From NCBI GenBank assembly GCA_965216565.1, contig OZ244170.1, positions 1,446,422 to 1,510,421 on the forward strand: a DNA stretch of 64,000 bases, read 5' to 3'. The DNA comes from Bythopirellula sp. Its GTDB lineage: Bacteria; Planctomycetota; Planctomycetia; Pirellulales; Lacipirellulaceae. The position numbers and the translations under genes were made by a program. The number at the start of each line of letters is the position of its first letter. Position 1 is the stretch's first letter. The notes below the pieces were generated by a model, which was not told where the DNA came from, did no database searches, and saw only the letters and a program-made list of their open reading frames with translations. Of this stretch, positions 1-64,000 are shown in pieces.

Positions 1-1357
1 CCGCGAGAGCTTCCGCTCTCGTATCTAATCAGACCACTCTCCCCCACAACGGCGTTTGGCGGCGTCGCCGCTACTTCTACCTTGTTGACCAAACAAGGCG
101 CCGGGTCGCCAAACCCGGAGGCCGCTGTGGTTCCTGCGTTAGCATCGGTCTTCAACTCTGAGGTCACGTCGCTAGGGCGGGTTAGCGCCCGATCCATGTG
201 GGTAGGTGCGGCCTTCCGGCACGTCCTACTTTCCCGACCAACTTGGTCGGATTTCCCCCTACGAAACTAGAAGCTCGGGGTAACGCTCCCACACAGACGT
301 TCGCGGTTCGGCTACGTCTCCTCAGAATCTTACTGGCAAGCCCTCTCTTACCTTTTCGATTGGGCCTTTCATGGTTGAGCTTTTCACGGTCGGGCATTTA
401 ACCCGATCCCCGGAGTAGTCAACTCCGGTTTGGCCTGTCGCCAGGCTCAAAACTCCCCACGCCAGCCGCGTTGAACGAACTCGCTTGCGCAAGCCCGGAC
501 CCCACGGGCGGGATTTTCACCCACTTTGGTTGCCGATCGTTCGGCAACGAGGCGGTCGATTGCTCGACTCACCTCACCGACACGGCCTTGTTCGTTCGAT
601 TTTAGAGAACGAAGGCAAGGTTTTTCCGCATCGCCCAACTTCGTTGTCTGTCGCCTCGCGTGGAGGCCAGACCCTGCATTTCCATTCCCGCGATACTGCG
701 TGCGGGTAGGTCAGCATCTATTGGATAGAACGTCGGGATTGTTCCTTGACCGCATCACTTCTCTCTTACAACGAGAGCTTGCGACGCGCGGGTTTTACTC
801 CGACGAGCCTCCATTGAACTGAGCGAGCCACTCTCATGGCACTCAGCTCGAAGGGTCAGCATGAGCGTTTGGCAACGCCAGGGAGTTGGCAACTCCCGGC
901 CCTTATCCTCGATTGATGAGATCGAGATTCCTGGGCCTGCTGTCCCCATCAAGAGACATCAGCTCGCCCTCGTTATTCACAGCTTTATGATTGACCGCGT
1001 CTTTCGAGGGCTGCGTTGTGCATGAGCTAACGACCGCCGGTCAAACTGCGACCGACGAGTCAGCTATAGCGTACAACATCCATCAAGATCAATCAGTGAT
1101 TCGCTCAGAAATCGCTCAGCATCTCTGCCTGGATATCCGCCTCCTCCTAACCCTCCTATGCGGACTAAAGGACCACTCTCTCGACACACCCTGATGGTGT
1201 CACGCGGTTCAAGGGCCGGCCGTCGTGTCCCCTGCTGGGGACGGCCTGCTGCTTTGCCTACGGCAAAGACTTCCCCTTGACCTCGCGTGCCTGGTGACCA
1301 TCGGGGTCGAGACAGCGGCTCCACTTCTTATCAAAGTCATATCGGGAGAAAACCACG
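1..1357. other. ORF-poor, hairpin-dense non-coding block preceding the first gene of the plasmid-like island
   Basis: Only short mutually overlapping ORFs (<100 aa) without recognisable protein motifs. Many perfect 6-8 bp short-loop hairpins at 4-21, 80-98, 234-250, 410-428, 529-548, 586-620, 646-672, 881-897, 1218-1246 and 1252-1268. Frame 1 is open from position 1 to the stop at 268-270, so a gene tail entering from the left cannot be excluded. Confidence 0.5.
586..625 (+). terminator. Intrinsic-terminator-like hairpin plus T5 run inside the non-coding block
   Basis: CCTTGttCGTTC (586-597) pairs with GAACGaaggCAAGG (607-620), followed by TTTTT (621-625). Confidence 0.4.
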
Positions 1358-1765
1358 ATGACAAATACCATCAAACAACTATCGAACCATGATTTAGCTC
1401 AGTTTCACGGCGATCAACTGAGGTATCGTCATACTTTGAATCGGCGTGTGATCTACACGCCGGGCGTACAATATCTAGCAGAAGCTGGAAGCGCCTACTG
1501 GTTGATCGACGCCATTGCTTCCTACCTAACTCCCGGGGGCCTGTGCGACGCTATTCGTCACGACGAACGTATTGCTGACTTGCACTTCTGGAGCCTAACG
1601 GTGCGTGAGGATCGCAGTGCGCTGCTCGAAGCAAAGGCGGATAGCCCCTGCAAAGCGTTTATCACGCAAGTGATTCCGTACACCGACTTCCCACTCGATT
1701 CCGTAAACGTTTGGGCTGGTTACGATGGACGGATTTGGACTCTCTATTTGCCAAGTGAGCACTGA
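1358..1765 (+). CDS. Conserved hypothetical protein (resembles DUF6876-type plasmid/ICE proteins)
   Basis: 135-aa ORF with a GGGAGA Shine-Dalgarno ~10 nt upstream. The motif YTPGVQYLAEAGSAYWLIDAI recalls DUF6876 family members; this assignment is from memory only. Confidence 0.6.
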   Translation: MTNTIKQLSNHDLAQFHGDQLRYRHTLNRRVIYTPGVQYLAEAGSAYWLIDAIASYLTPGGLCDAIRHDERIADLHFWSLTVREDRSALLEAKADSPCKAFITQVIPYTDFPLDSVNVWAGYDGRIWTLYLPSEH

Positions 1766-1773
1766 GGCTCATC

Positions 1774-1800
1774 AGTCGCCGCCTGCGGGTGGCGACTTTC
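1774..1800 (+). terminator. Terminator-like hairpin after the first gene
   Basis: AGTCGCC (1774-1780) pairs with GGCGACT (1791-1797), with an inner CC/GG extension, followed by TTT. Confidence 0.45.
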
Positions 1801-1884
1801 CCGCAAGCCATTTGCGGTTTCTCGATGGATGTGATAATCCACTCCTCAACAAGCTAATTGATTAAAGTGATGGAGGAATCAGCC

Positions 1885-2220
1885 ATGAGCCAAACCAAGA
1901 AAGAGACCGAGCAATCGACCGACAAGAAGAACCCAACAAACAAGAGTCCGATCAAAGTAATTCGTTGCGGAGCTATCGCAGCGAGTATCTGGAAGCGGCA
2001 AACCTCAACTGGATTTGAGTACCTCGACTACTCAATTAGTCGAAGCTGGAAGCTCAAGAGCGGAGAACGCGAAGGCTATTCGCAAAACTTCTTTGAGGGC
2101 AACGAAGAAGCCCTATTTGAGGTTGTGAATCTTGCCAGCCGGTACATACGCGAGCAACAGATGAGCAATGAACAGCAATCAACTCCAACCGCAGACGACT
2201 CCGAAAGGCTAGCTGCGTAG
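1885..2220 (+). CDS. Small hypothetical protein, paralog of 22821..23057
   Basis: ATG at 1885 sits 8 nt after GGAGGA. It shares VR.G.I.A.(I/V)W ... ISR ... SQNF ... A...I with the ORF at 22821. Confidence 0.6.
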   Translation: MSQTKKETEQSTDKKNPTNKSPIKVIRCGAIAASIWKRQTSTGFEYLDYSISRSWKLKSGEREGYSQNFFEGNEEALFEVVNLASRYIREQQMSNEQQSTPTADDSERLAA

Positions 2221-2304
2221 GTGGACCTCGCGACCATGATTTCGACTGCCAGGGGTGGACCTCGCGGGATATCCGCCATCACCCGAGGTGGACCTCGCGA
2301 CCAT
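2220..2304 (+). repeat. Three iteron-like direct repeats GGTGGACCTCGCG(ACCAT)
   Basis: Two exact 18-mer copies at 2220-2237 and 2287-2304, plus a 13-nt copy at 2254-2266. Spacing is 34 and 33 bp. Confidence 0.85.
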
Positions 2305-2631
2305 CCCTTGGCAGTCACTTTTGAAAGAGTTTATTCCAACTGGCTAGAAAGCTTGATGATTTTCAGCGGGTAGAAGAGCTGATCGACATTCCTTCAAAGG
2401 ATCCGTTTCAAAAGTACCGTAAAAGCAAATAGGGTTCGCCTAAGATGGGTTGTTTTTTGGTCAGGGTTCGCAGCTACCTCCCCCCGCCTTTATCGACGGG
2501 CCACAACCGGCCTCTGGTCGTCTTCACTTGCAAGAAGCGCGCCAGGCTCCCTGCCACCGCCTCCGCACACCCGCCTGTCACGTTTCGTGCAGCGCTACGT
2601 CTCCCGGCGGCCGGCTGAGTCCCGGCACTTT

Positions 2632-2689
2632 GTCTTCGTCACTGGGAAGGCCTCCAAAATTTGTGAGAGGCCTCCCCAGCGACGAAGAC
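2632..2689. repeat. Long imperfect inverted repeat (about 23 bp stem, 12-nt loop)
   Basis: GTCTTCGTCACTGG (2632-2645) pairs with CCAGCGACGAAGAC (2676-2689) with one A.C mismatch. The inner stem is GGCCTC (2649-2654) with GAGGCC (2667-2672). Confidence 0.8.
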
Positions 2690-2754
2690 GTGCTGTGGTG
2701 GTCAGAGAAAAACAATCGCTGGCGGAAGGTGCCGCCACAACGGAGTACTCAGAT

Positions 2755-3276
2755 ATGACTAAAGAACGTCCCATACAAATCGAAGCGGCAAAAGACGCAA
2801 TCAAAGCCTACAAGCAATCGATTGGACAGCATGACGGTGGACTCGAACTGGCCATCGACTTGTTAGCCGACCTGCGTCACTTGCTGGAGCGAGAAGGTGC
2901 CGATGTTGATCAACTTTTTGCGACCGCAGAGTCGCATCATCAAGAGGAACGGGAGTGCAACTACAGTGGATGGACCAATCAAGAAACTTTTACGGTAAGC
3001 CTCTGGTTTAATAACGCGGAGAACTCTTATCGGTACTGGAAGGAGCAGGCCGCCAAACAGCGTTTAGCAGCACCGCAGCGCAAGCAGGTCATAGAAGGGA
3101 TTTGGTCTGAGCCCAGCGCAGCAAAGCTCTACCTGGCCGATCAAATGCAAGAAGACGTTTCAGAGGCAAATCCCCTAGAAACGGGGTCAGTTTATTCGGA
3201 GCTGCTAGTAAATGCCCTTCGTGCAGTCGAATGGACTGAAATCGCTCAAGACTTTATCGAGCTTCTGGAAGAATAA
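2755..3276 (+). CDS. Hypothetical protein (WTNQETF..SLWFNN motif typical of phage/plasmid small proteins)
   Basis: ATG at 2755 follows a GGAG ~10 nt upstream. The longer ORF from 2587 has a basic, low-complexity N-terminus and spans the inverted repeat. Confidence 0.6.
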   Translation: MTKERPIQIEAAKDAIKAYKQSIGQHDGGLELAIDLLADLRHLLEREGADVDQLFATAESHHQEERECNYSGWTNQETFTVSLWFNNAENSYRYWKEQAAKQRLAAPQRKQVIEGIWSEPSAAKLYLADQMQEDVSEANPLETGSVYSELLVNALRAVEWTEIAQDFIELLEE

Positions 3277-3282
3277 TGGTTG

Positions 3283-3315
3283 TTGCTGGGTAAGCTCATT
3301 CGGCTTGCCCAGCAA
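3283..3315 (+). terminator. 13-bp hairpin between convergent genes
   Basis: TTGCTGGGTAAGC (3283-3295) pairs with GCTTGCCCAGCAA (3303-3315). The one G.U wobble occurs only when read on the + strand. Confidence 0.5.
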
Positions 3316-3318
3316 ACG

Positions 3319-4662
3319 CTAGCGGATGGACTGATCGCGACGGGCCGACGAGCGTTTCGCTAGGGCGAATCGCTCGGCATTTCGCTTTGCCGTACCTACT
3401 GACTGACCGATAGCGACGAACTGAGCTGTCATTTCCTTTACGAGATCCCTGGCATTCAAGTCGGGCATCAAAGCTCGCTCTGGCTGGGCAGAGAATTTGG
3501 GATCACGAGGCTTGGCGAGTTCTGCCAAGTGTCGCTGCTCCTGCTTCTGTACTGCCAGAAACCAATCAGGAGGAGTCCGCTGTCCACGGCTGGCTGCTTT
3601 GAGATTATCAATCAAGAACGCTGCAGCACTACGCTTGAAGAATCCTTTTTTCTTCTGCTCTATCGCTGCCAAAGCGACGTCGCACCAAACGCGAACTAGC
3701 TTCTGGTCAAACGTCTTGAGCACCCAGCGGATACTCTGCTCGTCTAGTCCTAATCGTGTCAGTGGTTCTGTGAGGGGTGAACGCACCCGCCCGACTCCCC
3801 GGATCGCTTGGTTAAACCGGGAGCCGCGATCGAATTGAAAATAGCCGCCGTCTCTTCGTTTACCAAACCTAGGCATTCCGTTGAGATACCCTTGCTTCAT
3901 CAATACCGAACTACAGCGTTCGATCTTTGCTTTCAATTTGCTCGTCGGCTGCTCAGCTGAGAATCCCAAGGTAGCGACTGCCAGCTGACGGATGCCAAAC
4001 CGAGGCGATTGTTTGCGACGGTAGAACACCTTCTGAAGCAATAGGAAGAGTCGCCGGGTTGCCGGATCCAGGCTGCGATACAGCCCAAGGTCGAAACGCA
4101 GCGCACCTCCCGTAGCTTGGCAGAACTCGAACAGCTGAGCGTCCCATACAATCCGCCACTCACGATTAGATCCCTCGTCGAGTGGCAAGCTGTAACCAAG
4201 CAGCCCAAATCGAACCTGGCGATGTTCCTGGCGTATTGGGTCGTAAAACAGATCATTTTCGTAATGAATACCTGCAAGACGTCTGAGGGCTTCGCGAAAG
4301 AGTCGATAGGACTTTCCGCCCTTCGATTGAGGAGCAACGATTCCCAGCTGGCTCAAACAGTAATGAGGAGTGGCGTAAAACTCGGATGATGGCTCTGGCT
4401 GAGCAAACGTCAGGGCGAGTAAGCCCCAAAGGTAGAATTCGTCGCAGGCTGAGAGGCCATCTGGGCAAGTCACTCGCACTCGGGCCGTCTGCCGTTCGCC
4501 ATTCTTTCCTGTGCAACGATAGGATGTTTCGTGGCAAAAGCCTGCTCGTAGGGAGGATTTTGAATCCAGTGGACACAAGGCGTGCTCAACTAGCGTGAGC
4601 TGGGTTAAACCAAGGGTCGGTGAGATTTTTCTTTGCTGGTGCGGTTTCATAACTGGCAACAT
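3319..4662 (-). CDS. Plasmid replication initiator-like protein (RepA / Replication initiator protein A-like)
   Basis: Large ORF divergent from parAB. The N-terminal LTLVEHALCPLDS... and central LFREALRRLAG... segments resemble the RPA/RepA family by eye. The start is set at Met52 (4662) to avoid overlap with parA; alternatives are 4650 or 4815. Confidence 0.55.
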   Translation of the reverse strand: MLPVMKPHQQRKISPTLGLTQLTLVEHALCPLDSKSSLRAGFCHETSYRCTGKNGERQTARVRVTCPDGLSACDEFYLWGLLALTFAQPEPSSEFYATPHYCLSQLGIVAPQSKGGKSYRLFREALRRLAGIHYENDLFYDPIRQEHRQVRFGLLGYSLPLDEGSNREWRIVWDAQLFEFCQATGGALRFDLGLYRSLDPATRRLFLLLQKVFYRRKQSPRFGIRQLAVATLGFSAEQPTSKLKAKIERCSSVLMKQGYLNGMPRFGKRRDGGYFQFDRGSRFNQAIRGVGRVRSPLTEPLTRLGLDEQSIRWVLKTFDQKLVRVWCDVALAAIEQKKKGFFKRSAAAFLIDNLKAASRGQRTPPDWFLAVQKQEQRHLAELAKPRDPKFSAQPERALMPDLNARDLVKEMTAQFVAIGQSVGTAKRNAERFALAKRSSARRDQSIR

Positions 4663-4783
4663 CAGCCGTACCACGTCCGACGGATTTACGAAACAAACAA
4701 CTGCCGCAGCGACGAAAAAGATTGTCAGAATCTCTGCAAATGTGGCAACGTATCGGTAAGCGTTTCGAGAACTTGGCGCTGAA

Positions 4784-4796
4784 TTGCCACTGGCAA
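4784..4796. promoter_or_regulatory. Palindrome TTGCCAcTGGCAA in the rep/parA divergent promoter region (possible operator)
   Basis: 6-1-6 perfect palindrome located 30 nt upstream of the parA ATG. Confidence 0.3.
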
Positions 4797-4825
4797 TTTG
4801 GCGATCGCGTACCACCAGGAGGCAG

Positions 4826-5629
4826 ATGACTTCGACGCTATGCTTGATTAACCAGAAGGGAGGCTGTGGGAAAAGCTCGACTTGTTTTCACTTGGGTGGT
4901 CAACTCGCAGCTGACGGGGACCGTGTGCTGCTGGTGGACGCTGACCCACAAGGATCGCTGAGCCAAGCATTCTTTGGTTCCGAGCGTATCGAGAGGCTCT
5001 CCTCCAGTGAAACGACCGCCGCTCTATTTCGGACTCCAGGCACGATCGACGCCCGTGCCTTAATTGCGGTTGCCCCGTTTGAAGACCTTGACATCGTTCG
5101 GGCCAACCAACTTCTTGCTCCTCACAATTCGCCCGAGCCAGAGACACTCGGACTTGGCCAGTACGCATTCGCATCGTTTATCGAACAAATCACTGGCTAT
5201 GACTGGATCCTGTTCGATTGCCCACCCAACCTGTACGGTTGCACTTGGAACGCCCTGTTGGCGTCTGACTACGTGCTAATCCCGGTGCCACCTGAAGATT
5301 TTGGTACACAGGGCCTGAGAGCAGTCCACCAGGCGGTTGAGTCTGCTCGGCAGCTCAATTCGAGGTTACGCCAACTTGGACACGTGATCACCAGACGTGA
5401 TAGCAGGCTGTTAGTGCATCGAGCTTACGAAGAGAAGTTGCGTTCGGTTCACGCAGATGTCTTGAGAACCACAGTCCCCGAAGCTGCAGCCTTCAAAGTA
5501 GCCCTGACTTGTCGCCAACCAGTTGTCGTTGCGAATCCTCTCTCGAAAGCAGCTCAGAGCATCGTCTCTCTAGCAGCAGAGATTCGTAGTAGCATCGAGT
5601 ACCACCAGCAAGCCCAAGGTGTTGCCTAA
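4826..5629 (+). CDS. parA: ParA/Soj-family partition ATPase
   Basis: Deviant Walker A NQKGGCGKSST, followed by VLLVDADPQGS. AGGAGG lies 4 nt upstream of the ATG at 4826. Confidence 0.9.
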   Translation: MTSTLCLINQKGGCGKSSTCFHLGGQLAADGDRVLLVDADPQGSLSQAFFGSERIERLSSSETTAALFRTPGTIDARALIAVAPFEDLDIVRANQLLAPHNSPEPETLGLGQYAFASFIEQITGYDWILFDCPPNLYGCTWNALLASDYVLIPVPPEDFGTQGLRAVHQAVESARQLNSRLRQLGHVITRRDSRLLVHRAYEEKLRSVHADVLRTTVPEAAAFKVALTCRQPVVVANPLSKAAQSIVSLAAEIRSSIEYHQQAQGVA

Positions 5630-6534
5630 TGAAGACGACCCAGCAAATGCTCGCAACCGCCGATGATCACTTGGCAGAGTCGATAGGGAAGCGGAACGCA
5701 CAAACAGAGATACAACTTGCCCCGAAGCCCGTTGAGGCTGACATCGGACGGCTACCTGCTCCAGAGTTTGGTCGAATCGAGGTGAGTCGATTACAGCCAG
5801 ATCCTAGCCAGCCACGTCTTCACTTCGATGCAGAGGCTATCGAGCGTCTAGCGGCAAGCCTCAAGAGCGCTGGCCAACTCGCCCCGATCCGTGCTCGCTG
5901 GTCAAATTCGCATAAAAAATGGCTGATCGTTGCCGGGGAACGTCGCTGGCGGGCAGCTCAACACGCCGGTCTTGATACCGTCGATTGCTTTTTCTACCAA
6001 GCACCTCTCGACGAGGGTGAAATCCTTCGCCTTCAACTTGTCGAGAACCTTCTTCGCGAGAACCTCAAGCCAATTGAAGAGGCTCGCGGCTTCCGCAGGC
6101 TCATGCAGCAGCAAGGATATACCGGCAAACAAGTGGCTGAAGAGCTTTCAGTTCCAGAATCAAAGGTCAGCCGTTCACTGGCTTTGCTAAGACTGCCTGA
6201 GGACATTCAGCAGCAGGTTGACGAAGGCAAGCTGGCTCCGCGTGTTGCCTACGAACTCACCAAGGTGGCGTCCCAGGGTAACCAGCAAAAGTTGGCAGCA
6301 CTTGCAGTGTCTGGAAAAATCGGAATTAAGGACATCTGTGGATCCACACTCTCCAAGAAGAAACGCAGCTTGAGTCGCAAACGTGGGGTTCGGCTGATTT
6401 TCCCGCTCGATGATGGTTGGAATGTCACCGTATCGCGGCGGCGAAAGGGCAACTACCACGAAGTCGAGCAAGCACTAGTCGACGCCCTCGAAGACGTCCG
6501 CACACGCATTCGAGGCGGCGTGCAACTCTTCTGA
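5629..6534 (+). CDS. parB: ParB-like partition/nuclease-domain protein
   Basis: ParB/Srx box LAPIRAR...WLIVAGERRWRAAQHAGL plus a downstream HTH-like segment. TAATG start/stop overlap with parA. Confidence 0.85.
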   Translation: MKTTQQMLATADDHLAESIGKRNAQTEIQLAPKPVEADIGRLPAPEFGRIEVSRLQPDPSQPRLHFDAEAIERLAASLKSAGQLAPIRARWSNSHKKWLIVAGERRWRAAQHAGLDTVDCFFYQAPLDEGEILRLQLVENLLRENLKPIEEARGFRRLMQQQGYTGKQVAEELSVPESKVSRSLALLRLPEDIQQQVDEGKLAPRVAYELTKVASQGNQQKLAALAVSGKIGIKDICGSTLSKKKRSLSRKRGVRLIFPLDDGWNVTVSRRRKGNYHEVEQALVDALEDVRTRIRGGVQLF

Positions 6535-6594
6535 GCAATTTGCGCAGTCACTCATTACAGTTCACGAACAGTCGCGCCGAATCGTTTAGCCGCG

Positions 6595-6615
6595 CCGAGC
6601 GAGATTATCGCTCGG
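6595..6615 (+). terminator. 8-bp hairpin after parB (no U tract)
   Basis: CCGAGCGA (6595-6602) pairs with TCGCTCGG (6608-6615). Confidence 0.35.
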
Positions 6616-6707
6616 GTTCCTGTGAGTGACCTGAATCTCTTTCGACTCGATCGTCATCAGAATATCTGACGCTACCTAGACTGAGTTCGCTTGGGTGACG
6701 AATAACT

Positions 6708-7589
6708 ATGATCAAAAACTGGTTAAAACAATCCTCGTTCTCGAAGGGCAAGACACTTAGCATCCTGCTGGTTCCCTGCGGAATCTGGCTGTTACTAGTG
6801 GGGTCCATCTCAGCTGCCATTTTATACATCGCGGTCGTGATAACCATCATGGCTCTGTCGCAATTGCGGATCTGGACTCGTCTCGAAACATTTTTGCAAG
6901 CAGATGAATTACCAAGCGTTGTGCTTGCTGTTGCAGCCGATGCGACTGCGTATGGGCTCTTTCAGTCGATCGGCCAATCACTTCGCGAAATGTCCGCCAA
7001 CCAAGATCCGATTTACCGCGAGCTGGCTCTCGGTCGATTACGACAAATCAGCGAAGAAGCGTCGGCGGTTGCGACGGGGCGAATCGAGTTCCATGGTACC
7101 GAAGCATGGCGACGGGCCTATGAGCAACTACTACGCAGCCGCGGACTCTACAGCTATCGGTCCGTCGCTTATGCCTGCACGCCGAATTACTGGCAAGACG
7201 AACCGGGGCGCCAGAGCATGCAAGTGAACCTTGAGCTAGCGAGCAGTGGCCTTGCCATCCAGCGCATTGTCATTGTTCCCGAAGCCTACTGGCCACAAGG
7301 TGAGCGGTTTCCAGTCGAGCCCCTTGGTAAATGGCTCGATCAACAAGTTCGGGGTGGAATTGAAATCTCGATTGTGGCCGGATCATTGCTTTCTGGAGAC
7401 CTAGACCTCATGGCCGACTTTGGGCTCTACGGCAATCGAGCGGTCGGCTTTCAGCGTCTCGACGAGCAGGGCAGGACCCTGCATTTCTCCCTATCTTTCG
7501 ACTTCGCAGAGCTACTTGCTACCGAACGTCGCTGGGACCGCCTCACACTCCACGCCACCCCTTACGAAGCATTGCTGCAAAAAACTTAG
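6708..7589 (+). CDS. Membrane-anchored hypothetical protein (N-terminal TM pair plus cytosolic domain of unknown function)
   Basis: 293-aa ORF with hydrophobic N-terminus LSILLVPCGIWLLLVGSISAAILYIAVVITIMAL. The C-terminal ~200 aa contain ..IQRIVIVPE..DFGLYGNRAVGF.. with no catalytic motif I recognise. Confidence 0.6.
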   Translation: MIKNWLKQSSFSKGKTLSILLVPCGIWLLLVGSISAAILYIAVVITIMALSQLRIWTRLETFLQADELPSVVLAVAADATAYGLFQSIGQSLREMSANQDPIYRELALGRLRQISEEASAVATGRIEFHGTEAWRRAYEQLLRSRGLYSYRSVAYACTPNYWQDEPGRQSMQVNLELASSGLAIQRIVIVPEAYWPQGERFPVEPLGKWLDQQVRGGIEISIVAGSLLSGDLDLMADFGLYGNRAVGFQRLDEQGRTLHFSLSFDFAELLATERRWDRLTLHATPYEALLQKT

Positions 7590-7654
7590 GAAATCGACTG
7601 GATCGATCAGCATAGTGTACGTAAGATCAGTACACCACGGCCCCGGAGACAGCG

Positions 7655-16748: not shown

Positions 16749-17528
16749 ATGTCGAAAAGACCTAAAAAACCGCGGCTTACCCGGCGCGACCTGGACGTGT
16801 TGCGAGACGCGGCAACCTTTGGACTCATCGTTCCAGAGTTGATTGCGCCGTATCGGTTTGCTGGCAAAGCGCCGGCGGCTGTGACCTCGACGCTTCGGCG
16901 ACTTTATGGCCGACCCCCCAGCTATCTCTACCTCCGTCCTGAGCCGCTTGACGATCGCCGTGTGTATTACCGACTCACCCCCCGGGGTGCTCGCGTTGCG
17001 GAGGCTTCGCGGTCGGCCACATTGCGACTTGGTAAGCAGTCACTGCTCAGACGCTACGCCTTGGCTTGGCTGATCTGTGTGCATGAGCCCCATAGGCGTG
17101 TGCTACTTGATCGCGATGACGCCATGCAGCTTCTTGCGAATGCCAGCAACCTGCCGAAACACGGATTCTACCTGCGTAAGCAGGAGCAAACCGGACCTCG
17201 ACTTGGCTTAGCAATTGTCGATCACGGCGCCCATCCGTCTAGGATCGTTCGCAAGGTTATCCGTACTGCTGAGCGCCTGCTCAGCAATGCATCCTCTAGA
17301 GACTTGATTGCAGCAGATCGCATGACCATCACGCTACTCACCTTTAACGAGCTGAAGCGTGAAGAGCTACACAAGTCGATTCGACGCCGGATGTCGCGAC
17401 AGTTGCCCGCCCTGTTGTGTCAGTACGGACTTTCCCCGAATGTCACGAACCGTCTACAGCTGGAGGCACATGTTGTCCCTGGCCTGCTGAATTTGATTCC
17501 CCATGACCGACCAGGAGGCACGCAATGA
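16749..17528 (+). CDS. Second Replic_Relax-like winged-helix protein
   Basis: LTRRDLDVLRDAATFGLIVPELIA...AAVTSTLRRLYG pattern. It starts 5 nt after the previous stop and has an ATGA overlap with the coupling protein gene. Confidence 0.45.
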   Translation: MSKRPKKPRLTRRDLDVLRDAATFGLIVPELIAPYRFAGKAPAAVTSTLRRLYGRPPSYLYLRPEPLDDRRVYYRLTPRGARVAEASRSATLRLGKQSLLRRYALAWLICVHEPHRRVLLDRDDAMQLLANASNLPKHGFYLRKQEQTGPRLGLAIVDHGAHPSRIVRKVIRTAERLLSNASSRDLIAADRMTITLLTFNELKREELHKSIRRRMSRQLPALLCQYGLSPNVTNRLQLEAHVVPGLLNLIPHDRPGGTQ

Positions 17529-20332
17529 CACAAGCAACAACCGCTGCACCGCAACCTCATGCCGTAAAAGACAAATACGATGTGCTGGAGTGGGATGATT
17601 TGCCCGCAGACGAGTGCGATATGAACTACCGCTTGCTGAATATGGAGAAACCAGCCTACGGGATGAGAGTTGTTGAGCTGATACTGAGCAGCGTCTTGGC
17701 CGCGATCGCCTACTTGCTACTGGCTTGGTTTTTCGAAAGCTTCCCCGGTTTACTGGCAGGTGGAATACCAAGAGTTTTCCTAATTGCAATTGCGCTGGGC
17801 GCGTTTTCAGTTCTGCGAGACAACTCGCCAGCTGGGAAGCGGAGGGCTATTCGCTTATCAGGAGGCGTCTTAGGCGGTGGTGTCCTGCTAGGGCTTGCTG
17901 CCGGAGGATTGACACTGCCCCAGTACTTGATGCTGCTGATATTGGGCATCATCGTCTGTCTTGCCTCGGTTGCCGATGCAATTGCGACATCGAACGCTTG
18001 GTGGTGCTCTGCCCACCCACTCGTAACTCAATCGGCAATGAACGCCTATCGAGAGGCATGGGTAGGACGGTGGAGCGGAAAACCACTCCGCATCGATGAC
18101 ACAGCGTCAGCAGAGACACGGCGAAACGTTGCCCGAGCCCGGGTCGTTCACCTGCTGACGCACTACCGAACCGGCATGCTCTGGTTAGTAGGGAGTGTCA
18201 TCGGTGGAGGGTTTGTTGGGCTCTTAACCTCGGACTGGGAGCCTGGCCCGCTCGTGGTAGCGCCCGTGCTCCTGCAAGTAACGTTCGTCCTTGCTGTTGT
18301 CGCAATCCATCGCTTGATCGCGGCATGCGAACAGCTACAAACAGCGCATCCGAAAGAGAATATAACGCTTTACCAGATTTTTAGATTTGCATTTCTTAGT
18401 GTGCTAAGAGCGATCCATTGCCATGCAACCTATGGAAACGTACTTCGCCAACCACTCTGGGTGCTTAAACTACGCGGCGCGGCTTGGGTGCGTTACTTGC
18501 ATGTGCCGCTAGCGTGCTGTCTGCTCGCCTACCTCTCAGCCGCCTGTGCAATCCGAGAGGCGTGGCCAGATGGGGCAAATCCTGCCGTGGTCTTAGCTCT
18601 TCAGCTTGCCATGGCATTGCTACCGGTAACTTGGATTGCATCGGGCATCGTGATCGTTGCTGGCCCAACAATACTCGCCCATCGGCTAGCTCTCGAGATC
18701 CCTGATGCCTTCGAGCACCAATACGACTACTCCGACTGGGACGGGTACGTCGCCCGCTTGCACGACAGTCGCAACCCGCTGGAGCGTCAATCTGTTTGGG
18801 TTGGCTGCCATCTCCAGCATGGCTATCCGATTCTGGTCGATCGCTCTCTCTATTTCGAGCACGCGCACGTTGTTGGCAGTGCAGGCAGTGGCAAGACTGC
18901 ACTCAGCTTGACGTCTGACATTACACAACTTATCCGTAGCAGTCGGAGCGAAGACCCGGCAGGCGGAATCGTCATTCTAGACTGCAAAGGAGACCCAGCA
19001 CTTCTGCATACGGCTCGCGAAGAAGCTCTTGCAGCTGGTAGAAAGTTCAGGCTGTTCACGAATCAGCCGGGAAGACCATCGCATGGCTTCAATCCACTCC
19101 TCAATTGTGGAGCTACCAAGCTCTCGCTTTCAGAAATAGTCGGTGTTATCGCCCAGGCACTCAATTTGTATCACGGCGAAGGCTATGGACGAGGATTCTT
19201 CGGCGCAGCCTCCAAAGCGTTGCTGCAAGCGGCCTACAAAACGTCTTTCACGTTCGGAGATTCTGGAATGCTGAGGCCTCCGATCGAGTCTTTTCAGCAG
19301 CTTGAAGAAGCGTTACGTGAAACGGCTAGCGACCCAAAAGTGTTTCAAGCTGCTCAGCAGTTGCTCTACGTCGTAGCTGCGCTGACCGAGTTCGACCAAA
19401 TCAATCTTACTCCTGACCGTGAACTAGCCCCCGAAGTCTTGGAAGAATCAATCCATATGCCTCGTCTAGTCCGCGACGGGGAAGTGGCTTACTTCTATCT
19501 AGTAGGCATGGTCGACCGCTCGTCAGTCGGCCACATTGCTCGGCTGGTGCTCTATTCAACACTAGCCGCAGCGGTGGAACATCGCAATAAGACGGGGAAC
19601 GGAGCAGGAGTCTTCTTTTTTGCAGACGAAGCTCAGTGCCTAATCTCCAACAATGTTGCACCGCTATTAGAGCAAGCTCGCTCATACGGTGTGGGATGTG
19701 TTCTCGCCCATCAGAACATGAGCCAACTGGAACAAGCCGATGGCAAGGGTCTGCTGGAGCTTGTACTCGCCAATACGGTGTTCAAACGTTACCACGCTCT
19801 TCGTGACCCAGAGTCGCAGAAGTACGTTGCCGCAGCCTCTGGCAAATCAAACTACTTTGACCTGAGCTGGGACCAACTGAAAAGGCGGGCGATTGGACGC
19901 GGCCAGGTCGATCCGCGTTTCGCATGCACTGGGCCCGACAGTGTAATGCGGGTAGGTGTGACACAACGAGTCGGCGAGCGCATCGAAATAGAAGAGCTGG
20001 CCGATATGAGCCGTCGCCTCAACCAGAGTGTCGTTTTGGTAGAGCGTAACCAGGGGCTGACGCAACTCAACGGCGGTGTGTTAATGCATTCCGACTGGCC
20101 CATATCACAGAATACTTACAAGCGACGCGAAACGACACCGTGGCCAACCGACATGCCCGGGGCCATCGTATGCGAGCGCGGCGTACCACGCGAATTGCCA
20201 GCAGCGTCGCCACCGGTCAACAGTGACGACTTAGATGATCGCCTGCGAGAAATCGAAGAAAAAAAGACTCGCAACGACAAGAAGCCTCCTCGACGAGACC
20301 AAGAAAACAACACCGAAAGTGACCCCAAATAG
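17525..20332 (+). CDS. TraG/TraD/VirD4-type type IV coupling ATPase with unusually large polytopic N-terminal membrane domain
   Basis: Walker A VGSAGSGKT, Walker B VFFFADEAQ and VLAHQNMSQL. The N-terminal ~430 aa contain about 8 hydrophobic helices. Confidence 0.75.
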   Translation: MTQATTAAPQPHAVKDKYDVLEWDDLPADECDMNYRLLNMEKPAYGMRVVELILSSVLAAIAYLLLAWFFESFPGLLAGGIPRVFLIAIALGAFSVLRDNSPAGKRRAIRLSGGVLGGGVLLGLAAGGLTLPQYLMLLILGIIVCLASVADAIATSNAWWCSAHPLVTQSAMNAYREAWVGRWSGKPLRIDDTASAETRRNVARARVVHLLTHYRTGMLWLVGSVIGGGFVGLLTSDWEPGPLVVAPVLLQVTFVLAVVAIHRLIAACEQLQTAHPKENITLYQIFRFAFLSVLRAIHCHATYGNVLRQPLWVLKLRGAAWVRYLHVPLACCLLAYLSAACAIREAWPDGANPAVVLALQLAMALLPVTWIASGIVIVAGPTILAHRLALEIPDAFEHQYDYSDWDGYVARLHDSRNPLERQSVWVGCHLQHGYPILVDRSLYFEHAHVVGSAGSGKTALSLTSDITQLIRSSRSEDPAGGIVILDCKGDPALLHTAREEALAAGRKFRLFTNQPGRPSHGFNPLLNCGATKLSLSEIVGVIAQALNLYHGEGYGRGFFGAASKALLQAAYKTSFTFGDSGMLRPPIESFQQLEEALRETASDPKVFQAAQQLLYVVAALTEFDQINLTPDRELAPEVLEESIHMPRLVRDGEVAYFYLVGMVDRSSVGHIARLVLYSTLAAAVEHRNKTGNGAGVFFFADEAQCLISNNVAPLLEQARSYGVGCVLAHQNMSQLEQADGKGLLELVLANTVFKRYHALRDPESQKYVAAASGKSNYFDLSWDQLKRRAIGRGQVDPRFACTGPDSVMRVGVTQRVGERIEIEELADMSRRLNQSVVLVERNQGLTQLNGGVLMHSDWPISQNTYKRRETTPWPTDMPGAIVCERGVPRELPAASPPVNSDDLDDRLREIEEKKTRNDKKPPRRDQENNTESDPK

Positions 20333-20417
20333 CACTCCTAACGGCTTGCCACTTTGTCGTTCAATACAAGAAGCAACAACAACTGCAAATCAATGCAACT
20401 AGAAAGGCTTGCAACTG

Positions 20418-20720
20418 ATGATTTTCGTATTCCTGGCCATGATCCTAATTTACAGATGGCTCGATACATGGGCCCGCAACAACCCAGCCAGCGGGCTACG
20501 TAGCGGAGCGTTGGCATTCTACGTCGAGGCAGTGAAAGTGGCCTTTGTATTTTGGATGTTTCTAATGGCGCCGATCGTGACTCAACGGATTCAATCGATC
20601 GCACGCGTGCATCGCGAGATGCAAGCGGAACGATCCCAAGAGATTTCTTTTTCCTCCCCCCCAACCAGGAGTGACAAACAATGGCTGGGTCTGGATCGTG
20701 AATCCAGGTTTTCGCGGTGA
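20418..20720 (+). CDS. Small two-TM membrane protein (hypothetical)
   Basis: ATG at 20418 follows AGAAAGG. A strong terminator follows at 20811-20840. Confidence 0.4.
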   Translation: MIFVFLAMILIYRWLDTWARNNPASGLRSGALAFYVEAVKVAFVFWMFLMAPIVTQRIQSIARVHREMQAERSQEISFSSPPTRSDKQWLGLDRESRFSR

Positions 20721-20810
20721 CATGTTCATTGCGGTTTTTTATCTACCTGCGCTGCGGAATAGCTATGGCTATTCGCTCGGAAGACCGTGGTCTTCTTGGC
20801 GCGCTGGTGG

Positions 20811-20840
20811 AACAAGAGACCCCTTGGGGTCTCTTGTTTT
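20811..20840 (+). terminator. Rho-independent terminator
   Basis: AACAAGAGACCCC (20811-20823) pairs with GGGGTCTCTTGTT (20826-20838), running into TTTT. Confidence 0.8.
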
Positions 20841-20963
20841 GAAAAGTACGTGGCTCGCCTGGAGCCGTGGCGACTTGCACTGCGAGTCGTGACGGCTTTA
20901 GCAACGCCCGTTGTGCGGACCGACTGGGGTCGGACGCGCACGGTCAACTAGGAGAGCCACGTT

Positions 20964-21311
20964 ATGGCATTAAAGCACGGAAGCAACCACTACACCAAAT
21001 GGATGCACATGGAAAACGGACAGGTGATGGTTCGCCGGATCCACCGCATGGAAATCCAAGACGCCCAAGGACGTCTGCACGTTATCCAGAAGGATGACTT
21101 GCCAGAAGCCGTCCTTACCTCGACGGGGGAGTCACAGAAAGGCAAGCCTATTGCTCGCATTCTGTTACGTCCCAAGTCGAAGGGCTTTGTCGAGTGGCAA
21201 TCACTTGATGGCCCAACTGGTGTGCTGGTGTGGAATGCCTTTGTGTTTGGACTCGGATTTTTTTCAGCTTTGTCGCTGCGTTACCTCGCACGACTGCTGA
21301 TTGATTTCTAG
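20964..21311 (+). CDS. Small hypothetical protein with C-terminal TM helix
   Basis: AGGAG lies 9 nt upstream of the ATG. The C-terminus is VLVWNAFVFGLGFFSALSL. Confidence 0.55.
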   Translation: MALKHGSNHYTKWMHMENGQVMVRRIHRMEIQDAQGRLHVIQKDDLPEAVLTSTGESQKGKPIARILLRPKSKGFVEWQSLDGPTGVLVWNAFVFGLGFFSALSLRYLARLLIDF

Positions 21312-21337
21312 GTTCTTTCACATTGTTTTTTGGTCGT

Positions 21338-21360
21338 CGGAGAAGCTTTTCGCTTCTCCG
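21338..21360 (+). terminator. 9-bp hairpin between 20964..21311 and the methyltransferase gene
   Basis: CGGAGAAGC (21338-21346) pairs with GCTTCTCCG (21352-21360); loop TTTTC. Confidence 0.4.
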
Positions 21361-21395
21361 GCGGCCCCTTTTGCACTACCTGGAAAGGGTCATCG

Positions 21396-22415
21396 ATGCC
21401 AAGTGAACCTCAAGAATTGGTTGTTCTGTCCGAAGCATCGCGTGCGATTGCTAGCGTTCGCACCATCGATGAAGCGAAAGACCTCCGAGACAAGGCGGAA
21501 GCCGTCAAAGCTTACGCACGCAAGGCGAGACTAGGCCGCGAGATCCTTGTTGAGGCTTCCGTTGTCAGGGCACGTGCCGAGCGACGACTGGGTGAGATGC
21601 TTCAAGAGACACCTCTGGCGTCTGCTGCACCCGGCAATCAATACACGGGGCCGAAGGAGCCCTCTAACGAGTCAGCCTATACGCTTGAAAGCTTGGGGCT
21701 CTCGAAGAACGACTCCTCACGTCTGCAACGGATCGCAGAAATGCCAAAGGATGTATTCGAGCAACACGTTTCCCAGTCGGCTGAGCAAGAGCGAGAGATC
21801 ACAATGGCCAGCCTGCTTCGATTGGCCAAACAGCATGAACCCATCGGGTCAACCGTAGTTGCCAACGGCGGCAGTCCAGCAAGATCTTGTGGCTCGCTGA
21901 CGCAACTCGTCGAACTTGGTGAGTCTTTTTCGACCATCTACGCCGATCCGCCATGGCCTTACAACAACCAGGCTACTCGGGGAGCAACATCAAACCACTA
22001 TCCGTCGATGTCGATTGACGACATCTGCGCCGAGCCCGTCCAGCAATTGGCCGCTGCTGACGCTCACCTACATCTATGGACAACCAACGCGTTTTTGCTC
22101 GAAGCGTTCGATGTCTTGGAAGCGTGGGGCTTCGAGTACAAGTCATGCTTCATTTGGATCAAACCACAGATGGGGCTAGGTAATTATTGGCGATTGTCGC
22201 ACGAGTTTTTGCTTTTTGGAATTCGAGGAAGCCTCAAATTTGCCAACAAGGGCCAGAAAAGCTGGTTGAGCGCCAAGCGAGCACAGCACAGTCGCAAGCC
22301 TGAGGCGGTTAGGCAGCTGGTTGAGTTGGTTAGCCCACCGAGCTACCTCGAAATGTACGGGAGGCAGCTTCCTTTGAATCCAGATTGGACGGTCTATGGC
22401 AACCAACTCCCCTAG
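21396..22415 (+). CDS. MT-A70 family N6-adenine DNA methyltransferase (orphan) with N-terminal plasmid/phage-type helical domain
   Basis: IYADPPWPY motif, then HLWTTN, WIKPQMGLGNYWR and SRKPE. No adjacent restriction endonuclease gene. Confidence 0.85.
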   Translation: MPSEPQELVVLSEASRAIASVRTIDEAKDLRDKAEAVKAYARKARLGREILVEASVVRARAERRLGEMLQETPLASAAPGNQYTGPKEPSNESAYTLESLGLSKNDSSRLQRIAEMPKDVFEQHVSQSAEQEREITMASLLRLAKQHEPIGSTVVANGGSPARSCGSLTQLVELGESFSTIYADPPWPYNNQATRGATSNHYPSMSIDDICAEPVQQLAAADAHLHLWTTNAFLLEAFDVLEAWGFEYKSCFIWIKPQMGLGNYWRLSHEFLLFGIRGSLKFANKGQKSWLSAKRAQHSRKPEAVRQLVELVSPPSYLEMYGRQLPLNPDWTVYGNQLP

Positions 22416-22584
22416 TAACTCAACCGTGTATCAGGCCTGTGGCACCTGTTCGGCAAAGTGGTTTGCCAAACAGCTCATGCAACACTGCCCACGTTGTGGC
22501 GGCACCAACTTGCTCAAATCTTCAGCACACCCACCTTGGAGTAATCCTGAAAAGAAGCTCAAGCCAAAAGATGAATCACAATGA
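22396..22584 (+). CDS. Zinc-ribbon mini-protein
   Basis: CGTC...CPRCG. It overlaps the methyltransferase 3' end and has an ATGA overlap with the next ORF. Confidence 0.5.
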   Translation: MATNSPSNSTVYQACGTCSAKWFAKQLMQHCPRCGGTNLLKSSAHPPWSNPEKKLKPKDESQ

Positions 22585-22793
22585 ACCAATGCAACCATAC
22601 AACACAGGCGGTCGATTCTGACGGCCGCACCACAGGTAGTTGGGTAATGGAAAAGGAGCAAATTGTTTGTAGTGCCTGTGGCAAGATCTGCAGGCCCGTT
22701 TCTAAGAGTGAGGCAAGCATGCAGAGGGCCTATATCAATCAACAACAGCGAGGTGCCTGTCCAGGCTGCGGTGAAGAGCCTTTCCTCGGTTAA
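22581..22793 (+). CDS. Zinc-ribbon mini-protein
   Basis: CSACG...CPGCG, translationally coupled to the previous ORF. Confidence 0.5.
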   Translation: MNQCNHTTQAVDSDGRTTGSWVMEKEQIVCSACGKICRPVSKSEASMQRAYINQQQRGACPGCGEEPFLG

Positions 22794-22820
22794 TCCAATC
22801 TTTACTACATGGAGAATCTC

Positions 22821-23057
22821 ATGGCGAAACAACCAACTCATGAAGTCCGCTTTGGATTGATCAAAGCAACCGTTTGGCAAAACCACACGAAAGTTGGTGA
22901 CCGCTTCAACGTCACCATCTCCAGGCTTTATAGAAACGGCGACCGCTGGGTCGAGTCGCAGAATTTTGGGCGTGATGACCTGCCACTGGTGGCCAAGGCG
23001 GTTGACCAAGCCCATACCTGGATCTTCGCACAGAACGGCGAAAGGAGTGAGCGATGA
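22821..23057 (+). CDS. Small hypothetical protein, paralog of 1885..2220
   Basis: GGAGA lies 5 nt upstream of the ATG at 22821. Shared motifs with 1885..2220 are VRFGLIKATVW, ISRLY and SQNF. Confidence 0.6.
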   Translation: MAKQPTHEVRFGLIKATVWQNHTKVGDRFNVTISRLYRNGDRWVESQNFGRDDLPLVAKAVDQAHTWIFAQNGERSER

Positions 23058-23245
23058 GCAGCGAAGCGATAGAGATCGGCAATGAAGGCCGATTACGCCG
23101 GAGTTCTTCGGTTGACTACATCGCCGCCCGCTGGTGCACGCTCCCGCCGCATGTCCGCGAGACCATCATCACACTGGTCGATGCCAGTTTACTCGCAAGC
23201 CAACATCAGCACACTTCGGCGGTGAGCGAGGAAGACAATCCATGA
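23054..23245 (+). CDS. Small hypothetical protein
   Basis: ATGA overlaps at both ends (23054 and 23242). Confidence 0.45.
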   Translation: MSSEAIEIGNEGRLRRSSSVDYIAARWCTLPPHVRETIITLVDASLLASQHQHTSAVSEEDNP

Positions 23246-23541
23246 ATCGACAACAACTATCACGCGAGACACCGCTTGTCTTCTCGGAGGTTCCCAATCG
23301 GCTGCCTAAACGACACGGCAAGAAGATTCACTATTCTACCGTGTACCGCTGGGCCACTAAAGGTGTCCGTGGTCGCGTGCTAGAGACTGTGCGAGTCGGT
23401 GGAGTCCGCTACACTACAGTTGAAGCATTAGAGCGTTTTCTCTCTGCTCCTACGCTAGTCAATCTTGAAGCACCCAAGTCAGCAACGCTCGATGACGAGC
23501 TGACAGCGATCCAACGCCAGTTGGACGATGCCGGTGTGTAG
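23242..23541 (+). CDS. Excisionase/MerR-like HTH protein (DUF1580-like)
   Basis: KKIHYSTVYRWATKGVRGRVLETVRVGGVRYTTVEALERFL. The start overlaps the previous stop. Confidence 0.6.
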   Translation: MNRQQLSRETPLVFSEVPNRLPKRHGKKIHYSTVYRWATKGVRGRVLETVRVGGVRYTTVEALERFLSAPTLVNLEAPKSATLDDELTAIQRQLDDAGV

Positions 23542-24260
23542 GTCTGGTGATCCTCGCAGCTGTCAGTGAAGATTCCACTAATACTTAATTCCAATTCGAA
23601 CATACTGAAGTCGATGCAACCGCGAAATTCAGTGACCTCAGGAGGCAATCGGTCTGGTGCACCTCTTTCAGATTGCGATTGGATTTCGTGCAGGCGGTAT
23701 TGCATCCTCTGCCAGGAACAAACTTGCGGAACACGCAGCGGTCTCTAACTTGGACTGCGTGAGCGAGGAAGCTCGAATCTGTTCGATTGGTGCATGACGA
23801 TCGTTGGAAATTCCAGCATTGTCAAAAATCGGGAGGTACTTTCGTGCTCGATTCCGGAAGCAGGAGAATGTCATCGAATTGATGTCGAATGTACCCCCTC
23901 TGATGGCAGCACATCGTCTCTTGGACATCGCTGAGAGGAAATTTTACGGTTCACTTACCAGCGTCGGAGAAACAGTCCTCTTGTGGATAGAGCGACCAGA
24001 AAGGCACCGAAACTTGTTCAAATTTCAAAACTAGGACAACCTGACGATAGATGACAGATGGTTTTGGGTCCACACAACGAGAAAGAGATAGCGGCGTCCA
24101 AAGCTCATGCCTCAAACGCCGCCTATAAATATCAGTTAATGGTAGAGCAAAGAGCCGTCCGCAACATGAGCGGCTAAATTCGGAGAATCGCTCGCGAACA
24201 TGATATGTGTTAGTCAATAGACTCGATTCGCTATTTCCAGATCCCATGACACTTCTTGCA

Positions 24261-27200
24261 TTATGCGGCTGCTGATTCTGGTTCGATATGTTGTTGTAAC
24301 GACTGATCGCGTTCAGCTTGGTGTGGCAAAGATTTGACGTGCAAATCGCATTGAGGGAAGGCGATTTCAATGTTGTGCTGTCTGAACAGATCATCGATGT
24401 CCAAATGCAGATCATGCCTTAAACGTCTGTACATGATGAGGTCATCGACAAACAGCCTGAGCTCAAAGTTTAAGCTGCTGTCGCCAAACTCGTTGAAGAT
24501 GACGATCGGCTCGGGGTTATCAAGTACATTGCAGTTTTCTGCTGCGACTTGGTAGAGGAGCTTTGTAGCCAGTCGAGTATCACTGCCGTAAGCGATACCT
24601 ACGCGGACAATAAGACGCAAGTGAGGATTGGAGAGCGTCCAGTTCACCAAGTTCCCAGTGACGAAATCTTTGTTGGGAACAATTAGTTCCTTGTTATCCC
24701 AGTCCAAAACGGTTGTCGCTCGAATGCGAATCTTCGTTACGGTACCTGTTATCTCACCAACGGTGACAGTGTCTCCCACCCTCGCTGGGCGTTCGAATAG
24801 CAGAATGATACCTGACACAAAATTCGCAAAAATCTCCTGGAGACCGAAGCCGAGGCCGACTGTCATTGCAGCCACGAGCCACTGAACACTATTCCAGCCG
24901 ATTCCAAGCTGACGCATTCCCAATGCCAGGCCGACCACTGTAATCGTGTAACGCGTGATTGAACTTGCTGCGTAACGCGCCCCCGCATCGAGAGGCAACT
25001 TTTGAAGGACTGTGATCTCCAAGAGCCCAGGTAAATTCCGTCCAGCGAACCAAGTGATTGACAAAATCAGTGCTGACGCGACTAGATCACCGAGTGTTAC
25101 AAAAGTCGGTGCGGCGTCTGGATTTATTGGAGTGAGACTACTTGCCCAAAGCTCCACTCGATTAAAGACTCCCAAAGCGGGCAATACATCACCCCAGACA
25201 AACCACATGGACAGCACGAAGGCCGCGCCGACCCCCATGCCAACCAACTTGCGAGCTTGTTGATTAATATCAGCAAGGTTGAACTGTGGTTCAATTTCCA
25301 CCGGAGCTGTTTCGGCTGACGTATTTTCCTGTGCTTCCAGCATGGCTTGTCGTTTTTCACGAGCGTGCTGCATCGCGACGCGTCGGTAGGCGACCATCAG
25401 CCATCGCATAAGCAGCGAACGCAGTGCGAAGCAAGCAAACACGAACAAGCAGGAAACAAAGATCCGGCGAGTTAGCTGCATCGCAGTGTAATGGTAGCCA
25501 GCAATTGAGGCAGTGATCAAAATAAATACACCCAGGGTCGTGAGTGGGCCGAGTAGTTTTACTAGTCTAGCAAACCAATACCCTTTAGCACTGGCGGCAA
25601 TTGCTTTGTTAAGTGCTCCGTTCGATCGAAATAGTCGAAAGCAGACGGTTCCAATTACGAAAAGTGAGCTTATCAGGGATAACCTTCCGAGCGAGTTGAT
25701 ACTTATCTCGTCGTTGCCAATCTCAACACCGACGGCAATCGCCAGTAGCGGTAGCGCCAATAGTTCTAAGGTACGTGCAGCTCGACGAATGGCGGCCAAA
25801 CCTTTAATGTCCCAGCCAAAGTGGTTTGCACCCAAACCGCCTTGGCGAGAGGCGTGCCTGGCCAGATTCAGCATGGCGTAGGCGGCAGCAAAGAGCATGA
25901 GCGCCCAACCAGTGGAAAATGCGAGCGCGCTAGTGCCGCGACTCAATCGCCAGCCCACAAACCCAAAGCAGGTTGGTATAGGTAGAGCCATAAACATGGT
26001 GGCGAGTGATGCCAACACGGTTGGCCGGAACTTGGTAGCAGTTGGCTTCGCGGCTGCTTCTCCTGTTTCTCGCAGAAGCGTGCGGGCACGTGAACGCCCC
26101 ACCACAAGCGTAGTGGCTAACAGCAGGCCAAATCCCCACCAATGGGCACGTCGTTGAATGTCTCGTGATAGTATCATCCCCAGACTCTTAACTTGTGCTA
26201 GGCGGTTAGGAGCGTTACTCCAGAAGTCTTTCGTATGTTGCAGTTCTGGTAGACCAATCGTCGGTGCGCTACGAACCCAGAGTATTTGTTCGGCTATGAA
26301 ATCAGAGAGTTCTTCAGTTGTTGAAACGACTTCACTCTCGGCGGCATCAAGTTCTTCAATACGGCTCAGGCTGTCACTAGCATTGGCGATCAATTCAGCA
26401 AGGATTTCCGTGCGTGCTTCGAAAATCCGACGTAATTCCTTAGCTGCAGCGTCGGACAACTCGATCGACTCATCTGCGAGCTGCTGTTTTGCTTGCTCTA
26501 CCTGCTCATCACAGTGTAGGCACTCTCGGCGAAGTGATTCCCATTCGTAAACGTCCAATCCTAGTTGCGAAGCTTCGACAGGCCGATGACCAAGGCGATC
26601 TCGAATTGGTGCGAGAGCCGGAAGCTGATCTTGTTGAGTGCGTAACATCGCCCCAATTGCCGTAGAGTGTTGCCCCGCATCCGCACGTTTGGTGACATCG
26701 GTCAGACGATTCTTCATCGTTTGTCCTAACTCCTTCGCCTCCGTCAGCCGCGCGGTAAGTTGTTGCAATCGTAACACAATTTTCTCGTTTCGATCGGCTA
26801 ATTGTGCATTAAGAGCTGCAGCAGACTGCACTGCCGGGTGAGCGTTAATTGCAGTCATGCGAGCTGACTGCGCTTGCTTCTCCGCCTCCTGGCGTTTCGC
26901 CTCTGCCACCTGCTCTTTGACCGCTTGATGCTGTGAGACAACAGCTTGCAATTCTCTTTCGGCAGCATCTCTGCGTGCCAACCAGAGTCGAGAATTGGAT
27001 TCGTACGTTAGGACTTCTTGTTCAAGCCATTGGTATTCGACCGACAAGTAATCACGGCGAGCCAAGTGATAAAGCTGCTTTGCTTCCGTTAGTATTGACA
27101 CGCTCTTTTCGAGAGGTTGTCCGAGTGTGTTTGCCAAGGAATCATACTGCTCTCGATTTTTGGTCAACAGCTCTGGAAGGACCTTGCGACGTTCGGCCCG

Positions 27201-27788
27201 ACGTTCAATTTCTGCCGTTACTTTCACCACTTTTTCTTTCGCAAGCGAAAGTTGCTGACCTAACGTTGTCAGGTAGTTGCGAAGTTGGTCGACTGAGGGT
27301 ACTGCGGGCAGTTGCTGAATATCAACTGCAAGGCCGACGGGCTGCTGCAGCTTCTCAATTTCTGAACTAGAAAGCTCTAGTTCTTTCTTGAGAGCCTCAG
27401 TAGTTGCAGCTAACTTCTCTGCGTCGGCAAGCTTCGTTGCAGTTTTGTCACAAAATTCATTGGCTTCTGCGCGAGTCTCCTCGGTGCCTTCCTCGGCAAT
27501 GTCGCAACGCTTCCGTAAGCGCGCTATCGCCTCAGATGAAACTTGATGCAACTCAACTCCAACGACTTCCCCCGAGGTAGATTCCGCGGCTAGTGCGGTT
27601 TGCGCTGCTACGGAATCCGCTGCTTGCACCTCTGCAATTGCTAGCTGACTACTGAGCGATAAAAGCGAGCAAAGGCTGCATAATGCCAGTAGGTATCGAT
27701 TACTTGTCACCAAAAACACCTTCCTTGGGCCGAGTCGCTGAGGAGACCTCGTAACTCTCATCAAATGCTGCAGTACGCTAGCAGCCAA
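24261..27788 (-). CDS. MscK/KefA-like large mechanosensitive channel (MscS family) with periplasmic coiled-coil domain
   Basis: 1175 aa with a signal-like N-terminus, a long coiled-coil, about 11 TM segments, and a C-terminal MscS core [29 protein letters not shown]. TTG start; alternative Met at 27761. Confidence 0.85.
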   Translation of the reverse strand: [1175 protein letters not shown]

Positions 27789-27874
27789 TCACCCTGGTTC
27801 CATCCAGGGCAACATGGGAAGATACGGTGAACAGGCCAGGAGGGCTAGAGCAGCTTTGTTCCAGCAGGCTAGCT

Positions 27875-28339
27875 TTAGTTGCCACCTTCTCCGCCGATAT
27901 CTTGGGAGAACGCGTCCTGGATAAGCTGACTCTCTTTGTGTAGGTGCGTATCTAGCGACTTCAAAAATGCTGCAAGCTCGGCACAGAGTTGTTCAAATTC
28001 TGCAAGTTTGTCAGGAAGCGTTCTTTCCAACTGGGTAACGATTTGGTGTAGCTTTTCGCGTAGCGTAGCGTGCTCCTTCTGCAATGCCTCAATCTTACTT
28101 GCCAAATGGGGAGCCACTTCTACGGCCATGTCCATATAGCCATCGTGTTCCTCAATCGCGAACATGCGGTCAATTTGCTGCTGGAACCAACTCGTCAAGA
28201 ACCGCAGTCCTGAGAGCTTGCGAGTGAACAGCGTTCCTTCAATCGGCCAATCAATCATCGACAATAGTGCTTTACGCGTGTGTTCTAACGCCTTGTTTTC
28301 AATGCGGCACTGCTTCAAAATTCCTTTGTCGTCAACCAT
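27875..28339 (-). CDS. Hemerythrin/HHE-like four-helix protein, paralog of 48928..49407
   Basis: Motifs AIEEHDGYMD, LQKEHATLREKL and LDTHLHKESQLI. About 30% identity by eye to the paralog. Confidence 0.6.
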   Translation of the reverse strand: MVDDKGILKQCRIENKALEHTRKALLSMIDWPIEGTLFTRKLSGLRFLTSWFQQQIDRMFAIEEHDGYMDMAVEVAPHLASKIEALQKEHATLREKLHQIVTQLERTLPDKLAEFEQLCAELAAFLKSLDTHLHKESQLIQDAFSQDIGGEGGN

Positions 28340-28424
28340 TAGTAAAACTCCTAATCAAAAATTCTCGTGTGATATTAGATTTCGCTTCTGTATGAAAAAG
28401 CAAGCACCTCCAGATTCTGTTAAA

Positions 28425-28877
28425 TCACGCTGCCGGTGGCGTGGCGAGTGGAGCAAGAGCTTTGCGACCGACGATTTCGCCTCGACATACAATTGCCCCG
28501 CAGCAACACATAAACGAACGAAACAACACATCTTCTGTCTGTTCGTAGTCCATTGTCAGCAAACTACCAGCGGCGATATTTCGCTCCGCGATAAACAGCC
28601 ACGAACTGGTATCAAACCAAGAATTAGGATCACAACTATGTAGCACTTTGCCAGCAAAGTAAGGGTCGTCCAAGTGTGTGTCGGGTCCAATTTGCAACGT
28701 GGATTGGGTAATCTCATTAGTAATGACTCCATTCATGCGGAAGAGAATCTCGCCGCGATGAAAGGGGCGTAGAACGCGAACGCCTTGTCCACGCTGAGGG
28801 TCTACGTCGATCACTTCAAAATCTTCGATTTGCGGTTCCAATGGAACCGGCTTGAGATGCGAAGGGTAAATTCTCAT
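28425..28877 (-). CDS. SET-domain protein (putative lysine methyltransferase)
   Basis: LHSCDPNSWF, LLTMDYEQ and a post-SET Cys cluster CCCGAIVCRG. Confidence 0.8.
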   Translation of the reverse strand: MRIYPSHLKPVPLEPQIEDFEVIDVDPQRGQGVRVLRPFHRGEILFRMNGVITNEITQSTLQIGPDTHLDDPYFAGKVLHSCDPNSWFDTSSWLFIAERNIAAGSLLTMDYEQTEDVLFRSFMCCCGAIVCRGEIVGRKALAPLATPPAA

Positions 28878-29266
28878 TTCCTATAAATCACCTCCAATTC
28901 TATGACTTTGGGTCCGAAGAAAAGCTTCGTCACCCGTTCGACGGTTTCAGTATTAAACGGCTTGCAGCTAAAGACATCCAAATACATGTCGCGATGCGCG
29001 TCGTTTGTATGCAGCATGATGGCACTTGTTTGGATGAGCTGAACGCCAGAGATACCTGTTTCGATGCCTTCGCCAAAACGAGCCACAAACGGCAACCCAA
29101 AGCTAACCATGTCGATTTCATCCACCATCTTCTGTAAGAAATCAAATAGGACCTCTATCGAAAGCAGTTGATCGTTGCAGCTACGGGCAGTGACCAGAGC
29201 ATGTTGCCCATAGTGAGGTTGTCCGTTGTGCTGGATGCGTCGATATTCGGGTAGCGCAGAGGGCAT
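28874..29266 (-). CDS. S-adenosylmethionine decarboxylase (SpeD/SpeH class 1)-like pyruvoyl enzyme homolog, divergent active-site region
   Basis: GISGVQLIQTSAIMLHTNDAHRDMYLDVFSCKPF aligns with the canonical [32 protein letters not shown]. ATGA overlap with the SET gene. ATG at 29266 follows GGAGA. Confidence 0.65.
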   Translation of the reverse strand: MPSALPEYRRIQHNGQPHYGQHALVTARSCNDQLLSIEVLFDFLQKMVDEIDMVSFGLPFVARFGEGIETGISGVQLIQTSAIMLHTNDAHRDMYLDVFSCKPFNTETVERVTKLFFGPKVIELEVIYRK

Positions 29267-29557
29267 AACATTCTCCAAGCGAGAAAAACGATTCGAGGAA
29301 GAATCGAGAGAGAACCTGAGAGCAGTAACTGCAAGGAAGCAGCCCAGATTGTCAGAGAGAGACCGAACGTTCCGATCAGCAATCGGAGGCGGTCTTTGTC
29401 AGTTCAACTATGATTATATTATGTCGTAACGCAAAGTATTCAAGATGCTTTTTACAGAGATTATCCTTAAGGTAGCTGCATGCTATCATGAAATTAGAAT
29501 GGTTGTAGCAGGACGACACGCTAACCAATAAATTGTCCCTAATTACAAAATTGTTAT

Positions 29558-30739
29558 TTATTCAGGTCGTATCGTTACATCATTTTGCAGAGAGTCCGTG
29601 ATTTGATGTCTAGACGCATTGCTCTGGGAACTGCTCGCTACATCACCATTCGCTGCGGGGCCCGATAGCCATCCACGTCGCCAGAAGAAACCAATCAAAC
29701 CCGTAGCCACCGCAACCATCAACGTAAGCGCTAACGGGTAACCAAGCGCCCAGTCCAATTCCGGCATCATTTTGAAGTTCATTCCGTAGACGCCGGCAAT
29801 AAAGCTGAGTGGAATGAATATGGTGGCGATAATAGTCAACACTTTCATGACTTCATTCATGCGATTGCTAACCGCTGAAAGGTAAAACTCGCGTAGGTTG
29901 CCGCACATCTCGCGGTAGGTGTCGAGCGAGTCTAATATTTGCACGACGTGGTCGTAGCAATCTCGAAAATAAAGTTGTGTCTCTTCAGAAACTAGTGAGT
30001 GCGAATCACGCATCAGCATCACAAGTTCGTCCCGCAGTGGCCGTATCGCCCGTCGTAACATCATCAGGTCACCACGGATTTCGTGAATGTGCTCCATCAG
30101 TTGAGGATTGCACTCCGACAAGATGGTTGCATCGAGGTGTTCGAGGCGTTCACCATACTCGTCTACAATTGGAAAATAGAAATCAACAACGGCGTCGAGT
30201 AGGGCGTATACAAGGTAGTCGGAGCCTGAGGTTCGAATGCGACCACGCCCCTTGCGTAGACGCTCTCGCACGGGATCAAGGCAGTCTCCTTGTCGCTCCT
30301 GAAAGGTCAGTACGAAGTTCTTGCCGACGAACATGCTAATTTGCTCCGTCTCCATGATGTCGTTCCACGACATCATTCGGGCGACGATGAAAAGATGGTC
30401 GCCATACTCCTCGACCTTCGCACGTTGATGAACGTTCACTACATCCTCCAAGGCCAGAGTGTGTAGGTCGAATATCTCACCGAGCTTCTCAACTTTTCTT
30501 GCATCGCCTAATCCAACTACGTCAACCCAAGTGACACCTGAAGAGGCAACGTAATGCCGTAGCTGCTCGAGTTCGTGGACTTCCTCTTCCTTGATTATGG
30601 CCCGATCGTAGTGCATGATGCGCACCACGGGCTGCGGAGCACCGGGGTGGACTACCACTGAACCTGGAGAACTTCCTGGAGTCGTCATTCGCTGAACACG
30701 GACACTTCGCCGATGTCTGCGTTTACGTTTTTTTACCAT
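29558..30739 (-). CDS. corA: CorA magnesium/cobalt transporter
   Basis: YGMNF motif (GVYGMNFKMMPEL) and two C-terminal TM helices. Confidence 0.9.
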   Translation of the reverse strand: MVKKRKRRHRRSVRVQRMTTPGSSPGSVVVHPGAPQPVVRIMHYDRAIIKEEEVHELEQLRHYVASSGVTWVDVVGLGDARKVEKLGEIFDLHTLALEDVVNVHQRAKVEEYGDHLFIVARMMSWNDIMETEQISMFVGKNFVLTFQERQGDCLDPVRERLRKGRGRIRTSGSDYLVYALLDAVVDFYFPIVDEYGERLEHLDATILSECNPQLMEHIHEIRGDLMMLRRAIRPLRDELVMLMRDSHSLVSEETQLYFRDCYDHVVQILDSLDTYREMCGNLREFYLSAVSNRMNEVMKVLTIIATIFIPLSFIAGVYGMNFKMMPELDWALGYPLALTLMVAVATGLIGFFWRRGWLSGPAANGDVASSSQSNASRHQITDSLQNDVTIRPE

Positions 30740-31018
30740 GTGTTAAGTCCATGTGCGACGCGGGAATGTCAGTTCGTTTCGGATTGTCGGCTGCCAGCGG
30801 TATACTAGTCCAGTAAGTACTAATTCTAGTGACTGACCGTCGGATATCCGCGTTTGTTACATTCTAGTTTCTTGACTTAGTAATTACACCCAAGGGCAAG
30901 TTCGCTGCAGCTTCTGCCAGTTAGATGGTGACCGTAGCGTTATAGCTGGGCGTAATCCTAACCAATTACCTTGAATAGATTCACGATGCTGAGATCATTC
31001 GACTCTGCTATTCCGTTA

Positions 31019-32062
31019 TTACAGCGTACACATGTCGACGTTATCGAAGTTACGCCCATAGTAGTGCATGTATTCGACCTTCTTTTCTATAGCTTCGATC
31101 ACCAGGGTCGAAAAGTTGACCTTCTCGAACTGCTGGGCGCTACCTAACCCACCAGGGCTAAATACGTTGATTTCCATTAACTTGTTGCCGACGATGTCGA
31201 GACCAACTAGGAACATGCCATCTTGTACGAGCTTGGGGCGGACAATCTCTGCAATTTGCAGGTGTGTTGCGGTGATTTCCGCAGCCGCTTTCGAGCCCCC
31301 TGCATGAACGTTGCTACGCATGTCGCCGCCACTCCGCACGCGACGGAAGGCGGCATATTTTTTGCCGATTCGTAGGGGGCGGCCGTTCATGACAAACAGT
31401 CGCATGTCGCCTTCTTCGGCTGCAGGTAAATACTCTTGAGCAATTACGAACCCATCCCGGCTGACCGCGTCGATCATCTGATTCAAGTTGGGAATATCTG
31501 CCTGGCGAATCAGAAACACGCTAGCACCTCCAGAGCCTTGAAGCGGTTTGACCACGATGGTTCCTAGCTCTTGTGCAAAATGTTTGATTTCATCACGATC
31601 GCGAGTGATTAATGTTTGAGGACGCACGGTTTCTGGAAACAATTGAAAGTACATCTTGCTAGATGCTTTAGCTAAGCCGTTTGGGTCACTGAGGATGATC
31701 ACGCCATGCCGCATGGCGACACGGGCGAATTCTGTTGCGGCAGTGCTGGCCCAGGGACGACTGAGATAGTCATCGGAGGGCACGTTACGTAGAACTAGGA
31801 CGTCCAATTCATCCGCCGTGATTCGGCGTTTGACTGCCTTTTTGCTTTGCAAATCTGCAGTAAAACTGTCGGAGCTACCGTACTTTTCTTTGGGAACTGA
31901 TGTTGCTCGCGCGCGAACCATGTCGTCGGGATCGTAAGCCAAGTCTCCAACACCCATCACCCAAACTTCATGGCCGCGATTCACTGCCGCCTGCCCGAGA
32001 CGCATCGTCGTGAATTTCTTTTCCTCGGTTTGAACGTCGTTGACGATGAATCCTATTCGCAT
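31019..32062 (-). CDS. Glutathione-synthetase-like ATP-grasp ligase (GshB/RimK superfamily), copy 1
   Basis: MRIGFIVND..., KPLQGSGG, MRLFVMNGRP and EINVFSPGG. About 70% identical by eye to the upstream copy. Confidence 0.8.
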   Translation of the reverse strand: MRIGFIVNDVQTEEKKFTTMRLGQAAVNRGHEVWVMGVGDLAYDPDDMVRARATSVPKEKYGSSDSFTADLQSKKAVKRRITADELDVLVLRNVPSDDYLSRPWASTAATEFARVAMRHGVIILSDPNGLAKASSKMYFQLFPETVRPQTLITRDRDEIKHFAQELGTIVVKPLQGSGGASVFLIRQADIPNLNQMIDAVSRDGFVIAQEYLPAAEEGDMRLFVMNGRPLRIGKKYAAFRRVRSGGDMRSNVHAGGSKAAAEITATHLQIAEIVRPKLVQDGMFLVGLDIVGNKLMEINVFSPGGLGSAQQFEKVNFSTLVIEAIEKKVEYMHYYGRNFDNVDMCTL

Positions 32063-32116
32063 GATGTTTTCCTTTATCTCTAATACCATTTAATCAAGTG
32101 ATGCGTGCGATAATGG

Positions 32117-33160
32117 CTACAGAGTACACATGTCGACGTTGTCAAAGTTGCGGCCATAGAACTCCATGTAGCCAGCCTTCCGTTCCAGAGCACCGATCAC
32201 ATATTTGTTGAAGTTGATTTTGGTGAATTTTTGAGCGCTCCCGAGCCCACCAGGACTGAAGACGTTGATCTCCATGAGCTTGTCTCCCACGATATCCAGA
32301 CCGACGAGAAACATGCCGTCCTGCACCAATTTCGGCCGTACTATTTCGGCGATTCTGAGATCTTTTTCGGTCACTTCAGCCGCAGCAAGTTTGCCGCCCG
32401 CATGAATGTTGCTACGCATGTCCCCCCCCATGCGAACTCTACGGAATGCGGCATACTTTCCTTTTACTTGGAGAGGGCGGCCGTTCATGACAAACAACCG
32501 CATGTCACCCTCTTCAGCGGCGGGTAGGTATTCCTGGCAGATCACATAGCCATCGCGACTCACAGCGTCGATCATCTGGTTCAGGTTGGGTATGTCCGAC
32601 TCTTGTATCAGAAAAACCCCCGTCCCCCCCGAACCTTGGAGAGGTTTCAGGACGCAGCGTCCCTCCGACTTAGCAAAATCTCGAATCTCTTCACGATCGC
32701 GAGTAATCAACGTTCTCGGACGCACTTCTTCAGGAAACAATTGGAAGTACATCTTCGTCGAGGCTTTTGCCAGACCGTTGGGGTCATTAACTACGATCAC
32801 GCCATTGCGCATCGCCACTCGTCCAAATTCAGCGGCTGCAGTTGCAGCCCATGGCCGTTTGAGATAATCGTCTGATGGCACGTTGCGGAGCATCAAAACA
32901 TCGAGTTCGTCGACCGTGACTCGCTTTTTTACACTCTTGGGGCCTTGCAGGTCTCGAAGAAAAGTCTCTTGCGACTTGTATTTTGTCTGCGAGACAGTAC
33001 GTGCTCTCGCTCGTACGAGTTCGTCCGGATCGTAGGCGATGTCACCTACGCCAAAGACGTAGGCCTCGTGCCCTTGGTTGACCGCTTCGCAGGCGAGCCG
33101 CGTCGTGGTGAATCCAGCTTCTTCAGTGGCAATATCGTTGACGATAAATCCTATTTTCAT
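32117..33160 (-). CDS. Glutathione-synthetase-like ATP-grasp ligase, copy 2 (tandem paralog)
   Basis: Same motifs as copy 1 and the same C-terminal tail GRNFDNVDMCTL. Start is at MKIGFIVND (33160). Confidence 0.8.
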   Translation of the reverse strand: MKIGFIVNDIATEEAGFTTTRLACEAVNQGHEAYVFGVGDIAYDPDELVRARARTVSQTKYKSQETFLRDLQGPKSVKKRVTVDELDVLMLRNVPSDDYLKRPWAATAAAEFGRVAMRNGVIVVNDPNGLAKASTKMYFQLFPEEVRPRTLITRDREEIRDFAKSEGRCVLKPLQGSGGTGVFLIQESDIPNLNQMIDAVSRDGYVICQEYLPAAEEGDMRLFVMNGRPLQVKGKYAAFRRVRMGGDMRSNIHAGGKLAAAEVTEKDLRIAEIVRPKLVQDGMFLVGLDIVGDKLMEINVFSPGGLGSAQKFTKINFNKYVIGALERKAGYMEFYGRNFDNVDMCTL

Positions 33161-33204
33161 CCAAGCGTTCCTTTGACTGAGTTTTTCGTATGAGTGATTC
33201 TGCG

Positions 33205-36200
33205 TTAGTTCGATGGAGCTGTAGTTTCTCGTCCGTCGGCATTTGTCTGCTGAGGCTGGAACCAAAACTCACGTGAGGCACTATTTGCGGCATGAATATG
33301 CAAATCCCGTTGTGGGAAAGCGATGGTAATGCCCGCGGCAGCAAACTCGCGTGCAATTGCCGCATTGAGTTCGTGCAGCCCCTTGAGTCGATCTCCGATG
33401 CGTGCGTGATAGACACGCAGAGAAAAAATCAGCGAGCTGTCGCCAAATTGCTGCAAGAGGGCAACTGGCTTGGGTGAATTAAGAACTCGCGGATTTTCAC
33501 TCGCAACTTTAAGTAGCAAGTCACGAACCTGATCAGGGTCGGAGCCATACGCGACTCCAACCTCAATCACACGCCGGTTGGTCTTGTTCTGCAGAGTCCA
33601 GTTCAGCAAGCGACCTGTGGCGAATTCCTTGTTCGGCACCACCAGATCCTTGCGATCCCAGTCGGTAATTGTCGTCGCCCGCATGCGAATCGATTGCACA
33701 ACGCCAGTCGTATCACCAATCGTAATCACATCTCCGACGCGCATTGGACGCTCAAAGAGAATGATCAAGCCAGAAATGAAATTGGCAAAAATTTCCTGCA
33801 AGCCGAAACCTAAACCGAGCGACAGAGCGGCGGCCATCCATTGCACTTTGCCCCAACCGATTCCTAAGCACCCGGCTGCGAAGATGGCAGCAGCAATCCA
33901 GAGCGTATAGCGAGCAATGGTCGTGATCGAATTCCGTAGCGAACTATCGAGAGCTAATTGGTCGAGCACCGGCAGCTCGAACAATCCATCCAGATAACGC
34001 GAAGCCATTACAGTGCTGATCACCACAAACATCGCCAGCAACAGGTCACCCAATGTCACAGGTACTAAGGTGGGAACTCTCACATCAGGCGCGGGCGATT
34101 CAGTTCCAAGCGGTGCAGAGGGTTGGCTAGTTATAACTTCTGTTTCCCACAGTGTCGTATTGCTGACGGCATGGAGCGCAGGAAAGACGTCGCTCCAAAT
34201 CCACCAGCCTCCCAGCAGCAGCACTAGCACCAGTAGCGAGGTCACTAGAGACTGTATCTTGTCCTCTGGTTTATCCAACTGAACAAACCAACCATCTCCC
34301 GTGTCAGGTAGCGGAAAAGTTCCCTCGCTGCTCTCCTTTTCACGATTCGACAACGCAGTGGCAGCTCGTTGACGAGCAACAGTTTGAATAGCTCGTCGGC
34401 GAGCGATCAAACGACTACCATGTAGCAACAACGACCCGACGACGAACAGGCAGGCCATCAGCAGAAATGTTGAGCGTACTTCCTGCCCCAAACGTTCCGC
34501 CGAGTAGGTGTACCCCACGATCGCAAGAACGCCGAGCGTTAGGTGTGCCCCCACTCCGACGAGGTAGAGAGGCCAACGCAATCGATGTAGCAGCGTCTTT
34601 TCGCTTGGCTTGGCCGCACGATAGAGTATGCCCGAGTTCGGCCTCAACAATTGCTCGCTAAAGAGTGCGACTACCAAGACATTCACGACGTAACAAAGTC
34701 TGCCCAGTGAGTCCTGCAACCGCACATCGTCCTGGGCATTCAGTGTCGTCATGATAAGAATAAGTGGAAGAACGACGACCGCTAACGGAAACAGCGCTCT
34801 CCGCATAGCTGCGATACCCGGGGCAGACCAGCCAAGATGTCGGCGGGCAAAGCCTTTACGTCTGCAGAGCCGAATGAGCACTGCCAGAGGTAATAAGCAT
34901 ATCGCGACGTTGATCAGACCAATCCCGACTGCTCGTTCATATCCCTCAGAATTTCCAGCGTTGACTAATCGCTGACCTGCGAAGGCTAAAAACAGCGGCA
35001 ATGGCACGGCACACAGAGCGACTCGCAGTAGATCACGTAGAATTCGCCAATATCTCGATGGCCTCTGTGCAGACGATTGAGGCAAACTATGACGAATCGT
35101 CATTTGCCAGCCTAGTGTGCGTGCAGAAAGCAACGATATAGCAACCAAACCAAAAGGCAAGGGGTGCTTCGCATAGTCAGCAGAGATCGTATTCCAAGTT
35201 TGTCGGAGAAATCCACCTTGAAAGAAATCTCGTATTCCGTCAAAGGAGGCAGCAACAGAGCTTGACGACATGCTTTCGGTGCTGCGTACCCAAAGAACGT
35301 TTTCGTCAATGAAGTTGGTCAGGCTGCTGATGTCCTGAGCAAGTTGGCGTTGGGCTTCATCAAGGGCTAGTAATTGCTCAAGATAGACTTTGTAATCCTC
35401 TAGGAGCAAATCAACGTAACGTCGCTCCGCGTTTAACAAACGCTCCCAAGTTTTACGAGGATTCTCGCTCGCCTGCTTTTCGTCTGGCAACTTTCCCTGC
35501 GTAATTAGCCGGTTCATCTCATTCTCGACATTGGCTAGGTCAGAGCGTCGATCCTGGAGTTCGAGCAGGGCCAGTTGCGCCGTTTTCAGTGTTTGCTGAC
35601 GGAGGTCAATTTCACGCTCATGCTGGTCGATGCGTGGAAGCTCAGACTTTTGCTTACGCATAAGCAAGCCGATGGTCCCTGTAAGTCCAACTGCCTCGAC
35701 TTTGCGGCGAATCCTACCTTGTTGTTGATTGAGCTGGGTCGCTGTTGAATTGATCGCTGCCAGTGCATCGTTCGTAGTGTCAATCTGCTGACGTAATTCT
35801 TGGCGACGCTCCACCAATGCCAGATTAGTGCTCGCAAGGTCTGCAAACTGTGGTAAACCGGTGTTTCTATTAGTTTCTTCTTTGGCCTCAATCAGATGCA
35901 GGGCAACTTCGGTTGTTCGTTTGCGATTCAACTCACCCTGTAGCGTCTTGGCGATTTTGTGCAATCGGGCAACGCGGTTTGCCGCTACGTCTCGCTGCAA
36001 TGGCAACAAGTCGATCGTTGCCTGATAGGCCTTTAGTTCGATGGCACCCACATCAATTGCCGACTGAGTGGCTCGAATGCTAGCCTCCAATTGAACTCGT
36101 TTTGCAGCCGCCAATTCAGGTGGATCGTTGGTCTTGTCTATTAGCTTGAGGGTTTGTTCGTCCTGCTGTAGCTTCTCACGCAAACTAATGCGTTGCTGAG

Positions 36201-36696
36201 GAATCTCCTTGCGCCTAGTCGCGCGGTATTTTGGTTCTTTATCAAGGCGTCGCAGGACTTTCTTTGCTTCCGAGAGTTCGGCTTCCGCTTCAATCAGCTT
36301 TTCTTGCAGAATAGAGATAGACACTTCAGAGCCAACTACAGGTAGAGCCGCTTGTGCCAGCTGGCTGAGTTCGTACCTAGTGCGCCCGACATCTTCTGGG
36401 GCAGTTCGCTGCGATGATGCATACTGCTCTGACAAAACAGCTAGCTTGTCTGCCTGCCGCAGATCAGCAATTGCCAATTCGTAAAGCGTCAGAATCTGCT
36501 TTTTTGTCTCTTCAGGTAGAGCTGAGGTAGCTTTTGTAGCTTCTATCTGCGACTGAAGTTTCTCAACAGAGATCGTGTCTGCCAGCAGAGTTTGCGATGA
36601 GCAAAGGCCAATTGCCAAAAACACGGAAGTGGCAAAGCTCAATAATGAGAAGATTGTAGAATACTGGAACGATCTGTTTTGAAAGATGCTCTTCAT
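33205..36696 (-). CDS. MscK/KefA-like large mechanosensitive channel, second paralog
   Basis: 1163 aa with the same architecture as 24261..27788. MscS core is [29 protein letters not shown]. Confidence 0.85.
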   Translation of the reverse strand: [1163 protein letters not shown]

Positions 36697-36700
36697 CGGA

Positions 36701-38629
36701 TTACCTCACTTCCTTGCGAGATGCCAATTCGGCCAACGAACAAGAGCTTTCCCGCAACACATTGAGGCGTTTCACGGAGTCACTGGTGAGTAAATGCCTA
36801 GGCACAAGCGGTGGAGCATGCAGCACCTTGCGATATTGCAGTTCTCTGACGATTGGCAAATGCTCGTGGGCAATCTTGCCCACAAACAGCACATTGATGT
36901 CTCCATTCTGCTGAAGGTGCTGCAAGACGGTTTGCAAACCTCGCAAATAGACGGCGTCCTTGGTTAGGCCTCCTCCACGGTAGACGCGCATCACGATGTT
37001 GTAAGCTCTGCGTTTCGTGAAGCCGAATTTATTGACGAGTGCACGAAAGGCTTCTACAAAAGTCGCGTGTTCAGTCCTTAGTCGTACCGCGACAACGCGG
37101 CCAGCGAGTTGACGTAAACGAGCATCGCTCAGTCCGCCCACCAAGTACTCGGACAGTACAGCAATGCCTTCCTGAAGTTCTTCGTAACCCGATAAACCAG
37201 CATGCAGTAGCTGAAACGGCTGTGCCTGAGCGTTATAGTACGTCAGTACATGCGTACCCACTTCGTGGGCTAAGAGGGCTTGGACGCGTGACTGAGATAT
37301 ATCAAGATCCGAGTTGATCAGTAGCGTCCCCCGAGAGACCATCACGCCACTAACTTCTTCGGTCACTTCAGCCCGGCCTGCAAACTCGGGCCAAGTATTG
37401 TGATAGTGACGGAATTCATCGCGTGCCAGTGCTGCAAACTCTTCTGCAGTTACTGAGCCTTTTTTTCTTTCAGAGGCATCCCTAGCCACTAAGGAAAGAA
37501 GACTCAGTGCCTCACCGTAGAGGTCGTCCTTGACGCCGCCAAATAGCTGCAAGCTCTGGTACAAGAACCTCGGTGTGTCGCGGTCTTGTAGCATTGTCAG
37601 CTGTAGTTCTAGCTCGGCTTGTTTTTCATAAAAGAGTCGCTGTAGTGCAGGATCCTCTACACGCTCGATTGGAATCTTGAACAGCTCGCGTTTGAGAGCA
37701 ATGGGGTCCACCGTTTGTGGTCGATAGTGAAATTCGGGGGCTTGCTCAAACTTACTCCGGTGGAATTCATGCCAAGCCTGCACCGTGTTGACCGGAGTCA
37801 GCTGCAGTAGGTAATCGAATTGGTCACTAATTCCCGCCAGACGACGATCAGCGTTCCAGACGGATTTGACAACTGCTTTGCGACCAAGTGCGTGGAAGTG
37901 GGGTGGGCGGTGTGATGTACAGGTACGGGCAAATTCATAAAAAGCTTGGCGCAAGGCCAAACTCACGCTCCGTCTTAAGGAACGAGCCAATAGGGGATAG
38001 TCTTCTTCAGAGCCCGCTGCACGATATACGGGAGGTACTGTCAGCCCCAGGAAGGAGCAATGGAGTTCGCTTGCCCTTTTTATCGACAACAGCGGCGCAA
38101 ATTGCGTTGGCCAGGTCTTGCCGTCACGTTGTACCTCGACCTTTACCCCTTGTTTCAGCACCTTGATACGGCGCAAACGCTTGGCGAGTGCTTCCACTGC
38201 TCGGCTGATGGATGCTTGTGAGGATGCATGAATGGCGAATTTCGGTAACACGTCGGGTACTGCCGGATCATTCGCATCCCCTCCCTCGGGAGCCGCCCAT
38301 ACTTCGACGATTAGCAGTGCACCGAACTCTCTCGCAAGCGCTTCTGTAACACAGTCAACAACAAGAGATATTTCCTTTGGCGACGCTTCTGCCTCTGTGA
38401 CGATAAGGTAGGATGCTTCGGCTTTGACGAGGTGCTCAGTCCCCGAATCGGAAGCATCGAGCGGCTGACGATAGATGCACAGAAATGGTAACTGCCGATC
38501 AATGTGCAGGCGCCCAATTCCGGGCAGCGTACGTCTTACTCGTTGATTCTGCGCAAGGCGTTGAGAGACCACATCGAGGATGGATCTAAGGAGTTTTGAT
38601 CTCTTGATGGGTTCCTTGCTGATGGGCAA
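36701..38629 (-). CDS. DUF1704 / QEGLA-motif family protein (putative metallo-carboxypeptidase, MATCAP-like)
   Basis: LAHEVGTHVLTY (HExxxH-like) and ELQEGIAVLSEY (QEG[L/I]A). TTG start follows AAAGGAA. Confidence 0.7.
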   Translation of the reverse strand: MPISKEPIKRSKLLRSILDVVSQRLAQNQRVRRTLPGIGRLHIDRQLPFLCIYRQPLDASDSGTEHLVKAEASYLIVTEAEASPKEISLVVDCVTEALAREFGALLIVEVWAAPEGGDANDPAVPDVLPKFAIHASSQASISRAVEALAKRLRRIKVLKQGVKVEVQRDGKTWPTQFAPLLSIKRASELHCSFLGLTVPPVYRAAGSEEDYPLLARSLRRSVSLALRQAFYEFARTCTSHRPPHFHALGRKAVVKSVWNADRRLAGISDQFDYLLQLTPVNTVQAWHEFHRSKFEQAPEFHYRPQTVDPIALKRELFKIPIERVEDPALQRLFYEKQAELELQLTMLQDRDTPRFLYQSLQLFGGVKDDLYGEALSLLSLVARDASERKKGSVTAEEFAALARDEFRHYHNTWPEFAGRAEVTEEVSGVMVSRGTLLINSDLDISQSRVQALLAHEVGTHVLTYYNAQAQPFQLLHAGLSGYEELQEGIAVLSEYLVGGLSDARLRQLAGRVVAVRLRTEHATFVEAFRALVNKFGFTKRRAYNIVMRVYRGGGLTKDAVYLRGLQTVLQHLQQNGDINVLFVGKIAHEHLPIVRELQYRKVLHAPPLVPRHLLTSDSVKRLNVLRESSCSLAELASRKEVR

Positions 38630-38687
38630 AACGATTCCTTTTGTAATGTAGTAAATCAGCAGCCTCTCTCATCGCATTTTCACGCCC

Positions 38688-39509
38688 CTAGTGAGCAATG
38701 AGTTGAAGCTTGTTTACCTCTTCTAAAATCCCAGGTACCGTCGACGCTAAAGCCTTCTGTACTGCTTTCAATAAATGTCGTTCGGGTTTGCCGCTCCATT
38801 CGCACATAAAGAACTTTTTGAATTCAATTGAAATCACACACGCTGCCTCTGGAAAACACTGGTGTGTCCATTCGGCATGGTGACCACCCATGAATTTTAC
38901 ATTTTCGCGCACATCAAGTCGCCCAGTTGGGAAATCATAGTTGGATAGTTCATACATGAAGCGATAGAGTAATGGACGAAACCGTGGCTCTGATCGCATC
39001 GTGCCCGTACCAATGTTGACTTGTGGGTTCTCAGCCGGATCTGCGAGTGGCCCATTGGGACCGTTCCGACGATGGTTGTACGTATGCAGGTCGAAGACAA
39101 CAAAGGTTCCATGCTCCTCGGCTAACTCCTGGTAGAGCATACCGAGCGCCTCGTAAAACCGATCGTACTGCTTAAGGGAACGCTGCGCGATTTCTTCTGG
39201 AAGCTCTTCTTTCCAAATTTGTAATCCCCACGCATCTTCTGGTTTTCGATAGACGGCTCGTTCACGAGGACGATTGAGATCGACCTCAAACCGAGAGCGC
39301 AAGCCAACCACACGTGTTGGCGCGACTTCCGTCCAATCGCCCGTGTAGGGATCTTCTTCACGCCGTCGATCCTCTTTGCTGATCGCCATCTGCTCATGCA
39401 CTTCGCTACGTACCTCGTGGCCATGGTGAATAGCGGTCGCAACGATTGGCCCTGCTCCACGATGAAGCTCCCAAATTTGATCGGTCACCTGCGTTCTCTG
39501 CGTATGCAA
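38688..39509 (-). CDS. N-formylglutamate amidohydrolase (FGase) family protein
   Basis: GPIVATAIHHGHEVRSEV..., DLHTYNHRR; family resemblance by eye. TTG start. Confidence 0.6.
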   Translation of the reverse strand: MHTQRTQVTDQIWELHRGAGPIVATAIHHGHEVRSEVHEQMAISKEDRRREEDPYTGDWTEVAPTRVVGLRSRFEVDLNRPRERAVYRKPEDAWGLQIWKEELPEEIAQRSLKQYDRFYEALGMLYQELAEEHGTFVVFDLHTYNHRRNGPNGPLADPAENPQVNIGTGTMRSEPRFRPLLYRFMYELSNYDFPTGRLDVRENVKFMGGHHAEWTHQCFPEAACVISIEFKKFFMCEWSGKPERHLLKAVQKALASTVPGILEEVNKLQLIAH

Positions 39510-39577
39510 TGCCTGTTGAAACGAGCACTAGGTTCCTGGCCGCTCAGTGCCAAGTGGCTCTACAACGTTGTTCTAAG

Positions 39578-39592
39578 GCAAAGGGTGTGCCG
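39578..39592 (-). promoter_or_regulatory. sigma54 -24/-12 promoter (CGGCAC-N5-TTGC) for the FGase-DUF1704-MscK-GshB operon
   Basis: The minus strand reads CCGGCACACCCTTTGCC. The -12 element is 69 nt upstream of the start at 39509. Confidence 0.6.
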
Positions 39593-39853
39593 GTGACTTT
39601 TGATGAGGATCACGGCTCTTATGGTGCAAGCACACTGGGCCGCTCTGACGCTATGCGTTAAGGCGATATCGATTGGAAACAGCTAGATTGTGAAGGCCAG
39701 ACACATGATGTCGCCACAAGTGCCTTGGTTAATAAGTGCCCACGGTGTCCAATAGCTACCCAGGAAGAATCGAGTTTTGGAGCTGCCCAGGCAAGGTCCG
39801 GTTAAGCGTCTACGCTTTTTTCGTATTTCTAAAAGTGTTTTTTTGTTGTCGCT

Positions 39854-39868
39854 TGGCACATTGTTTGC
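39854..39868 (+). promoter_or_regulatory. sigma54 -24/-12 promoter (perfect TGGCAC-N5-TTGC)
   Basis: TTGGCACATTGTTTGCC, divergent from the promoter at 39578. Confidence 0.75.
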
Positions 39869-39906
39869 CTTTGTTACGTTAGGCAGTGATTAGGGCACTG
39901 TCTGTC

Positions 39907-39998
39907 CGTCACGGTCGCGCGGGTTTCTTCTAGGGTGGGACGCACAATCGAGGAGAACACCTGAGCCTATTGGTGGCTTGGCTTGCGCGACCGTGACG
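39907..39998 (+). promoter_or_regulatory. Structured leader: perfect 14-bp long-range stem enclosing 64 nt
   Basis: CGTCACGGTCGCGC (39907-39920) pairs with GCGCGACCGTGACG (39985-39998). It lies ~27 nt downstream of the predicted sigma54 start site and ~50 nt upstream of the ATG at 40051. Confidence 0.6.
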
Positions 39999-40050
39999 AA
40001 TCGTTGTTCGCCCACTTTCACTGAAGGAGAGCTATAAGCAAGAAAGAAAT

Positions 40051-40422
40051 ATGTCGACCTACCTACAAATCACGGCCAGCAACATCACTCAAAAAGCAAA
40101 GTTCGAAGACGGCACCCGGCTGCCAATCGAACTGTGGGCAATCTGTGATGAGGGCGAAGAGACTTCATGTTTGGCTGGACTGGTGCTCCACCCCAAGACA
40201 AAAAAGTTGGTGCGAGCCGATCATTTGCCCGGTTTTCTGTCGTATCACAGTGATCGGCTTGGGTCGGGATTTCATCGGTTCAGTCGACTGCCCAGTCGGC
40301 GAAACGTGGAAAGGCAGCAACCAAAGAACTCCGGTGCTAAATCTGGCAAGGCCGAACGACCACAGGTTAGACAGATTGGTCAGAAATTAGCCAAGAAAAC
40401 GTTCCTCTCGCAGTCGGCCTAG
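40051..40422 (+). CDS. Hypothetical protein with basic C-terminal tail
   Basis: 123-aa ORF downstream of the sigma54 promoter and leader. Confidence 0.55.
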   Translation: MSTYLQITASNITQKAKFEDGTRLPIELWAICDEGEETSCLAGLVLHPKTKKLVRADHLPGFLSYHSDRLGSGFHRFSRLPSRRNVERQQPKNSGAKSGKAERPQVRQIGQKLAKKTFLSQSA

Positions 40423-40467
40423 CTTGCGAAAGTAATTGAGAAGCTTACAAAGTGCGACTTCTCATTC

Positions 40468-40482
40468 CGGCACACAAACTGC
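40468..40482 (+). promoter_or_regulatory. Weak sigma54-like element (CGGCAC-N5-CTGC) upstream of csrA copy 1
   Basis: CCGGCACACAAACTGCT. GG and GC have correct spacing, with two mismatches at flanking T positions. Confidence 0.3.
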
Positions 40483-40631
40483 TCATCATTGATTGCCGTG
40501 AGGGTAAAAGTTGCCATGCAGGCTTGGTCTGGGCACTAGGGGTTGGTTGACATTCACGGGATGTTGGCTGACCAGCCCTCGCGGTACTTTTTGGCATCAC
40601 GCCGCTTACCCACTTGGAGAGGAGACATGCT

Positions 40632-40853
40632 ATGCTAGCACTTGCGCGGAGGCCTGGAGAATCCATCCACATCGGTGACAACATTACCGTGCAAATCGTA
40701 TCCGTTCGAGGCCAGCGGGTGAAGTTAGCGATTGATGCCCCGCGTGAAATAAGCATCGACCGACACGAAATCTGGCTCCGAAAATTCGCCGGAACGGTGG
40801 TGCTGCCGATAGAGTCAACGAGCGTCGCACCGACGCACTTGAAGCCCCGATGA
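40632..40853 (+). CDS. csrA: Carbon storage regulator CsrA/RsmA family RNA-binding protein, copy 1
   Basis: MLALARRPGESIHIGDNITVQIVSVRGQRVKLAIDAPREISIDRHEIW. GGAGAGGAG lies 8 nt upstream. Confidence 0.9.
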   Translation: MLALARRPGESIHIGDNITVQIVSVRGQRVKLAIDAPREISIDRHEIWLRKFAGTVVLPIESTSVAPTHLKPR

Positions 40854-40926
40854 GTCGCAACGAAATTGCGATAGTTGTGATGGATAATTCAAAGAATCAA
40901 CTGAAGTCGCGTTAGAACTTCTCAAT

Positions 40927-43371
40927 ATGCATCTACCCATCGCAGATTTCCCGATTACTACGGAGCGAGACTTCAACTGGTCTGCCCAGCGTGCTCGTCT
41001 GCTTGGCACGCTGGCAAGCCTTCGCCCTAAGGCCCGCAATGCGTTCTCAAAATCAATTGCCGAAGCAGCTCGAGCGATCATTCCCAAGCCTTTTCGAGGC
41101 AACATCCAGTTCGCCATTGGAGCTAGCCAGCAACAACAGTTCATCGAAGCCACCATCATTGGGCAAGCAACGGACGCTGGACAGCCAAAAGTAGACAAGC
41201 AGGCTCTCGAAAAACTGGTTGACGAAGTGCTAGTCGATTCGAGCAACGCAGATGGCAGCACGATTACGCTGCGAAAACGACTCCCTGACAACTGCCCCTT
41301 ACTAGGCCCGGAAGACGTTACGGAGTGGGGTACTATGCTGGCAACCCGTACCACCGAAGGGGCGTTAGTGCAGGCCCAACACCGATTGCGCGAGGTCCTC
41401 GCCACATCTAGTTCACCGAGTACAAACACCAGAGATGCACAGGTCCATGAACTGCTGGCATTAGTGGCGAGCACCACGGACAATTCAGTCGTCGTGATGG
41501 ATGCGATCGGGCAGGTGGAATGGGTGAATGATAGCTTTATGCGTATGACCGGATATGAGTTAAACGAAATTCAAGGGCAACTGTTTTTTGAGTTATTGAT
41601 TGGTCCAGAAACCGATCAAAGTTCTGCCAGGGATTTACAGTCGGCGATCAAGCTAGGGCATGGGGTGAGCAAGGATGTGCTTCGCTATCGTAAAGATGGT
41701 AAAACTTATTGGGAATTGTTGAGCCTGACTCCCGTGTTTGATAAGAGTGGTTCAGCCAGTCGATGGGTTTCGATTGGGACAGATATTTCCGCCAGGCACG
41801 CAGCGGAAGAGGCTCTCGCACAAGCCAAAGCGACCGCCGAAGCGGCCAGCAATGCCAAAAGCGACTTCTTGGCTAATATGAGCCACGAAATACGTACGCC
41901 CATGAATGCTGTGTTGGGCATGACCGACTTAGCTTTGGGAACAAAGCTCACATCGGAACAGAACGAATATCTTTCTATCGCCAAAGAATCAGCTCAAGCG
42001 TTGATGAGTTTACTGAACGATATTCTTGACCTCTCAAAAATAGAAGCGGGCAAACTCGCGGTTGATCCGGTCCCGTTCGATCTGTCCCGGTTAGTCGAAA
42101 ACACACTCAAACCTTTCGCCAAACAAGCCATCAGCAAAGGCATTCAGTTTCAACATGCCATTTTGGCTGACACGCCCACTCACCTTATTGGAGACGCAAC
42201 TCGAGTCCGGCAGATTCTCATCAATCTGGTTAGCAATGCGGTGAAATTCACGAGTCTGGGGAGCATCGACATCTGTGTGGAATCACAATGGGAATCTGAA
42301 GAAGATGTTTCGCTACATCTTTCCGTCAGCGATACCGGGATTGGCATGCCCAAAGAGACATTGCAGCGGATTTTTGACGCGTTTACTCAAGCGGATAGCT
42401 CCATCACGCGAGAGTATGGCGGTACGGGGCTCGGCTTGACAATCTCCGCTCGACTTGTTGAGCTCATGCGGGGGCGTATTTGGGTGCAAAGCCACGAGGG
42501 AAATGGTTCGATGTTCCACGTCTCGTTGCCGTTTCAAAAGACAGATGAGCACAATGTAAGATCAACTGCGGGCTCCAACGGAATAGTTTCATATCCAGAA
42601 GCCAGCCAGCCCTGTCGAGCACTCAACATACTCGTAGCCGATGACAACCAAGCGAATCGTGCCCTGGCCAAAAAGATACTCGAAAAGCGCGGACATCAAG
42701 TCGCTGTCGTCACCAATGGCAGCGAGGCCTTGGATTACTATCAAGCCCATAATCTGGATGCAGCAATTCTCGATATCCAAATGCCAGAGCTTGACGGCTT
42801 CTCTGTCACAGCCGCCATCCGCCGTGAGGAGTCTACTAAGCAAACTCATTTACCTTTAATCGCCATGACCGCTCATGCCATGCCAGGTGATCGGGAGCGT
42901 TGTCTCCGTGCTGGCTTAGATGCTTATCTCTCCAAACCCATCAACGCCCGCGAACTTTACACGCTGGTTGAAAGCTTGGGGCAGACACAGAGGCACACGC
43001 AGGTGATCACTCAGGCAGAGACTCTCGTGGAGTCGTCCACGCATCCCTTCGCTGCTGCCTTAGCCCGCTTAGAGGGAGATGAAGAACTGCTTCGCGAGCA
43101 GATGCAGTTCTTCCTTGATGAAAGTCCAGATTTGATGGACCGAGTGCTGGCTGCGCTGGATGAAGAAAATCAAGAGCAGGTACGTATCGCCGCCCATCGC
43201 CTCAAAGGATTAGCGGGTACCGTGGATGGGGGTGAGTTATGTATGATTGCCAACCGCATTGAGCAGTCAAGCGCAGCGGGCTCACTGGATGAAGTCACGG
43301 CCGTCATCGACGAACTTGCCTCAGCGCTGACGCGACTTATAGACCATGTCAGCGACTATGTGTCGTCATGA
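40927..43371 (+). CDS. Hybrid sensor histidine kinase (PAS - HisKA - HATPase - receiver - HPt)
   Basis: H-box MSHEIRTPMN, G-boxes DTGIGM and GGTGLGL, receiver ILVADDNQANR...DIQMPELDG...KP, and HPt AAHRLKG. Confidence 0.9.
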   Translation: MHLPIADFPITTERDFNWSAQRARLLGTLASLRPKARNAFSKSIAEAARAIIPKPFRGNIQFAIGASQQQQFIEATIIGQATDAGQPKVDKQALEKLVDEVLVDSSNADGSTITLRKRLPDNCPLLGPEDVTEWGTMLATRTTEGALVQAQHRLREVLATSSSPSTNTRDAQVHELLALVASTTDNSVVVMDAIGQVEWVNDSFMRMTGYELNEIQGQLFFELLIGPETDQSSARDLQSAIKLGHGVSKDVLRYRKDGKTYWELLSLTPVFDKSGSASRWVSIGTDISARHAAEEALAQAKATAEAASNAKSDFLANMSHEIRTPMNAVLGMTDLALGTKLTSEQNEYLSIAKESAQALMSLLNDILDLSKIEAGKLAVDPVPFDLSRLVENTLKPFAKQAISKGIQFQHAILADTPTHLIGDATRVRQILINLVSNAVKFTSLGSIDICVESQWESEEDVSLHLSVSDTGIGMPKETLQRIFDAFTQADSSITREYGGTGLGLTISARLVELMRGRIWVQSHEGNGSMFHVSLPFQKTDEHNVRSTAGSNGIVSYPEASQPCRALNILVADDNQANRALAKKILEKRGHQVAVVTNGSEALDYYQAHNLDAAILDIQMPELDGFSVTAAIRREESTKQTHLPLIAMTAHAMPGDRERCLRAGLDAYLSKPINARELYTLVESLGQTQRHTQVITQAETLVESSTHPFAAALARLEGDEELLREQMQFFLDESPDLMDRVLAALDEENQEQVRIAAHRLKGLAGTVDGGELCMIANRIEQSSAAGSLDEVTAVIDELASALTRLIDHVSDYVSS

Positions 43372-43608
43372 GATAAGTGACTAAGATAGGTCCCTTCTTC
43401 AGCCCAACATAGCTCCAGCCAAGTTGATTTATCACGTGGACGGGCGACGCCTCGAATCCTATGCACTTTGCCATCTCGGCTTCGAGGATGCTTGCGTTTT
43501 TGCATCAGACTTTGGGCGCGGCGGGACTTCTCTCCGTTTTGGTTCATTGAGTTTGGTTCTCCTATTCTGTGGTTCAATGGTTAACCTAAACGCCTTCTCC
43601 AACTCGTA

Positions 43609-43935
43609 TTAGCTTTCAAACTCTGCCTCTCGCTGACACCGAATACAGTAGGTCGCGTAAGGTATGGCTCTCAGGCGAGTTACTGAAATAGCTCGTCCAC
43701 AGGCCTCGCAATGTCCATAGACGCCCTCCCGATACCTCTCTAAGGCATGATCTAGGGCCAGTAGTTCGCGGAACTCAGATTGCAAAATGTTGGCAACGGC
43801 TTCCGCTTCACCCGGCTCGTCCTCGTCATCACCATCGAACTCCAGAGAGTTTAATTCGTAAGCTCGCCAGAGTGCAGACCGCCTCGCTTGTAGCTGGCTG
43901 GCTAGTTTTTCGAGAGTGTGGGTTGCTTTCATCAA
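43609..43935 (-). CDS. DksA/TraR-family C4 zinc-finger protein
   Basis: CEACGRAISVTRLRAIPYATYCIRCQ preceded by a coiled-coil region. Confidence 0.8.
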   Translation of the reverse strand: MMKATHTLEKLASQLQARRSALWRAYELNSLEFDGDDEDEPGEAEAVANILQSEFRELLALDHALERYREGVYGHCEACGRAISVTRLRAIPYATYCIRCQREAEFES

Positions 43936-43995
43936 TATGCCGCCTTGTATGATCGCCAGGCTTCAACGTTCAACCGCCCGACACTAAAGTTGACT

Positions 43996-44010
43996 GCATT
44001 TCTGGTGCCA
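43996..44010 (-). promoter_or_regulatory. sigma54-like promoter (TGGCAC-N5-ATGC) upstream of the DksA/TraR-like gene
   Basis: The minus strand reads TTGGCACCAGAAATGCAG, 61 nt upstream of the ATG at 43935. Confidence 0.5.
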
Positions 44011-44226
44011 ATTCTTGTGCAATGGCCCTCGATAGGTACGCCTGCGATACGCGAAATCGTGCATACCTGTGGGTATTTTGGTAAGCCATGATTGGCTAAG
44101 AGAGTACTAGTCGATGAGCAGAACAAAAGCCGCCCAGAGTGCTCAATGACTGATCACCAGACAAGAGTCGATTAGCTCTATCGCAAGTCGGCAGCAATTG
44201 TCGAGCACTCCAAAGTCTGCGGACTG

Positions 44227-45051
44227 TTAGTTCTCACCACGTCGGTATGCGATCACAGTCAGATCGTCCGGTTTGCAAGGCAGATTGCCGCTAGAGTCAT
44301 CCATCCGCTGATGGACTTCACGAACTATCCGCTGCACACCTTGTTGTAACGGCCCTTTGCGAATGTTTTCGACGATTTCATCCACGGCCAGATTGTCGAA
44401 TAGGCCGTCTGTGGCTATCAGTAGAGTATCGAAGCGTGACAGCGTCAGCGTTGGCCCAATCTCTATACGCATGTCTTCGGCACCGACTACGTTAGAAACT
44501 AGATGTCGATCTTCGTGGTGCATGGCATCGTCGTCGTCCAAGACACCCGCTTCAACCGCTTGGCTCACGGGAGCGTGGGCAACCGTTTGTAGCTTAATTT
44601 TTCCTCGCTGGCCAACGACAAGAATCGAAGAATCGCCAACGTGATAAGGGCGAATGACCCCCTCTTGAATTTCAACCACAGCGAGAGTCGTGGCAGCGCC
44701 AATGCCCAAGGCACGAATTTTTTCGTTCGCGGACTCGATGCCATTGAGAATCGCTGCTCGTAAGACAAGATCATTGTTGGCATGACTGATCACTTCCTTT
44801 TTGATTGCAGTCACGGCAAGCTTCGAGGCTTGTTCGCCCGCTGCACCTCCACCCATGCCATCAGCAACTACCAGCACTCCGCTACTTTCGGTACTGACCA
44901 GCACTGCAGCAGCATCTTCGTTATCAGTTTCCTTATCGGGGCATTTGGAAGAAAAGATGACGGTGATGCCTCTGAGCTGATCCAATACCACTGGCTCAGC
45001 CATGTTTTGCGTCAAATAAAGAGTGCCGTTTCTCGACATCGACTTGCTCAA
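44227..45051 (-). CDS. PP2C-family Ser/Thr phosphatase
   Basis: VVADGMGG, ATDGLFDN. TTG start at 45051 or ATG at 45039. Confidence 0.85.
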   Translation of the reverse strand: MSKSMSRNGTLYLTQNMAEPVVLDQLRGITVIFSSKCPDKETDNEDAAAVLVSTESSGVLVVADGMGGGAAGEQASKLAVTAIKKEVISHANNDLVLRAAILNGIESANEKIRALGIGAATTLAVVEIQEGVIRPYHVGDSSILVVGQRGKIKLQTVAHAPVSQAVEAGVLDDDDAMHHEDRHLVSNVVGAEDMRIEIGPTLTLSRFDTLLIATDGLFDNLAVDEIVENIRKGPLQQGVQRIVREVHQRMDDSSGNLPCKPDDLTVIAYRRGEN

Positions 45052-45058
45052 TCAAGGG

Positions 45059-46387
45059 TTATTTGCCAATCTTCTTGCCGCACCAAGGACAAAAACTCCA
45101 ATACTCGCTTACAACTCCCCAGCCGCATGAATTGCACTTTTCGGTTGAGCCTTCGATCTTCCATTTACGGCCAACCTTGCGATGGCACCAGGGACAATAC
45201 CGCATGAACGCCATGAGTCGTCTGTCCTTGCACTTGCCATTGGTGCAACGAGCGATGTATCGCTTGTCGCTATACCGCCGCGTGCCACTAACCTCGAAAC
45301 CAGGGCCGAAGCACCAAGGACAATAATGCCAGTCGGATTTCAAACCCCGATGACAACGAGGACAACATAGAGGAAAACTCGTTTCCTCATCATGCCGCTC
45401 GCGGTCATCTCCGCACCATGGACAATGTGTCATCAACTCCGAAACCGATCCGCTGCACTGCGAGCAATGACATTTCGTTTCGAGCAGCTTGCCAAATTGA
45501 CGCTGAAACTGTTTCCATTGCACGCTTTTCCAATGGGTTTTCGATTTCAAATCTTTTGTTGCTACTCGGCGGCTAGCATTTTTCTTCACTATGCGTTGTT
45601 TGATGCGATTAAAGGCAGTCAGCAGAGACGTACCACTCGCATAGCGTTTGCGGGGGTTGAGATCCATCGACTTCTGCAAAAGTTTAACATAGTCGGAATG
45701 ACAATAGCTTCTGACTCGTTGAATGCCAGGCGGTGGCCAGTCGAACGGCCATTCGGGCAGGTAACCACCAACCATACGGTACATAATCAACCCGGCGGAA
45801 AAAACGTCCGATCGAAACGATGGCTTGCCCATCGCTTGCTCCGGCGCACAGTACCCGATCGTTCCAGCGCCCGATGCCGTTAGTGTTCGCCAAGTGACCT
45901 TAGCGATGCCAAAATCGGCCAGCATGATCTCACCATCACACAGCAGCAGATTTTCTGGCTTGATGTCGCAGTGTATCACCCGCTGCTCGTGGGCAAACGC
46001 AATCGCTTCTAGCATCTGCTCGGAGTACTCCAAAGCCGTAGCAATCGAGATCCGCGAGCGCAATCGATCAGCAAGCGTCTTTTCCCCGAGGGGATATGCC
46101 AGTACCAACCGACCATCGATCTGGTCAGCACTTTTGAGCGGAAGAATGCGCGGATGTTGCAGGCGTGCTGCCAGTCGTATTTCTTTTCGAAAATCCTCTT
46201 CGGTTTCCGCGTCCAGCACACTGCTGTGCGGTATCTTTAGGGCGACTCGCAATCCTTCCAGCGTATCCATTGCTTGGTAGACTACTGCAAACGCCCCTTC
46301 GCCCAGCCGCTTTTCAATGCGGTATTTTCCAAGGCGGGAACCTACTCTCAAAGCATCATTTCGATTCACGGTTTTCAGGACTTTCAA
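45059..46387 (-). CDS. Ser/Thr protein kinase with four C-terminal zinc-ribbon repeats
   Basis: GEGAFAVV, VALK, HCDIKPENLL, DFGIAK and GYCAPE, then 4x (C..C ... CPWC). Confidence 0.9.
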   Translation of the reverse strand: MKVLKTVNRNDALRVGSRLGKYRIEKRLGEGAFAVVYQAMDTLEGLRVALKIPHSSVLDAETEEDFRKEIRLAARLQHPRILPLKSADQIDGRLVLAYPLGEKTLADRLRSRISIATALEYSEQMLEAIAFAHEQRVIHCDIKPENLLLCDGEIMLADFGIAKVTWRTLTASGAGTIGYCAPEQAMGKPSFRSDVFSAGLIMYRMVGGYLPEWPFDWPPPGIQRVRSYCHSDYVKLLQKSMDLNPRKRYASGTSLLTAFNRIKQRIVKKNASRRVATKDLKSKTHWKSVQWKQFQRQFGKLLETKCHCSQCSGSVSELMTHCPWCGDDRERHDEETSFPLCCPRCHRGLKSDWHYCPWCFGPGFEVSGTRRYSDKRYIARCTNGKCKDRRLMAFMRYCPWCHRKVGRKWKIEGSTEKCNSCGWGVVSEYWSFCPWCGKKIGK

Positions 46388-46438
46388 GTGGCAAGAATAA
46401 GTTCTCTCTCAGCTAGACGGCTGCATTGTCGTGGTGGA

Positions 46439-47896
46439 TCAATCGTCGGCTGCCTCGACAACGCGGTCAATTTTAAGTCCAAGCTTCTGAAGTTTTGTGC
46501 GGAGTGTCGTACGCGTAATCCCCAATATCTTCGCGGCTTCTTGTTGATTGCCTCCCGTATGAGCTAGTACCATCGCAATGATCTTACGCTCAACCTGTTC
46601 AATGACTTGATCGTAAACCTTCTCTGCACCGGCATCCAGCAGCTCCTGGACTGATGTCTCGATCGTATCTTGCTGAGTGGCTGCCGTTTCGGCTGTGGGG
46701 TGCTGAGCCCCTGACAACTCCGGCAGAAAATCGGGTAAGAGCACTTGCCCATGGGTCTGCAAAAGTGCTTGACGGACGACACCTTGCAATTCACGCACAT
46801 TCCCAGGCCAGTTATGCTCTGCCAGCAGCCGCATTGACTCGTCGGTAACTGTTGTGACGTTCGTACCTAAGTCTTCGTTTGCTTGTTGTCGAAAGTAATC
46901 TACCAGCTCCGGCAGATCGTCTCCGCGTTCCCGAAGTGGCGGCAACGAGATCGTATAGCCGTTCAGGCGGTAATACAAATCGCCACGAAAGCGACCCTCG
47001 GCGACCATCTGTTCCAAGTTGCGATTGGTTGCTGCAATCAGTCGCACGTCCGTTTGAATGGTTTCATTACCGCCGACGCGCTCAAAACGTTGTTCTTGTA
47101 ATACTCGCAGCAGTTTGCTTTGCAGAATCGGCGACATGTCACCGATTTCGTCCAGGAATAGCGTTCCTCGGTTGCATTGCTCAAATTTACCAATTCGTTG
47201 GCGATCTGCTCCGGTGAACGATCCCTTTTCGTGCCCGAAAAGTTCACTCTCCAGTAAGGCTTCTGGAATCGCTGCGCAATTCACTGCTAAAAACTGTTCG
47301 CGAGATCGATTGCTGTGTTGGTAAAGTGCACGCGCAATCAATTCCTTACCAGTGCCACTCTCGCCATGAATCAGCACGGTCACGTTATGGTCAGCTACCA
47401 TGCCAATCGCTTTGTAAACCTTCTGCATGGCGTCACATCGCCCCACTAGGGAAGTTGCTCCTTTGGTTCCTTCAGAGCTAACTTCTGGTTTGATTTCTAC
47501 CGGTTCACACATGAGCCGATAGACCTCAAACGCTCGACCAACCACTCGACGGAGTTCGCGCACATCCAGAGGCTTCATTAAGTAATCGAGAGCCCCTAGT
47601 TTCATCGCCTTAATGGCTGTGTCGCTATCGCCCCAAGCGGTAATCACGATAATCGGAGTGCGAGGATTCTGTTGGCGAATTTTTTGAAACACATCTAGCC
47701 CAGAACCATCAGGTAGTACCAGGTCAAGAATGACGGCCCCCGGTTCCCTAGCAGAAATCGCCTCCAGTCCCTCGGCAATAGTGCCGCACGCTTCGACCTC
47801 AAATTCAGTCGATTCGAAGACCCGGCGAAAGAGCTGATGCACAGCCGGTTCGTCGTCAATGACGAGCAAGCGTTGGGAGGGTGTTGTGCTATTCAT
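46439..47896 (-). CDS. sigma54-dependent response regulator (NtrC-family enhancer-binding protein)
   Basis: Receiver [10 protein letters not shown]...DLVLPDG, AAA+ [14 protein letters not shown] (GAFTGA variant) and a C-terminal Fis-type [15 protein letters not shown]. Confidence 0.9.
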
Positions 47897-47986
47897 AGCG
47901 TGGATTGGGGTTTGTGGAGGAGATGGCCAACCCACAGTTTCTCCGTTCAGGTGCTGCCGAGCAAGCGGCATCTTTTCTTTCGGGCT

Positions 47987-48325
47987 CTAGCCTTTACGAT
48001 TGGGGTGCAAAAGACGCCGGAATTCCTGCTGGATGGAGAAAAGCTTATTTGAAGAAACTTCGTAGTCCTCAAGTCTTTCGGTGATACCGGTCAAGACCTC
48101 GACATCTTCAGGGAGACTACCGGTATCTCTGGGGTATTTTCGAAACAAGGCAGCCAATTCAGTGAACTGATCAACAAGATGTCGACGTTGCCTCCCGCTA
48201 CAAGGCATTCCTTCCTCGCAGCAACAGTCGATCAGGTCATCGAGCTGATAAGCAATCGAGCCTTTGAGCACACGAGCACGAGTAGCCGCTGCATCTGAGC
48301 TACTGGGTAGAACGGTTCCATTCAT
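47987..48325 (-). CDS. Small Cys-containing hypothetical protein
   Basis: ORF between the secreted protein gene and the EBP gene, with a CCCEEGMPC motif. It overlaps the upstream gene 3' end. Confidence 0.45.
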   Translation of the reverse strand: MNGTVLPSSSDAAATRARVLKGSIAYQLDDLIDCCCEEGMPCSGRQRRHLVDQFTELAALFRKYPRDTGSLPEDVEVLTGITERLEDYEVSSNKLFSIQQEFRRLLHPNRKG

Positions 48326-48800
48326 AAACACCTCCTAGTTTTTGACCCGTCGGCGGGACGGTTGGATGTTGATATTGGTAGTAAGAGCCATAGTTCATAT
48401 ATCGCGAAGGCCTGGACGCCTCTGGGCGAAGTCCGTAGGGACCATAATCGGACTGTGAGCGATAAGGCGTCCAGGTTGGCTGCGTTGGGTATTTTTTCGC
48501 CCGCAGTAGCTGTTTGGAAGCGTCGTACTCCAGCTGGGGGCGTACCCACAGGTAGTAACGCTCCGCATCGTCATTGTCGAAGGGGTCTCGGCTATCCAGT
48601 AGCAAGTAGGGGCTGACATGGGGTGAAGCGAGCCAGGGCCGCGTAGTGTACACATTTTGATAGACGGTCTGACGCGGATCATCGGACAACGATTGCCGCG
48701 TAGCCTGCCCGAATGCCATCGAACCCACTCGAAGTGCTGCCAAGCTCACAATGAGCCAGAATGCCAACCCTCGCCAGAGATCATCGCGTGTGTAAGTCAT
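48300..48800 (-). CDS. Secreted/anchored Tyr/Pro-rich hypothetical protein
   Basis: Signal-like sequence LAFWLIVSLAALRVGSMAFG. First gene downstream of the minus-strand sigma54 promoter. Confidence 0.55.
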   Translation of the reverse strand: MTYTRDDLWRGLAFWLIVSLAALRVGSMAFGQATRQSLSDDPRQTVYQNVYTTRPWLASPHVSPYLLLDSRDPFDNDDAERYYLWVRPQLEYDASKQLLRAKKYPTQPTWTPYRSQSDYGPYGLRPEASRPSRYMNYGSYYQYQHPTVPPTGQKLGGVYEWNRSTQ

Positions 48801-48846
48801 AGCAACCTCCGATCAACAAGGGACCAAAAACAACAGTTACTGAAAG

Positions 48847-48861
48847 GCAAGTAATGTGCCA
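48847..48861 (-). promoter_or_regulatory. sigma54 -24/-12 promoter (perfect) for the 48800->44227 signalling operon
   Basis: The minus strand reads TTGGCACATTACTTGCC, 47 nt upstream of the start at 48800. Confidence 0.75.
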
Positions 48862-48881
48862 AAAACCAACGACCTATATCG

Positions 48882-48896
48882 TGGCACACCGCTTGC
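48882..48896 (+). promoter_or_regulatory. sigma54 -24/-12 promoter (perfect) for hemerythrin-like gene + mgtE
   Basis: GTGGCACACCGCTTGCT, 32 nt upstream of the ATG at 48928. Confidence 0.75.
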
Positions 48897-48927
48897 TCGC
48901 TGAAGTCACTTCCATCCTACGGCCCTC

Positions 48928-49407
48928 ATGCTAAAGCAATCAAAAATGACAGATATTCAGGCTATCATCGACCAAAATGCCATTGAGTCCGGTGCCCTAG
49001 GCCTTTTGGCGGATGCGATTCGCTCCGCAACTGTCTGGCCACTGCCTCGGCGGCAGCCTGGCCGAAAAGTGGCCACTGTGCGCTATCTTTGTCAGGTGTA
49101 CCGACAAATGTTCGAGCGGGTTCTAGCGATCGAGGGAAACGACGGCTACATGGATGTCGTTAGTGACGCCGATTCTCGCTTCGAAGAGCGACTCGAGAGA
49201 TTTCGGCGAGAACATCATGGCTACCGCGCGGCCTGGCAAGAGATCATGCCCCAATTGGACCGAGTCGTGGCGAGCAACGAGTTCGACTTTGAGCTGATCT
49301 GCGAGCAAATCAATTCTCTGCTAACCCAGATCGACCGTCACTTCCAGCGGGAGTCTGAATTAATATCTCAGTCTTCGTTGCTCGATTTCGGGGATGAAGA
49401 TGACTGA
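48928..49407 (+). CDS. Hemerythrin/HHE-like four-helix protein, paralog of 27875..28339
   Basis: AIEGNDGYMD, FRREHHGYRAAW and IDRHFQRESELI. Confidence 0.6.
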   Translation: MLKQSKMTDIQAIIDQNAIESGALGLLADAIRSATVWPLPRRQPGRKVATVRYLCQVYRQMFERVLAIEGNDGYMDVVSDADSRFEERLERFRREHHGYRAAWQEIMPQLDRVVASNEFDFELICEQINSLLTQIDRHFQRESELISQSSLLDFGDEDD

Positions 49408-49469
49408 ATTACTCCCAGTCATCTATCTCTACATGGCTTAAGGAACATCAATGAGTGAGGAACGCACCG

Positions 49470-50828
49470 ATGTCTGAACCAGCACTGTTACACCAGCTTC
49501 CCGAAGTAGTGCGCAATGGCGATCCTGAGCGGCTAGTAGATTATTTGGCTACGCTCGATGCCCGCTCCATGGCCCGCGAAGTTTGCGAACTCTCAGATGA
49601 CGACCAGGCAGCGATGCTGACGGCACTAGAGCCTGCCGCAGCCGTGGAAATTCTGGATGACATTCCAGAGGTGGAACGGATTGAAGCGGTCAGCAACCTC
49701 GCAGCGGACGTAGCGGCTGCCATTATCCATGAGCTGCCAAGTGACGAGCAAGCCGATGTCATTGGTGCTCTGGACGATGGCGAAGCAGAAGCAATATTGG
49801 CGGCGATGGAGCCTGCAGAGGCCGAGCAACTGGCGGAGTTGGTCGCCTATCCGGCTCATACTGCCGGTGGTTTGATGGCAACCGAAGTGGTAGCGTTTCG
49901 AGAGGGAGCTACCGTTGCGCAAGTGCTGCGCCGTCTGCGTCGAGATGCGTCTCGCTTCCGGAGCCTCGACATACAGTATGCGTATGTCACCGACGAACTC
50001 CGCTCACTAGTTGGCGTGCTCCGGTTTCGTGACTTATTGCTAGCGGATGACAATAGCACCGTGATGGAACTGATGAAACGGCATACGCTCTCGGTGCGTG
50101 CTGACACGAGTTTGGCAGAACTGCAGGGCTTGTTCGATGGACACTCGTTTCTGGGAGTTCCCGTCATTGATGATAGCGGGACACTCCTGGGCGTGGTCAG
50201 CCGCAGTGCAGTCGATGAGGCAATGCAAGATCAAGTTGCCAGCGACTATCGCCGCTCGCTCGGTTTGGTTCAGGAAGAAGTTCGCTCCATGCCAGTGCTG
50301 CACAGGTCACGTTCACGGTTGGCATGGCTGAGTATCAATATCGTGCTCAACGTGCTAGCGGCGAGTATCATTGCCCTCTACCAAGACACGCTTTCGCAAG
50401 TCATTGCTTTGGTGGTGTTCTTGCCTATCATCTCCGACATGAGTGGTTGCAGCGGCAATCAAGCCGTGGCGGTCAGCATGCGAGAGCTGTCTCTAGGGCT
50501 GATTGAGCCCTGGGAGTTGCTGCGTGTGTGGCTTAAAGAAGCTTCCGTAGGTGTATTAAATGGCTTGGCCTTGGGGGGCCTATTGGGCGTCATTGCATGG
50601 GCTTTTGCAGGCAACCTCTGGTTAGGCGCTGTGGTTGGTGTGGCTCTCGCGGCGAACACCTTGATCGCCGTATTGATTGGTGGTGCCCTTCCGTTAATTC
50701 TAAAACAACGTGGAGTAGACCCGGCACTCGCTTCAGGACCAATACTCACAACGGTGACCGATATGGTCGGTTTCTTTCTCGTGCTCAGCCTGGCAACACT
50801 ACTTCTTCCCCTGCTGAGCACTTCTTAA
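49470..50828 (+). CDS. mgtE: MgtE magnesium transporter
   Basis: MgtE N-domain, CBS pair, and TM domain with PIISDMSGCSGNQAVAV. Confidence 0.9.
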   Translation: MSEPALLHQLPEVVRNGDPERLVDYLATLDARSMAREVCELSDDDQAAMLTALEPAAAVEILDDIPEVERIEAVSNLAADVAAAIIHELPSDEQADVIGALDDGEAEAILAAMEPAEAEQLAELVAYPAHTAGGLMATEVVAFREGATVAQVLRRLRRDASRFRSLDIQYAYVTDELRSLVGVLRFRDLLLADDNSTVMELMKRHTLSVRADTSLAELQGLFDGHSFLGVPVIDDSGTLLGVVSRSAVDEAMQDQVASDYRRSLGLVQEEVRSMPVLHRSRSRLAWLSINIVLNVLAASIIALYQDTLSQVIALVVFLPIISDMSGCSGNQAVAVSMRELSLGLIEPWELLRVWLKEASVGVLNGLALGGLLGVIAWAFAGNLWLGAVVGVALAANTLIAVLIGGALPLILKQRGVDPALASGPILTTVTDMVGFFLVLSLATLLLPLLSTS

Positions 50829-51044
50829 CCATGTCAATCGTTTACTGAGCACCTATTGTACGCGAACTGCTTTACGATATTTCAAGATTCTCGTGACTCT
50901 AGTGCTGCGGCGGCTGAAAATGCCCAACAACTGCTTTGGCACATGACTTGTGATCAGTTATCGTTGCTGACGTAGATCCGCCAGCCAGTGCAAACTAAAG
51001 ATTTGTGCAAGAGGGTACCGACCACATTCGTGTAGTTTTGCACG

Positions 51045-52055
51045 TTAAGAGGGAGGGTCTTCGGTTGCTTCTTCAATCGGTGGTGAGACTAAATGTGCCG
51101 GGTCGTTGCCCCCAGCAATAATCGAGGCTGCAACGCCAACGAAGAGTATTCCGCCAATAACTGCCAATGAGACAAGATTTGGAATCGGATAGTGGTGGAC
51201 TAGCATCATCTTTACCCCAACGTAAGCCAGCAAAAAGACAAGACTCATCTTGAGATAGCGAAACTTGTCCATCATACCGGCAACTGCAAAGTAGAGTGAC
51301 CTCAATCCAAGTATGGCAAAGATGTTCGAGGTAAATACGAGAAAGGGGTCACGGGTGATGCTGAATATCGCGGGAATGGAGTCCAAGGCAAACATCACGT
51401 CGGTTGTTTCCACCATGAGTAAAGCCAGAAATGTATGAGTGATGGCTGTCCTACCTTCTGAGTTCTTCGCGAAGAATGAGCCATCCGTGTGTGGAACCGT
51501 TGGATATAGCTTGTGGGCGTACCGAACCAGCCAATTCTTCTCCGGGTTAATGGTCTCATGTCGCGTAATCAACATCTTAACGGCGGATGCAAGTAGGATT
51601 AATCCGAAGATGTAGGCAGACCAATGGAAGCGTTCGATAACCACTGCCCCAATGGTAATCATCACGCCTCGCATGATGACTGCTCCCAAGATTCCCCAGA
51701 AAAGTACGCGGTGCTGGTGTTCGCTCGGGATGCGAAAGAATGAGAAAATCATTGCTATCACAAATATGTTGTCTACAGATAGCGACTTCTCGACAATATA
51801 TCCCGTGAAGAACTGAACGGCGGCTTGTTGACCGGTTAAGTCATGCGATTGCAGGTCCGTCCAGCCAAACCAGTTTTGTCCATAAAGAAAGTAGACAACA
51901 ACGTTGAAGCAAAGCGAAACAGCCACCCAAATACCGGTCCAAGCGAGAGCCTCGCGGACGGAGATCCGATGGGAATTGCGATGAAAAACCCCGAGGTCGA
52001 GAAAGACCATTGCCAACACGAACACAAGGAACAACACCCACACCAGATTCTGCAT
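51045..52055 (-). CDS. TerC/Alx-family integral membrane protein
   Basis: Multi-TM protein with EKSLSVDNIFV and ALDSIPAIF motifs. Confidence 0.85.
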   Translation of the reverse strand: MQNLVWVLFLVFVLAMVFLDLGVFHRNSHRISVREALAWTGIWVAVSLCFNVVVYFLYGQNWFGWTDLQSHDLTGQQAAVQFFTGYIVEKSLSVDNIFVIAMIFSFFRIPSEHQHRVLFWGILGAVIMRGVMITIGAVVIERFHWSAYIFGLILLASAVKMLITRHETINPEKNWLVRYAHKLYPTVPHTDGSFFAKNSEGRTAITHTFLALLMVETTDVMFALDSIPAIFSITRDPFLVFTSNIFAILGLRSLYFAVAGMMDKFRYLKMSLVFLLAYVGVKMMLVHHYPIPNLVSLAVIGGILFVGVAASIIAGGNDPAHLVSPPIEEATEDPPS

Positions 52056-52265
52056 CGATTATCCTTTATCACCTCAATGAGGTTCTCGGCCACGTTGTTC
52101 ACCCGAAAGGTCAACAGACAGGTTTGGGAGAAGGTGACCGCTCCGCAGGTAGCATGCGGCTGACTATGACGATCACATTCGCACAGTAAACTCAGAATCT
52201 ATATCAAAGACACATCGATGAATTACTTTTGATGGCAGAATATGCATGAATGTGTAAGGGACAAA

Positions 52266-53081
52266 TCATGATGCGATGCCATCCGACGTGTTACTCTGCA
52301 CGAAAAACACAACGATCGTAATATCGTCATGCCCTTCATTGGCGAGCGCTTCCTGGGCCAGCAAATCGACTGCTTGCTGCGGCTCGTCTACCTGGCCCAT
52401 GATTTCTAAAATTCTGTCTTCGCCAACGTTGTCTGTCAGCCCGTCGCTAGCGAGCAGATAGCGATCACCGTGATAAACATCCAGGACTCGGATTTCCTCT
52501 TTGTCAGCTTCAAATGTTTTCATTCCGAGAGCGTTAAAGAGCACGTTTCGCATGTGATGCTTACGGGCCTCTTCCGTCGTAATCTTTCCGAGGAACAGCA
52601 TTTGGTCAGGCCAAGTGTCGTCAACTGTCAGCCTCTCAATTGAATTGCCACGCACCAAGTAAGCTCGGCTGTCACCTACCCCAGTGACGTATAAATGATG
52701 GTCCGCAAGCAGAGCTAAAACGACGGTGGTGCTTGCGCCATGAGACTCAGGGTACTGTGCAGCATAGTCCAGGATCAGACAGTTGGCCTGTTCTAAGGCC
52801 GCATGTAATTGGTGTTCGATTTCCGTTGGGTCGATTTCTGTGACAGCTTTACTTAACTCATGCGACAAAACTTCTACAGCAAACAGGCTCGCAAGTTCCC
52901 CCGCAGAGTTACCGGCAATACCATCCGCGACAATAAAGAGGTCAGCGTTTGGAGAAACGTACTGCCGATCTTCGTTAGTATTACGAGTTGTGCCTTGCAG
53001 GGAGCACGCTGACGCAGTAATCAAAAGCCGATCTGCTTGACAGGAATCTCTTAGTTCCAATGGTTCCGATGCAAATCGCAT
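52266..53081 (-). CDS. PP2C-family Ser/Thr phosphatase (second copy)
   Basis: IVADGIAGNSAGELAS, ASDGLTDNV. Lies 77 nt downstream of groEL on the same strand. Confidence 0.85.
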   Translation of the reverse strand: MRFASEPLELRDSCQADRLLITASACSLQGTTRNTNEDRQYVSPNADLFIVADGIAGNSAGELASLFAVEVLSHELSKAVTEIDPTEIEHQLHAALEQANCLILDYAAQYPESHGASTTVVLALLADHHLYVTGVGDSRAYLVRGNSIERLTVDDTWPDQMLFLGKITTEEARKHHMRNVLFNALGMKTFEADKEEIRVLDVYHGDRYLLASDGLTDNVGEDRILEIMGQVDEPQQAVDLLAQEALANEGHDDITIVVFFVQSNTSDGIAS

Positions 53082-53158
53082 AAACGACCCTTTCGGTCCA
53101 ACGATTCAAATCCATCGTCCTAGTAGTCGTGATCCTCATGGAGACGAGACCGCGAGTA

Positions 53159-54733
53159 TTATTTTGGTTTTTCTGCGATCAATGCGTCACTGGTCAGCAG
53201 CAAAGTAGCTACGCTCAGTGCATTCTCCAGCGCTACCCTGGTGACTTTCATCGGATCGATCACTCCAGCTGCCACTAAATCCTCAAACTGATCGGAATAT
53301 GCGTTGTAGCCAAAGGCCCCTTCGCCTTCTGAAACCTTGCCACAAACCACACCGCCATCGCGACCGGCGTTTTCTGCGATCCATTCCAGGGGAGCCTGGC
53401 AGGCTTTCTGGACAATGCGAAAACCGACCTGCTCAGCCTGGATCAGGTCATCAGCCGAGCATGCATTGGCAGCTCGAATCAGAGCAACGCCACCGCCAGG
53501 TAACACCCCCTCTTCCATCGCAGCTCGCGTCGCGTGAATTGCATCGTCGAACCGCATTTTCTTTTCTTTCATCTCACTCTCAGTCGCAGCTCCGACCTCA
53601 ATTTTCGCAACACCACCGGTCAGCTTTGCCAGTCGCTCTTCGAGTTTTTCTTTGTCATAGCTGCTCTTGGTTGTCTCGATCTCTTTGCGGATCTGTGTAC
53701 TGCGAGCACTGATGTCTTCGGTTTTTCCAGCTCCTTCGATGATCGTCGTACCATCTTTGTCGATAACAATCTTCTTAGCACGACCAAGGTCGGTGAGCTT
53801 TACATTTTCCAACTTGGCCCCAAGGCTATCGAACAGGGGCCTCGCGCCGGTAAGGATGGCAAGGTCTTCTAGCATGGCCTTACGACGGTCGCCAAAACCG
53901 GGAGCCTTAACCGCGCAGCACTTCAAGGTTCCACGAAGACAGTTGATTACAAGCGTAGCAAGAGCTTCGCCATCGACGTCCTCTGCGATAATCAAAAGTG
54001 GCTTACTAGCCTTGGCGATTTCTTCCAGGAGCGGAATCAGGTGCTTGGCACTGGAAATTTTTTTCTCGAACACCATGATGTAGGCGTCTTCGAATACGCA
54101 CTCCATTCGCGACTGATCGTTCAAGAAATACGGTGACAAGTACCCCTTGTCGAAACGCATCCCCTCCACCCACTCTACGCAAGTCTGGAGTGACTTCCCC
54201 TCTTCCACAGTAACAACACCATCTTTCCCTACCTTCTCCATCGCTTCGGCTACCACGGTTCCAATCTTCTCATCACCATTGGCAGATACGGTTGCGACCT
54301 TCATCAAGTCATCGTGTCCGTCGATAGGTTCTGTGAGGCTACGCAGCTTCTCGATGATACCTGCCATTGCCAATTCCATCCCTCGTTTCATCGGAAGTGG
54401 GGCAACACCGGCAGCAACGGCGCGAAGCCCTTCCGTGAATATCGCGTCCGCTAGCACTGTTGCGGTCGTGGTACCATCACCTGCGACGTCGTTCGTTTTT
54501 GATGCGACCTCACGAACCATCTGTGCACCAATGTTCTCCAGTGGGTCTTCCAGTTCGATTTCCTTAGCTACAGTCACACCATCACGGGTGACCACGGGTG
54601 AACCATAGCTTTTCTGTAGAACGACATTGCGGCCTCGAGGACCTAGCGTCGTCCGTACTGCACGAGCAAGTTTACCCACGCCACGTTTGATCGCATCGCG
54701 GGCTTCGTCATGAAAGACAATCGTTTTCGACAT
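53159..54733 (-). CDS. groEL: Chaperonin GroEL (Cpn60) paralog without C-terminal GGM repeat
   Basis: [26 protein letters not shown]. The protein ends ...LIAEKPK. Confidence 0.95.
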
Positions 54734-54765
54734 GAGTGAACGCCTTTTCTGTTAAATACCTGTAC

Positions 54766-55092
54766 TTACTCAATCACAGCTAAAATATCGCTTTCGCGAA
54801 TGATCAATCGGTCCTCTTCGTCTAATTTGATTTCGTCCCCTGCATATTCGGTAAAGAGCACCTCGTCGCCTGCTTTGACTTGCATCGGTCCGCGAGAACC
54901 GTCGTCAAGAATCTTGCCATCGCCCACCGCTTCTACAAATCCACGATTGGCTTTCTTTTTTGCATTCTCTGGCAAGACAATACCGCCCCTAGTTTGTTCT
55001 TCAGCGACGACTCGCTTGATGACCACCCGGTTGTCGAGAGGACGTAGCTTTGTTTTCACTCTAACTGTTTGCGATTTCGTTGCGGTCGCCAT
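54766..55092 (-). CDS. groES: Co-chaperonin GroES (Cpn10)
   Basis: LRPLDNRVVIKRV..TRGGIVLPE...GDEVLF..YAG. Confidence 0.95.
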   Translation of the reverse strand: MATATKSQTVRVKTKLRPLDNRVVIKRVVAEEQTRGGIVLPENAKKKANRGFVEAVGDGKILDDGSRGPMQVKAGDEVLFTEYAGDEIKLDEEDRLIIRESDILAVIE

Positions 55093-55140
55093 TGGGGCTC
55101 CTCCGGTCGATAGTTGCTGTTAGCTCGAAGAAGTCTTGAT

Positions 55141-55155
55141 GCAATCGATGTGCCA
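55141..55155 (-). promoter_or_regulatory. sigma54 -24/-12 promoter (perfect) upstream of groES-groEL
   Basis: The minus strand reads TATGGCACATCGATTGCATC, 49 nt upstream of the groES ATG. Confidence 0.7.
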
Positions 55156-55325
55156 TAAGATAAAAAGATTGATACCTGGCGTATTGAAGGCCGGTTTTAT
55201 GTCGCCATTCAAGCAAGTGGCTGAAGATTGACCACAGCGTCCAATTCTCGATCAGCTCGTTCGCTACGAAGAGAGCGCAGACTCGCCATGTCGCGAGTTT
55301 TTCAAGTTGGGTAGCTGAAGAAAAA

Positions 55326-55340
55326 GTGGCACACAAAATG
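55326..55340 (+). promoter_or_regulatory. sigma54-like promoter (TGGCAC-N5-ATGC), divergent from the groES promoter
   Basis: GTGGCACACAAAATGCAG, 90 nt upstream of the small ORF at 55430. Confidence 0.45.
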
Positions 55341-55429
55341 CAGTTCGGTAGAGTCAATGCGTGAGCCACCTCTGGCGGGTAATGACTCGCCAGGTTCACG
55401 CGACTCTCCCAGTGCGAAGGAGCACACCA

Positions 55430-55549
55430 ATGGGCGACAAAGGAAAGGGTGCCAAAGTCGATAAAAAATCGTCTTCTGCCAAGGCACCAAGTGGTAGCAA
55501 GGACACCACCAAACCCGAGTCCGGGAAGCCTTCTGGCAAGAAGGCGTAA
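55430..55549 (+). CDS. 39-aa Lys/Ser-rich mini-protein
   Basis: AAGGAG lies 7 nt upstream of the ATG. Sequence: MGDKGKGAKVDKKSSSAKAPSGSKDTTKPESGKPSGKKA. Confidence 0.45.
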   Translation: MGDKGKGAKVDKKSSSAKAPSGSKDTTKPESGKPSGKKA

Positions 55550-55720
55550 GTCTTGCCCCGAATACCGCCGAGCCGTTGCCATCTCTCGTACGACGGCTCT
55601 GGCGGCGGGTCTTATATTTGAAAATCAATCCTTAGGTCAAATTCAGGCTTTATTGCTGGGGTGCTGAAACCTTCCCTTCTCGTTAAATCGACAGAAGAAG
55701 GGGTTGCAGGACAGGAATTT

Positions 55721-55743
55721 GCAGCTACAGTATTTGTAGCTGC
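55721..55743 (+). terminator. 9-bp hairpin (terminator or regulatory)
   Basis: GCAGCTACA (55721-55729) pairs with TGTAGCTGC (55735-55743). Confidence 0.35.
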
Positions 55744-55784
55744 GCAATCATGCCCTGCACCGTCACCTCGCTGAAATCTCTACC

Positions 55785-56300
55785 ATGTCGAAAGCCACCA
55801 TTACTCGAGACGAGTTCCTTGAAGACCGGCAGGGTAGGACTTTCACGGATGTTCTGAATGACCCTGAGCAGCCTTTCGACGAAGTACTTGAGTTTTTCAG
55901 TGATGAAGACCGGCAACGACGCATGGAAGAGTCGGAACTACATCATGAACGTGCCCCACTCGCAGGAGTAGTACGAGAACTTGAATCGATTCCAGCCATC
56001 GATCTATTTCTCTCAGAAATCCATGCACAGCGAACGCTGCGATTACGGCAAGCAATTGGGGTCTTAGTGCGAATTATCATGCACCGCCGTGGCTGGAAGA
56101 AAACTGGCAAGAAGGGCTCGCTGGGCGTTCGTGCCACTGCTTCCGAGAATTCACCTTCTTGCAACACCGGTGGCCTGGCATTTTGGTTCATCCGAGCGGA
56201 ACGGTATCAGCTCAGATCAGGAATGCCGTTCCAAACCGCAGCCGAACGATTTCACGAATTACAAGTCACTCAAGCGGAACCTGCCGCTGGTGAGCGTTGA
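55785..56300 (+). CDS. Hypothetical protein
   Basis: 171-aa ORF with no recognised motif. Confidence 0.5.
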   Translation: MSKATITRDEFLEDRQGRTFTDVLNDPEQPFDEVLEFFSDEDRQRRMEESELHHERAPLAGVVRELESIPAIDLFLSEIHAQRTLRLRQAIGVLVRIIMHRRGWKKTGKKGSLGVRATASENSPSCNTGGLAFWFIRAERYQLRSGMPFQTAAERFHELQVTQAEPAAGER

Positions 56301-56564
56301 AGCTCACCTTGGACAAACCTCACGTCACGCACTAATCCATCCGCAGTATCGATCAGAGACGAGGGCTTCGCCTGCCGCATTCGCGTCGAAGGCGTAGACA
56401 TCGCAGGTCAGATACTAGCTTGTCTAAGCAAGGCTTTCGTATTCAAGACGAGTGAGCCGATGGAGAAGAGCCGGCATCCGCCGCAGTGCATCTTCCGGGT
56501 GGCGTATGGATCTCAGTTCTCTTATCGCAAGCTAGTCGGGCTCCTCTCTGCGATTCCGGGGTTA

Positions 56565-56663
56565 GGACTGCGGATGGAACCACCTAGCACGGAAACGGAT
56601 TGGAGAGAAACCAGGAATGATTAGCAATTATTCGTGTCACAAGAACGATTTCCCAAGGAGGGA
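56565..56663 (+). promoter_or_regulatory. GGA-motif cluster (9 GGA in 99 nt) in the csrA copy 2 leader: candidate CsrA-binding autoregulatory leader or sponge RNA
   Basis: GGA at 56565, 56572, 56576, 56591, 56597, 56602, 56614, 56657 and 56661. The last two overlap the Shine-Dalgarno AAGGAGGGAG. Confidence 0.5.
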
Positions 56664-56666
56664 GCG

Positions 56667-56900
56667 ATGTTGATACTGAGCCGAAGGAAACAGGAAAGCA
56701 TCTGGATTAGCGACGATATTGTCGTGACGGTGCTTGAGATTCAGCGGAACAAAGTGCGCATTGGCATCGATGCTCCGAAGGAAATCCCTGTTCTGCGTAC
56801 TGAACTGCAGCACCGTATTTTAGATTCAGCACGACGTGATTCCCGTTCTAGGGTCACCGACGATACGGAAACCGCCTTGGAAAAAAAGGTGCCGTCATGA
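56667..56900 (+). CDS. csrA: Carbon storage regulator CsrA family protein, copy 2
   Basis: MLILSRRKQESIWISDDIVVTVLEIQRNKVRIGIDAPKEIPVLRTEL. Confidence 0.9.
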   Translation: MLILSRRKQESIWISDDIVVTVLEIQRNKVRIGIDAPKEIPVLRTELQHRILDSARRDSRSRVTDDTETALEKKVPS

Positions 56901-57463
56901 CGTTGAGCCAAGTCGTTGTTAGCACACCCAGATACGTCCTGATGGATGGGAGTCGCCGTATTGGGCCCGAAGCGGAGCCATTGTGTTTGGGAAATCAGTG
57001 CTTGCCGATATATGGATTTTCAGGCAAGGCTCTCTATGACAAGTTTTTGTCGCAAAGTGAACTGGCATTAACGCCTTATCCACTGGTTGGAGGCTATCTG
57101 CGGAATCAAATTGAATCAGCAGGCGATAGCCTCATGCTTGTGGCAATTGACCCAGCAGGGATCCAGGAGCCTTATTTGCAAGCGGCAACGATGGCGGCTG
57201 TGTTGGAAGCACAGAAAACCAATGCGATGCACGTGACTGCGAATTATCGGCTGGTGTTCGATCAACTAGCGGATGCTTACAGAGTGGAAGAAGCTTCAAA
57301 ATCGAGTAAAGGATCCACCGGCAGAGCCGGTGGCTTTCAGGTGAGAGCCCATAGGGCTCGCTTATTCAATTCAAACGAACTTCAAAACCAACAGCAGAAA
57401 ACTCAGACGGCGGAGCCTAATATCTCTGACCACGTCCAGAGGACGTGGTTTTACCTTCGGTAA
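56897..57463 (+). CDS. Hypothetical protein translationally coupled to csrA copy 2 (not FliW-like)
   Basis: ATGA overlap with the csrA stop. 188 aa with no motif I recognise. Confidence 0.6.
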   Translation: MTLSQVVVSTPRYVLMDGSRRIGPEAEPLCLGNQCLPIYGFSGKALYDKFLSQSELALTPYPLVGGYLRNQIESAGDSLMLVAIDPAGIQEPYLQAATMAAVLEAQKTNAMHVTANYRLVFDQLADAYRVEEASKSSKGSTGRAGGFQVRAHRARLFNSNELQNQQQKTQTAEPNISDHVQRTWFYLR

Positions 57464-57530
57464 TCAATAGACACCTTCGATGACGAGTAGACAGGTGCAG
57501 CTGTCAGACTTCACAAAAGGAATCAAGACC

Positions 57531-57728
57531 ATGAATTGGGATCAGATCAAAAGTAACTGGGAGGTAGTGAGTGACGAGATCAAGAGAACTTGGGGGAAAT
57601 TGAGCGAAGCCGATATTGTCGGCATCGCCGGCCAGCGCGATCAGCTCGCGAGTATGCTGGAAGAACGATACGGATACGCGCCTGTCGTGGCGCAAAACAA
57701 GGTCGACGAGTTTGCCCAGAGACTGTAG
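57531..57728 (+). CDS. CsbD-family general stress protein
   Basis: MNWDQIKSNWEVVSDEIKRTWGKLSEADI...RDQLASMLEERYGY. Confidence 0.85.
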   Translation: MNWDQIKSNWEVVSDEIKRTWGKLSEADIVGIAGQRDQLASMLEERYGYAPVVAQNKVDEFAQRL

Positions 57729-57729
57729 C

Positions 57730-57746
57730 GGTAGCTTGTAGCTACC
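57730..57746 (+). terminator. 7-bp hairpin immediately after csbD-like gene
   Basis: GGTAGCT, loop TGT, AGCTACC. Confidence 0.35.
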
Positions 57747-57849
57747 TCATGCTGCTTACTGACGTCGCAAGACTACAAACGCGGGCCGCACCTGCAGATC
57801 GCTCGCACATCTATCGGTAAAGCAGGTCTTTAAACGATAAGGAGTTCGC

Positions 57850-59619
57850 ATGTTACGCTTGGAAGGGATTCCCATTTCGCCTGGTTTCGCAAGTGGGACT
57901 GCTGTTGTCTATGACTATGAACTCGGGAGACGGATTGAAGTGTTGCACTCCAATTTTTCGCCCGTGGATGTTGAATCTGAATGGAAACGGCTCGACAGTG
58001 CATTAGAACTATCACGTAGGGATTTGCAGCTGCTGGAACAGACTTCGTCAAAGCGACCTAATCTGAGCAAATCGGTGGCGCTTCTGTCGGCCCATTCGGC
58101 GATGACGCACGAAATAGCCGAGCTGGTCAAGCAACACGTTGGCCGAGAACTGGTCAATGCAGAAGAAGCGCTTGATTCGGTGATCTGCCATTGGGTGGAA
58201 CGATTGCAACGGCTCGACAACGACTATCTGCGGCAGAGGGAGCAAGACGTCCGGGATGTGGGAAGAAGGATGACAAGGAATCTAGCGGGCACTCTGCCGT
58301 GGAGCAAAGGCCCCTTGCCACCCGGATCGATCATTGTCGCTCGAGAGCTTTTGCCGTCAGAAGCCATAGAGCTTGCGAATTGTGGCGTGGCGGCGATTGT
58401 CACTGAACACGGTGGGAAATACAGCCATACCGCCATCCTCGCTAGATCGTTAGATATTCCCGCTGTCACGAGCATTCTCCACGCGACTTCTGAAATTCAT
58501 CCTGGAATGAAATTGCTCGTAGATGGCCAGAGTGGAAATGTAACGTTAGCGCCATCCGAGTCCGATGAAGAATCTTTTGCAGAGCGAAAACAAAACTACG
58601 AAATTCTGGTCGCGTCACTGGTCGCTAAAGAGGATGCGCCTTGTACAACTCAGGACGGCATAGAACTCTCGCTACTGGCCAACATCGGAGTTCCCGAGGA
58701 GGTTGAAGCCGTGGCGAAACACGGTTTTGCTGGGGTCGGGTTATTTCGAACAGAGTTTCTCTTTCTTGAATCACTTGAGCGTCCTAGCGTACAAACACAG
58801 GTCGAAATGTATGACAAGATGGCGAAGGGTCTCGATGGTCAACCATTGGTCATTCGCACTTTCGATCTCGGTGGTGACAAACTGCCGCCGTTTCTCCTGA
58901 ATGAGGATTTGGAGACGCATCGCAAGCTTCATTTGCGGGGCTTGCGATTCTCACTCGCCGAGCGAGTCCTCCTGGAAGAGCAACTACAGGCAATTTTACA
59001 GGTCGCTCAAACGTCGGACGTACACATCTTGTTTCCCATGGTGATCGGCGGTGATGACTTGGCGCAGGCCCTTGCCGCAGTCGACCGTGTCGTCAAGAAG
59101 TTTGGCTTCCTGCGAACTCCTCCAATCGGGGCAATGATTGAAACGCCAGCAGCACTGTATTCCCTAGACGAGATTCTCGATCTTGCGGACTTTGTAGCCA
59201 TCGGTACGAATGATCTCACCCAATACATGCTTGCCACGGATCGGGAATTGGAAGCAGGCAAGAACGATTGCACTGCTATGCACCCGGCTGTCCTTAGAGC
59301 AATTAAGCAGGTCGTCTTGGCAGCAGAAAAGCATCAGTGTCCCGTCTGCGTATGCGGTGAAGAGGCCGGAGACGCTGACTTCGCGTGTTTGCTTATGGGA
59401 CTGGGCATCCGCGAATTAAGTCTCAGCCTAGGACGAGGTGTCGTTATCCGTGAGGCTTTGCACGGAATCAAATCGCAGGAAGCGCGAGAGACCGCAGACC
59501 AGGCCCTTCGATGCCAAAACCCAATAGAAGTACGCAAACTGCTCGCTGCTCTGCGCACCAATGTGGCTGAGTCGACTCCGTCTTTCCTGGATGCCCCGGC
59601 TAAGCAAGATGCACAATAA
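57850..59619 (+). CDS. ptsI: Phosphoenolpyruvate-protein phosphotransferase (PTS enzyme I)
   Basis: GGKYSHTAILARSLDIPAV (active-site His), FFRTEFLF-like GLFRTEFLFL and IGTNDLTQY. No GAF domain. Confidence 0.9.
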   Translation: MLRLEGIPISPGFASGTAVVYDYELGRRIEVLHSNFSPVDVESEWKRLDSALELSRRDLQLLEQTSSKRPNLSKSVALLSAHSAMTHEIAELVKQHVGRELVNAEEALDSVICHWVERLQRLDNDYLRQREQDVRDVGRRMTRNLAGTLPWSKGPLPPGSIIVARELLPSEAIELANCGVAAIVTEHGGKYSHTAILARSLDIPAVTSILHATSEIHPGMKLLVDGQSGNVTLAPSESDEESFAERKQNYEILVASLVAKEDAPCTTQDGIELSLLANIGVPEEVEAVAKHGFAGVGLFRTEFLFLESLERPSVQTQVEMYDKMAKGLDGQPLVIRTFDLGGDKLPPFLLNEDLETHRKLHLRGLRFSLAERVLLEEQLQAILQVAQTSDVHILFPMVIGGDDLAQALAAVDRVVKKFGFLRTPPIGAMIETPAALYSLDEILDLADFVAIGTNDLTQYMLATDRELEAGKNDCTAMHPAVLRAIKQVVLAAEKHQCPVCVCGEEAGDADFACLLMGLGIRELSLSLGRGVVIREALHGIKSQEARETADQALRCQNPIEVRKLLAALRTNVAESTPSFLDAPAKQDAQ

Positions 59620-59839
59620 CAAGAAACCCGAACCACTGAATCCTTGTCCGAGGCCAGGAAAGTGTCCTGTCTGTGGCTTTTCGACGTATTCATTGAACGG
59701 TATTCATCCACAGTGTGCCGTCTCACAGGCGGATGAACCGCGACGCCTACGATTGGTTGCTGAAAGAAAGGCGAAAATCGATCTGGTAAAGAGGGACGTC
59801 GGAAGGACGGAAATCATTGAAGGGACTCAACCCCTATGA
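59609..59839 (+). CDS. Small zinc-binding hypothetical protein
   Basis: CPVCG...HPQC. It overlaps the ptsI 3' end. Confidence 0.4.
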   Translation: MHNNKKPEPLNPCPRPGKCPVCGFSTYSLNGIHPQCAVSQADEPRRLRLVAERKAKIDLVKRDVGRTEIIEGTQPL

Positions 59840-59891
59840 CTGGACGATGCAGCGATGTTACTCCTCCCGTTCCCTCGTAAGAAATCCACAA

Positions 59892-62225
59892 ATGGCCTAT
59901 TCCCACTTACGTAAAATCGCCTTCGTTGGTGACTATTTGCCGCGCAAATGCGGCATCGCCACGTTTACCCACGATCTCCGCAGCGCGGTGGCCCAATTCG
60001 CCCCGTCCGAATGTATCGTCGTTCCAGTAGATGACTTGGCTGACAGCTACGATTACCCGTCCGAGGTGCGATTCCAGATCGCTGAACAAGATCTGGACTC
60101 CTATCGACGTGCGGCTGACTTCATCAATTTCAGCGAGATCGACGTAGTTTCACTGCAACATGAATTCGGGATCTATGGGGGACCTGCAGGAGGTCACATT
60201 CTGACGTTCTTACGTGACCTGCGATGTCCGGTGGTAACAACCCTTCACACGGTGCTACCCGAACCGAGCGTTGATCAGCGGCGTGTGATGGACCAGCTAG
60301 TGGAGCTTTCAACACGGCTGGTCGTGATGACCCAACGCAGCAAGTCCATGCTTCAAGAAGTCTACAAAGTTCCAGAACACAAGATCGATCACATTGTACA
60401 TGGTATTCCGGATCGTCCCTTTGCTGATCCTAATTACTATAAGGACCAGTTTGGTGTCGAAGGTAAGTACGTGGGACTAACTTTTGGTTTACTTTCCCCC
60501 AACAAGGGAATCGAAACCGTCCTAACGGCACTACCGGAGGTCATTCGGGAAGTGCCGAATTTTGTGTATCTCATCCTGGGAGCAACCCATCCTAGCTTGG
60601 TTCGGTCTGAAGGTGAAACGTATCGGATCAGCCTAGAGCGGATGGCCAAGGAATTGGGAATTCAGAAGCACGTCAGCTTCTACAATCGCTTTGTGGAATT
60701 GCGCGAGTTGACCGACTTCATTGGTGCCGCCGACTTGTACATCACACCCTACTTGAACGCCGCCCAGGCTGTCTCTGGGACACTGGCCTACTCCTTTGGT
60801 TGCGGGCAAGCAGTGATCTCAACGCCCTATTGGCACGCCGAAGAATTGCTGGCCGACGACCGTGGCGTTCTTGTTCCATTTGCTGATTCCCCGGCGCTCG
60901 CTCGGGAGATGATCGCCCTGCTGGGTGACGATAAGCGCCGTCACGCCATGCGAAAGCGTGCCTATCTCCTCGGGCGAGAGATGGTTTGGAGTCATGTCGC
61001 CGGTTTGTACCTCAAATCCTTCGAGGCCGCACGGCGCAGTCGCAGCCACGTACCGAAACCGCTGGCAGTTCGAACCTTGGAAGAGCAGCAGCTTATCATG
61101 CCGCGTTTGAATCTCGACCACCTGATGCGAATGACCGATTCGACCGGCATCCAGCAACATGCTTGTTATTCAATTCCAAACCATCGCGAAGGCTACTGTA
61201 CCGATGACAATGCCAGGGCATTGATACTGACAGTGCTGTTAGAAGAACTGGGGATGGATTCGCGAGAAGTACATCAGGCCGCGTCGACGTACGCTGCCTT
61301 CCTCAACTATGGATTTGATCCAGAGACTGGACGATTTCGCAACTTCATGAGTTACGACCGGCAATGGTTGGAACGGGACGGTTCGGACGATTCGCAAGGT
61401 CGGTCGATCTGGGCTCTGGGTACCTGCATCGGTCGATCACATCGGCGTAGTGTTCAGTCCTGGGCGGTTCAATTGTTCGAAAAGGCGTTGCCTACCTGCG
61501 CTGAGACAACTTCCCCGCGTACTTGGGCCCATATACTGATTGGCATCCACGAATACTTACGTCGATTCAGCGGCGACCGACTCGTCAATCAAGTACGCGA
61601 GGTGCTGACTGACAAACTGATTACATTGTATGAAAACTCGGCAACGGAGGATTGGCCCTGGTTCGAGGACGTGGCATCTTACAACAATGCCAGGATTTCG
61701 CAGGCATTGATTCTCAGCGGACGTTGGAGTTGCAACGAGCGAGCCACTCAAATCGGGCTTCGATCTTTGCGGTGGTTGGCAGAACAGCAACTGTCACCGT
61801 CGGGTCGATTTCGCCCTATCGGGTGCAATGGCTTTTGCCGCCGAGGTGAGCCGGCCGCCGAATATGACCAACAGCCTATCGAAGCGCATGCGATGGTGTC
61901 TGCTGCGATTGAAGCGTTCGCCGCTACCGACGATAGTTTTTGGTGCGAACAGGCGCATCTTGCATTCGACTGGTTCCTAGGTCGCAACGATCTTGGGCAA
62001 TCTATATACGACACCGGCACCGGCGGCTGTCACGATGGTCTGCAAGAGAATCGCGTCAACGAGAACCAAGGTGCCGAATCAACCTTGGCGTTCTTACTAT
62101 CTTTGGCGGAGATGGAACTACTTGAGAACTCCTTCGCGGCATTCAAGTCGAAGCCTACTGAGGCAAGAATTGCCCACGCGAAGCCAGAGACCCCGAGACT
62201 AACGCATGCAGATGGAACTTACTAA
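59892..62225 (+). CDS. Glycosyltransferase family 4 (GT-B) with ~380-aa C-terminal extension
   Basis: RKIAFVGDYLPRKCGIATF..., EP.G..L.EA-like region LYITPYLNAAQAVSGTLAYSFGCGQAVIST. Confidence 0.8.
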   Translation: MAYSHLRKIAFVGDYLPRKCGIATFTHDLRSAVAQFAPSECIVVPVDDLADSYDYPSEVRFQIAEQDLDSYRRAADFINFSEIDVVSLQHEFGIYGGPAGGHILTFLRDLRCPVVTTLHTVLPEPSVDQRRVMDQLVELSTRLVVMTQRSKSMLQEVYKVPEHKIDHIVHGIPDRPFADPNYYKDQFGVEGKYVGLTFGLLSPNKGIETVLTALPEVIREVPNFVYLILGATHPSLVRSEGETYRISLERMAKELGIQKHVSFYNRFVELRELTDFIGAADLYITPYLNAAQAVSGTLAYSFGCGQAVISTPYWHAEELLADDRGVLVPFADSPALAREMIALLGDDKRRHAMRKRAYLLGREMVWSHVAGLYLKSFEAARRSRSHVPKPLAVRTLEEQQLIMPRLNLDHLMRMTDSTGIQQHACYSIPNHREGYCTDDNARALILTVLLEELGMDSREVHQAASTYAAFLNYGFDPETGRFRNFMSYDRQWLERDGSDDSQGRSIWALGTCIGRSHRRSVQSWAVQLFEKALPTCAETTSPRTWAHILIGIHEYLRRFSGDRLVNQVREVLTDKLITLYENSATEDWPWFEDVASYNNARISQALILSGRWSCNERATQIGLRSLRWLAEQQLSPSGRFRPIGCNGFCRRGEPAAEYDQQPIEAHAMVSAAIEAFAATDDSFWCEQAHLAFDWFLGRNDLGQSIYDTGTGGCHDGLQENRVNENQGAESTLAFLLSLAEMELLENSFAAFKSKPTEARIAHAKPETPRLTHADGTY

Positions 62226-62232
62226 GGTCGTA

Positions 62233-63702
62233 ATGTCAAACAACTTCATCAATCTCAGGCGAGCCGGAACGGTCCTCAAACCGGACCAGTCACGCGTTCT
62301 ATTACGACCGTTTAGTCCCGGAGATTCACAGCGAACCAGCAGGATCATCACCCGGATAATGGCCCTCCCGGAAAAACAGGTTGGCCATCTACTAGATGAA
62401 GTTACCGCCGAGTTCTCTCAGCGACACCGGGAAATTCGCCGAATGTTTCTGGAGCGTTTCGAACAGGTCAGACAAGAACATGATCCGGAAGGAGACTTAT
62501 CCGAAGCAAGAAGACTGTTGATCGGCTCCTACTTCCTCGCCGAATACACTCTCGAATCCGCCGCGCTTTTTAATCCCTCGATCGTGAGGCACCCGGACCA
62601 AGCCGGTTTGCCGCCGGGAGCCCTGCGGTTCATACTCAGCCTGCGCGCAACGGGAGAAGGCCACATCTCTTCGATCACCTTTCGGACCGGTATCATACAC
62701 TCAAATAATCAGATCGAAGTACTGGACGCTGCTGGCTACCTCACGGAGCCGCGGCAAATCCCTAACCCGGCCTATGGAAAGGGCTTGTTCACACGGAAAC
62801 TTCAAGAGCTGGGATTCAACAGTGAGTTCACAGGCCGGGTCCTAGACAGACTGGGTGATTCGTTCGACATGCAAGAACTTCGAGCCGCCCTCAATGCTGA
62901 ATTGGATCAGGAACGTCATTTGCAAGGCGTTTTGCAGGAAGACCAGGACACCGCTCACGGGATCTGGATGCTGGCTCAGTCCAACTACGAAGTCCAATTT
63001 CAGCCCGAACAACAGCTTTCCGAGCGCATTCTGTTTCCAGCCACGCCGTCACAGAGCAACGGCATCGAAGATGCGAGGTTTGTCCGCTTCCAAAATGATG
63101 ATGGCAGCTACATCTACTACGCAACTTTCACCGCCTTCGATGGCAAAGTAGTCATGCCCGAGCTGGTGGAAACCGTTGATTTCCTTCGTTTCCGCTTCAT
63201 CACTTTAAATGGGCCAGCAGCGCAAAACAAAGGCATGGCCATGTTCCCTCGAAAAATCAACGGACACTATGCGATGCTCGCGCGGCAGGACAACGAGAGT
63301 ATCTATCTCAGCTACTCCGACAACGTCCATTTCTGGAATGAACGCCAAGTGCTGCTCAGGCCGACCTTCTCGTGGGAGCTAATCCAAATCGGGAATTGTG
63401 GGTCACCCATAGAAACCGATGCTGGCTGGCTGGTACTAAGTCACGGTGTTGGCCCATTGCGCAGATACTGTATCGGTGCGTTCCTGTTGGACCGCGACGA
63501 TCCGAGCAAGGTTATTGGACGCCTGCGCACACCCCTACTTGAGCCCAACGAGAACGAGCGAAAGGGCTACGTACCGAACGTTGTCTACACGTGTGGCGCA
63601 TTGGTACACAAAAGCGAACTCATCATCCCGTATGGATTGGCTGACCATGCTACAGGTTTTGCAACTGTTCCCGTTGGGGACGTTTTGGCAGCGATGGAGT
63701 GA
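62233..63702 (+). CDS. GH130-family glycoside phosphorylase/hydrolase-like protein with N-terminal extension
   Basis: IEDARFVRF, KGMAMFPRKINGHYAML, GWLVLSHGVG...YCIGAFLLDRDDPSKVIGR, GYVPNVVYTCG and IPYGLADH. The ATG at 62233 lies after the upstream stop; alternative start at 62206. Confidence 0.8.
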   Translation: MSNNFINLRRAGTVLKPDQSRVLLRPFSPGDSQRTSRIITRIMALPEKQVGHLLDEVTAEFSQRHREIRRMFLERFEQVRQEHDPEGDLSEARRLLIGSYFLAEYTLESAALFNPSIVRHPDQAGLPPGALRFILSLRATGEGHISSITFRTGIIHSNNQIEVLDAAGYLTEPRQIPNPAYGKGLFTRKLQELGFNSEFTGRVLDRLGDSFDMQELRAALNAELDQERHLQGVLQEDQDTAHGIWMLAQSNYEVQFQPEQQLSERILFPATPSQSNGIEDARFVRFQNDDGSYIYYATFTAFDGKVVMPELVETVDFLRFRFITLNGPAAQNKGMAMFPRKINGHYAMLARQDNESIYLSYSDNVHFWNERQVLLRPTFSWELIQIGNCGSPIETDAGWLVLSHGVGPLRRYCIGAFLLDRDDPSKVIGRLRTPLLEPNENERKGYVPNVVYTCGALVHKSELIIPYGLADHATGFATVPVGDVLAAME

Positions 63703-63719
63703 GCGAAGGTTTGCACACC

Positions 63720-64000
63720 ATGACGAAAACGAACAAACGAATCGCAGTGCTCTCACCAGTCGCTTGGCGAACTCCTCCTCGCCGGTACGGTGCTTGGGAG
63801 ACTGTCGCCAGCAACATCACAGAAGGCCTCGTCGCCCGTGGTTGGGATGTGACGCTTTTCGCGACAGGGGATTCCCTAACCCGCGCCAACCTGCATGCAG
63901 TTGTGGACAGGGCATACGAAGAGGATTCGACAGTCGACCCAAAGGTGGCCGAATACCTTCACATCTCCGAAGCATTCGAACGAGCTGCTGATTTCGACTT
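63720..64000 (+). CDS. Glycosyltransferase family 4, 5' partial (runs off window)
   Basis: MTKTNKRIAVLSPVAWRTPPRRYGAWETVASNITEGLVARGWDVTLFATGDS. Open to the end of the window. Confidence 0.75.
   Translation, partial: MTKTNKRIAVLSPVAWRTPPRRYGAWETVASNITEGLVARGWDVTLFATGDSLTRANLHAVVDRAYEEDSTVDPKVAEYLHISEAFERAADFD

Follow-up and report, generated by a model that had tools for sequence, protein, structure and literature searches.

Two of the closest described systems to the locus studied here pair an ATP-grasp ligase with a peptidase. Eukaryotic MATCAP/TMCP enzymes remove C-terminal tyrosine and glutamate and shorten the polyglutamate chains built by ATP-grasp TTLLs, and are defined by an HExxxH zinc motif with a third glutamate ligand in E-G(-L-A) (PMC10499314). 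A bacterial precedent is provided by RimK/RimB, a co-transcribed glutamate ligase and peptidase (PMC11957051). We analysed a 64,000-nucleotide stretch of a Bythopirellula sp. genome (the window), which carries a predicted operon encoding two ATP-grasp ligases, a MATCAP-type metallopeptidase and a further predicted zinc hydrolase. The conserved trio at its core, placed beside a mechanosensitive channel and a magnesium channel, suggests a system that makes and trims an acidic extension, either a small peptide or the tail of a protein, as salt and ion conditions change.

Organisation and extent of the operon

A first-pass annotation of the window had described five same-strand genes, and we found all five ORFs on the minus strand at the positions it gave. 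The gaps along the run from the FGase-like gene to ligase B were likewise reproduced at 58, 4, 44 and 54 nt. These values depend on the starts chosen, that of ligase A being the ATG which gives MKIGF.... The genes are, in order of transcription:

38688..39509, minus strand: FGase-like Zn amidohydrolase, 273 aa (Pfam FGase)
36701..38629, minus strand: two-domain DUF1704/MATCAP protein, 642 aa (family matches, AF2 model, Foldseek)
33205..36696, minus strand: MscK-type large mechanosensitive channel, 1163 aa (Pfam domains)
32117..33160, minus strand: ATP-grasp ligase A, 347 aa, GshB-like, NF009110/PRK12458 subfamily (profile matches)
31019..32062, minus strand: ATP-grasp ligase B, 347 aa, NF009110/PRK12458 subfamily (profile matches)
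29558..30739, minus strand: CorA Mg2+ channel, 393 aa (Pfam CorA, 8e-68)

The genes look operonic. The 4-nt gap between MATCAP and MscK is repeated in a relative, L081, whose neighbouring genes overlap, and no terminator-like hairpin was found between the five genes. The sole terminator-like hairpin outside coding sequence (29306..29289) lies past CorA, in a window whose total hairpin count was no higher than that of shuffles. CorA is probably the last gene of the transcription unit, and the operon as first drawn, while sound in its shared gap and hairpin-free junctions, would then be one gene too short. In loci from Pirellulaceae, Poribacteria and Calditrichaeota, too, a CorA gene follows closely behind the final ATP-grasp gene in the same orientation.

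A conserved three-gene cassette

Related loci were compared using the 80 relatives most similar to the window protein (the best 80 of at least 588), 65 of which were well flanked, with at least 1.5 kb on either side. FGase and ATP-grasp genes were both found near the MATCAP gene in 62 of these 65 loci. The order FGase > MATCAP > ATP-grasp was kept in 59, across approximately 12 phyla, and the two gaps had medians of 53 and 24 nt. Photobacterium carries an intact FGase domain and MATCAP within a single 660-aa protein, whose gene is overlapped by an NF009110 ligase gene by 17 nt. The first-pass annotation had proposed looking for linkage of ATP-grasp, DUF1704 and FGase genes in other genomes, and both the counts and the fusion bear such a linkage out. 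The core of the operon is thus a three-gene cassette, widely conserved yet uncharacterised. It is likewise annotated in Shinella and on pSymB of S. meliloti (Sinorhizobium).

Individual loci also contain additional genes. The L081 operon includes an S9 serine peptidase, some Acidobacteria loci have added creatininase-domain and DUF1611 genes, and an ABC transporter adjoins the S. meliloti cassette.

Two predicted zinc hydrolases

The 642-aa protein matched PF08014 (4e-89, 299.7 bits vs a cut-off of 27) and, by a narrow margin, the QEGLA family TIGR02421 (342 bits vs 338.65). It is divided into an FGase-like N-domain (residues ~1-250) and a MATCAP/DUF1704/QEGLA metallopeptidase domain (~260-620). 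In its AF2 model (pLDDT 86), Foldseek matched the C-half to human MATCAP (7z6s, 7z6s_C; E 7.7e-9, TM 0.66, target-normalised) and the N-half to the FGase structure 2q7s. The HExxxH residues H455, E456 and H460 and the QEGLA glutamate E487 were invariant in 60 homologues and lined up with HEIGTH and EEGLA in the human enzyme. Fold and motifs both agree with the earlier proposal that DUF1704 is the MATCAP fold. The N-domain, whose resemblance to FGase is confined to fold and profile, aligned with FGase by hhalign (E 1.4e-4) with its metal ligands missing, and is a degenerate FGase-derived pseudo-domain. All gene and domain assignments made previously were right, but this N-domain had been overlooked.

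The separate FGase-like protein matched PF05013 (8e-19, 69 bits vs a cut-off of 28.9). Residues H28, D53, H142, E229, R73 and R80 were invariant in 25 homologues, and the enzyme is probably an active Zn amidohydrolase. FGase-family enzymes of known function, such as HutG, have small N-acyl amino acids as substrates.

The ATP-grasp ligases form a GshB-like subfamily

Both ligases contain GSH-S_N and GSH-S_ATP Pfam domains, and ligase genes of this kind are named glutathione synthase in databases. They are 74.6% identical over 347 aa and both end in YGRNFDNVDMCTL, with the last 13 residues identical, closely matching the first description of ~70% identical paralogues with identical C-terminal tails. 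Each scored above the NF009110 cut-off of 408 bits (462 for ligase A, 449 for ligase B), in matches that spanned all 349 positions of the model; the S. meliloti and Photobacterium ligases scored 501 and 488 bits. By contrast, both remained below the GshB equivalog cut-offs of TIGR01380 (198 and 204 vs 299 bits) and NF003573 (216 and 219 vs 272 bits), and reached only 38-41 bits against 331 for the RimK equivalog NF007764. The GshB scores uphold the claim that, by equivalog cut-offs, they are not ordinary glutathione synthetases.

The best PDB match was E. coli GshB (1gsa; 5e-38 by sequence, TM 0.86 by fold, 29% identity), followed by the folds of RimK and LysX/ArgX. The K, R, D, E and N positions which we take to be the ATP/Mg2+ ligands of E. 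coli GshB were identical between the ligases and 1gsa in the alignment. Homologues also carry a conserved extra tail of 17 aa, fixed in length and ending in Leu (...N-x-E-M-A-T-L-COOH), in which L347 and Y335 were conserved in 100% and N341 in 99% of ~70 sequences. The AF2 model of ligase B had an overall pLDDT of 85, which fell to 49 over the last seven residues. Not every NF009110 member has this tail motif, as the Photobacterium ligase ends differently (...ADATTF). The ligase is the most conserved member of the cassette, at 65-79% identity across phyla vs 44-60% for MATCAP. Tandem paralogues occur in relatives as well, where up to three ligases accompany two MATCAPs.

Sigma54-type promoters and a candidate activator

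The operon had been described as sigma54-driven, and the box 5' of FGase does read CGGCAC-N5-TTGC (39592..39578, minus strand). The GGCAC-N5-TTGC core was present at five sites in the window vs 0.82 expected and none of 100 shuffles reached five, an excess beyond chance. Every one of the five sites lies 31-182 nt upstream of an ORF in the correct orientation, one of them before a hemerythrin-like and MgtE gene pair. The elements closest to the operon and the candidate regulator are:

39577..39592, minus strand: sigma54-type element CGGCACACCCTTTGCC, -24 GG / -12 GC, with the FGase TTG start 68 nt downstream
39854..39869, plus strand: divergent sigma54-type element TGGCACATTGTTTGCC, facing ORF 40051..40422 and hybrid histidine kinase 40927..43371
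46439..47971, minus strand: NtrC-type sigma54 enhancer-binding protein, REC + sigma54 AAA+ + HTH_8 (Pfam)

The first two elements form an inverted pair, and the kinase was identified by its Pfam domains. The gene for the enhancer-binding protein, ~7 kb from the operon, is itself downstream of a further GGCAC-N5-TTGC site (48860..48847), and its product may be the activator of the local sigma54 promoters. No shared upstream k-mer was found. The predicted promoter of the operon is statistically credible. Among related loci a comparable box preceded FGase in only about 6-7 of ~70 (~1.1 expected), and sigma54 control is not universal to the cassette.

Ion transporters and the response to salt

The operon channel has MscS_porin, MscS_TM and MscS core domains and scored 523 bits vs a cut-off of 991 for the MscK equivalog NF008438. 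It is an MscK/MscM-type large MscS-family member, and no more than a candidate orthologue of MscK. A second paralogue, with 29% identity, is encoded 5.4 kb further downstream. An MscK gene at the operon position was also found in L081, with the same 4-nt gap, and was absent from 80 other loci. The channel gene is predicted to be translationally close-coupled in both operons, and is a clade-specific insertion outside the conserved system.

Ion transport genes nevertheless recur around the cassette. The top Pfam families in the 109 ORFs immediately flanking the core were CNNM (6), CorA (5), MgtE (4-5), MscS (5) and SLC12-like (4). Within 10 kb, a Mg2+ transporter was found at 26 of 80 loci and an MscS-family channel at 18; a Mg2+ transporter (CorA, MgtE, CNNM), MscS channel or SLC12-like carrier was nearby at 35 of 80, an enrichment judged against roughly estimated frequencies for whole genomes. 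Mg2+ transporters, and not only mechanosensitive channels, are the neighbours that recur most strongly.

Published RNA-seq of P. damselae showed the orthologous pair induced 38- and 27-fold at 1% vs 3% NaCl; expression also rose 52-fold for RimK, 5.5-fold for a mechanosensitive channel and 5.3-fold for a Mg transporter (PMC10308900). We matched this pair via Photobacterium sp. DA100, on identical gene lengths, overlap and annotation; it shares only ~30% identity with the window proteins. The osmotic link claimed by the first-pass annotation gains from the recurrent transporter neighbours and from the low-salt induction, but its original basis, the embedded MscK, is clade-specific and Mg2+ transporters are the stronger association. 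The suggested osmolyte role needs correcting on one point: induction at low salt does not fit a classical compatible solute, which would build up at high osmolarity.

Proposed function and alternative explanations

We favour a ligase/hydrolase cycle acting on a glutamate-type peptide and tied to ion and osmotic homeostasis, to which we assign a probability of approximately 40%. It builds on direct observations of the domains and their gene order, unbroken catalytic motifs, the conserved triad and its fusion, the ion-transporter neighbourhood and promoter statistics, and on published work for the low-salt induction and for the removal of Tyr and Glu by eukaryotic MATCAP/TMCP. The substrate is inferred, as are the way in which flux runs physiologically and how the two hydrolases share the work. 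At least one NF009110-type GshB-like ligase would build an amide-linked extension, dependent on ATP and Mg2+, and the paired zinc hydrolases would dismantle it. The extension would most likely be at least one glutamate-type residue attached to an acceptor carboxylate, and the product a small acidic peptide, with glutamate a candidate for the added residue. Trimming of C-terminal residues would fall to the MATCAP-type carboxypeptidase, and cleavage of the last acyl-amino-acid bond to the FGase-type amidohydrolase. Since ligase and hydrolases appear co-transcribed, the cycle would be futile unless under further control. The module may help to reset ion and solute levels in the cytoplasm (K-glutamate, Mg2+) as external salinity changes, especially on a downshift. 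In this Planctomycete a sigma54 promoter would drive it in one unit with the CorA Mg2+ channel and a release valve of MscK type.

The ligases could instead extend the C-terminus of a protein, encoded elsewhere or the ligase itself, with MATCAP and FGase removing the added residues and the tail tuning that protein to ion conditions. MATCAP/TMCP enzymes are protein C-terminal carboxypeptidases, RimK of the RimK/RimB precedent acts on ribosomal protein S6, and the next-best ligase folds, RimK and LysX/ArgX, both act on protein C-termini. The strong conservation of the ligase across phyla (compared with MATCAP) and its conserved low-confidence tail fit a macromolecular partner better than a small molecule. 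Low AF2 confidence is what would be expected of the last seven residues if this fixed-length tail, with its invariant Y335, N341 and L347, served as a linear motif recognised by a different active site. The cassette flanks contained no conserved small ORF for a precursor, so any protein substrate would have to be one of the cassette proteins or come from a gene elsewhere. We nevertheless consider this explanation unlikely, if worth pursuing: the nearest relative by sequence and fold is GshB, a small-peptide ligase, characterised FGase-family enzymes act on small N-acyl amino acids, the Photobacterium tail diverges and no candidate target protein was found. A bolder version is decidedly doubtful, namely that the cassette corresponds in bacteria to the eukaryotic tubulin-code writer/eraser pair, and may even be the origin of that pair. 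The ligase's own invariant, flexible tail, or that of another protein, would then be extended with amino acids, MATCAP would trim it with help from the FGase domain, and the state of the tail would gate ion channels or transporters, or buffer Mg2+/K-glutamate, in osmotic shifts.

Salvage is similarly improbable. Here the hydrolases would break down an N-acyl or gamma-/alpha-glutamyl peptide, whether taken up or stored, into free amino acids, the ligase would serve another step, such as re-charging a related compound, and the ion-related neighbours would reflect no more than a shared stress regulon. FGase is a catabolic family in Pfam, and the extra genes of L081 (S9 peptidase), some Acidobacteria (creatininase-domain, DUF1611) and S. 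meliloti (ABC transporter) would suit such a role. An ATP-consuming ligase that is almost invariably present, and is the best conserved member, would however be unusual for degradation, and Pfam annotation of the 109 flanking ORFs revealed no conserved uptake system beside the core. Very little weight falls on ordinary glutathione synthesis by duplicated gshB genes, with the peptidases and channels as unrelated neighbours. The database name and the GshB structural match favour it, as does the Photobacterium member, which lies just above the NF003573 cut-off (292 vs 272 bits). Against this, the window ligases fall short of both GshB equivalog models (198-219 vs 272-299 bits), share only 29% identity with E. 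coli GshB, and have the 17-aa tail and tandem paralogues. Linkage to FGase and MATCAP is near-obligate in ~12 phyla and extends to a fusion, and the 25 Pfam families most often seen in the 109 flanking ORFs included none of gshA type.

Comparison with known systems

The favoured cycle shares features with several described enzymes. E. coli GshB (1gsa) has both Pfam domains of the ligases, their top-matching fold and the presumed ATP/Mg2+ ligand positions; the operon ligases differ in an N-domain insertion, the tail, their tandem arrangement, their linkage to two hydrolases and their scores below the equivalog cut-offs. The FGase-like enzyme shares the Pfam family and conserved H/D/H/E residues of the N-formylglutamate amidohydrolase HutG. 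Identity with HutG was rejected, as the enzyme scored far below the TIGR02017 cut-off (21.7 vs 278.75 bits) with no hut genes nearby, and the Vibrionaceae version is fused to MATCAP. E. coli MscK (KefA) resembles the operon channel in domain architecture and size, but the latter is under the equivalog cut-off and embedded in an enzyme operon.

The tubulin tail cycle (TTL/TTLL with MATCAP/TMCP, KIAA0895L) has in common with the cassette a PF08014 peptidase with the HExxxH and E-G motif, and an ATP-grasp partner. The bacterial cassette has no tubulin substrate, its ligase is of GshB and not TTL type, and human MATCAP (~20% identity) lacks an FGase or the FGase-like domain of the bacterial protein.

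RimK/RimB of Pseudomonas and E. coli consists of an alpha-L-glutamate ligase and a co-transcribed peptidase, with ribosomal protein S6 and free poly-alpha-glutamate as targets. A RimK/RimB-type pair was rejected on the NF007764 scores (38-41 vs 331 bits) and the metalloenzyme peptidases, leaving a likeness in logic only. The cassette ligase is GshB-like, its peptidases are zinc enzymes (MATCAP and FGase) and not a retropepsin, ion-channel genes are embedded in its unit, and the S6 link is known for RimK alone. In both systems, though for the cassette by prediction, a GshB/RimK-clade ATP-grasp ligase is co-transcribed with a peptidase able to reverse its reaction, and the P. damselae experiment in which low salt induced the cassette orthologues showed induction of RimK as well.

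Organisation of the operon

All five genes of the operon lie on the minus strand, and the gaps of 58, 4, 44 and 54 nt described in the first-pass annotation match the ORF coordinates exactly. Its domain calls were each upheld by Pfam and NCBIfam. The start of each ATP-grasp gene was taken at the ATG yielding M[KR]IGF.

Genes of the operon and selected downstream genes (window positions)
39509..38688, minus strand: FGase-family protein, 273 aa (Pfam/NCBIfam)
38629..36701, minus strand: DUF1704/MATCAP/QEGLA protein, 642 aa (Pfam/NCBIfam)
36696..33205, minus strand: MscK-type channel, 1163 aa (Pfam/NCBIfam)
33160..32117, minus strand: ATP-grasp ligase, 347 aa (Pfam/NCBIfam)
32062..31019, minus strand: ATP-grasp ligase, 347 aa (Pfam/NCBIfam)
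30739..29558, minus strand: CorA Mg2+ channel, the gene after the ligases
27788..24261, minus strand: second MscK-type channel, 1175 aa, 29% identical to the operon MscK and 5.4 kb downstream

No terminator-like hairpin was found between the five operon genes in a consensus scan. The sole such hairpin outside coding sequence lies 3' of CorA, in a scan whose terminator count, like that for sigma70 promoters, was not above shuffles. Because this hairpin comes after CorA, the transcription unit probably, on weak evidence, has six genes with CorA included. A search for riboswitches and leader RNAs gave no Rfam match at E<=1 across 24000..41000. Directly downstream of CorA (28425..29278, minus strand) lie genes for an AdoMet-decarboxylase-like protein (134 aa) and a SET-domain protein (150 aa), an unusual pairing with a 4-nt overlap.

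Conservation of the triad

Relatives were found by scanning one genome per species with an alignment as query, which gave at least 588 relatives of the 642-aa MATCAP protein; a genome scan with the protein alone gave no matches. Locus counts rest on the best 80 of these relatives, which come from Planctomycetota, Chloroflexota, Acidobacteriota, Poribacteria, Bacteroidota, Ignavibacteria, Calditrichota, Gemmatimonadota, Kiritimatiellae, Dadabacteria, Thermodesulfobacteriota and Proteobacteria. The suggested linkage of FGase, DUF1704 and ATP-grasp genes was borne out, with FGase and ATP-grasp homologues present in 62 of the 65 loci having at least 1.5 kb of sequence on each side. The order FGase, MATCAP, ATP-grasp on one strand was kept in 59/65, the median gaps being 53 and 24 nt. 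Judged from these genome comparisons, the three genes are one tightly linked module spanning about 12 phyla. At 50% identity the DUF1704 family comprises 3008 clusters with E<=1e-3 and 614 with E<=1e-30, and the long two-domain form predominates among the best matches listed.

Shinella plasmids and Sinorhizobium meliloti pSymB also carry the cassette, under the annotation 'N-formylglutamate amidohydrolase / QEGLA motif protein / glutathione synthase' and with MATCAP proteins 36-37% identical to that of the window. In Photobacterium, for which the sequences analysed were those of Photobacterium sp. DA100, the ligase gene has a 17-nt overlap with a single gene encoding a 660-aa FGase-MATCAP fusion, whose FGase domain is intact (Pfam 54 bits, all motifs there). 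The fusion provides independent evidence for joint action of the two hydrolases. Four Pirellulaceae loci hold an expanded cassette of three ATP-grasp and two MATCAP paralogues, the latter 43% identical to the window's protein, which suggests matched ligase/peptidase pairs.

Several lineages have gene arrangements of their own. Five Acidobacteriota loci have a 770-aa creatininase-domain fusion and a DUF1611 protein near the cassette. In four Poribacteria loci a small gene (83-129 aa), which we take, from its sequence, to be YtxH-like, is directly upstream of FGase. Vibrio sp. HDW18 has the fused FGase-MATCAP gene with no adjoining ligase, and the Vibrionaceae QEGLA gene adjoins hdfR (LysR family) and maoP (DUF413).

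The two hydrolases

In the AF2 model of the 642-aa protein (pLDDT 86), the C-terminal half matches human MATCAP (7z6s, E 8e-9); for the N-terminal 250 residues the matching folds are FGase, amidase_3 and others of the phosphorylase/hydrolase-like kind. H455-E456-x3-H460 and the QEGLA Glu487 are preserved in the MATCAP domain, being invariant in 60 homologues and aligned to the human motifs. In profile-profile comparison (E 1.4e-4) the N-domain aligned to the stand-alone FGase over residues 69-257 of the latter. It is without the first 68 FGase residues, which bear two putative ligands, and its third ligand position is not a His. Sequence and model together indicate a degenerate FGase-like domain, probably serving binding or scaffolding. 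An active second FGase in this protein was ruled out, as the metal ligands are absent. The stand-alone FGase keeps H28, D53, H142 and E229 and is far from HutG, scoring 21.7 bits against the HutG cut-off of 278.75.

The ATP-grasp ligases

The ligases had been described as about 70% identical with the same C-terminal tail; they are 74.6% identical and their last 13 residues, YGRNFDNVDMCTL, are common to both. Their nearest relative is E. coli GshB by both sequence (5e-38) and fold (TM 0.86), followed by RimK and LysX/ArgX. Identity to GshB is, however, 29%, and the window ligases fall under both GshB equivalog cut-offs (TIGR01380 and NF003573) but match the NCBIfam subfamily NF009110 end to end. 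By these cut-offs they are not ordinary GshB proteins. The S. meliloti and Photobacterium ligases likewise match NF009110.

Ligase identity between phyla is 65-79%, against 44-60% for the FGase and MATCAP proteins. In all loci, and also in alphaproteobacteria, the ligases stop at one common position, with the tail ...RKVxYMxYYxRNFDNxEMATL, in which Y335 and the terminal Leu are 100% and N341 99% conserved. The last seven residues are modelled by AF2 at pLDDT 49. The Photobacterium ligase has a tail differing from the ...EMATL type. Beyond close relatives, no conserved small ORF (20-90 aa) adjoins the core, and a RiPP-type reading with a precursor peptide was rejected on this ground.

MscK insertion and ion-transporter neighbourhood

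The embedding of a large mechanosensitive channel in the operon had been read as a link to osmotic stress. The MscK gene is indeed operonic but clade-specific, and it is the wider ion-transporter theme that is general across loci. MscK as a conserved cassette member was rejected, with no full-length MscK there in any of the 80 loci, and an MscK-size gene between MATCAP and ligase was absent from the other loci among the 80. The closest relatives have the order FGase-MATCAP1-ligase3-ligaseA-MATCAP2-ligaseB-CorA, with no MscK insertion. Locus L081, a metagenomic relative whose ligase is 92% identical to the window's, has the order MATCAP-MscK-peptidase S9-ligase-ligase. L081 has the insertion with an identical 4-nt gap and with overlaps between genes, which shows it to be real, operonic and clade-specific. 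The L081 S9 gene (5710..7788) encodes a 692-aa serine peptidase of the prolyl-oligopeptidase family, placed between MscK and the ligases with stop and start codons overlapping those of its neighbours; it is a third peptide hydrolase in that operon.

Among 109 ORFs directly flanking the core, the commonest Pfam families were CNNM (6), CorA (5), MscS (5) and MgtE (4-5), with SLC12-like permeases (4) and TrkA_C (3) also common. Neighbours within 10 kb were counted for all 80 loci; the many short contigs make these counts lower bounds.

Loci with ion-transport genes within 10 kb (lower bounds)
Any Mg2+ transporter (three unrelated families): 26/80
MscS-family channel: 18/80
Mg2+ transporter, MscS-family channel or SLC12-like carrier: 35/80

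The chance expectation for such neighbours is put at a few per cent, as a rough estimate from general gene frequencies. Elsewhere in the window, a further sigma54 box lies ahead of an MgtE gene. There are also two hemerythrin-HHE-like paralogues with 31% identity across their whole length, each directly upstream of a channel gene, in what looks from gene order like a repeated sensor-plus-channel pairing.

Hemerythrin-HHE-like genes (window positions)
27875..28339, minus strand: upstream of the second MscK
48928..49407, plus strand: upstream of MgtE

RNA-seq data are available for Photobacterium damselae, in which RS17020 (1029 nt) and RS17025 (1983 nt) were tied to the Photobacterium sp. DA100 genes by their lengths and 17-nt overlap. 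At 1% versus 3% NaCl, GshB-annotated RS17020 rose 38-fold and QEGLA RS17025 27-fold, alongside RimK (52-fold), a mechanosensitive channel (5.5-fold) and a magnesium transporter (5.3-fold) (PMC10308900). Low salt also induced maoP (9-fold) and the 56-aa hypothetical RS17005 (18.6-fold) (PMC10308900).

Candidate sigma54 promoters

The sigma54 promoter proposed for the operon is statistically credible, because such boxes exceed chance and are correctly placed upstream of ORFs. GGCAC-N5-TTGC occurs at 5 sites in the 64-kb window against 0.82 expected, and 0/100 shuffles reached 5. All five are [T/C]GGCACA-N4-TTGC, correctly oriented and 31-182 nt upstream of an ORF.

Sigma54-type boxes and their targets (window positions)
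39592..39577, minus strand: element CGGCACACCCTTTGCC, 68 nt upstream of the first start codon of the FGase operon
Target 1: FGase operon
Target 2: divergent small ORF and hybrid histidine kinase
Target 3: operon with an NtrC-type sigma54 activator, Ser/Thr kinase and PP2C phosphatase at its end
Target 4: hemerythrin-like gene, then MgtE
Target 5: GroES-GroEL-PP2C-TerC operon
48847..48896 and 55141..55154: the three GGCAC-N5-TTGC boxes of targets 3 to 5

The boxes of the FGase operon and the divergent small ORF are paired in inverted orientation at a distance of 263 nt. Another two stand back to back between ORF166, which leads to the NtrC-type activator, Ser/Thr kinase and PP2C genes, and hemerythrin-MgtE. 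This arrangement suggests a small local sigma54 regulon, again with a Mg2+ transporter, and we infer that the nearby NtrC-type activator (46439..47971, minus strand) regulates these promoters. No 8-10-mer that could be an enhancer-binding protein (EBP) motif was common to the regions upstream of the five boxes. A perfect 14-nt inverted repeat, CGTCACGGTCGCGC ... GCGCGACCGTGACG (39907..39920 and 39985..39998, 64 nt between arms), is placed between the plus-strand box and ORF 40051..40422 (123 aa, no Pfam match) and could be a leader hairpin or binding site.

Among about 70 related loci, about 6-7 have a comparable box ahead of FGase against about 1.1 expected, chiefly in Pirellulales and Poribacteria, and in Poribacteria an EBP gene and a perfect box are directly upstream of the cassette. 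As the box is found in only a few related loci, mainly of two groups, sigma54 control is, by this comparison, a lineage feature and not a property of the cassette. EBP genes are estimated to be abundant in the phyla of these loci; their presence in 13/80 was not taken as enrichment, Poribacteria excepted.

Proposed role of the module

The best-supported reading, to which we give a probability of about 0.4, is a ligase/hydrolase module making a glutamate-type extension or acidic peptide for K-glutamate/Mg2+ balance on salinity change. The ligase would build a short amide-linked extension or small acidic peptide, probably glutamate-type, the MATCAP protein would act as its exo-trimming enzyme, and FGase would cleave the last acyl-amino-acid bond. 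The module would serve the cytoplasmic K-glutamate/Mg2+ balance under salinity change, above all downshift. We infer which substrate is used, what each hydrolase does and in which direction the reactions run in the cell.

The main rival, a system that writes and erases protein tails, draws its support from how extremely conserved the ligase is and from a ligase tail that is invariant yet modelled at low confidence; we regard it as rather unlikely. A salvage pathway is less likely still, and plain glutathione synthesis, which the ligases' failure to reach the GshB models speaks against, is very improbable. The repeated adjacency to three unrelated families of Mg2+ transporter and to mechanosensitive channels, together with the 27- to 38-fold low-salt induction, suggests that bacterial ion and osmotic homeostasis has an enzymatic layer not recognised so far.

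A literature search on bacterial DUF1704, QEGLA and FGase with ATP-grasp found no functional study; its one informative match was the RNA-seq table for P. damselae. At least one of the names given to the three genes is probably wrong. The triad appears uncharacterised and partly misannotated, including its fusion and pseudo-domain, the ligase tail and the association with Mg2+ transporters and mechanosensitive channels. It is widespread and present in tractable organisms (Sinorhizobium meliloti, Photobacterium/Vibrio), so it can be tested in model bacteria, and such work would put right a widespread misannotation.

Co-transcription of genes for an ATP-grasp amidoligase and a peptidase is already known from other systems. 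In bacteria, RimK/RimB pairs a glutamate ligase with a peptidase and has been proposed to control S6 tails and the glutamate/polyglutamate pool, and a related ATP-grasp operon influences survival in hypo-osmotic medium (PMC11957051). The present module pairs an ATP-grasp amino-acid ligase with bacterial relatives of MATCAP, making it kin to the eukaryotic tubulin-tail machinery and an experimentally accessible model for the workings of ligase/MATCAP pairs. The MATCAP family has been seen as an eraser of tubulin tail modifications only since 2022-2023. In eukaryotes, MATCAP/TMCP enzymes strip C-terminal Tyr and Glu and shorten the polyglutamate chains made by ATP-grasp TTLLs (PMC10499314).

Follow-up and report, generated by a model that had tools for sequence, protein, structure and literature searches.

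A cluster of putative sigma-54 promoters around stress, regulatory and Mg2+-transport genes in Bythopirellula sp.

In the 64-kb stretch of Bythopirellula sp. DNA that we analysed (the window), nine candidate sigma-54-type sites, near-matches included, lie within ~16 kb (Table 1). Four are perfect matches to TGGCAC-N5-TTGC (39854+, 48847-, 48882+ and 55141-), each exactly where an initial annotation of this DNA had placed it, and five depart from the consensus; of the latter, 39578-, 43996- and 40468+ had been reported, as had 55327+ (given there as 55326), and 50937+ had been overlooked. The three divergent pairs described in that annotation are real, and we refer to them as A (39578-/39854+), B (48847-/48882+) and C (55141-/55327+), with gaps of 261, 20 and 171 bp, respectively, between their elements.

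Table 1. Candidate sigma-54-type sites and neighbouring features (window coordinates).
Feature	Position	Strand	Sequence	Remarks
MscK-like channel gene	33205-36696			same operon as FGase
QEGLA/TIGR02421 protein gene	36701-38629			same operon as FGase
FGase gene	38688-39488			downstream of 39578-
Near-match	39578-39592	-	CGGCACACCCTTTGC	sigma-54-type; operon FGase, QEGLA, MscK-like channel
Candidate dyad	39735-39753		AGTGCCCACGGTGTCCAAT	weak candidate enhancer, pair A intergenic region
Perfect site	39854-39868	+	TGGCACATTGTTTGC	182-nt structured leader, then hyp123
hyp123	40051-40422			123-aa protein
Weak site	40468-40482	+	CGGCACACAAACTGC	two mismatches; 149 nt upstream of csrA
csrA	40632-40853			Pfam CsrA, E = 5.5e-21
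Hybrid histidine kinase	40927-43371			soluble, PAS; 73-nt gap after csrA
DksA/TraR-type zinc-finger gene	43609-43932			downstream of 43996-
Near-match	43996-44010	-	TGGCACCAGAAATGC	63 nt upstream of DksA/TraR-type gene
PP2C phosphatase	44227-45051			activator operon
Ser/Thr kinase	45059-46387			activator operon
NtrC-type activator	46439-47971	-		receiver, sigma-54 interaction AAA+, Fis-type HTH domains
hyp114	47987-48331			activator operon
hyp166	48300-48800			first gene of activator operon
Perfect site	48847-48861	-	TGGCACATTACTTGC	46 nt to start at 48800; heads activator operon
Perfect site	48882-48896	+	TGGCACACCGCTTGC	back-to-back with 48847-; heads hemerythrin-like gene and MgtE
Four-helix hemerythrin-like gene	48946-49407			followed by MgtE
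MgtE	49455-50828			second gene after 48882+
Near-match	50937-50951	+	TGGCACATGACTTGT	convergent mgtE/terC gap; -12 element GT, not GC
TerC	51045-52055			after PP2C gene, same strand, no site of its own
PP2C gene	52266-53081			after groEL, same strand, no site of its own
groEL	53159-54733			after groES
groES	54766-55092			downstream of 55141-
Perfect site	55141-55155	-	TGGCACATCGATTGC	48 nt upstream of groES start (55092)
Conserved footprint	55217-55254			38 bp, mid pair C intergenic region; candidate shared enhancer
Dyad	55227-55245		ATTGACCACAGCGTCCAAT	inside footprint
Near-match	55327-55341	+	TGGCACACAAAATGC	88-nt leader, then Lys-rich ORF
Lys-rich ORF	55430-55549			39 aa; downstream of 55327+
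Terminator-like hairpin	55595-55611			after Lys-rich ORF

Dinucleotide shuffles of the window give an expectation of 0.24 perfect sites (0.12 had been estimated); none of 100 shuffles held four or more, and the Poisson P is ~1e-4. All four are intergenic and directed at a start codon, as had been claimed, at 46–182 nt (for 48882+, the start is more probably a conserved ATG at 48946, 49 nt away, than the one at 48928, 31 nt away); as just 4.9% of the window's (position, strand) pairs qualify in this way, the P for four out of four is ~6e-6. Their density also exceeds that of 80 activator-flanking planctomycete loci, which would predict 0.47 in 15.3 kb (P = 0.0014). To call the enrichment window-wide was an overstatement: it is confined to 39.5–55.4 kb, and the first 39 kb hold no credible site. 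A simple sigma-70 consensus scan of these intergenic regions gave a sole match (50936–50964), overlapping the 50937+ site. There is no rpoN gene within the 64 kb; the gene is present in Rhodopirellula baltica (RB6491, PMC2754498).

The genes of the operon headed by 48847- are separated by gaps of at most 51 nt. Its activator matches Pfam Sigma54_activat (E = 3e-73), Response_reg and HTH_8, with a Walker A motif (GESGTGKE) and an intact sigma-54 contact loop (GSFTGA); it matches no named equivalog, as its NCBIfam ntrC score of 482 bits falls below the cut-off of that model. Among related planctomycete loci, the 48847- site is conserved in L001 (CGGCACGCTACTTGC, 44-nt leader) and L206 (TGGCATACGGATTGC), and the two elements of pair B are 20 bp apart in the window, 21 bp in L001 and 20 bp in L206, with a diverged spacer sequence. 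The pair B leaders are 44–50 nt long on the hemerythrin-like side and in L001, and 86 nt on the operon side of L206. In L002 and L005 the same small protein with CorA, or CorA alone, is found under sigma-54 sites beside the activator. Pair B is probably controlled, in an autoregulatory loop, by the activator that one of its promoters serves; as there is no room for an enhancer between the promoters, the usual looping geometry is not obviously applicable to it.

The operon headed by 39578- does not include the GshB-like ligase previously assigned to it. In L003 the FGase orthologue has a perfect site (TGGCACAGTCATTGC) just 5' of the gene, and L001 and L201 likewise carry the CGGCAC variant of 39578- at positions that are conserved. 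On the other side of pair A, the leader of hyp123 has a fold z-score of -3.7 and a 14-bp perfect stem (39907–39920 paired with 39985–39998); a hyp123 homolog in L206 (P0122) has a two-mismatch site (TGGCATTGTTTTTGC) 155 nt upstream and conserved stem arms. The apparent target of 40468+ is csrA, which had not been listed, and not directly the kinase gene: the corresponding place in L001 holds CGGCACGGAAACTGC, and among five csrA-like genes of related loci, three lie within 400 nt of a site that has no more than one mismatch, while a fourth, that of L001, has a two-mismatch site. Sigma-54 promoters for csrA were predicted earlier in Pirellula sp. strain 1 (as cited in PMC12316311).

DksA-like orthologs with the same kind of site as 43996- occur in L001 (TGGCACACCGTGTGC at 6042+) and L003 (TGGCACTGCAGGTGC at 8978+). 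The 50937+ site is followed by a conserved non-coding segment of ~30 nt (about 50962–50990); L001 has a perfect site (TGGCACACAGTTTGC) at the equivalent place after mgtE, and the downstream sequence ATCGTyGCTGACGyAG..CCGCCAGCC is common to both. An Rfam search with this segment gave no match, and it folds no better than shuffled sequence. The 50937+ site has no gene downstream and points into a convergent gene.

In pair C, a sigma-54-type site lies upstream of groES in all four independent related loci examined (L203 being a duplicate of L202): that of L201 (CGGCACATCGGTTGC) is likewise 48 nt from the ATG, that of L202 is perfect, and those of L204 and L205 have one mismatch each. L201 also has TGGCACATGAAGTGC divergent from groES, plus the same small ORF, the leader and Lys-rich ORF sharing 82% nucleotide identity with the window. 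The 38-bp footprint is 79% identical to L201, compared with 80–87% for the promoter elements and 34–43% for the flanking intergenic DNA, and its distances to the predicted starts are ~88–125 bp for groES and 99–136 bp for the small ORF. The dyad of pair A, which precedes the predicted 39854+ start by ~127–145 bp, resembles that of pair C, and is statistically weak (not significant across the window, with five matches vs 2.2 expected at ≤1 mismatch; P only ~0.02 for k-mers common to pairs A and C). Among the targets proposed in the initial annotation, groES-groEL, MgtE, the DksA-like gene and the activator's own operon stand as stress or homeostasis genes; csrA, the Lys-rich ORF and the conserved non-coding element had been missed.

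For eight of the nine sites, one or more related planctomycete loci have a counterpart in the corresponding position, 39854+ having only the degenerate one in L206, and most recur at the orthologous position although the surrounding intergenic DNA has diverged. The sites by the dksA-like, csrA and FGase genes and the one after mgtE have their counterparts among L001, L003 and L005. In L001, L002, L003, L005 and L206 a gene set accompanies activator orthologs, with sigma-54 sites; this travelling set comprises the activator, the small four-helix protein, MgtE or CorA, a Ser/Thr kinase, PP2C, the DksA-like gene, csrA, a hybrid kinase and FGase/QEGLA/GshB. Judging from sequence, we consider it likely that the 39.5–55.4 kb region is a genuine sigma-54 (-24/-12) promoter cluster, a stress and Mg2+-homeostasis hub, in which the local activator probably drives pair B.

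The proposal of a local sigma-54 stress regulon is supported in the promoter-like behaviour and conservation of the sites, the local activator and the stress targets, but gains no support as to a single regulon under that activator: no enhancer motif common to the promoters was found across 21 promoter regions, and the lone candidate dyad is weak. There is a somewhat less than even chance that the sites are real promoters of several regulons with activators encoded elsewhere, their nearness reflecting clustered stress and regulatory genes and the local activator serving at most pair B. The missing common enhancer favors this, as do the many paralogous NtrC-type activators of planctomycetes (at least 577 relatives), the different arrangement of target genes relative to the activator in other genomes (the groES loci L202, L204 and L205, for example, have no activator gene within their 2.5-kb flanks), and the restriction of the candidate element to pairs A and C; it is harder to reconcile with target families that repeatedly accompany the activator orthologs, with the identity of the 39854+ and 48847- promoters at 18 of 20 positions, and with the A directly after the hexamer in seven of eight TGGCAC/CGGCAC sites. 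It seems unlikely that the perfect four alone are functional and that 39578-, 40468+, 43996-, 50937+ and 55327+ arose by chance or are what is left of decayed sites: one-mismatch matches as a class are not enriched in the window (10 vs 5.8 expected), 40468+ has two mismatches, and 50937+ has GT for the invariant GC, with its orientation and the poor fold of the element after it adding to the doubt, but every near-match recurs orthologously (39578- in L003, as a perfect site; 40468+ in L001; 43996- in L001 and L003; 50937+ in L001, again perfect; 55327+ in L201) and, of six one-mismatch sites, three are both intergenic and in the right orientation (P = 0.002). A reading of the motif pairs as palindromic-repeat arms or as binding sites of another protein, rather than as promoters, is very improbable, for although the pair B query is an inverted repeat and a metagenome scan with it gave mostly a phage-like family of marine palindromic repeats spaced by 20 bp, the symmetry of pair B is confined to consensus positions (neither the N5, GTAAT vs GCGGT when read on the same strand, nor the spacer is complementary), the other sites are non-palindromic, the distances to start codons are fixed, the sites are conserved as separate elements, and a dedicated sigma-54 activator is encoded beside them.

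Taking the region as a sigma-54 promoter cluster, several known systems are comparable. In ZraSR of E. coli, which is linked to stress response, one divergent promoter heads the activator's own operon. Like the window pairs, E. coli ZraSR-ZraP (details partly from PMC12316311) and the orp operons of Desulfovibrio vulgaris, as described in PMC3897727 and PMC8359166, have a single intergenic region from which two sigma-54 promoters diverge. In those two systems one NtrC-type activator serves both promoters and binds between them, a layout that suits pair A (261 bp) and pair C (171 bp) but not obviously pair B, with 20 bp between its -24 elements and no conserved spacer; the window activator operon, unlike theirs, lacks the kinase and has a Ser/Thr kinase and PP2C phosphatase instead. 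The phylogenetically closest experimentally studied sigma-54 system is that of Chlamydia trachomatis with AtoC (CtcC), also of the PVC group. There too an NtrC-type two-component activator is involved, but the chlamydial one is not known to have a DNA-binding domain, unlike the window activator with its HTH_8. Membrane and type III secretion proteins make up most of the chlamydial targets, unlike those here; the chaperone operon hrcA-grpE-dnaK is reported to be among them (PMC8762339, citing Soules et al. 2020, PMC7482065). Sigma-54-dependent transcription of groES/grpE in Bacteroidota (PMC12316311) likewise places chaperone genes under sigma-54 promoters, in a different phylum; no link to a neighbouring activator, a Mg2+ transporter or a small divergent ORF is described for it.

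An in silico PSSM survey of Planctomycetia found sigma-54 promoters enriched before GroEL/GroES, MscS, CsrA and NtrC-type genes (PMC12316311), i.e., the same promoter class before the same families as here, though statistically, by COG and class. As such promoters are already predicted there, our cluster is a further case of that pattern. The survey has no occurrence of magnesium or MgtE, or of divergent arrangements, and therefore presumably does not describe this locus, its back-to-back geometry or the DksA-like and Lys-rich genes; the fresh details are the fixed back-to-back spacing and the link to a Mg2+ transporter.

What the DNA shows is the motif enrichment, the placement and direction of the sites, their conservation, and the domains and motifs of the activator; we infer sigma-54 dependence in vivo, the assignment of activator to promoters, the partner of the activator among the kinases and the signal that induces the response. 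In the mechanism we propose, sigma-54 RNA polymerase would form a closed complex on every promoter and fire only upon ATP hydrolysis by an AAA+ enhancer-binding protein. A histidine kinase would phosphorylate the local activator, the PAS hybrid kinase being the most plausible candidate; this pairing is an assumption since that kinase is 5 kb away in another operon. The activator would then probably drive both promoters of pair B, giving positive autoregulation of its own operon and inducing the four-helix protein along with MgtE, the Mg2+ channel. The same activator or others could serve the remaining promoters, with groES-groEL, the Lys-rich protein, the DksA-like polymerase-binding factor, CsrA and the kinase, the FGase-QEGLA-MscK operon and the 123-aa protein as further sigma-54 targets, and the outcome would be a layered stress and ion-homeostasis response.

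A motif search of the window found exactly the four perfect TGGCAC-N5-TTGC sites that the initial annotation had listed (39854+, 48847-, 48882+ and 55141-); its expected count of 0.12 rose to a mean of 0.24 in dinucleotide-preserving shuffles, none of which (0/100) reached four. One-mismatch matches numbered 10 against 5.8 expected, the class as a whole not being enriched. We called ORFs, annotated them with Pfam and NCBIfam, and found the window to be 83.5% coding, with 4.9% of all (position, strand) pairs both intergenic and ≤200 nt upstream of a same-strand start. All four perfect sites fall in this fraction (P ~6e-6), in agreement with the earlier description of them as intergenic and facing start codons; of the six one-mismatch sites, three do so (P = 0.002). 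The GG and GC doublets ten bases apart are kept in the four perfect sites and four near-matches, and 50937+, a site absent from the initial list, retains GG and has GT as its -12 element. Eight of the nine candidates lie 46–182 nt upstream of a same-strand start, the exception being 50937+, which has no annotated gene downstream. The enrichment, previously called window-wide, is local, with no credible site in the first 39 kb; coordinates and distances were otherwise right save for small points (55326 should read 55327, and 48882+ more likely serves the conserved ATG at 48946 than the proposed start at 48928), and the target list had named neither of two csrA paralogues. With looser criteria, no credible sigma-54 site turned up before csrA2, hyp171, EI, GshB, CorA, speD, MscK1, TerC or the second PP2C gene. 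The region 1–23541 resembles an integrated mobile or conjugative element, and no tRNA or sigma-54 site was found in it. The window also encodes two ~1170-aa MscK-like mechanosensitive channel paralogues within 12 kb, the second of which belongs to the FGase-QEGLA operon headed by 39578-.

Candidate sigma-54 sites and associated features (window positions unless a related planctomycete locus, L, is named)
Feature	Position (strand)	Site	Genes or remarks
Site	39578-	CGGCACACCCTTTGC	FGase (start probably GTG at 39488), QEGLA/TIGR02421 protein, MscK-like channel
Site	39854+	perfect	182-nt leader, then 123-aa protein (hyp123) of no assigned function
Site	40468+	CGGCACACAAACTGC	csrA, then soluble PAS-HisKA-HATPase-REC-Hpt hybrid kinase
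Site	43996-	TGGCACCAGAAATGC	DksA/TraR-type zinc-finger protein
Site	48847-	perfect	two small proteins, NtrC-type activator, Ser/Thr kinase with zinc ribbons, PP2C phosphatase; gaps ≤51 nt
Site	48882+	perfect	153-aa four-helix protein (weak hemerythrin/HHE similarity), then MgtE
Site	50937+	TGGCACATGACTTGT	no gene; convergent mgtE/terC gap
Site	55141-	perfect	groES, groEL; downstream second PP2C and TerC without own site
Site	55327+	TGGCACACAAAATGC	88-nt leader, 39-aa Lys-rich ORF, then terminator-like hairpin
First csrA	40632-40853 (+)		Pfam CsrA, E = 5e-21
Second csrA	56667-56900 (+)		Pfam CsrA, E = 1e-22
CsbD-like protein, PTS enzyme I	57480-59619 (+)		after second csrA and 188-aa protein
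MscK-like channels	24261-27788 (-); 33205-36696 (-)
Further CorA	29558-30739
Transporter unit, window	48946-50828		MgtE
Transporter unit, L001	1327-3265		MgtE
Transporter unit, L206	14856-16267		MgtE
Transporter unit, L002	3642-5914		CorA
Transporter unit, L005	6381-7992		CorA
Activator, L206	12783-14233 (-)		called as two genes
hyp123 leader	39880-39998 (+)		structured
Post-mgtE segment	50952-50990 (+); L001 1158-1190 (-)		non-coding, ~30 nt
Lys-rich ORF and leader	55342-55549 (+); L201 1202-1366 (-)
Lys/Ala-rich ORF, L020	3786-4000 (+)	perfect	histone-H1-like
Group II intron fragment	720-851 (-)		mobile element
ParA; ParB	4784-5629; 5629-6534		mobile element
Type IV coupling-protein-like gene	17525-20332		mobile element
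MT-A70 methylase	21330-22415		mobile element
DUF6876, DUF1580, several Ser/Thr kinases			mobile element

Conservation across loci is the main evidence that these sites are probably functional. Sites are conserved in the orthologous intergenic regions of L001, L003, L201, L206 and further groES loci. In L001, from a Planctomycetota MAG, the activator is 73% identical and five sites are kept within 8.4 kb: two back-to-back sites (TGGCACACTGGTTGC and CGGCACGCTACTTGC) separated by 21 bp, whose leaders of 44–47 nt match those of the window, a perfect site after mgtE followed by the same ~30 nt as in the window, a site before the dksA-like gene, and CGGCACGGAAACTGC before csrA. The orthologous locus L206, which holds GshB, a Ser/Thr kinase (STK), PP2C, a hyp123 homolog, a kinase, the activator, the four-helix protein and MgtE, has a back-to-back pair (TGGCATACGGATTGC and TGGAATACAATTTGC) with 20 bp spacing as well as a site upstream of the hyp123 homolog, whose leader stem arms are conserved. 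In L003 a perfect site before the FGase gene is divergently paired with a near-match, and another site precedes the dksA-like gene. A site upstream of groES was present in 4/4 of the related loci fetched, with L203, a duplicate of L202, not counted as independent; in the closest of them, L201 (GroES 75% identical), its distance to the ATG, 48 nt, equals that in the window, and the divergent partner site and the small Lys-rich ORF are there too. Aligning the two gives 80–87% identity for the two promoter elements, 79% for a central 38-bp block (55217–55254) and 82% for the small ORF and leader, versus 34–43% for the remaining intergenic DNA. An exact-sequence look-up of the window GroES returned no match on record. 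The four perfect sites are very likely real promoters, and the conserved near-matches probably are as well, with somewhat less assurance.

The activator, an NtrC-type enhancer-binding protein (46439–47971, minus strand) encoded in one of the target operons, is sigma-54-specific, combining receiver, AAA+ and Fis-type HTH domains (Pfam Response_reg 9e-29, Sigma54_activat 3e-73, HTH_8 1e-15) with a Walker A motif, GESGTGKE, and a GAFTGA-type sigma-54 contact loop, GSFTGA. It falls below the equivalog cut-offs for NtrC (TIGR01818, 482 vs 558.6 bits), ZraR (367 vs 760) and AtoC (444 vs 714), and is thus a member of the family and none of the named orthologs; its closest relatives among the matches listed are all from Planctomycetota, mostly Pirellulales. 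The orthologous activator of L206 is split by the gene call into a receiver of 105 aa and an AAA+-HTH protein of 355 aa, reflecting either an assembly frameshift or a naturally split activator. Pfam scans of the 64-kb window found no rpoN; the genome presumably encodes it, as the window contains a sigma-54-specific activator and Rhodopirellula baltica carries rpoN (PMC2754498). Sigma-54 holoenzyme would form closed complexes at the sites, to be opened by AAA+ activators.

In five genomes a Mg2+ transporter under a sigma-54-type site adjoins this activator family (MgtE in three, CorA in the two loci L002 and L005), usually preceded by the four-helix protein, whose gene also precedes CorA in L002. 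A further CorA is encoded elsewhere in the window. The structure model of the four-helix protein is confident (pLDDT 84) and its PDB matches are generic helical bundles (E > 0.1); it is doubtful that it is a true di-iron hemerythrin, as only two His are invariant. The most likely assignment, which we favor with some reserve, is that the activator autoregulates and also controls the Mg2+ channel operon, since in three genomes its gene constantly accompanies the back-to-back pair, and in two others it keeps the company of these partner genes.

The hyp123 leader is strongly structured (-68 kcal/mol, z = -3.7, a perfect 14-bp stem), has stem arms conserved in L206, and may be a regulatory RNA element. 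A sigma-54-like site was seen only at the first of the csrA paralogues, whose 149-nt leader has a GAGGG...CCCTCG stem conserved in the window, L001 and L206; across fetched loci, three of five csrA-like genes have a site with ≤1 mismatch within 400 nt upstream, and that of L001 is a fourth, with two mismatches. A conserved ~30-nt non-coding segment, ATCGTyGCTGACGyAG..CCGCCAGCC, directly follows the post-mgtE site in two genomes with differing downstream genes, and the element after 50937+ folds no better than shuffles (z = -0.1). Rfam searches of the hyp123 leader, the csrA leader and this element, at gathering and permissive thresholds, found no known RNA. In L001, homologs of the 188-aa protein and enzyme I directly follow the post-mgtE site, which suggests that the terC-groESL block may have been inserted between them in the window's lineage; 50937+ (perfect in L001) may be the source of a short RNA or the remnant of an ancestral operon promoter cut off by this insertion. 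The Lys-rich ORF and its leader, at 82% nucleotide identity between the window and L201, compare with only 75% protein identity for the neighboring GroES. In another locus, L020, a perfect site stands before a Lys/Ala-rich, histone-H1-like ORF.

The divergent pairs A (39578-/39854+) and C (55141-/55327+), with promoters 261 and 171 bp apart, have a classical geometry. The conserved footprint of pair C, 88–136 bp from both predicted starts, contains a 19-bp dyad, ATTGACCACAGCGTCCAAT, and a related element occurs in pair A (39735–39753); this dyad is the best candidate, albeit a weak one, for an enhancer shared by A and C, with no link to pair B (48847-/48882+) found. For the 17-mer TGNCCACNNNGNNCAAT and the dyad ATTGNNC-N5-GNNCAAT, exact matches were confined to pairs A and C and L201. 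At ≤1 mismatch the dyad has 5 matches against 2.2 expected, which is near chance and no enrichment, and a strict dyad search of 21 promoter regions (window, L001, L002, L003, L005 and L012) found none common to unrelated promoters. Six 8-mers shared by the intergenic regions of pairs A and C were discarded, reaching only P ~0.02–0.03 in shuffles and real-sequence controls, as were dyad-like copies within the gene of the four-helix protein (49070 in the window; also L001 and L206), which are explained by coding for a conserved VATVRY peptide, because third codon positions vary. The two -24 elements of pair B are 20 bp apart, with predicted starts ~73 bp apart, and no candidate enhancer is visible there; as the spacer is not conserved, the activator would have to use an enhancer in the transcribed DNA to either side or else act without a nearby site. 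When metagenomes were scanned for perfect sites arranged back-to-back across spacers of 12–30 bp, 120 rows came back, and their spacer lengths peaked at 20; this peak is mostly due to a family of marine, phage-like palindromic repeats, and since none of the flanking ORFs matched a window protein, the scan was uninformative on this locus. The palindromes, GCAAGACTCGTGCCAAC-N-GTTGGCACGAATGTTGC, whose TGGCAC arms stand exactly 20 bp apart, occur on marine phage-like contigs of GC ~0.45 (L084, L098, L142, L155, L181, L187 and others), some with several copies, and are unrelated to the window locus.

In E. coli, zraP and zraSR form a divergent sigma-54 pair with a common activator, whose binding sites lie between the promoters. 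The present locus differs in that its activator operon has a Ser/Thr kinase and a PP2C phosphatase and no histidine kinase, and in that only 20 non-conserved bp separate the elements of pair B. We know of no experimentally defined sigma-54 regulon in planctomycetes. Desulfovibrio orp operons likewise have divergent sigma-54 pairs with one shared activator and its sites between the promoters (PMC3897727, PMC8359166), and in Chlamydia, the nearest studied relative, a chaperone operon is among the targets of sigma-54 and an NtrC-type activator (PMC8762339). A 2025 position-matrix survey of sigma-54 promoters in Planctomycetia found enrichment for GroEL, GroES and DnaK-system genes and for MscS channels, NtrC-type regulators and Usp proteins (PMC12316311), and also, with reference to earlier work on Pirellula sp. 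strain 1, for CsrA; its text mentions no magnesium, MgtE or divergent arrangements. The locus is therefore a well-conserved further case of an already known kind of sigma-54 promoter, and its novelty is modest. In the literature we found no description of the fixed 20–21 bp back-to-back arrangement, of a Mg2+ transporter (MgtE or CorA) recurrently adjoining this activator type, of DksA-like and Lys-rich small genes as sigma-54 targets, or of the Ser/Thr kinase and PP2C pair in the operon of this activator.

The local sigma-54 stress regulon proposed initially thus stands in part: its promoters are very likely real, and a single local regulon uniting them is a hypothesis. A bolder reading, unlikely when both its parts are taken together, is that pair B is a single bidirectional enhancer-dependent unit and the 16-kb island a Pirellulales master switch for Mg2+ and general stress. 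Two closed complexes would then be neighbors without an intervening enhancer, both triggered by one autoregulated activator that is bound within the transcribed regions or free in solution; the island (activator, hybrid kinase, Ser/Thr kinase and PP2C, DksA-like protein, CsrA, small RNA-like element, GroES/GroEL and MgtE/CorA) would do what sigma-32, sigma-S or PhoPQ do in proteobacteria. Quite apart from this reading, confirmation of the locus would show that chaperonin and Mg2+-uptake genes in this phylum are enhancer-dependent rather than controlled by sigma-32 or PhoP, that a sigma-54 system is wired into Ser/Thr phosphorylation, and that two sigma-54 promoters are workable back-to-back at a fixed 20 bp, making the location of the enhancer the question. 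At present the finding is a solid annotation result and no new principle, and the locus is a compact, conserved test bed, in which 16 kb combine nine candidate promoters with the probable activator and with the DksA-like protein and CsrA as two global post-initiation regulators.
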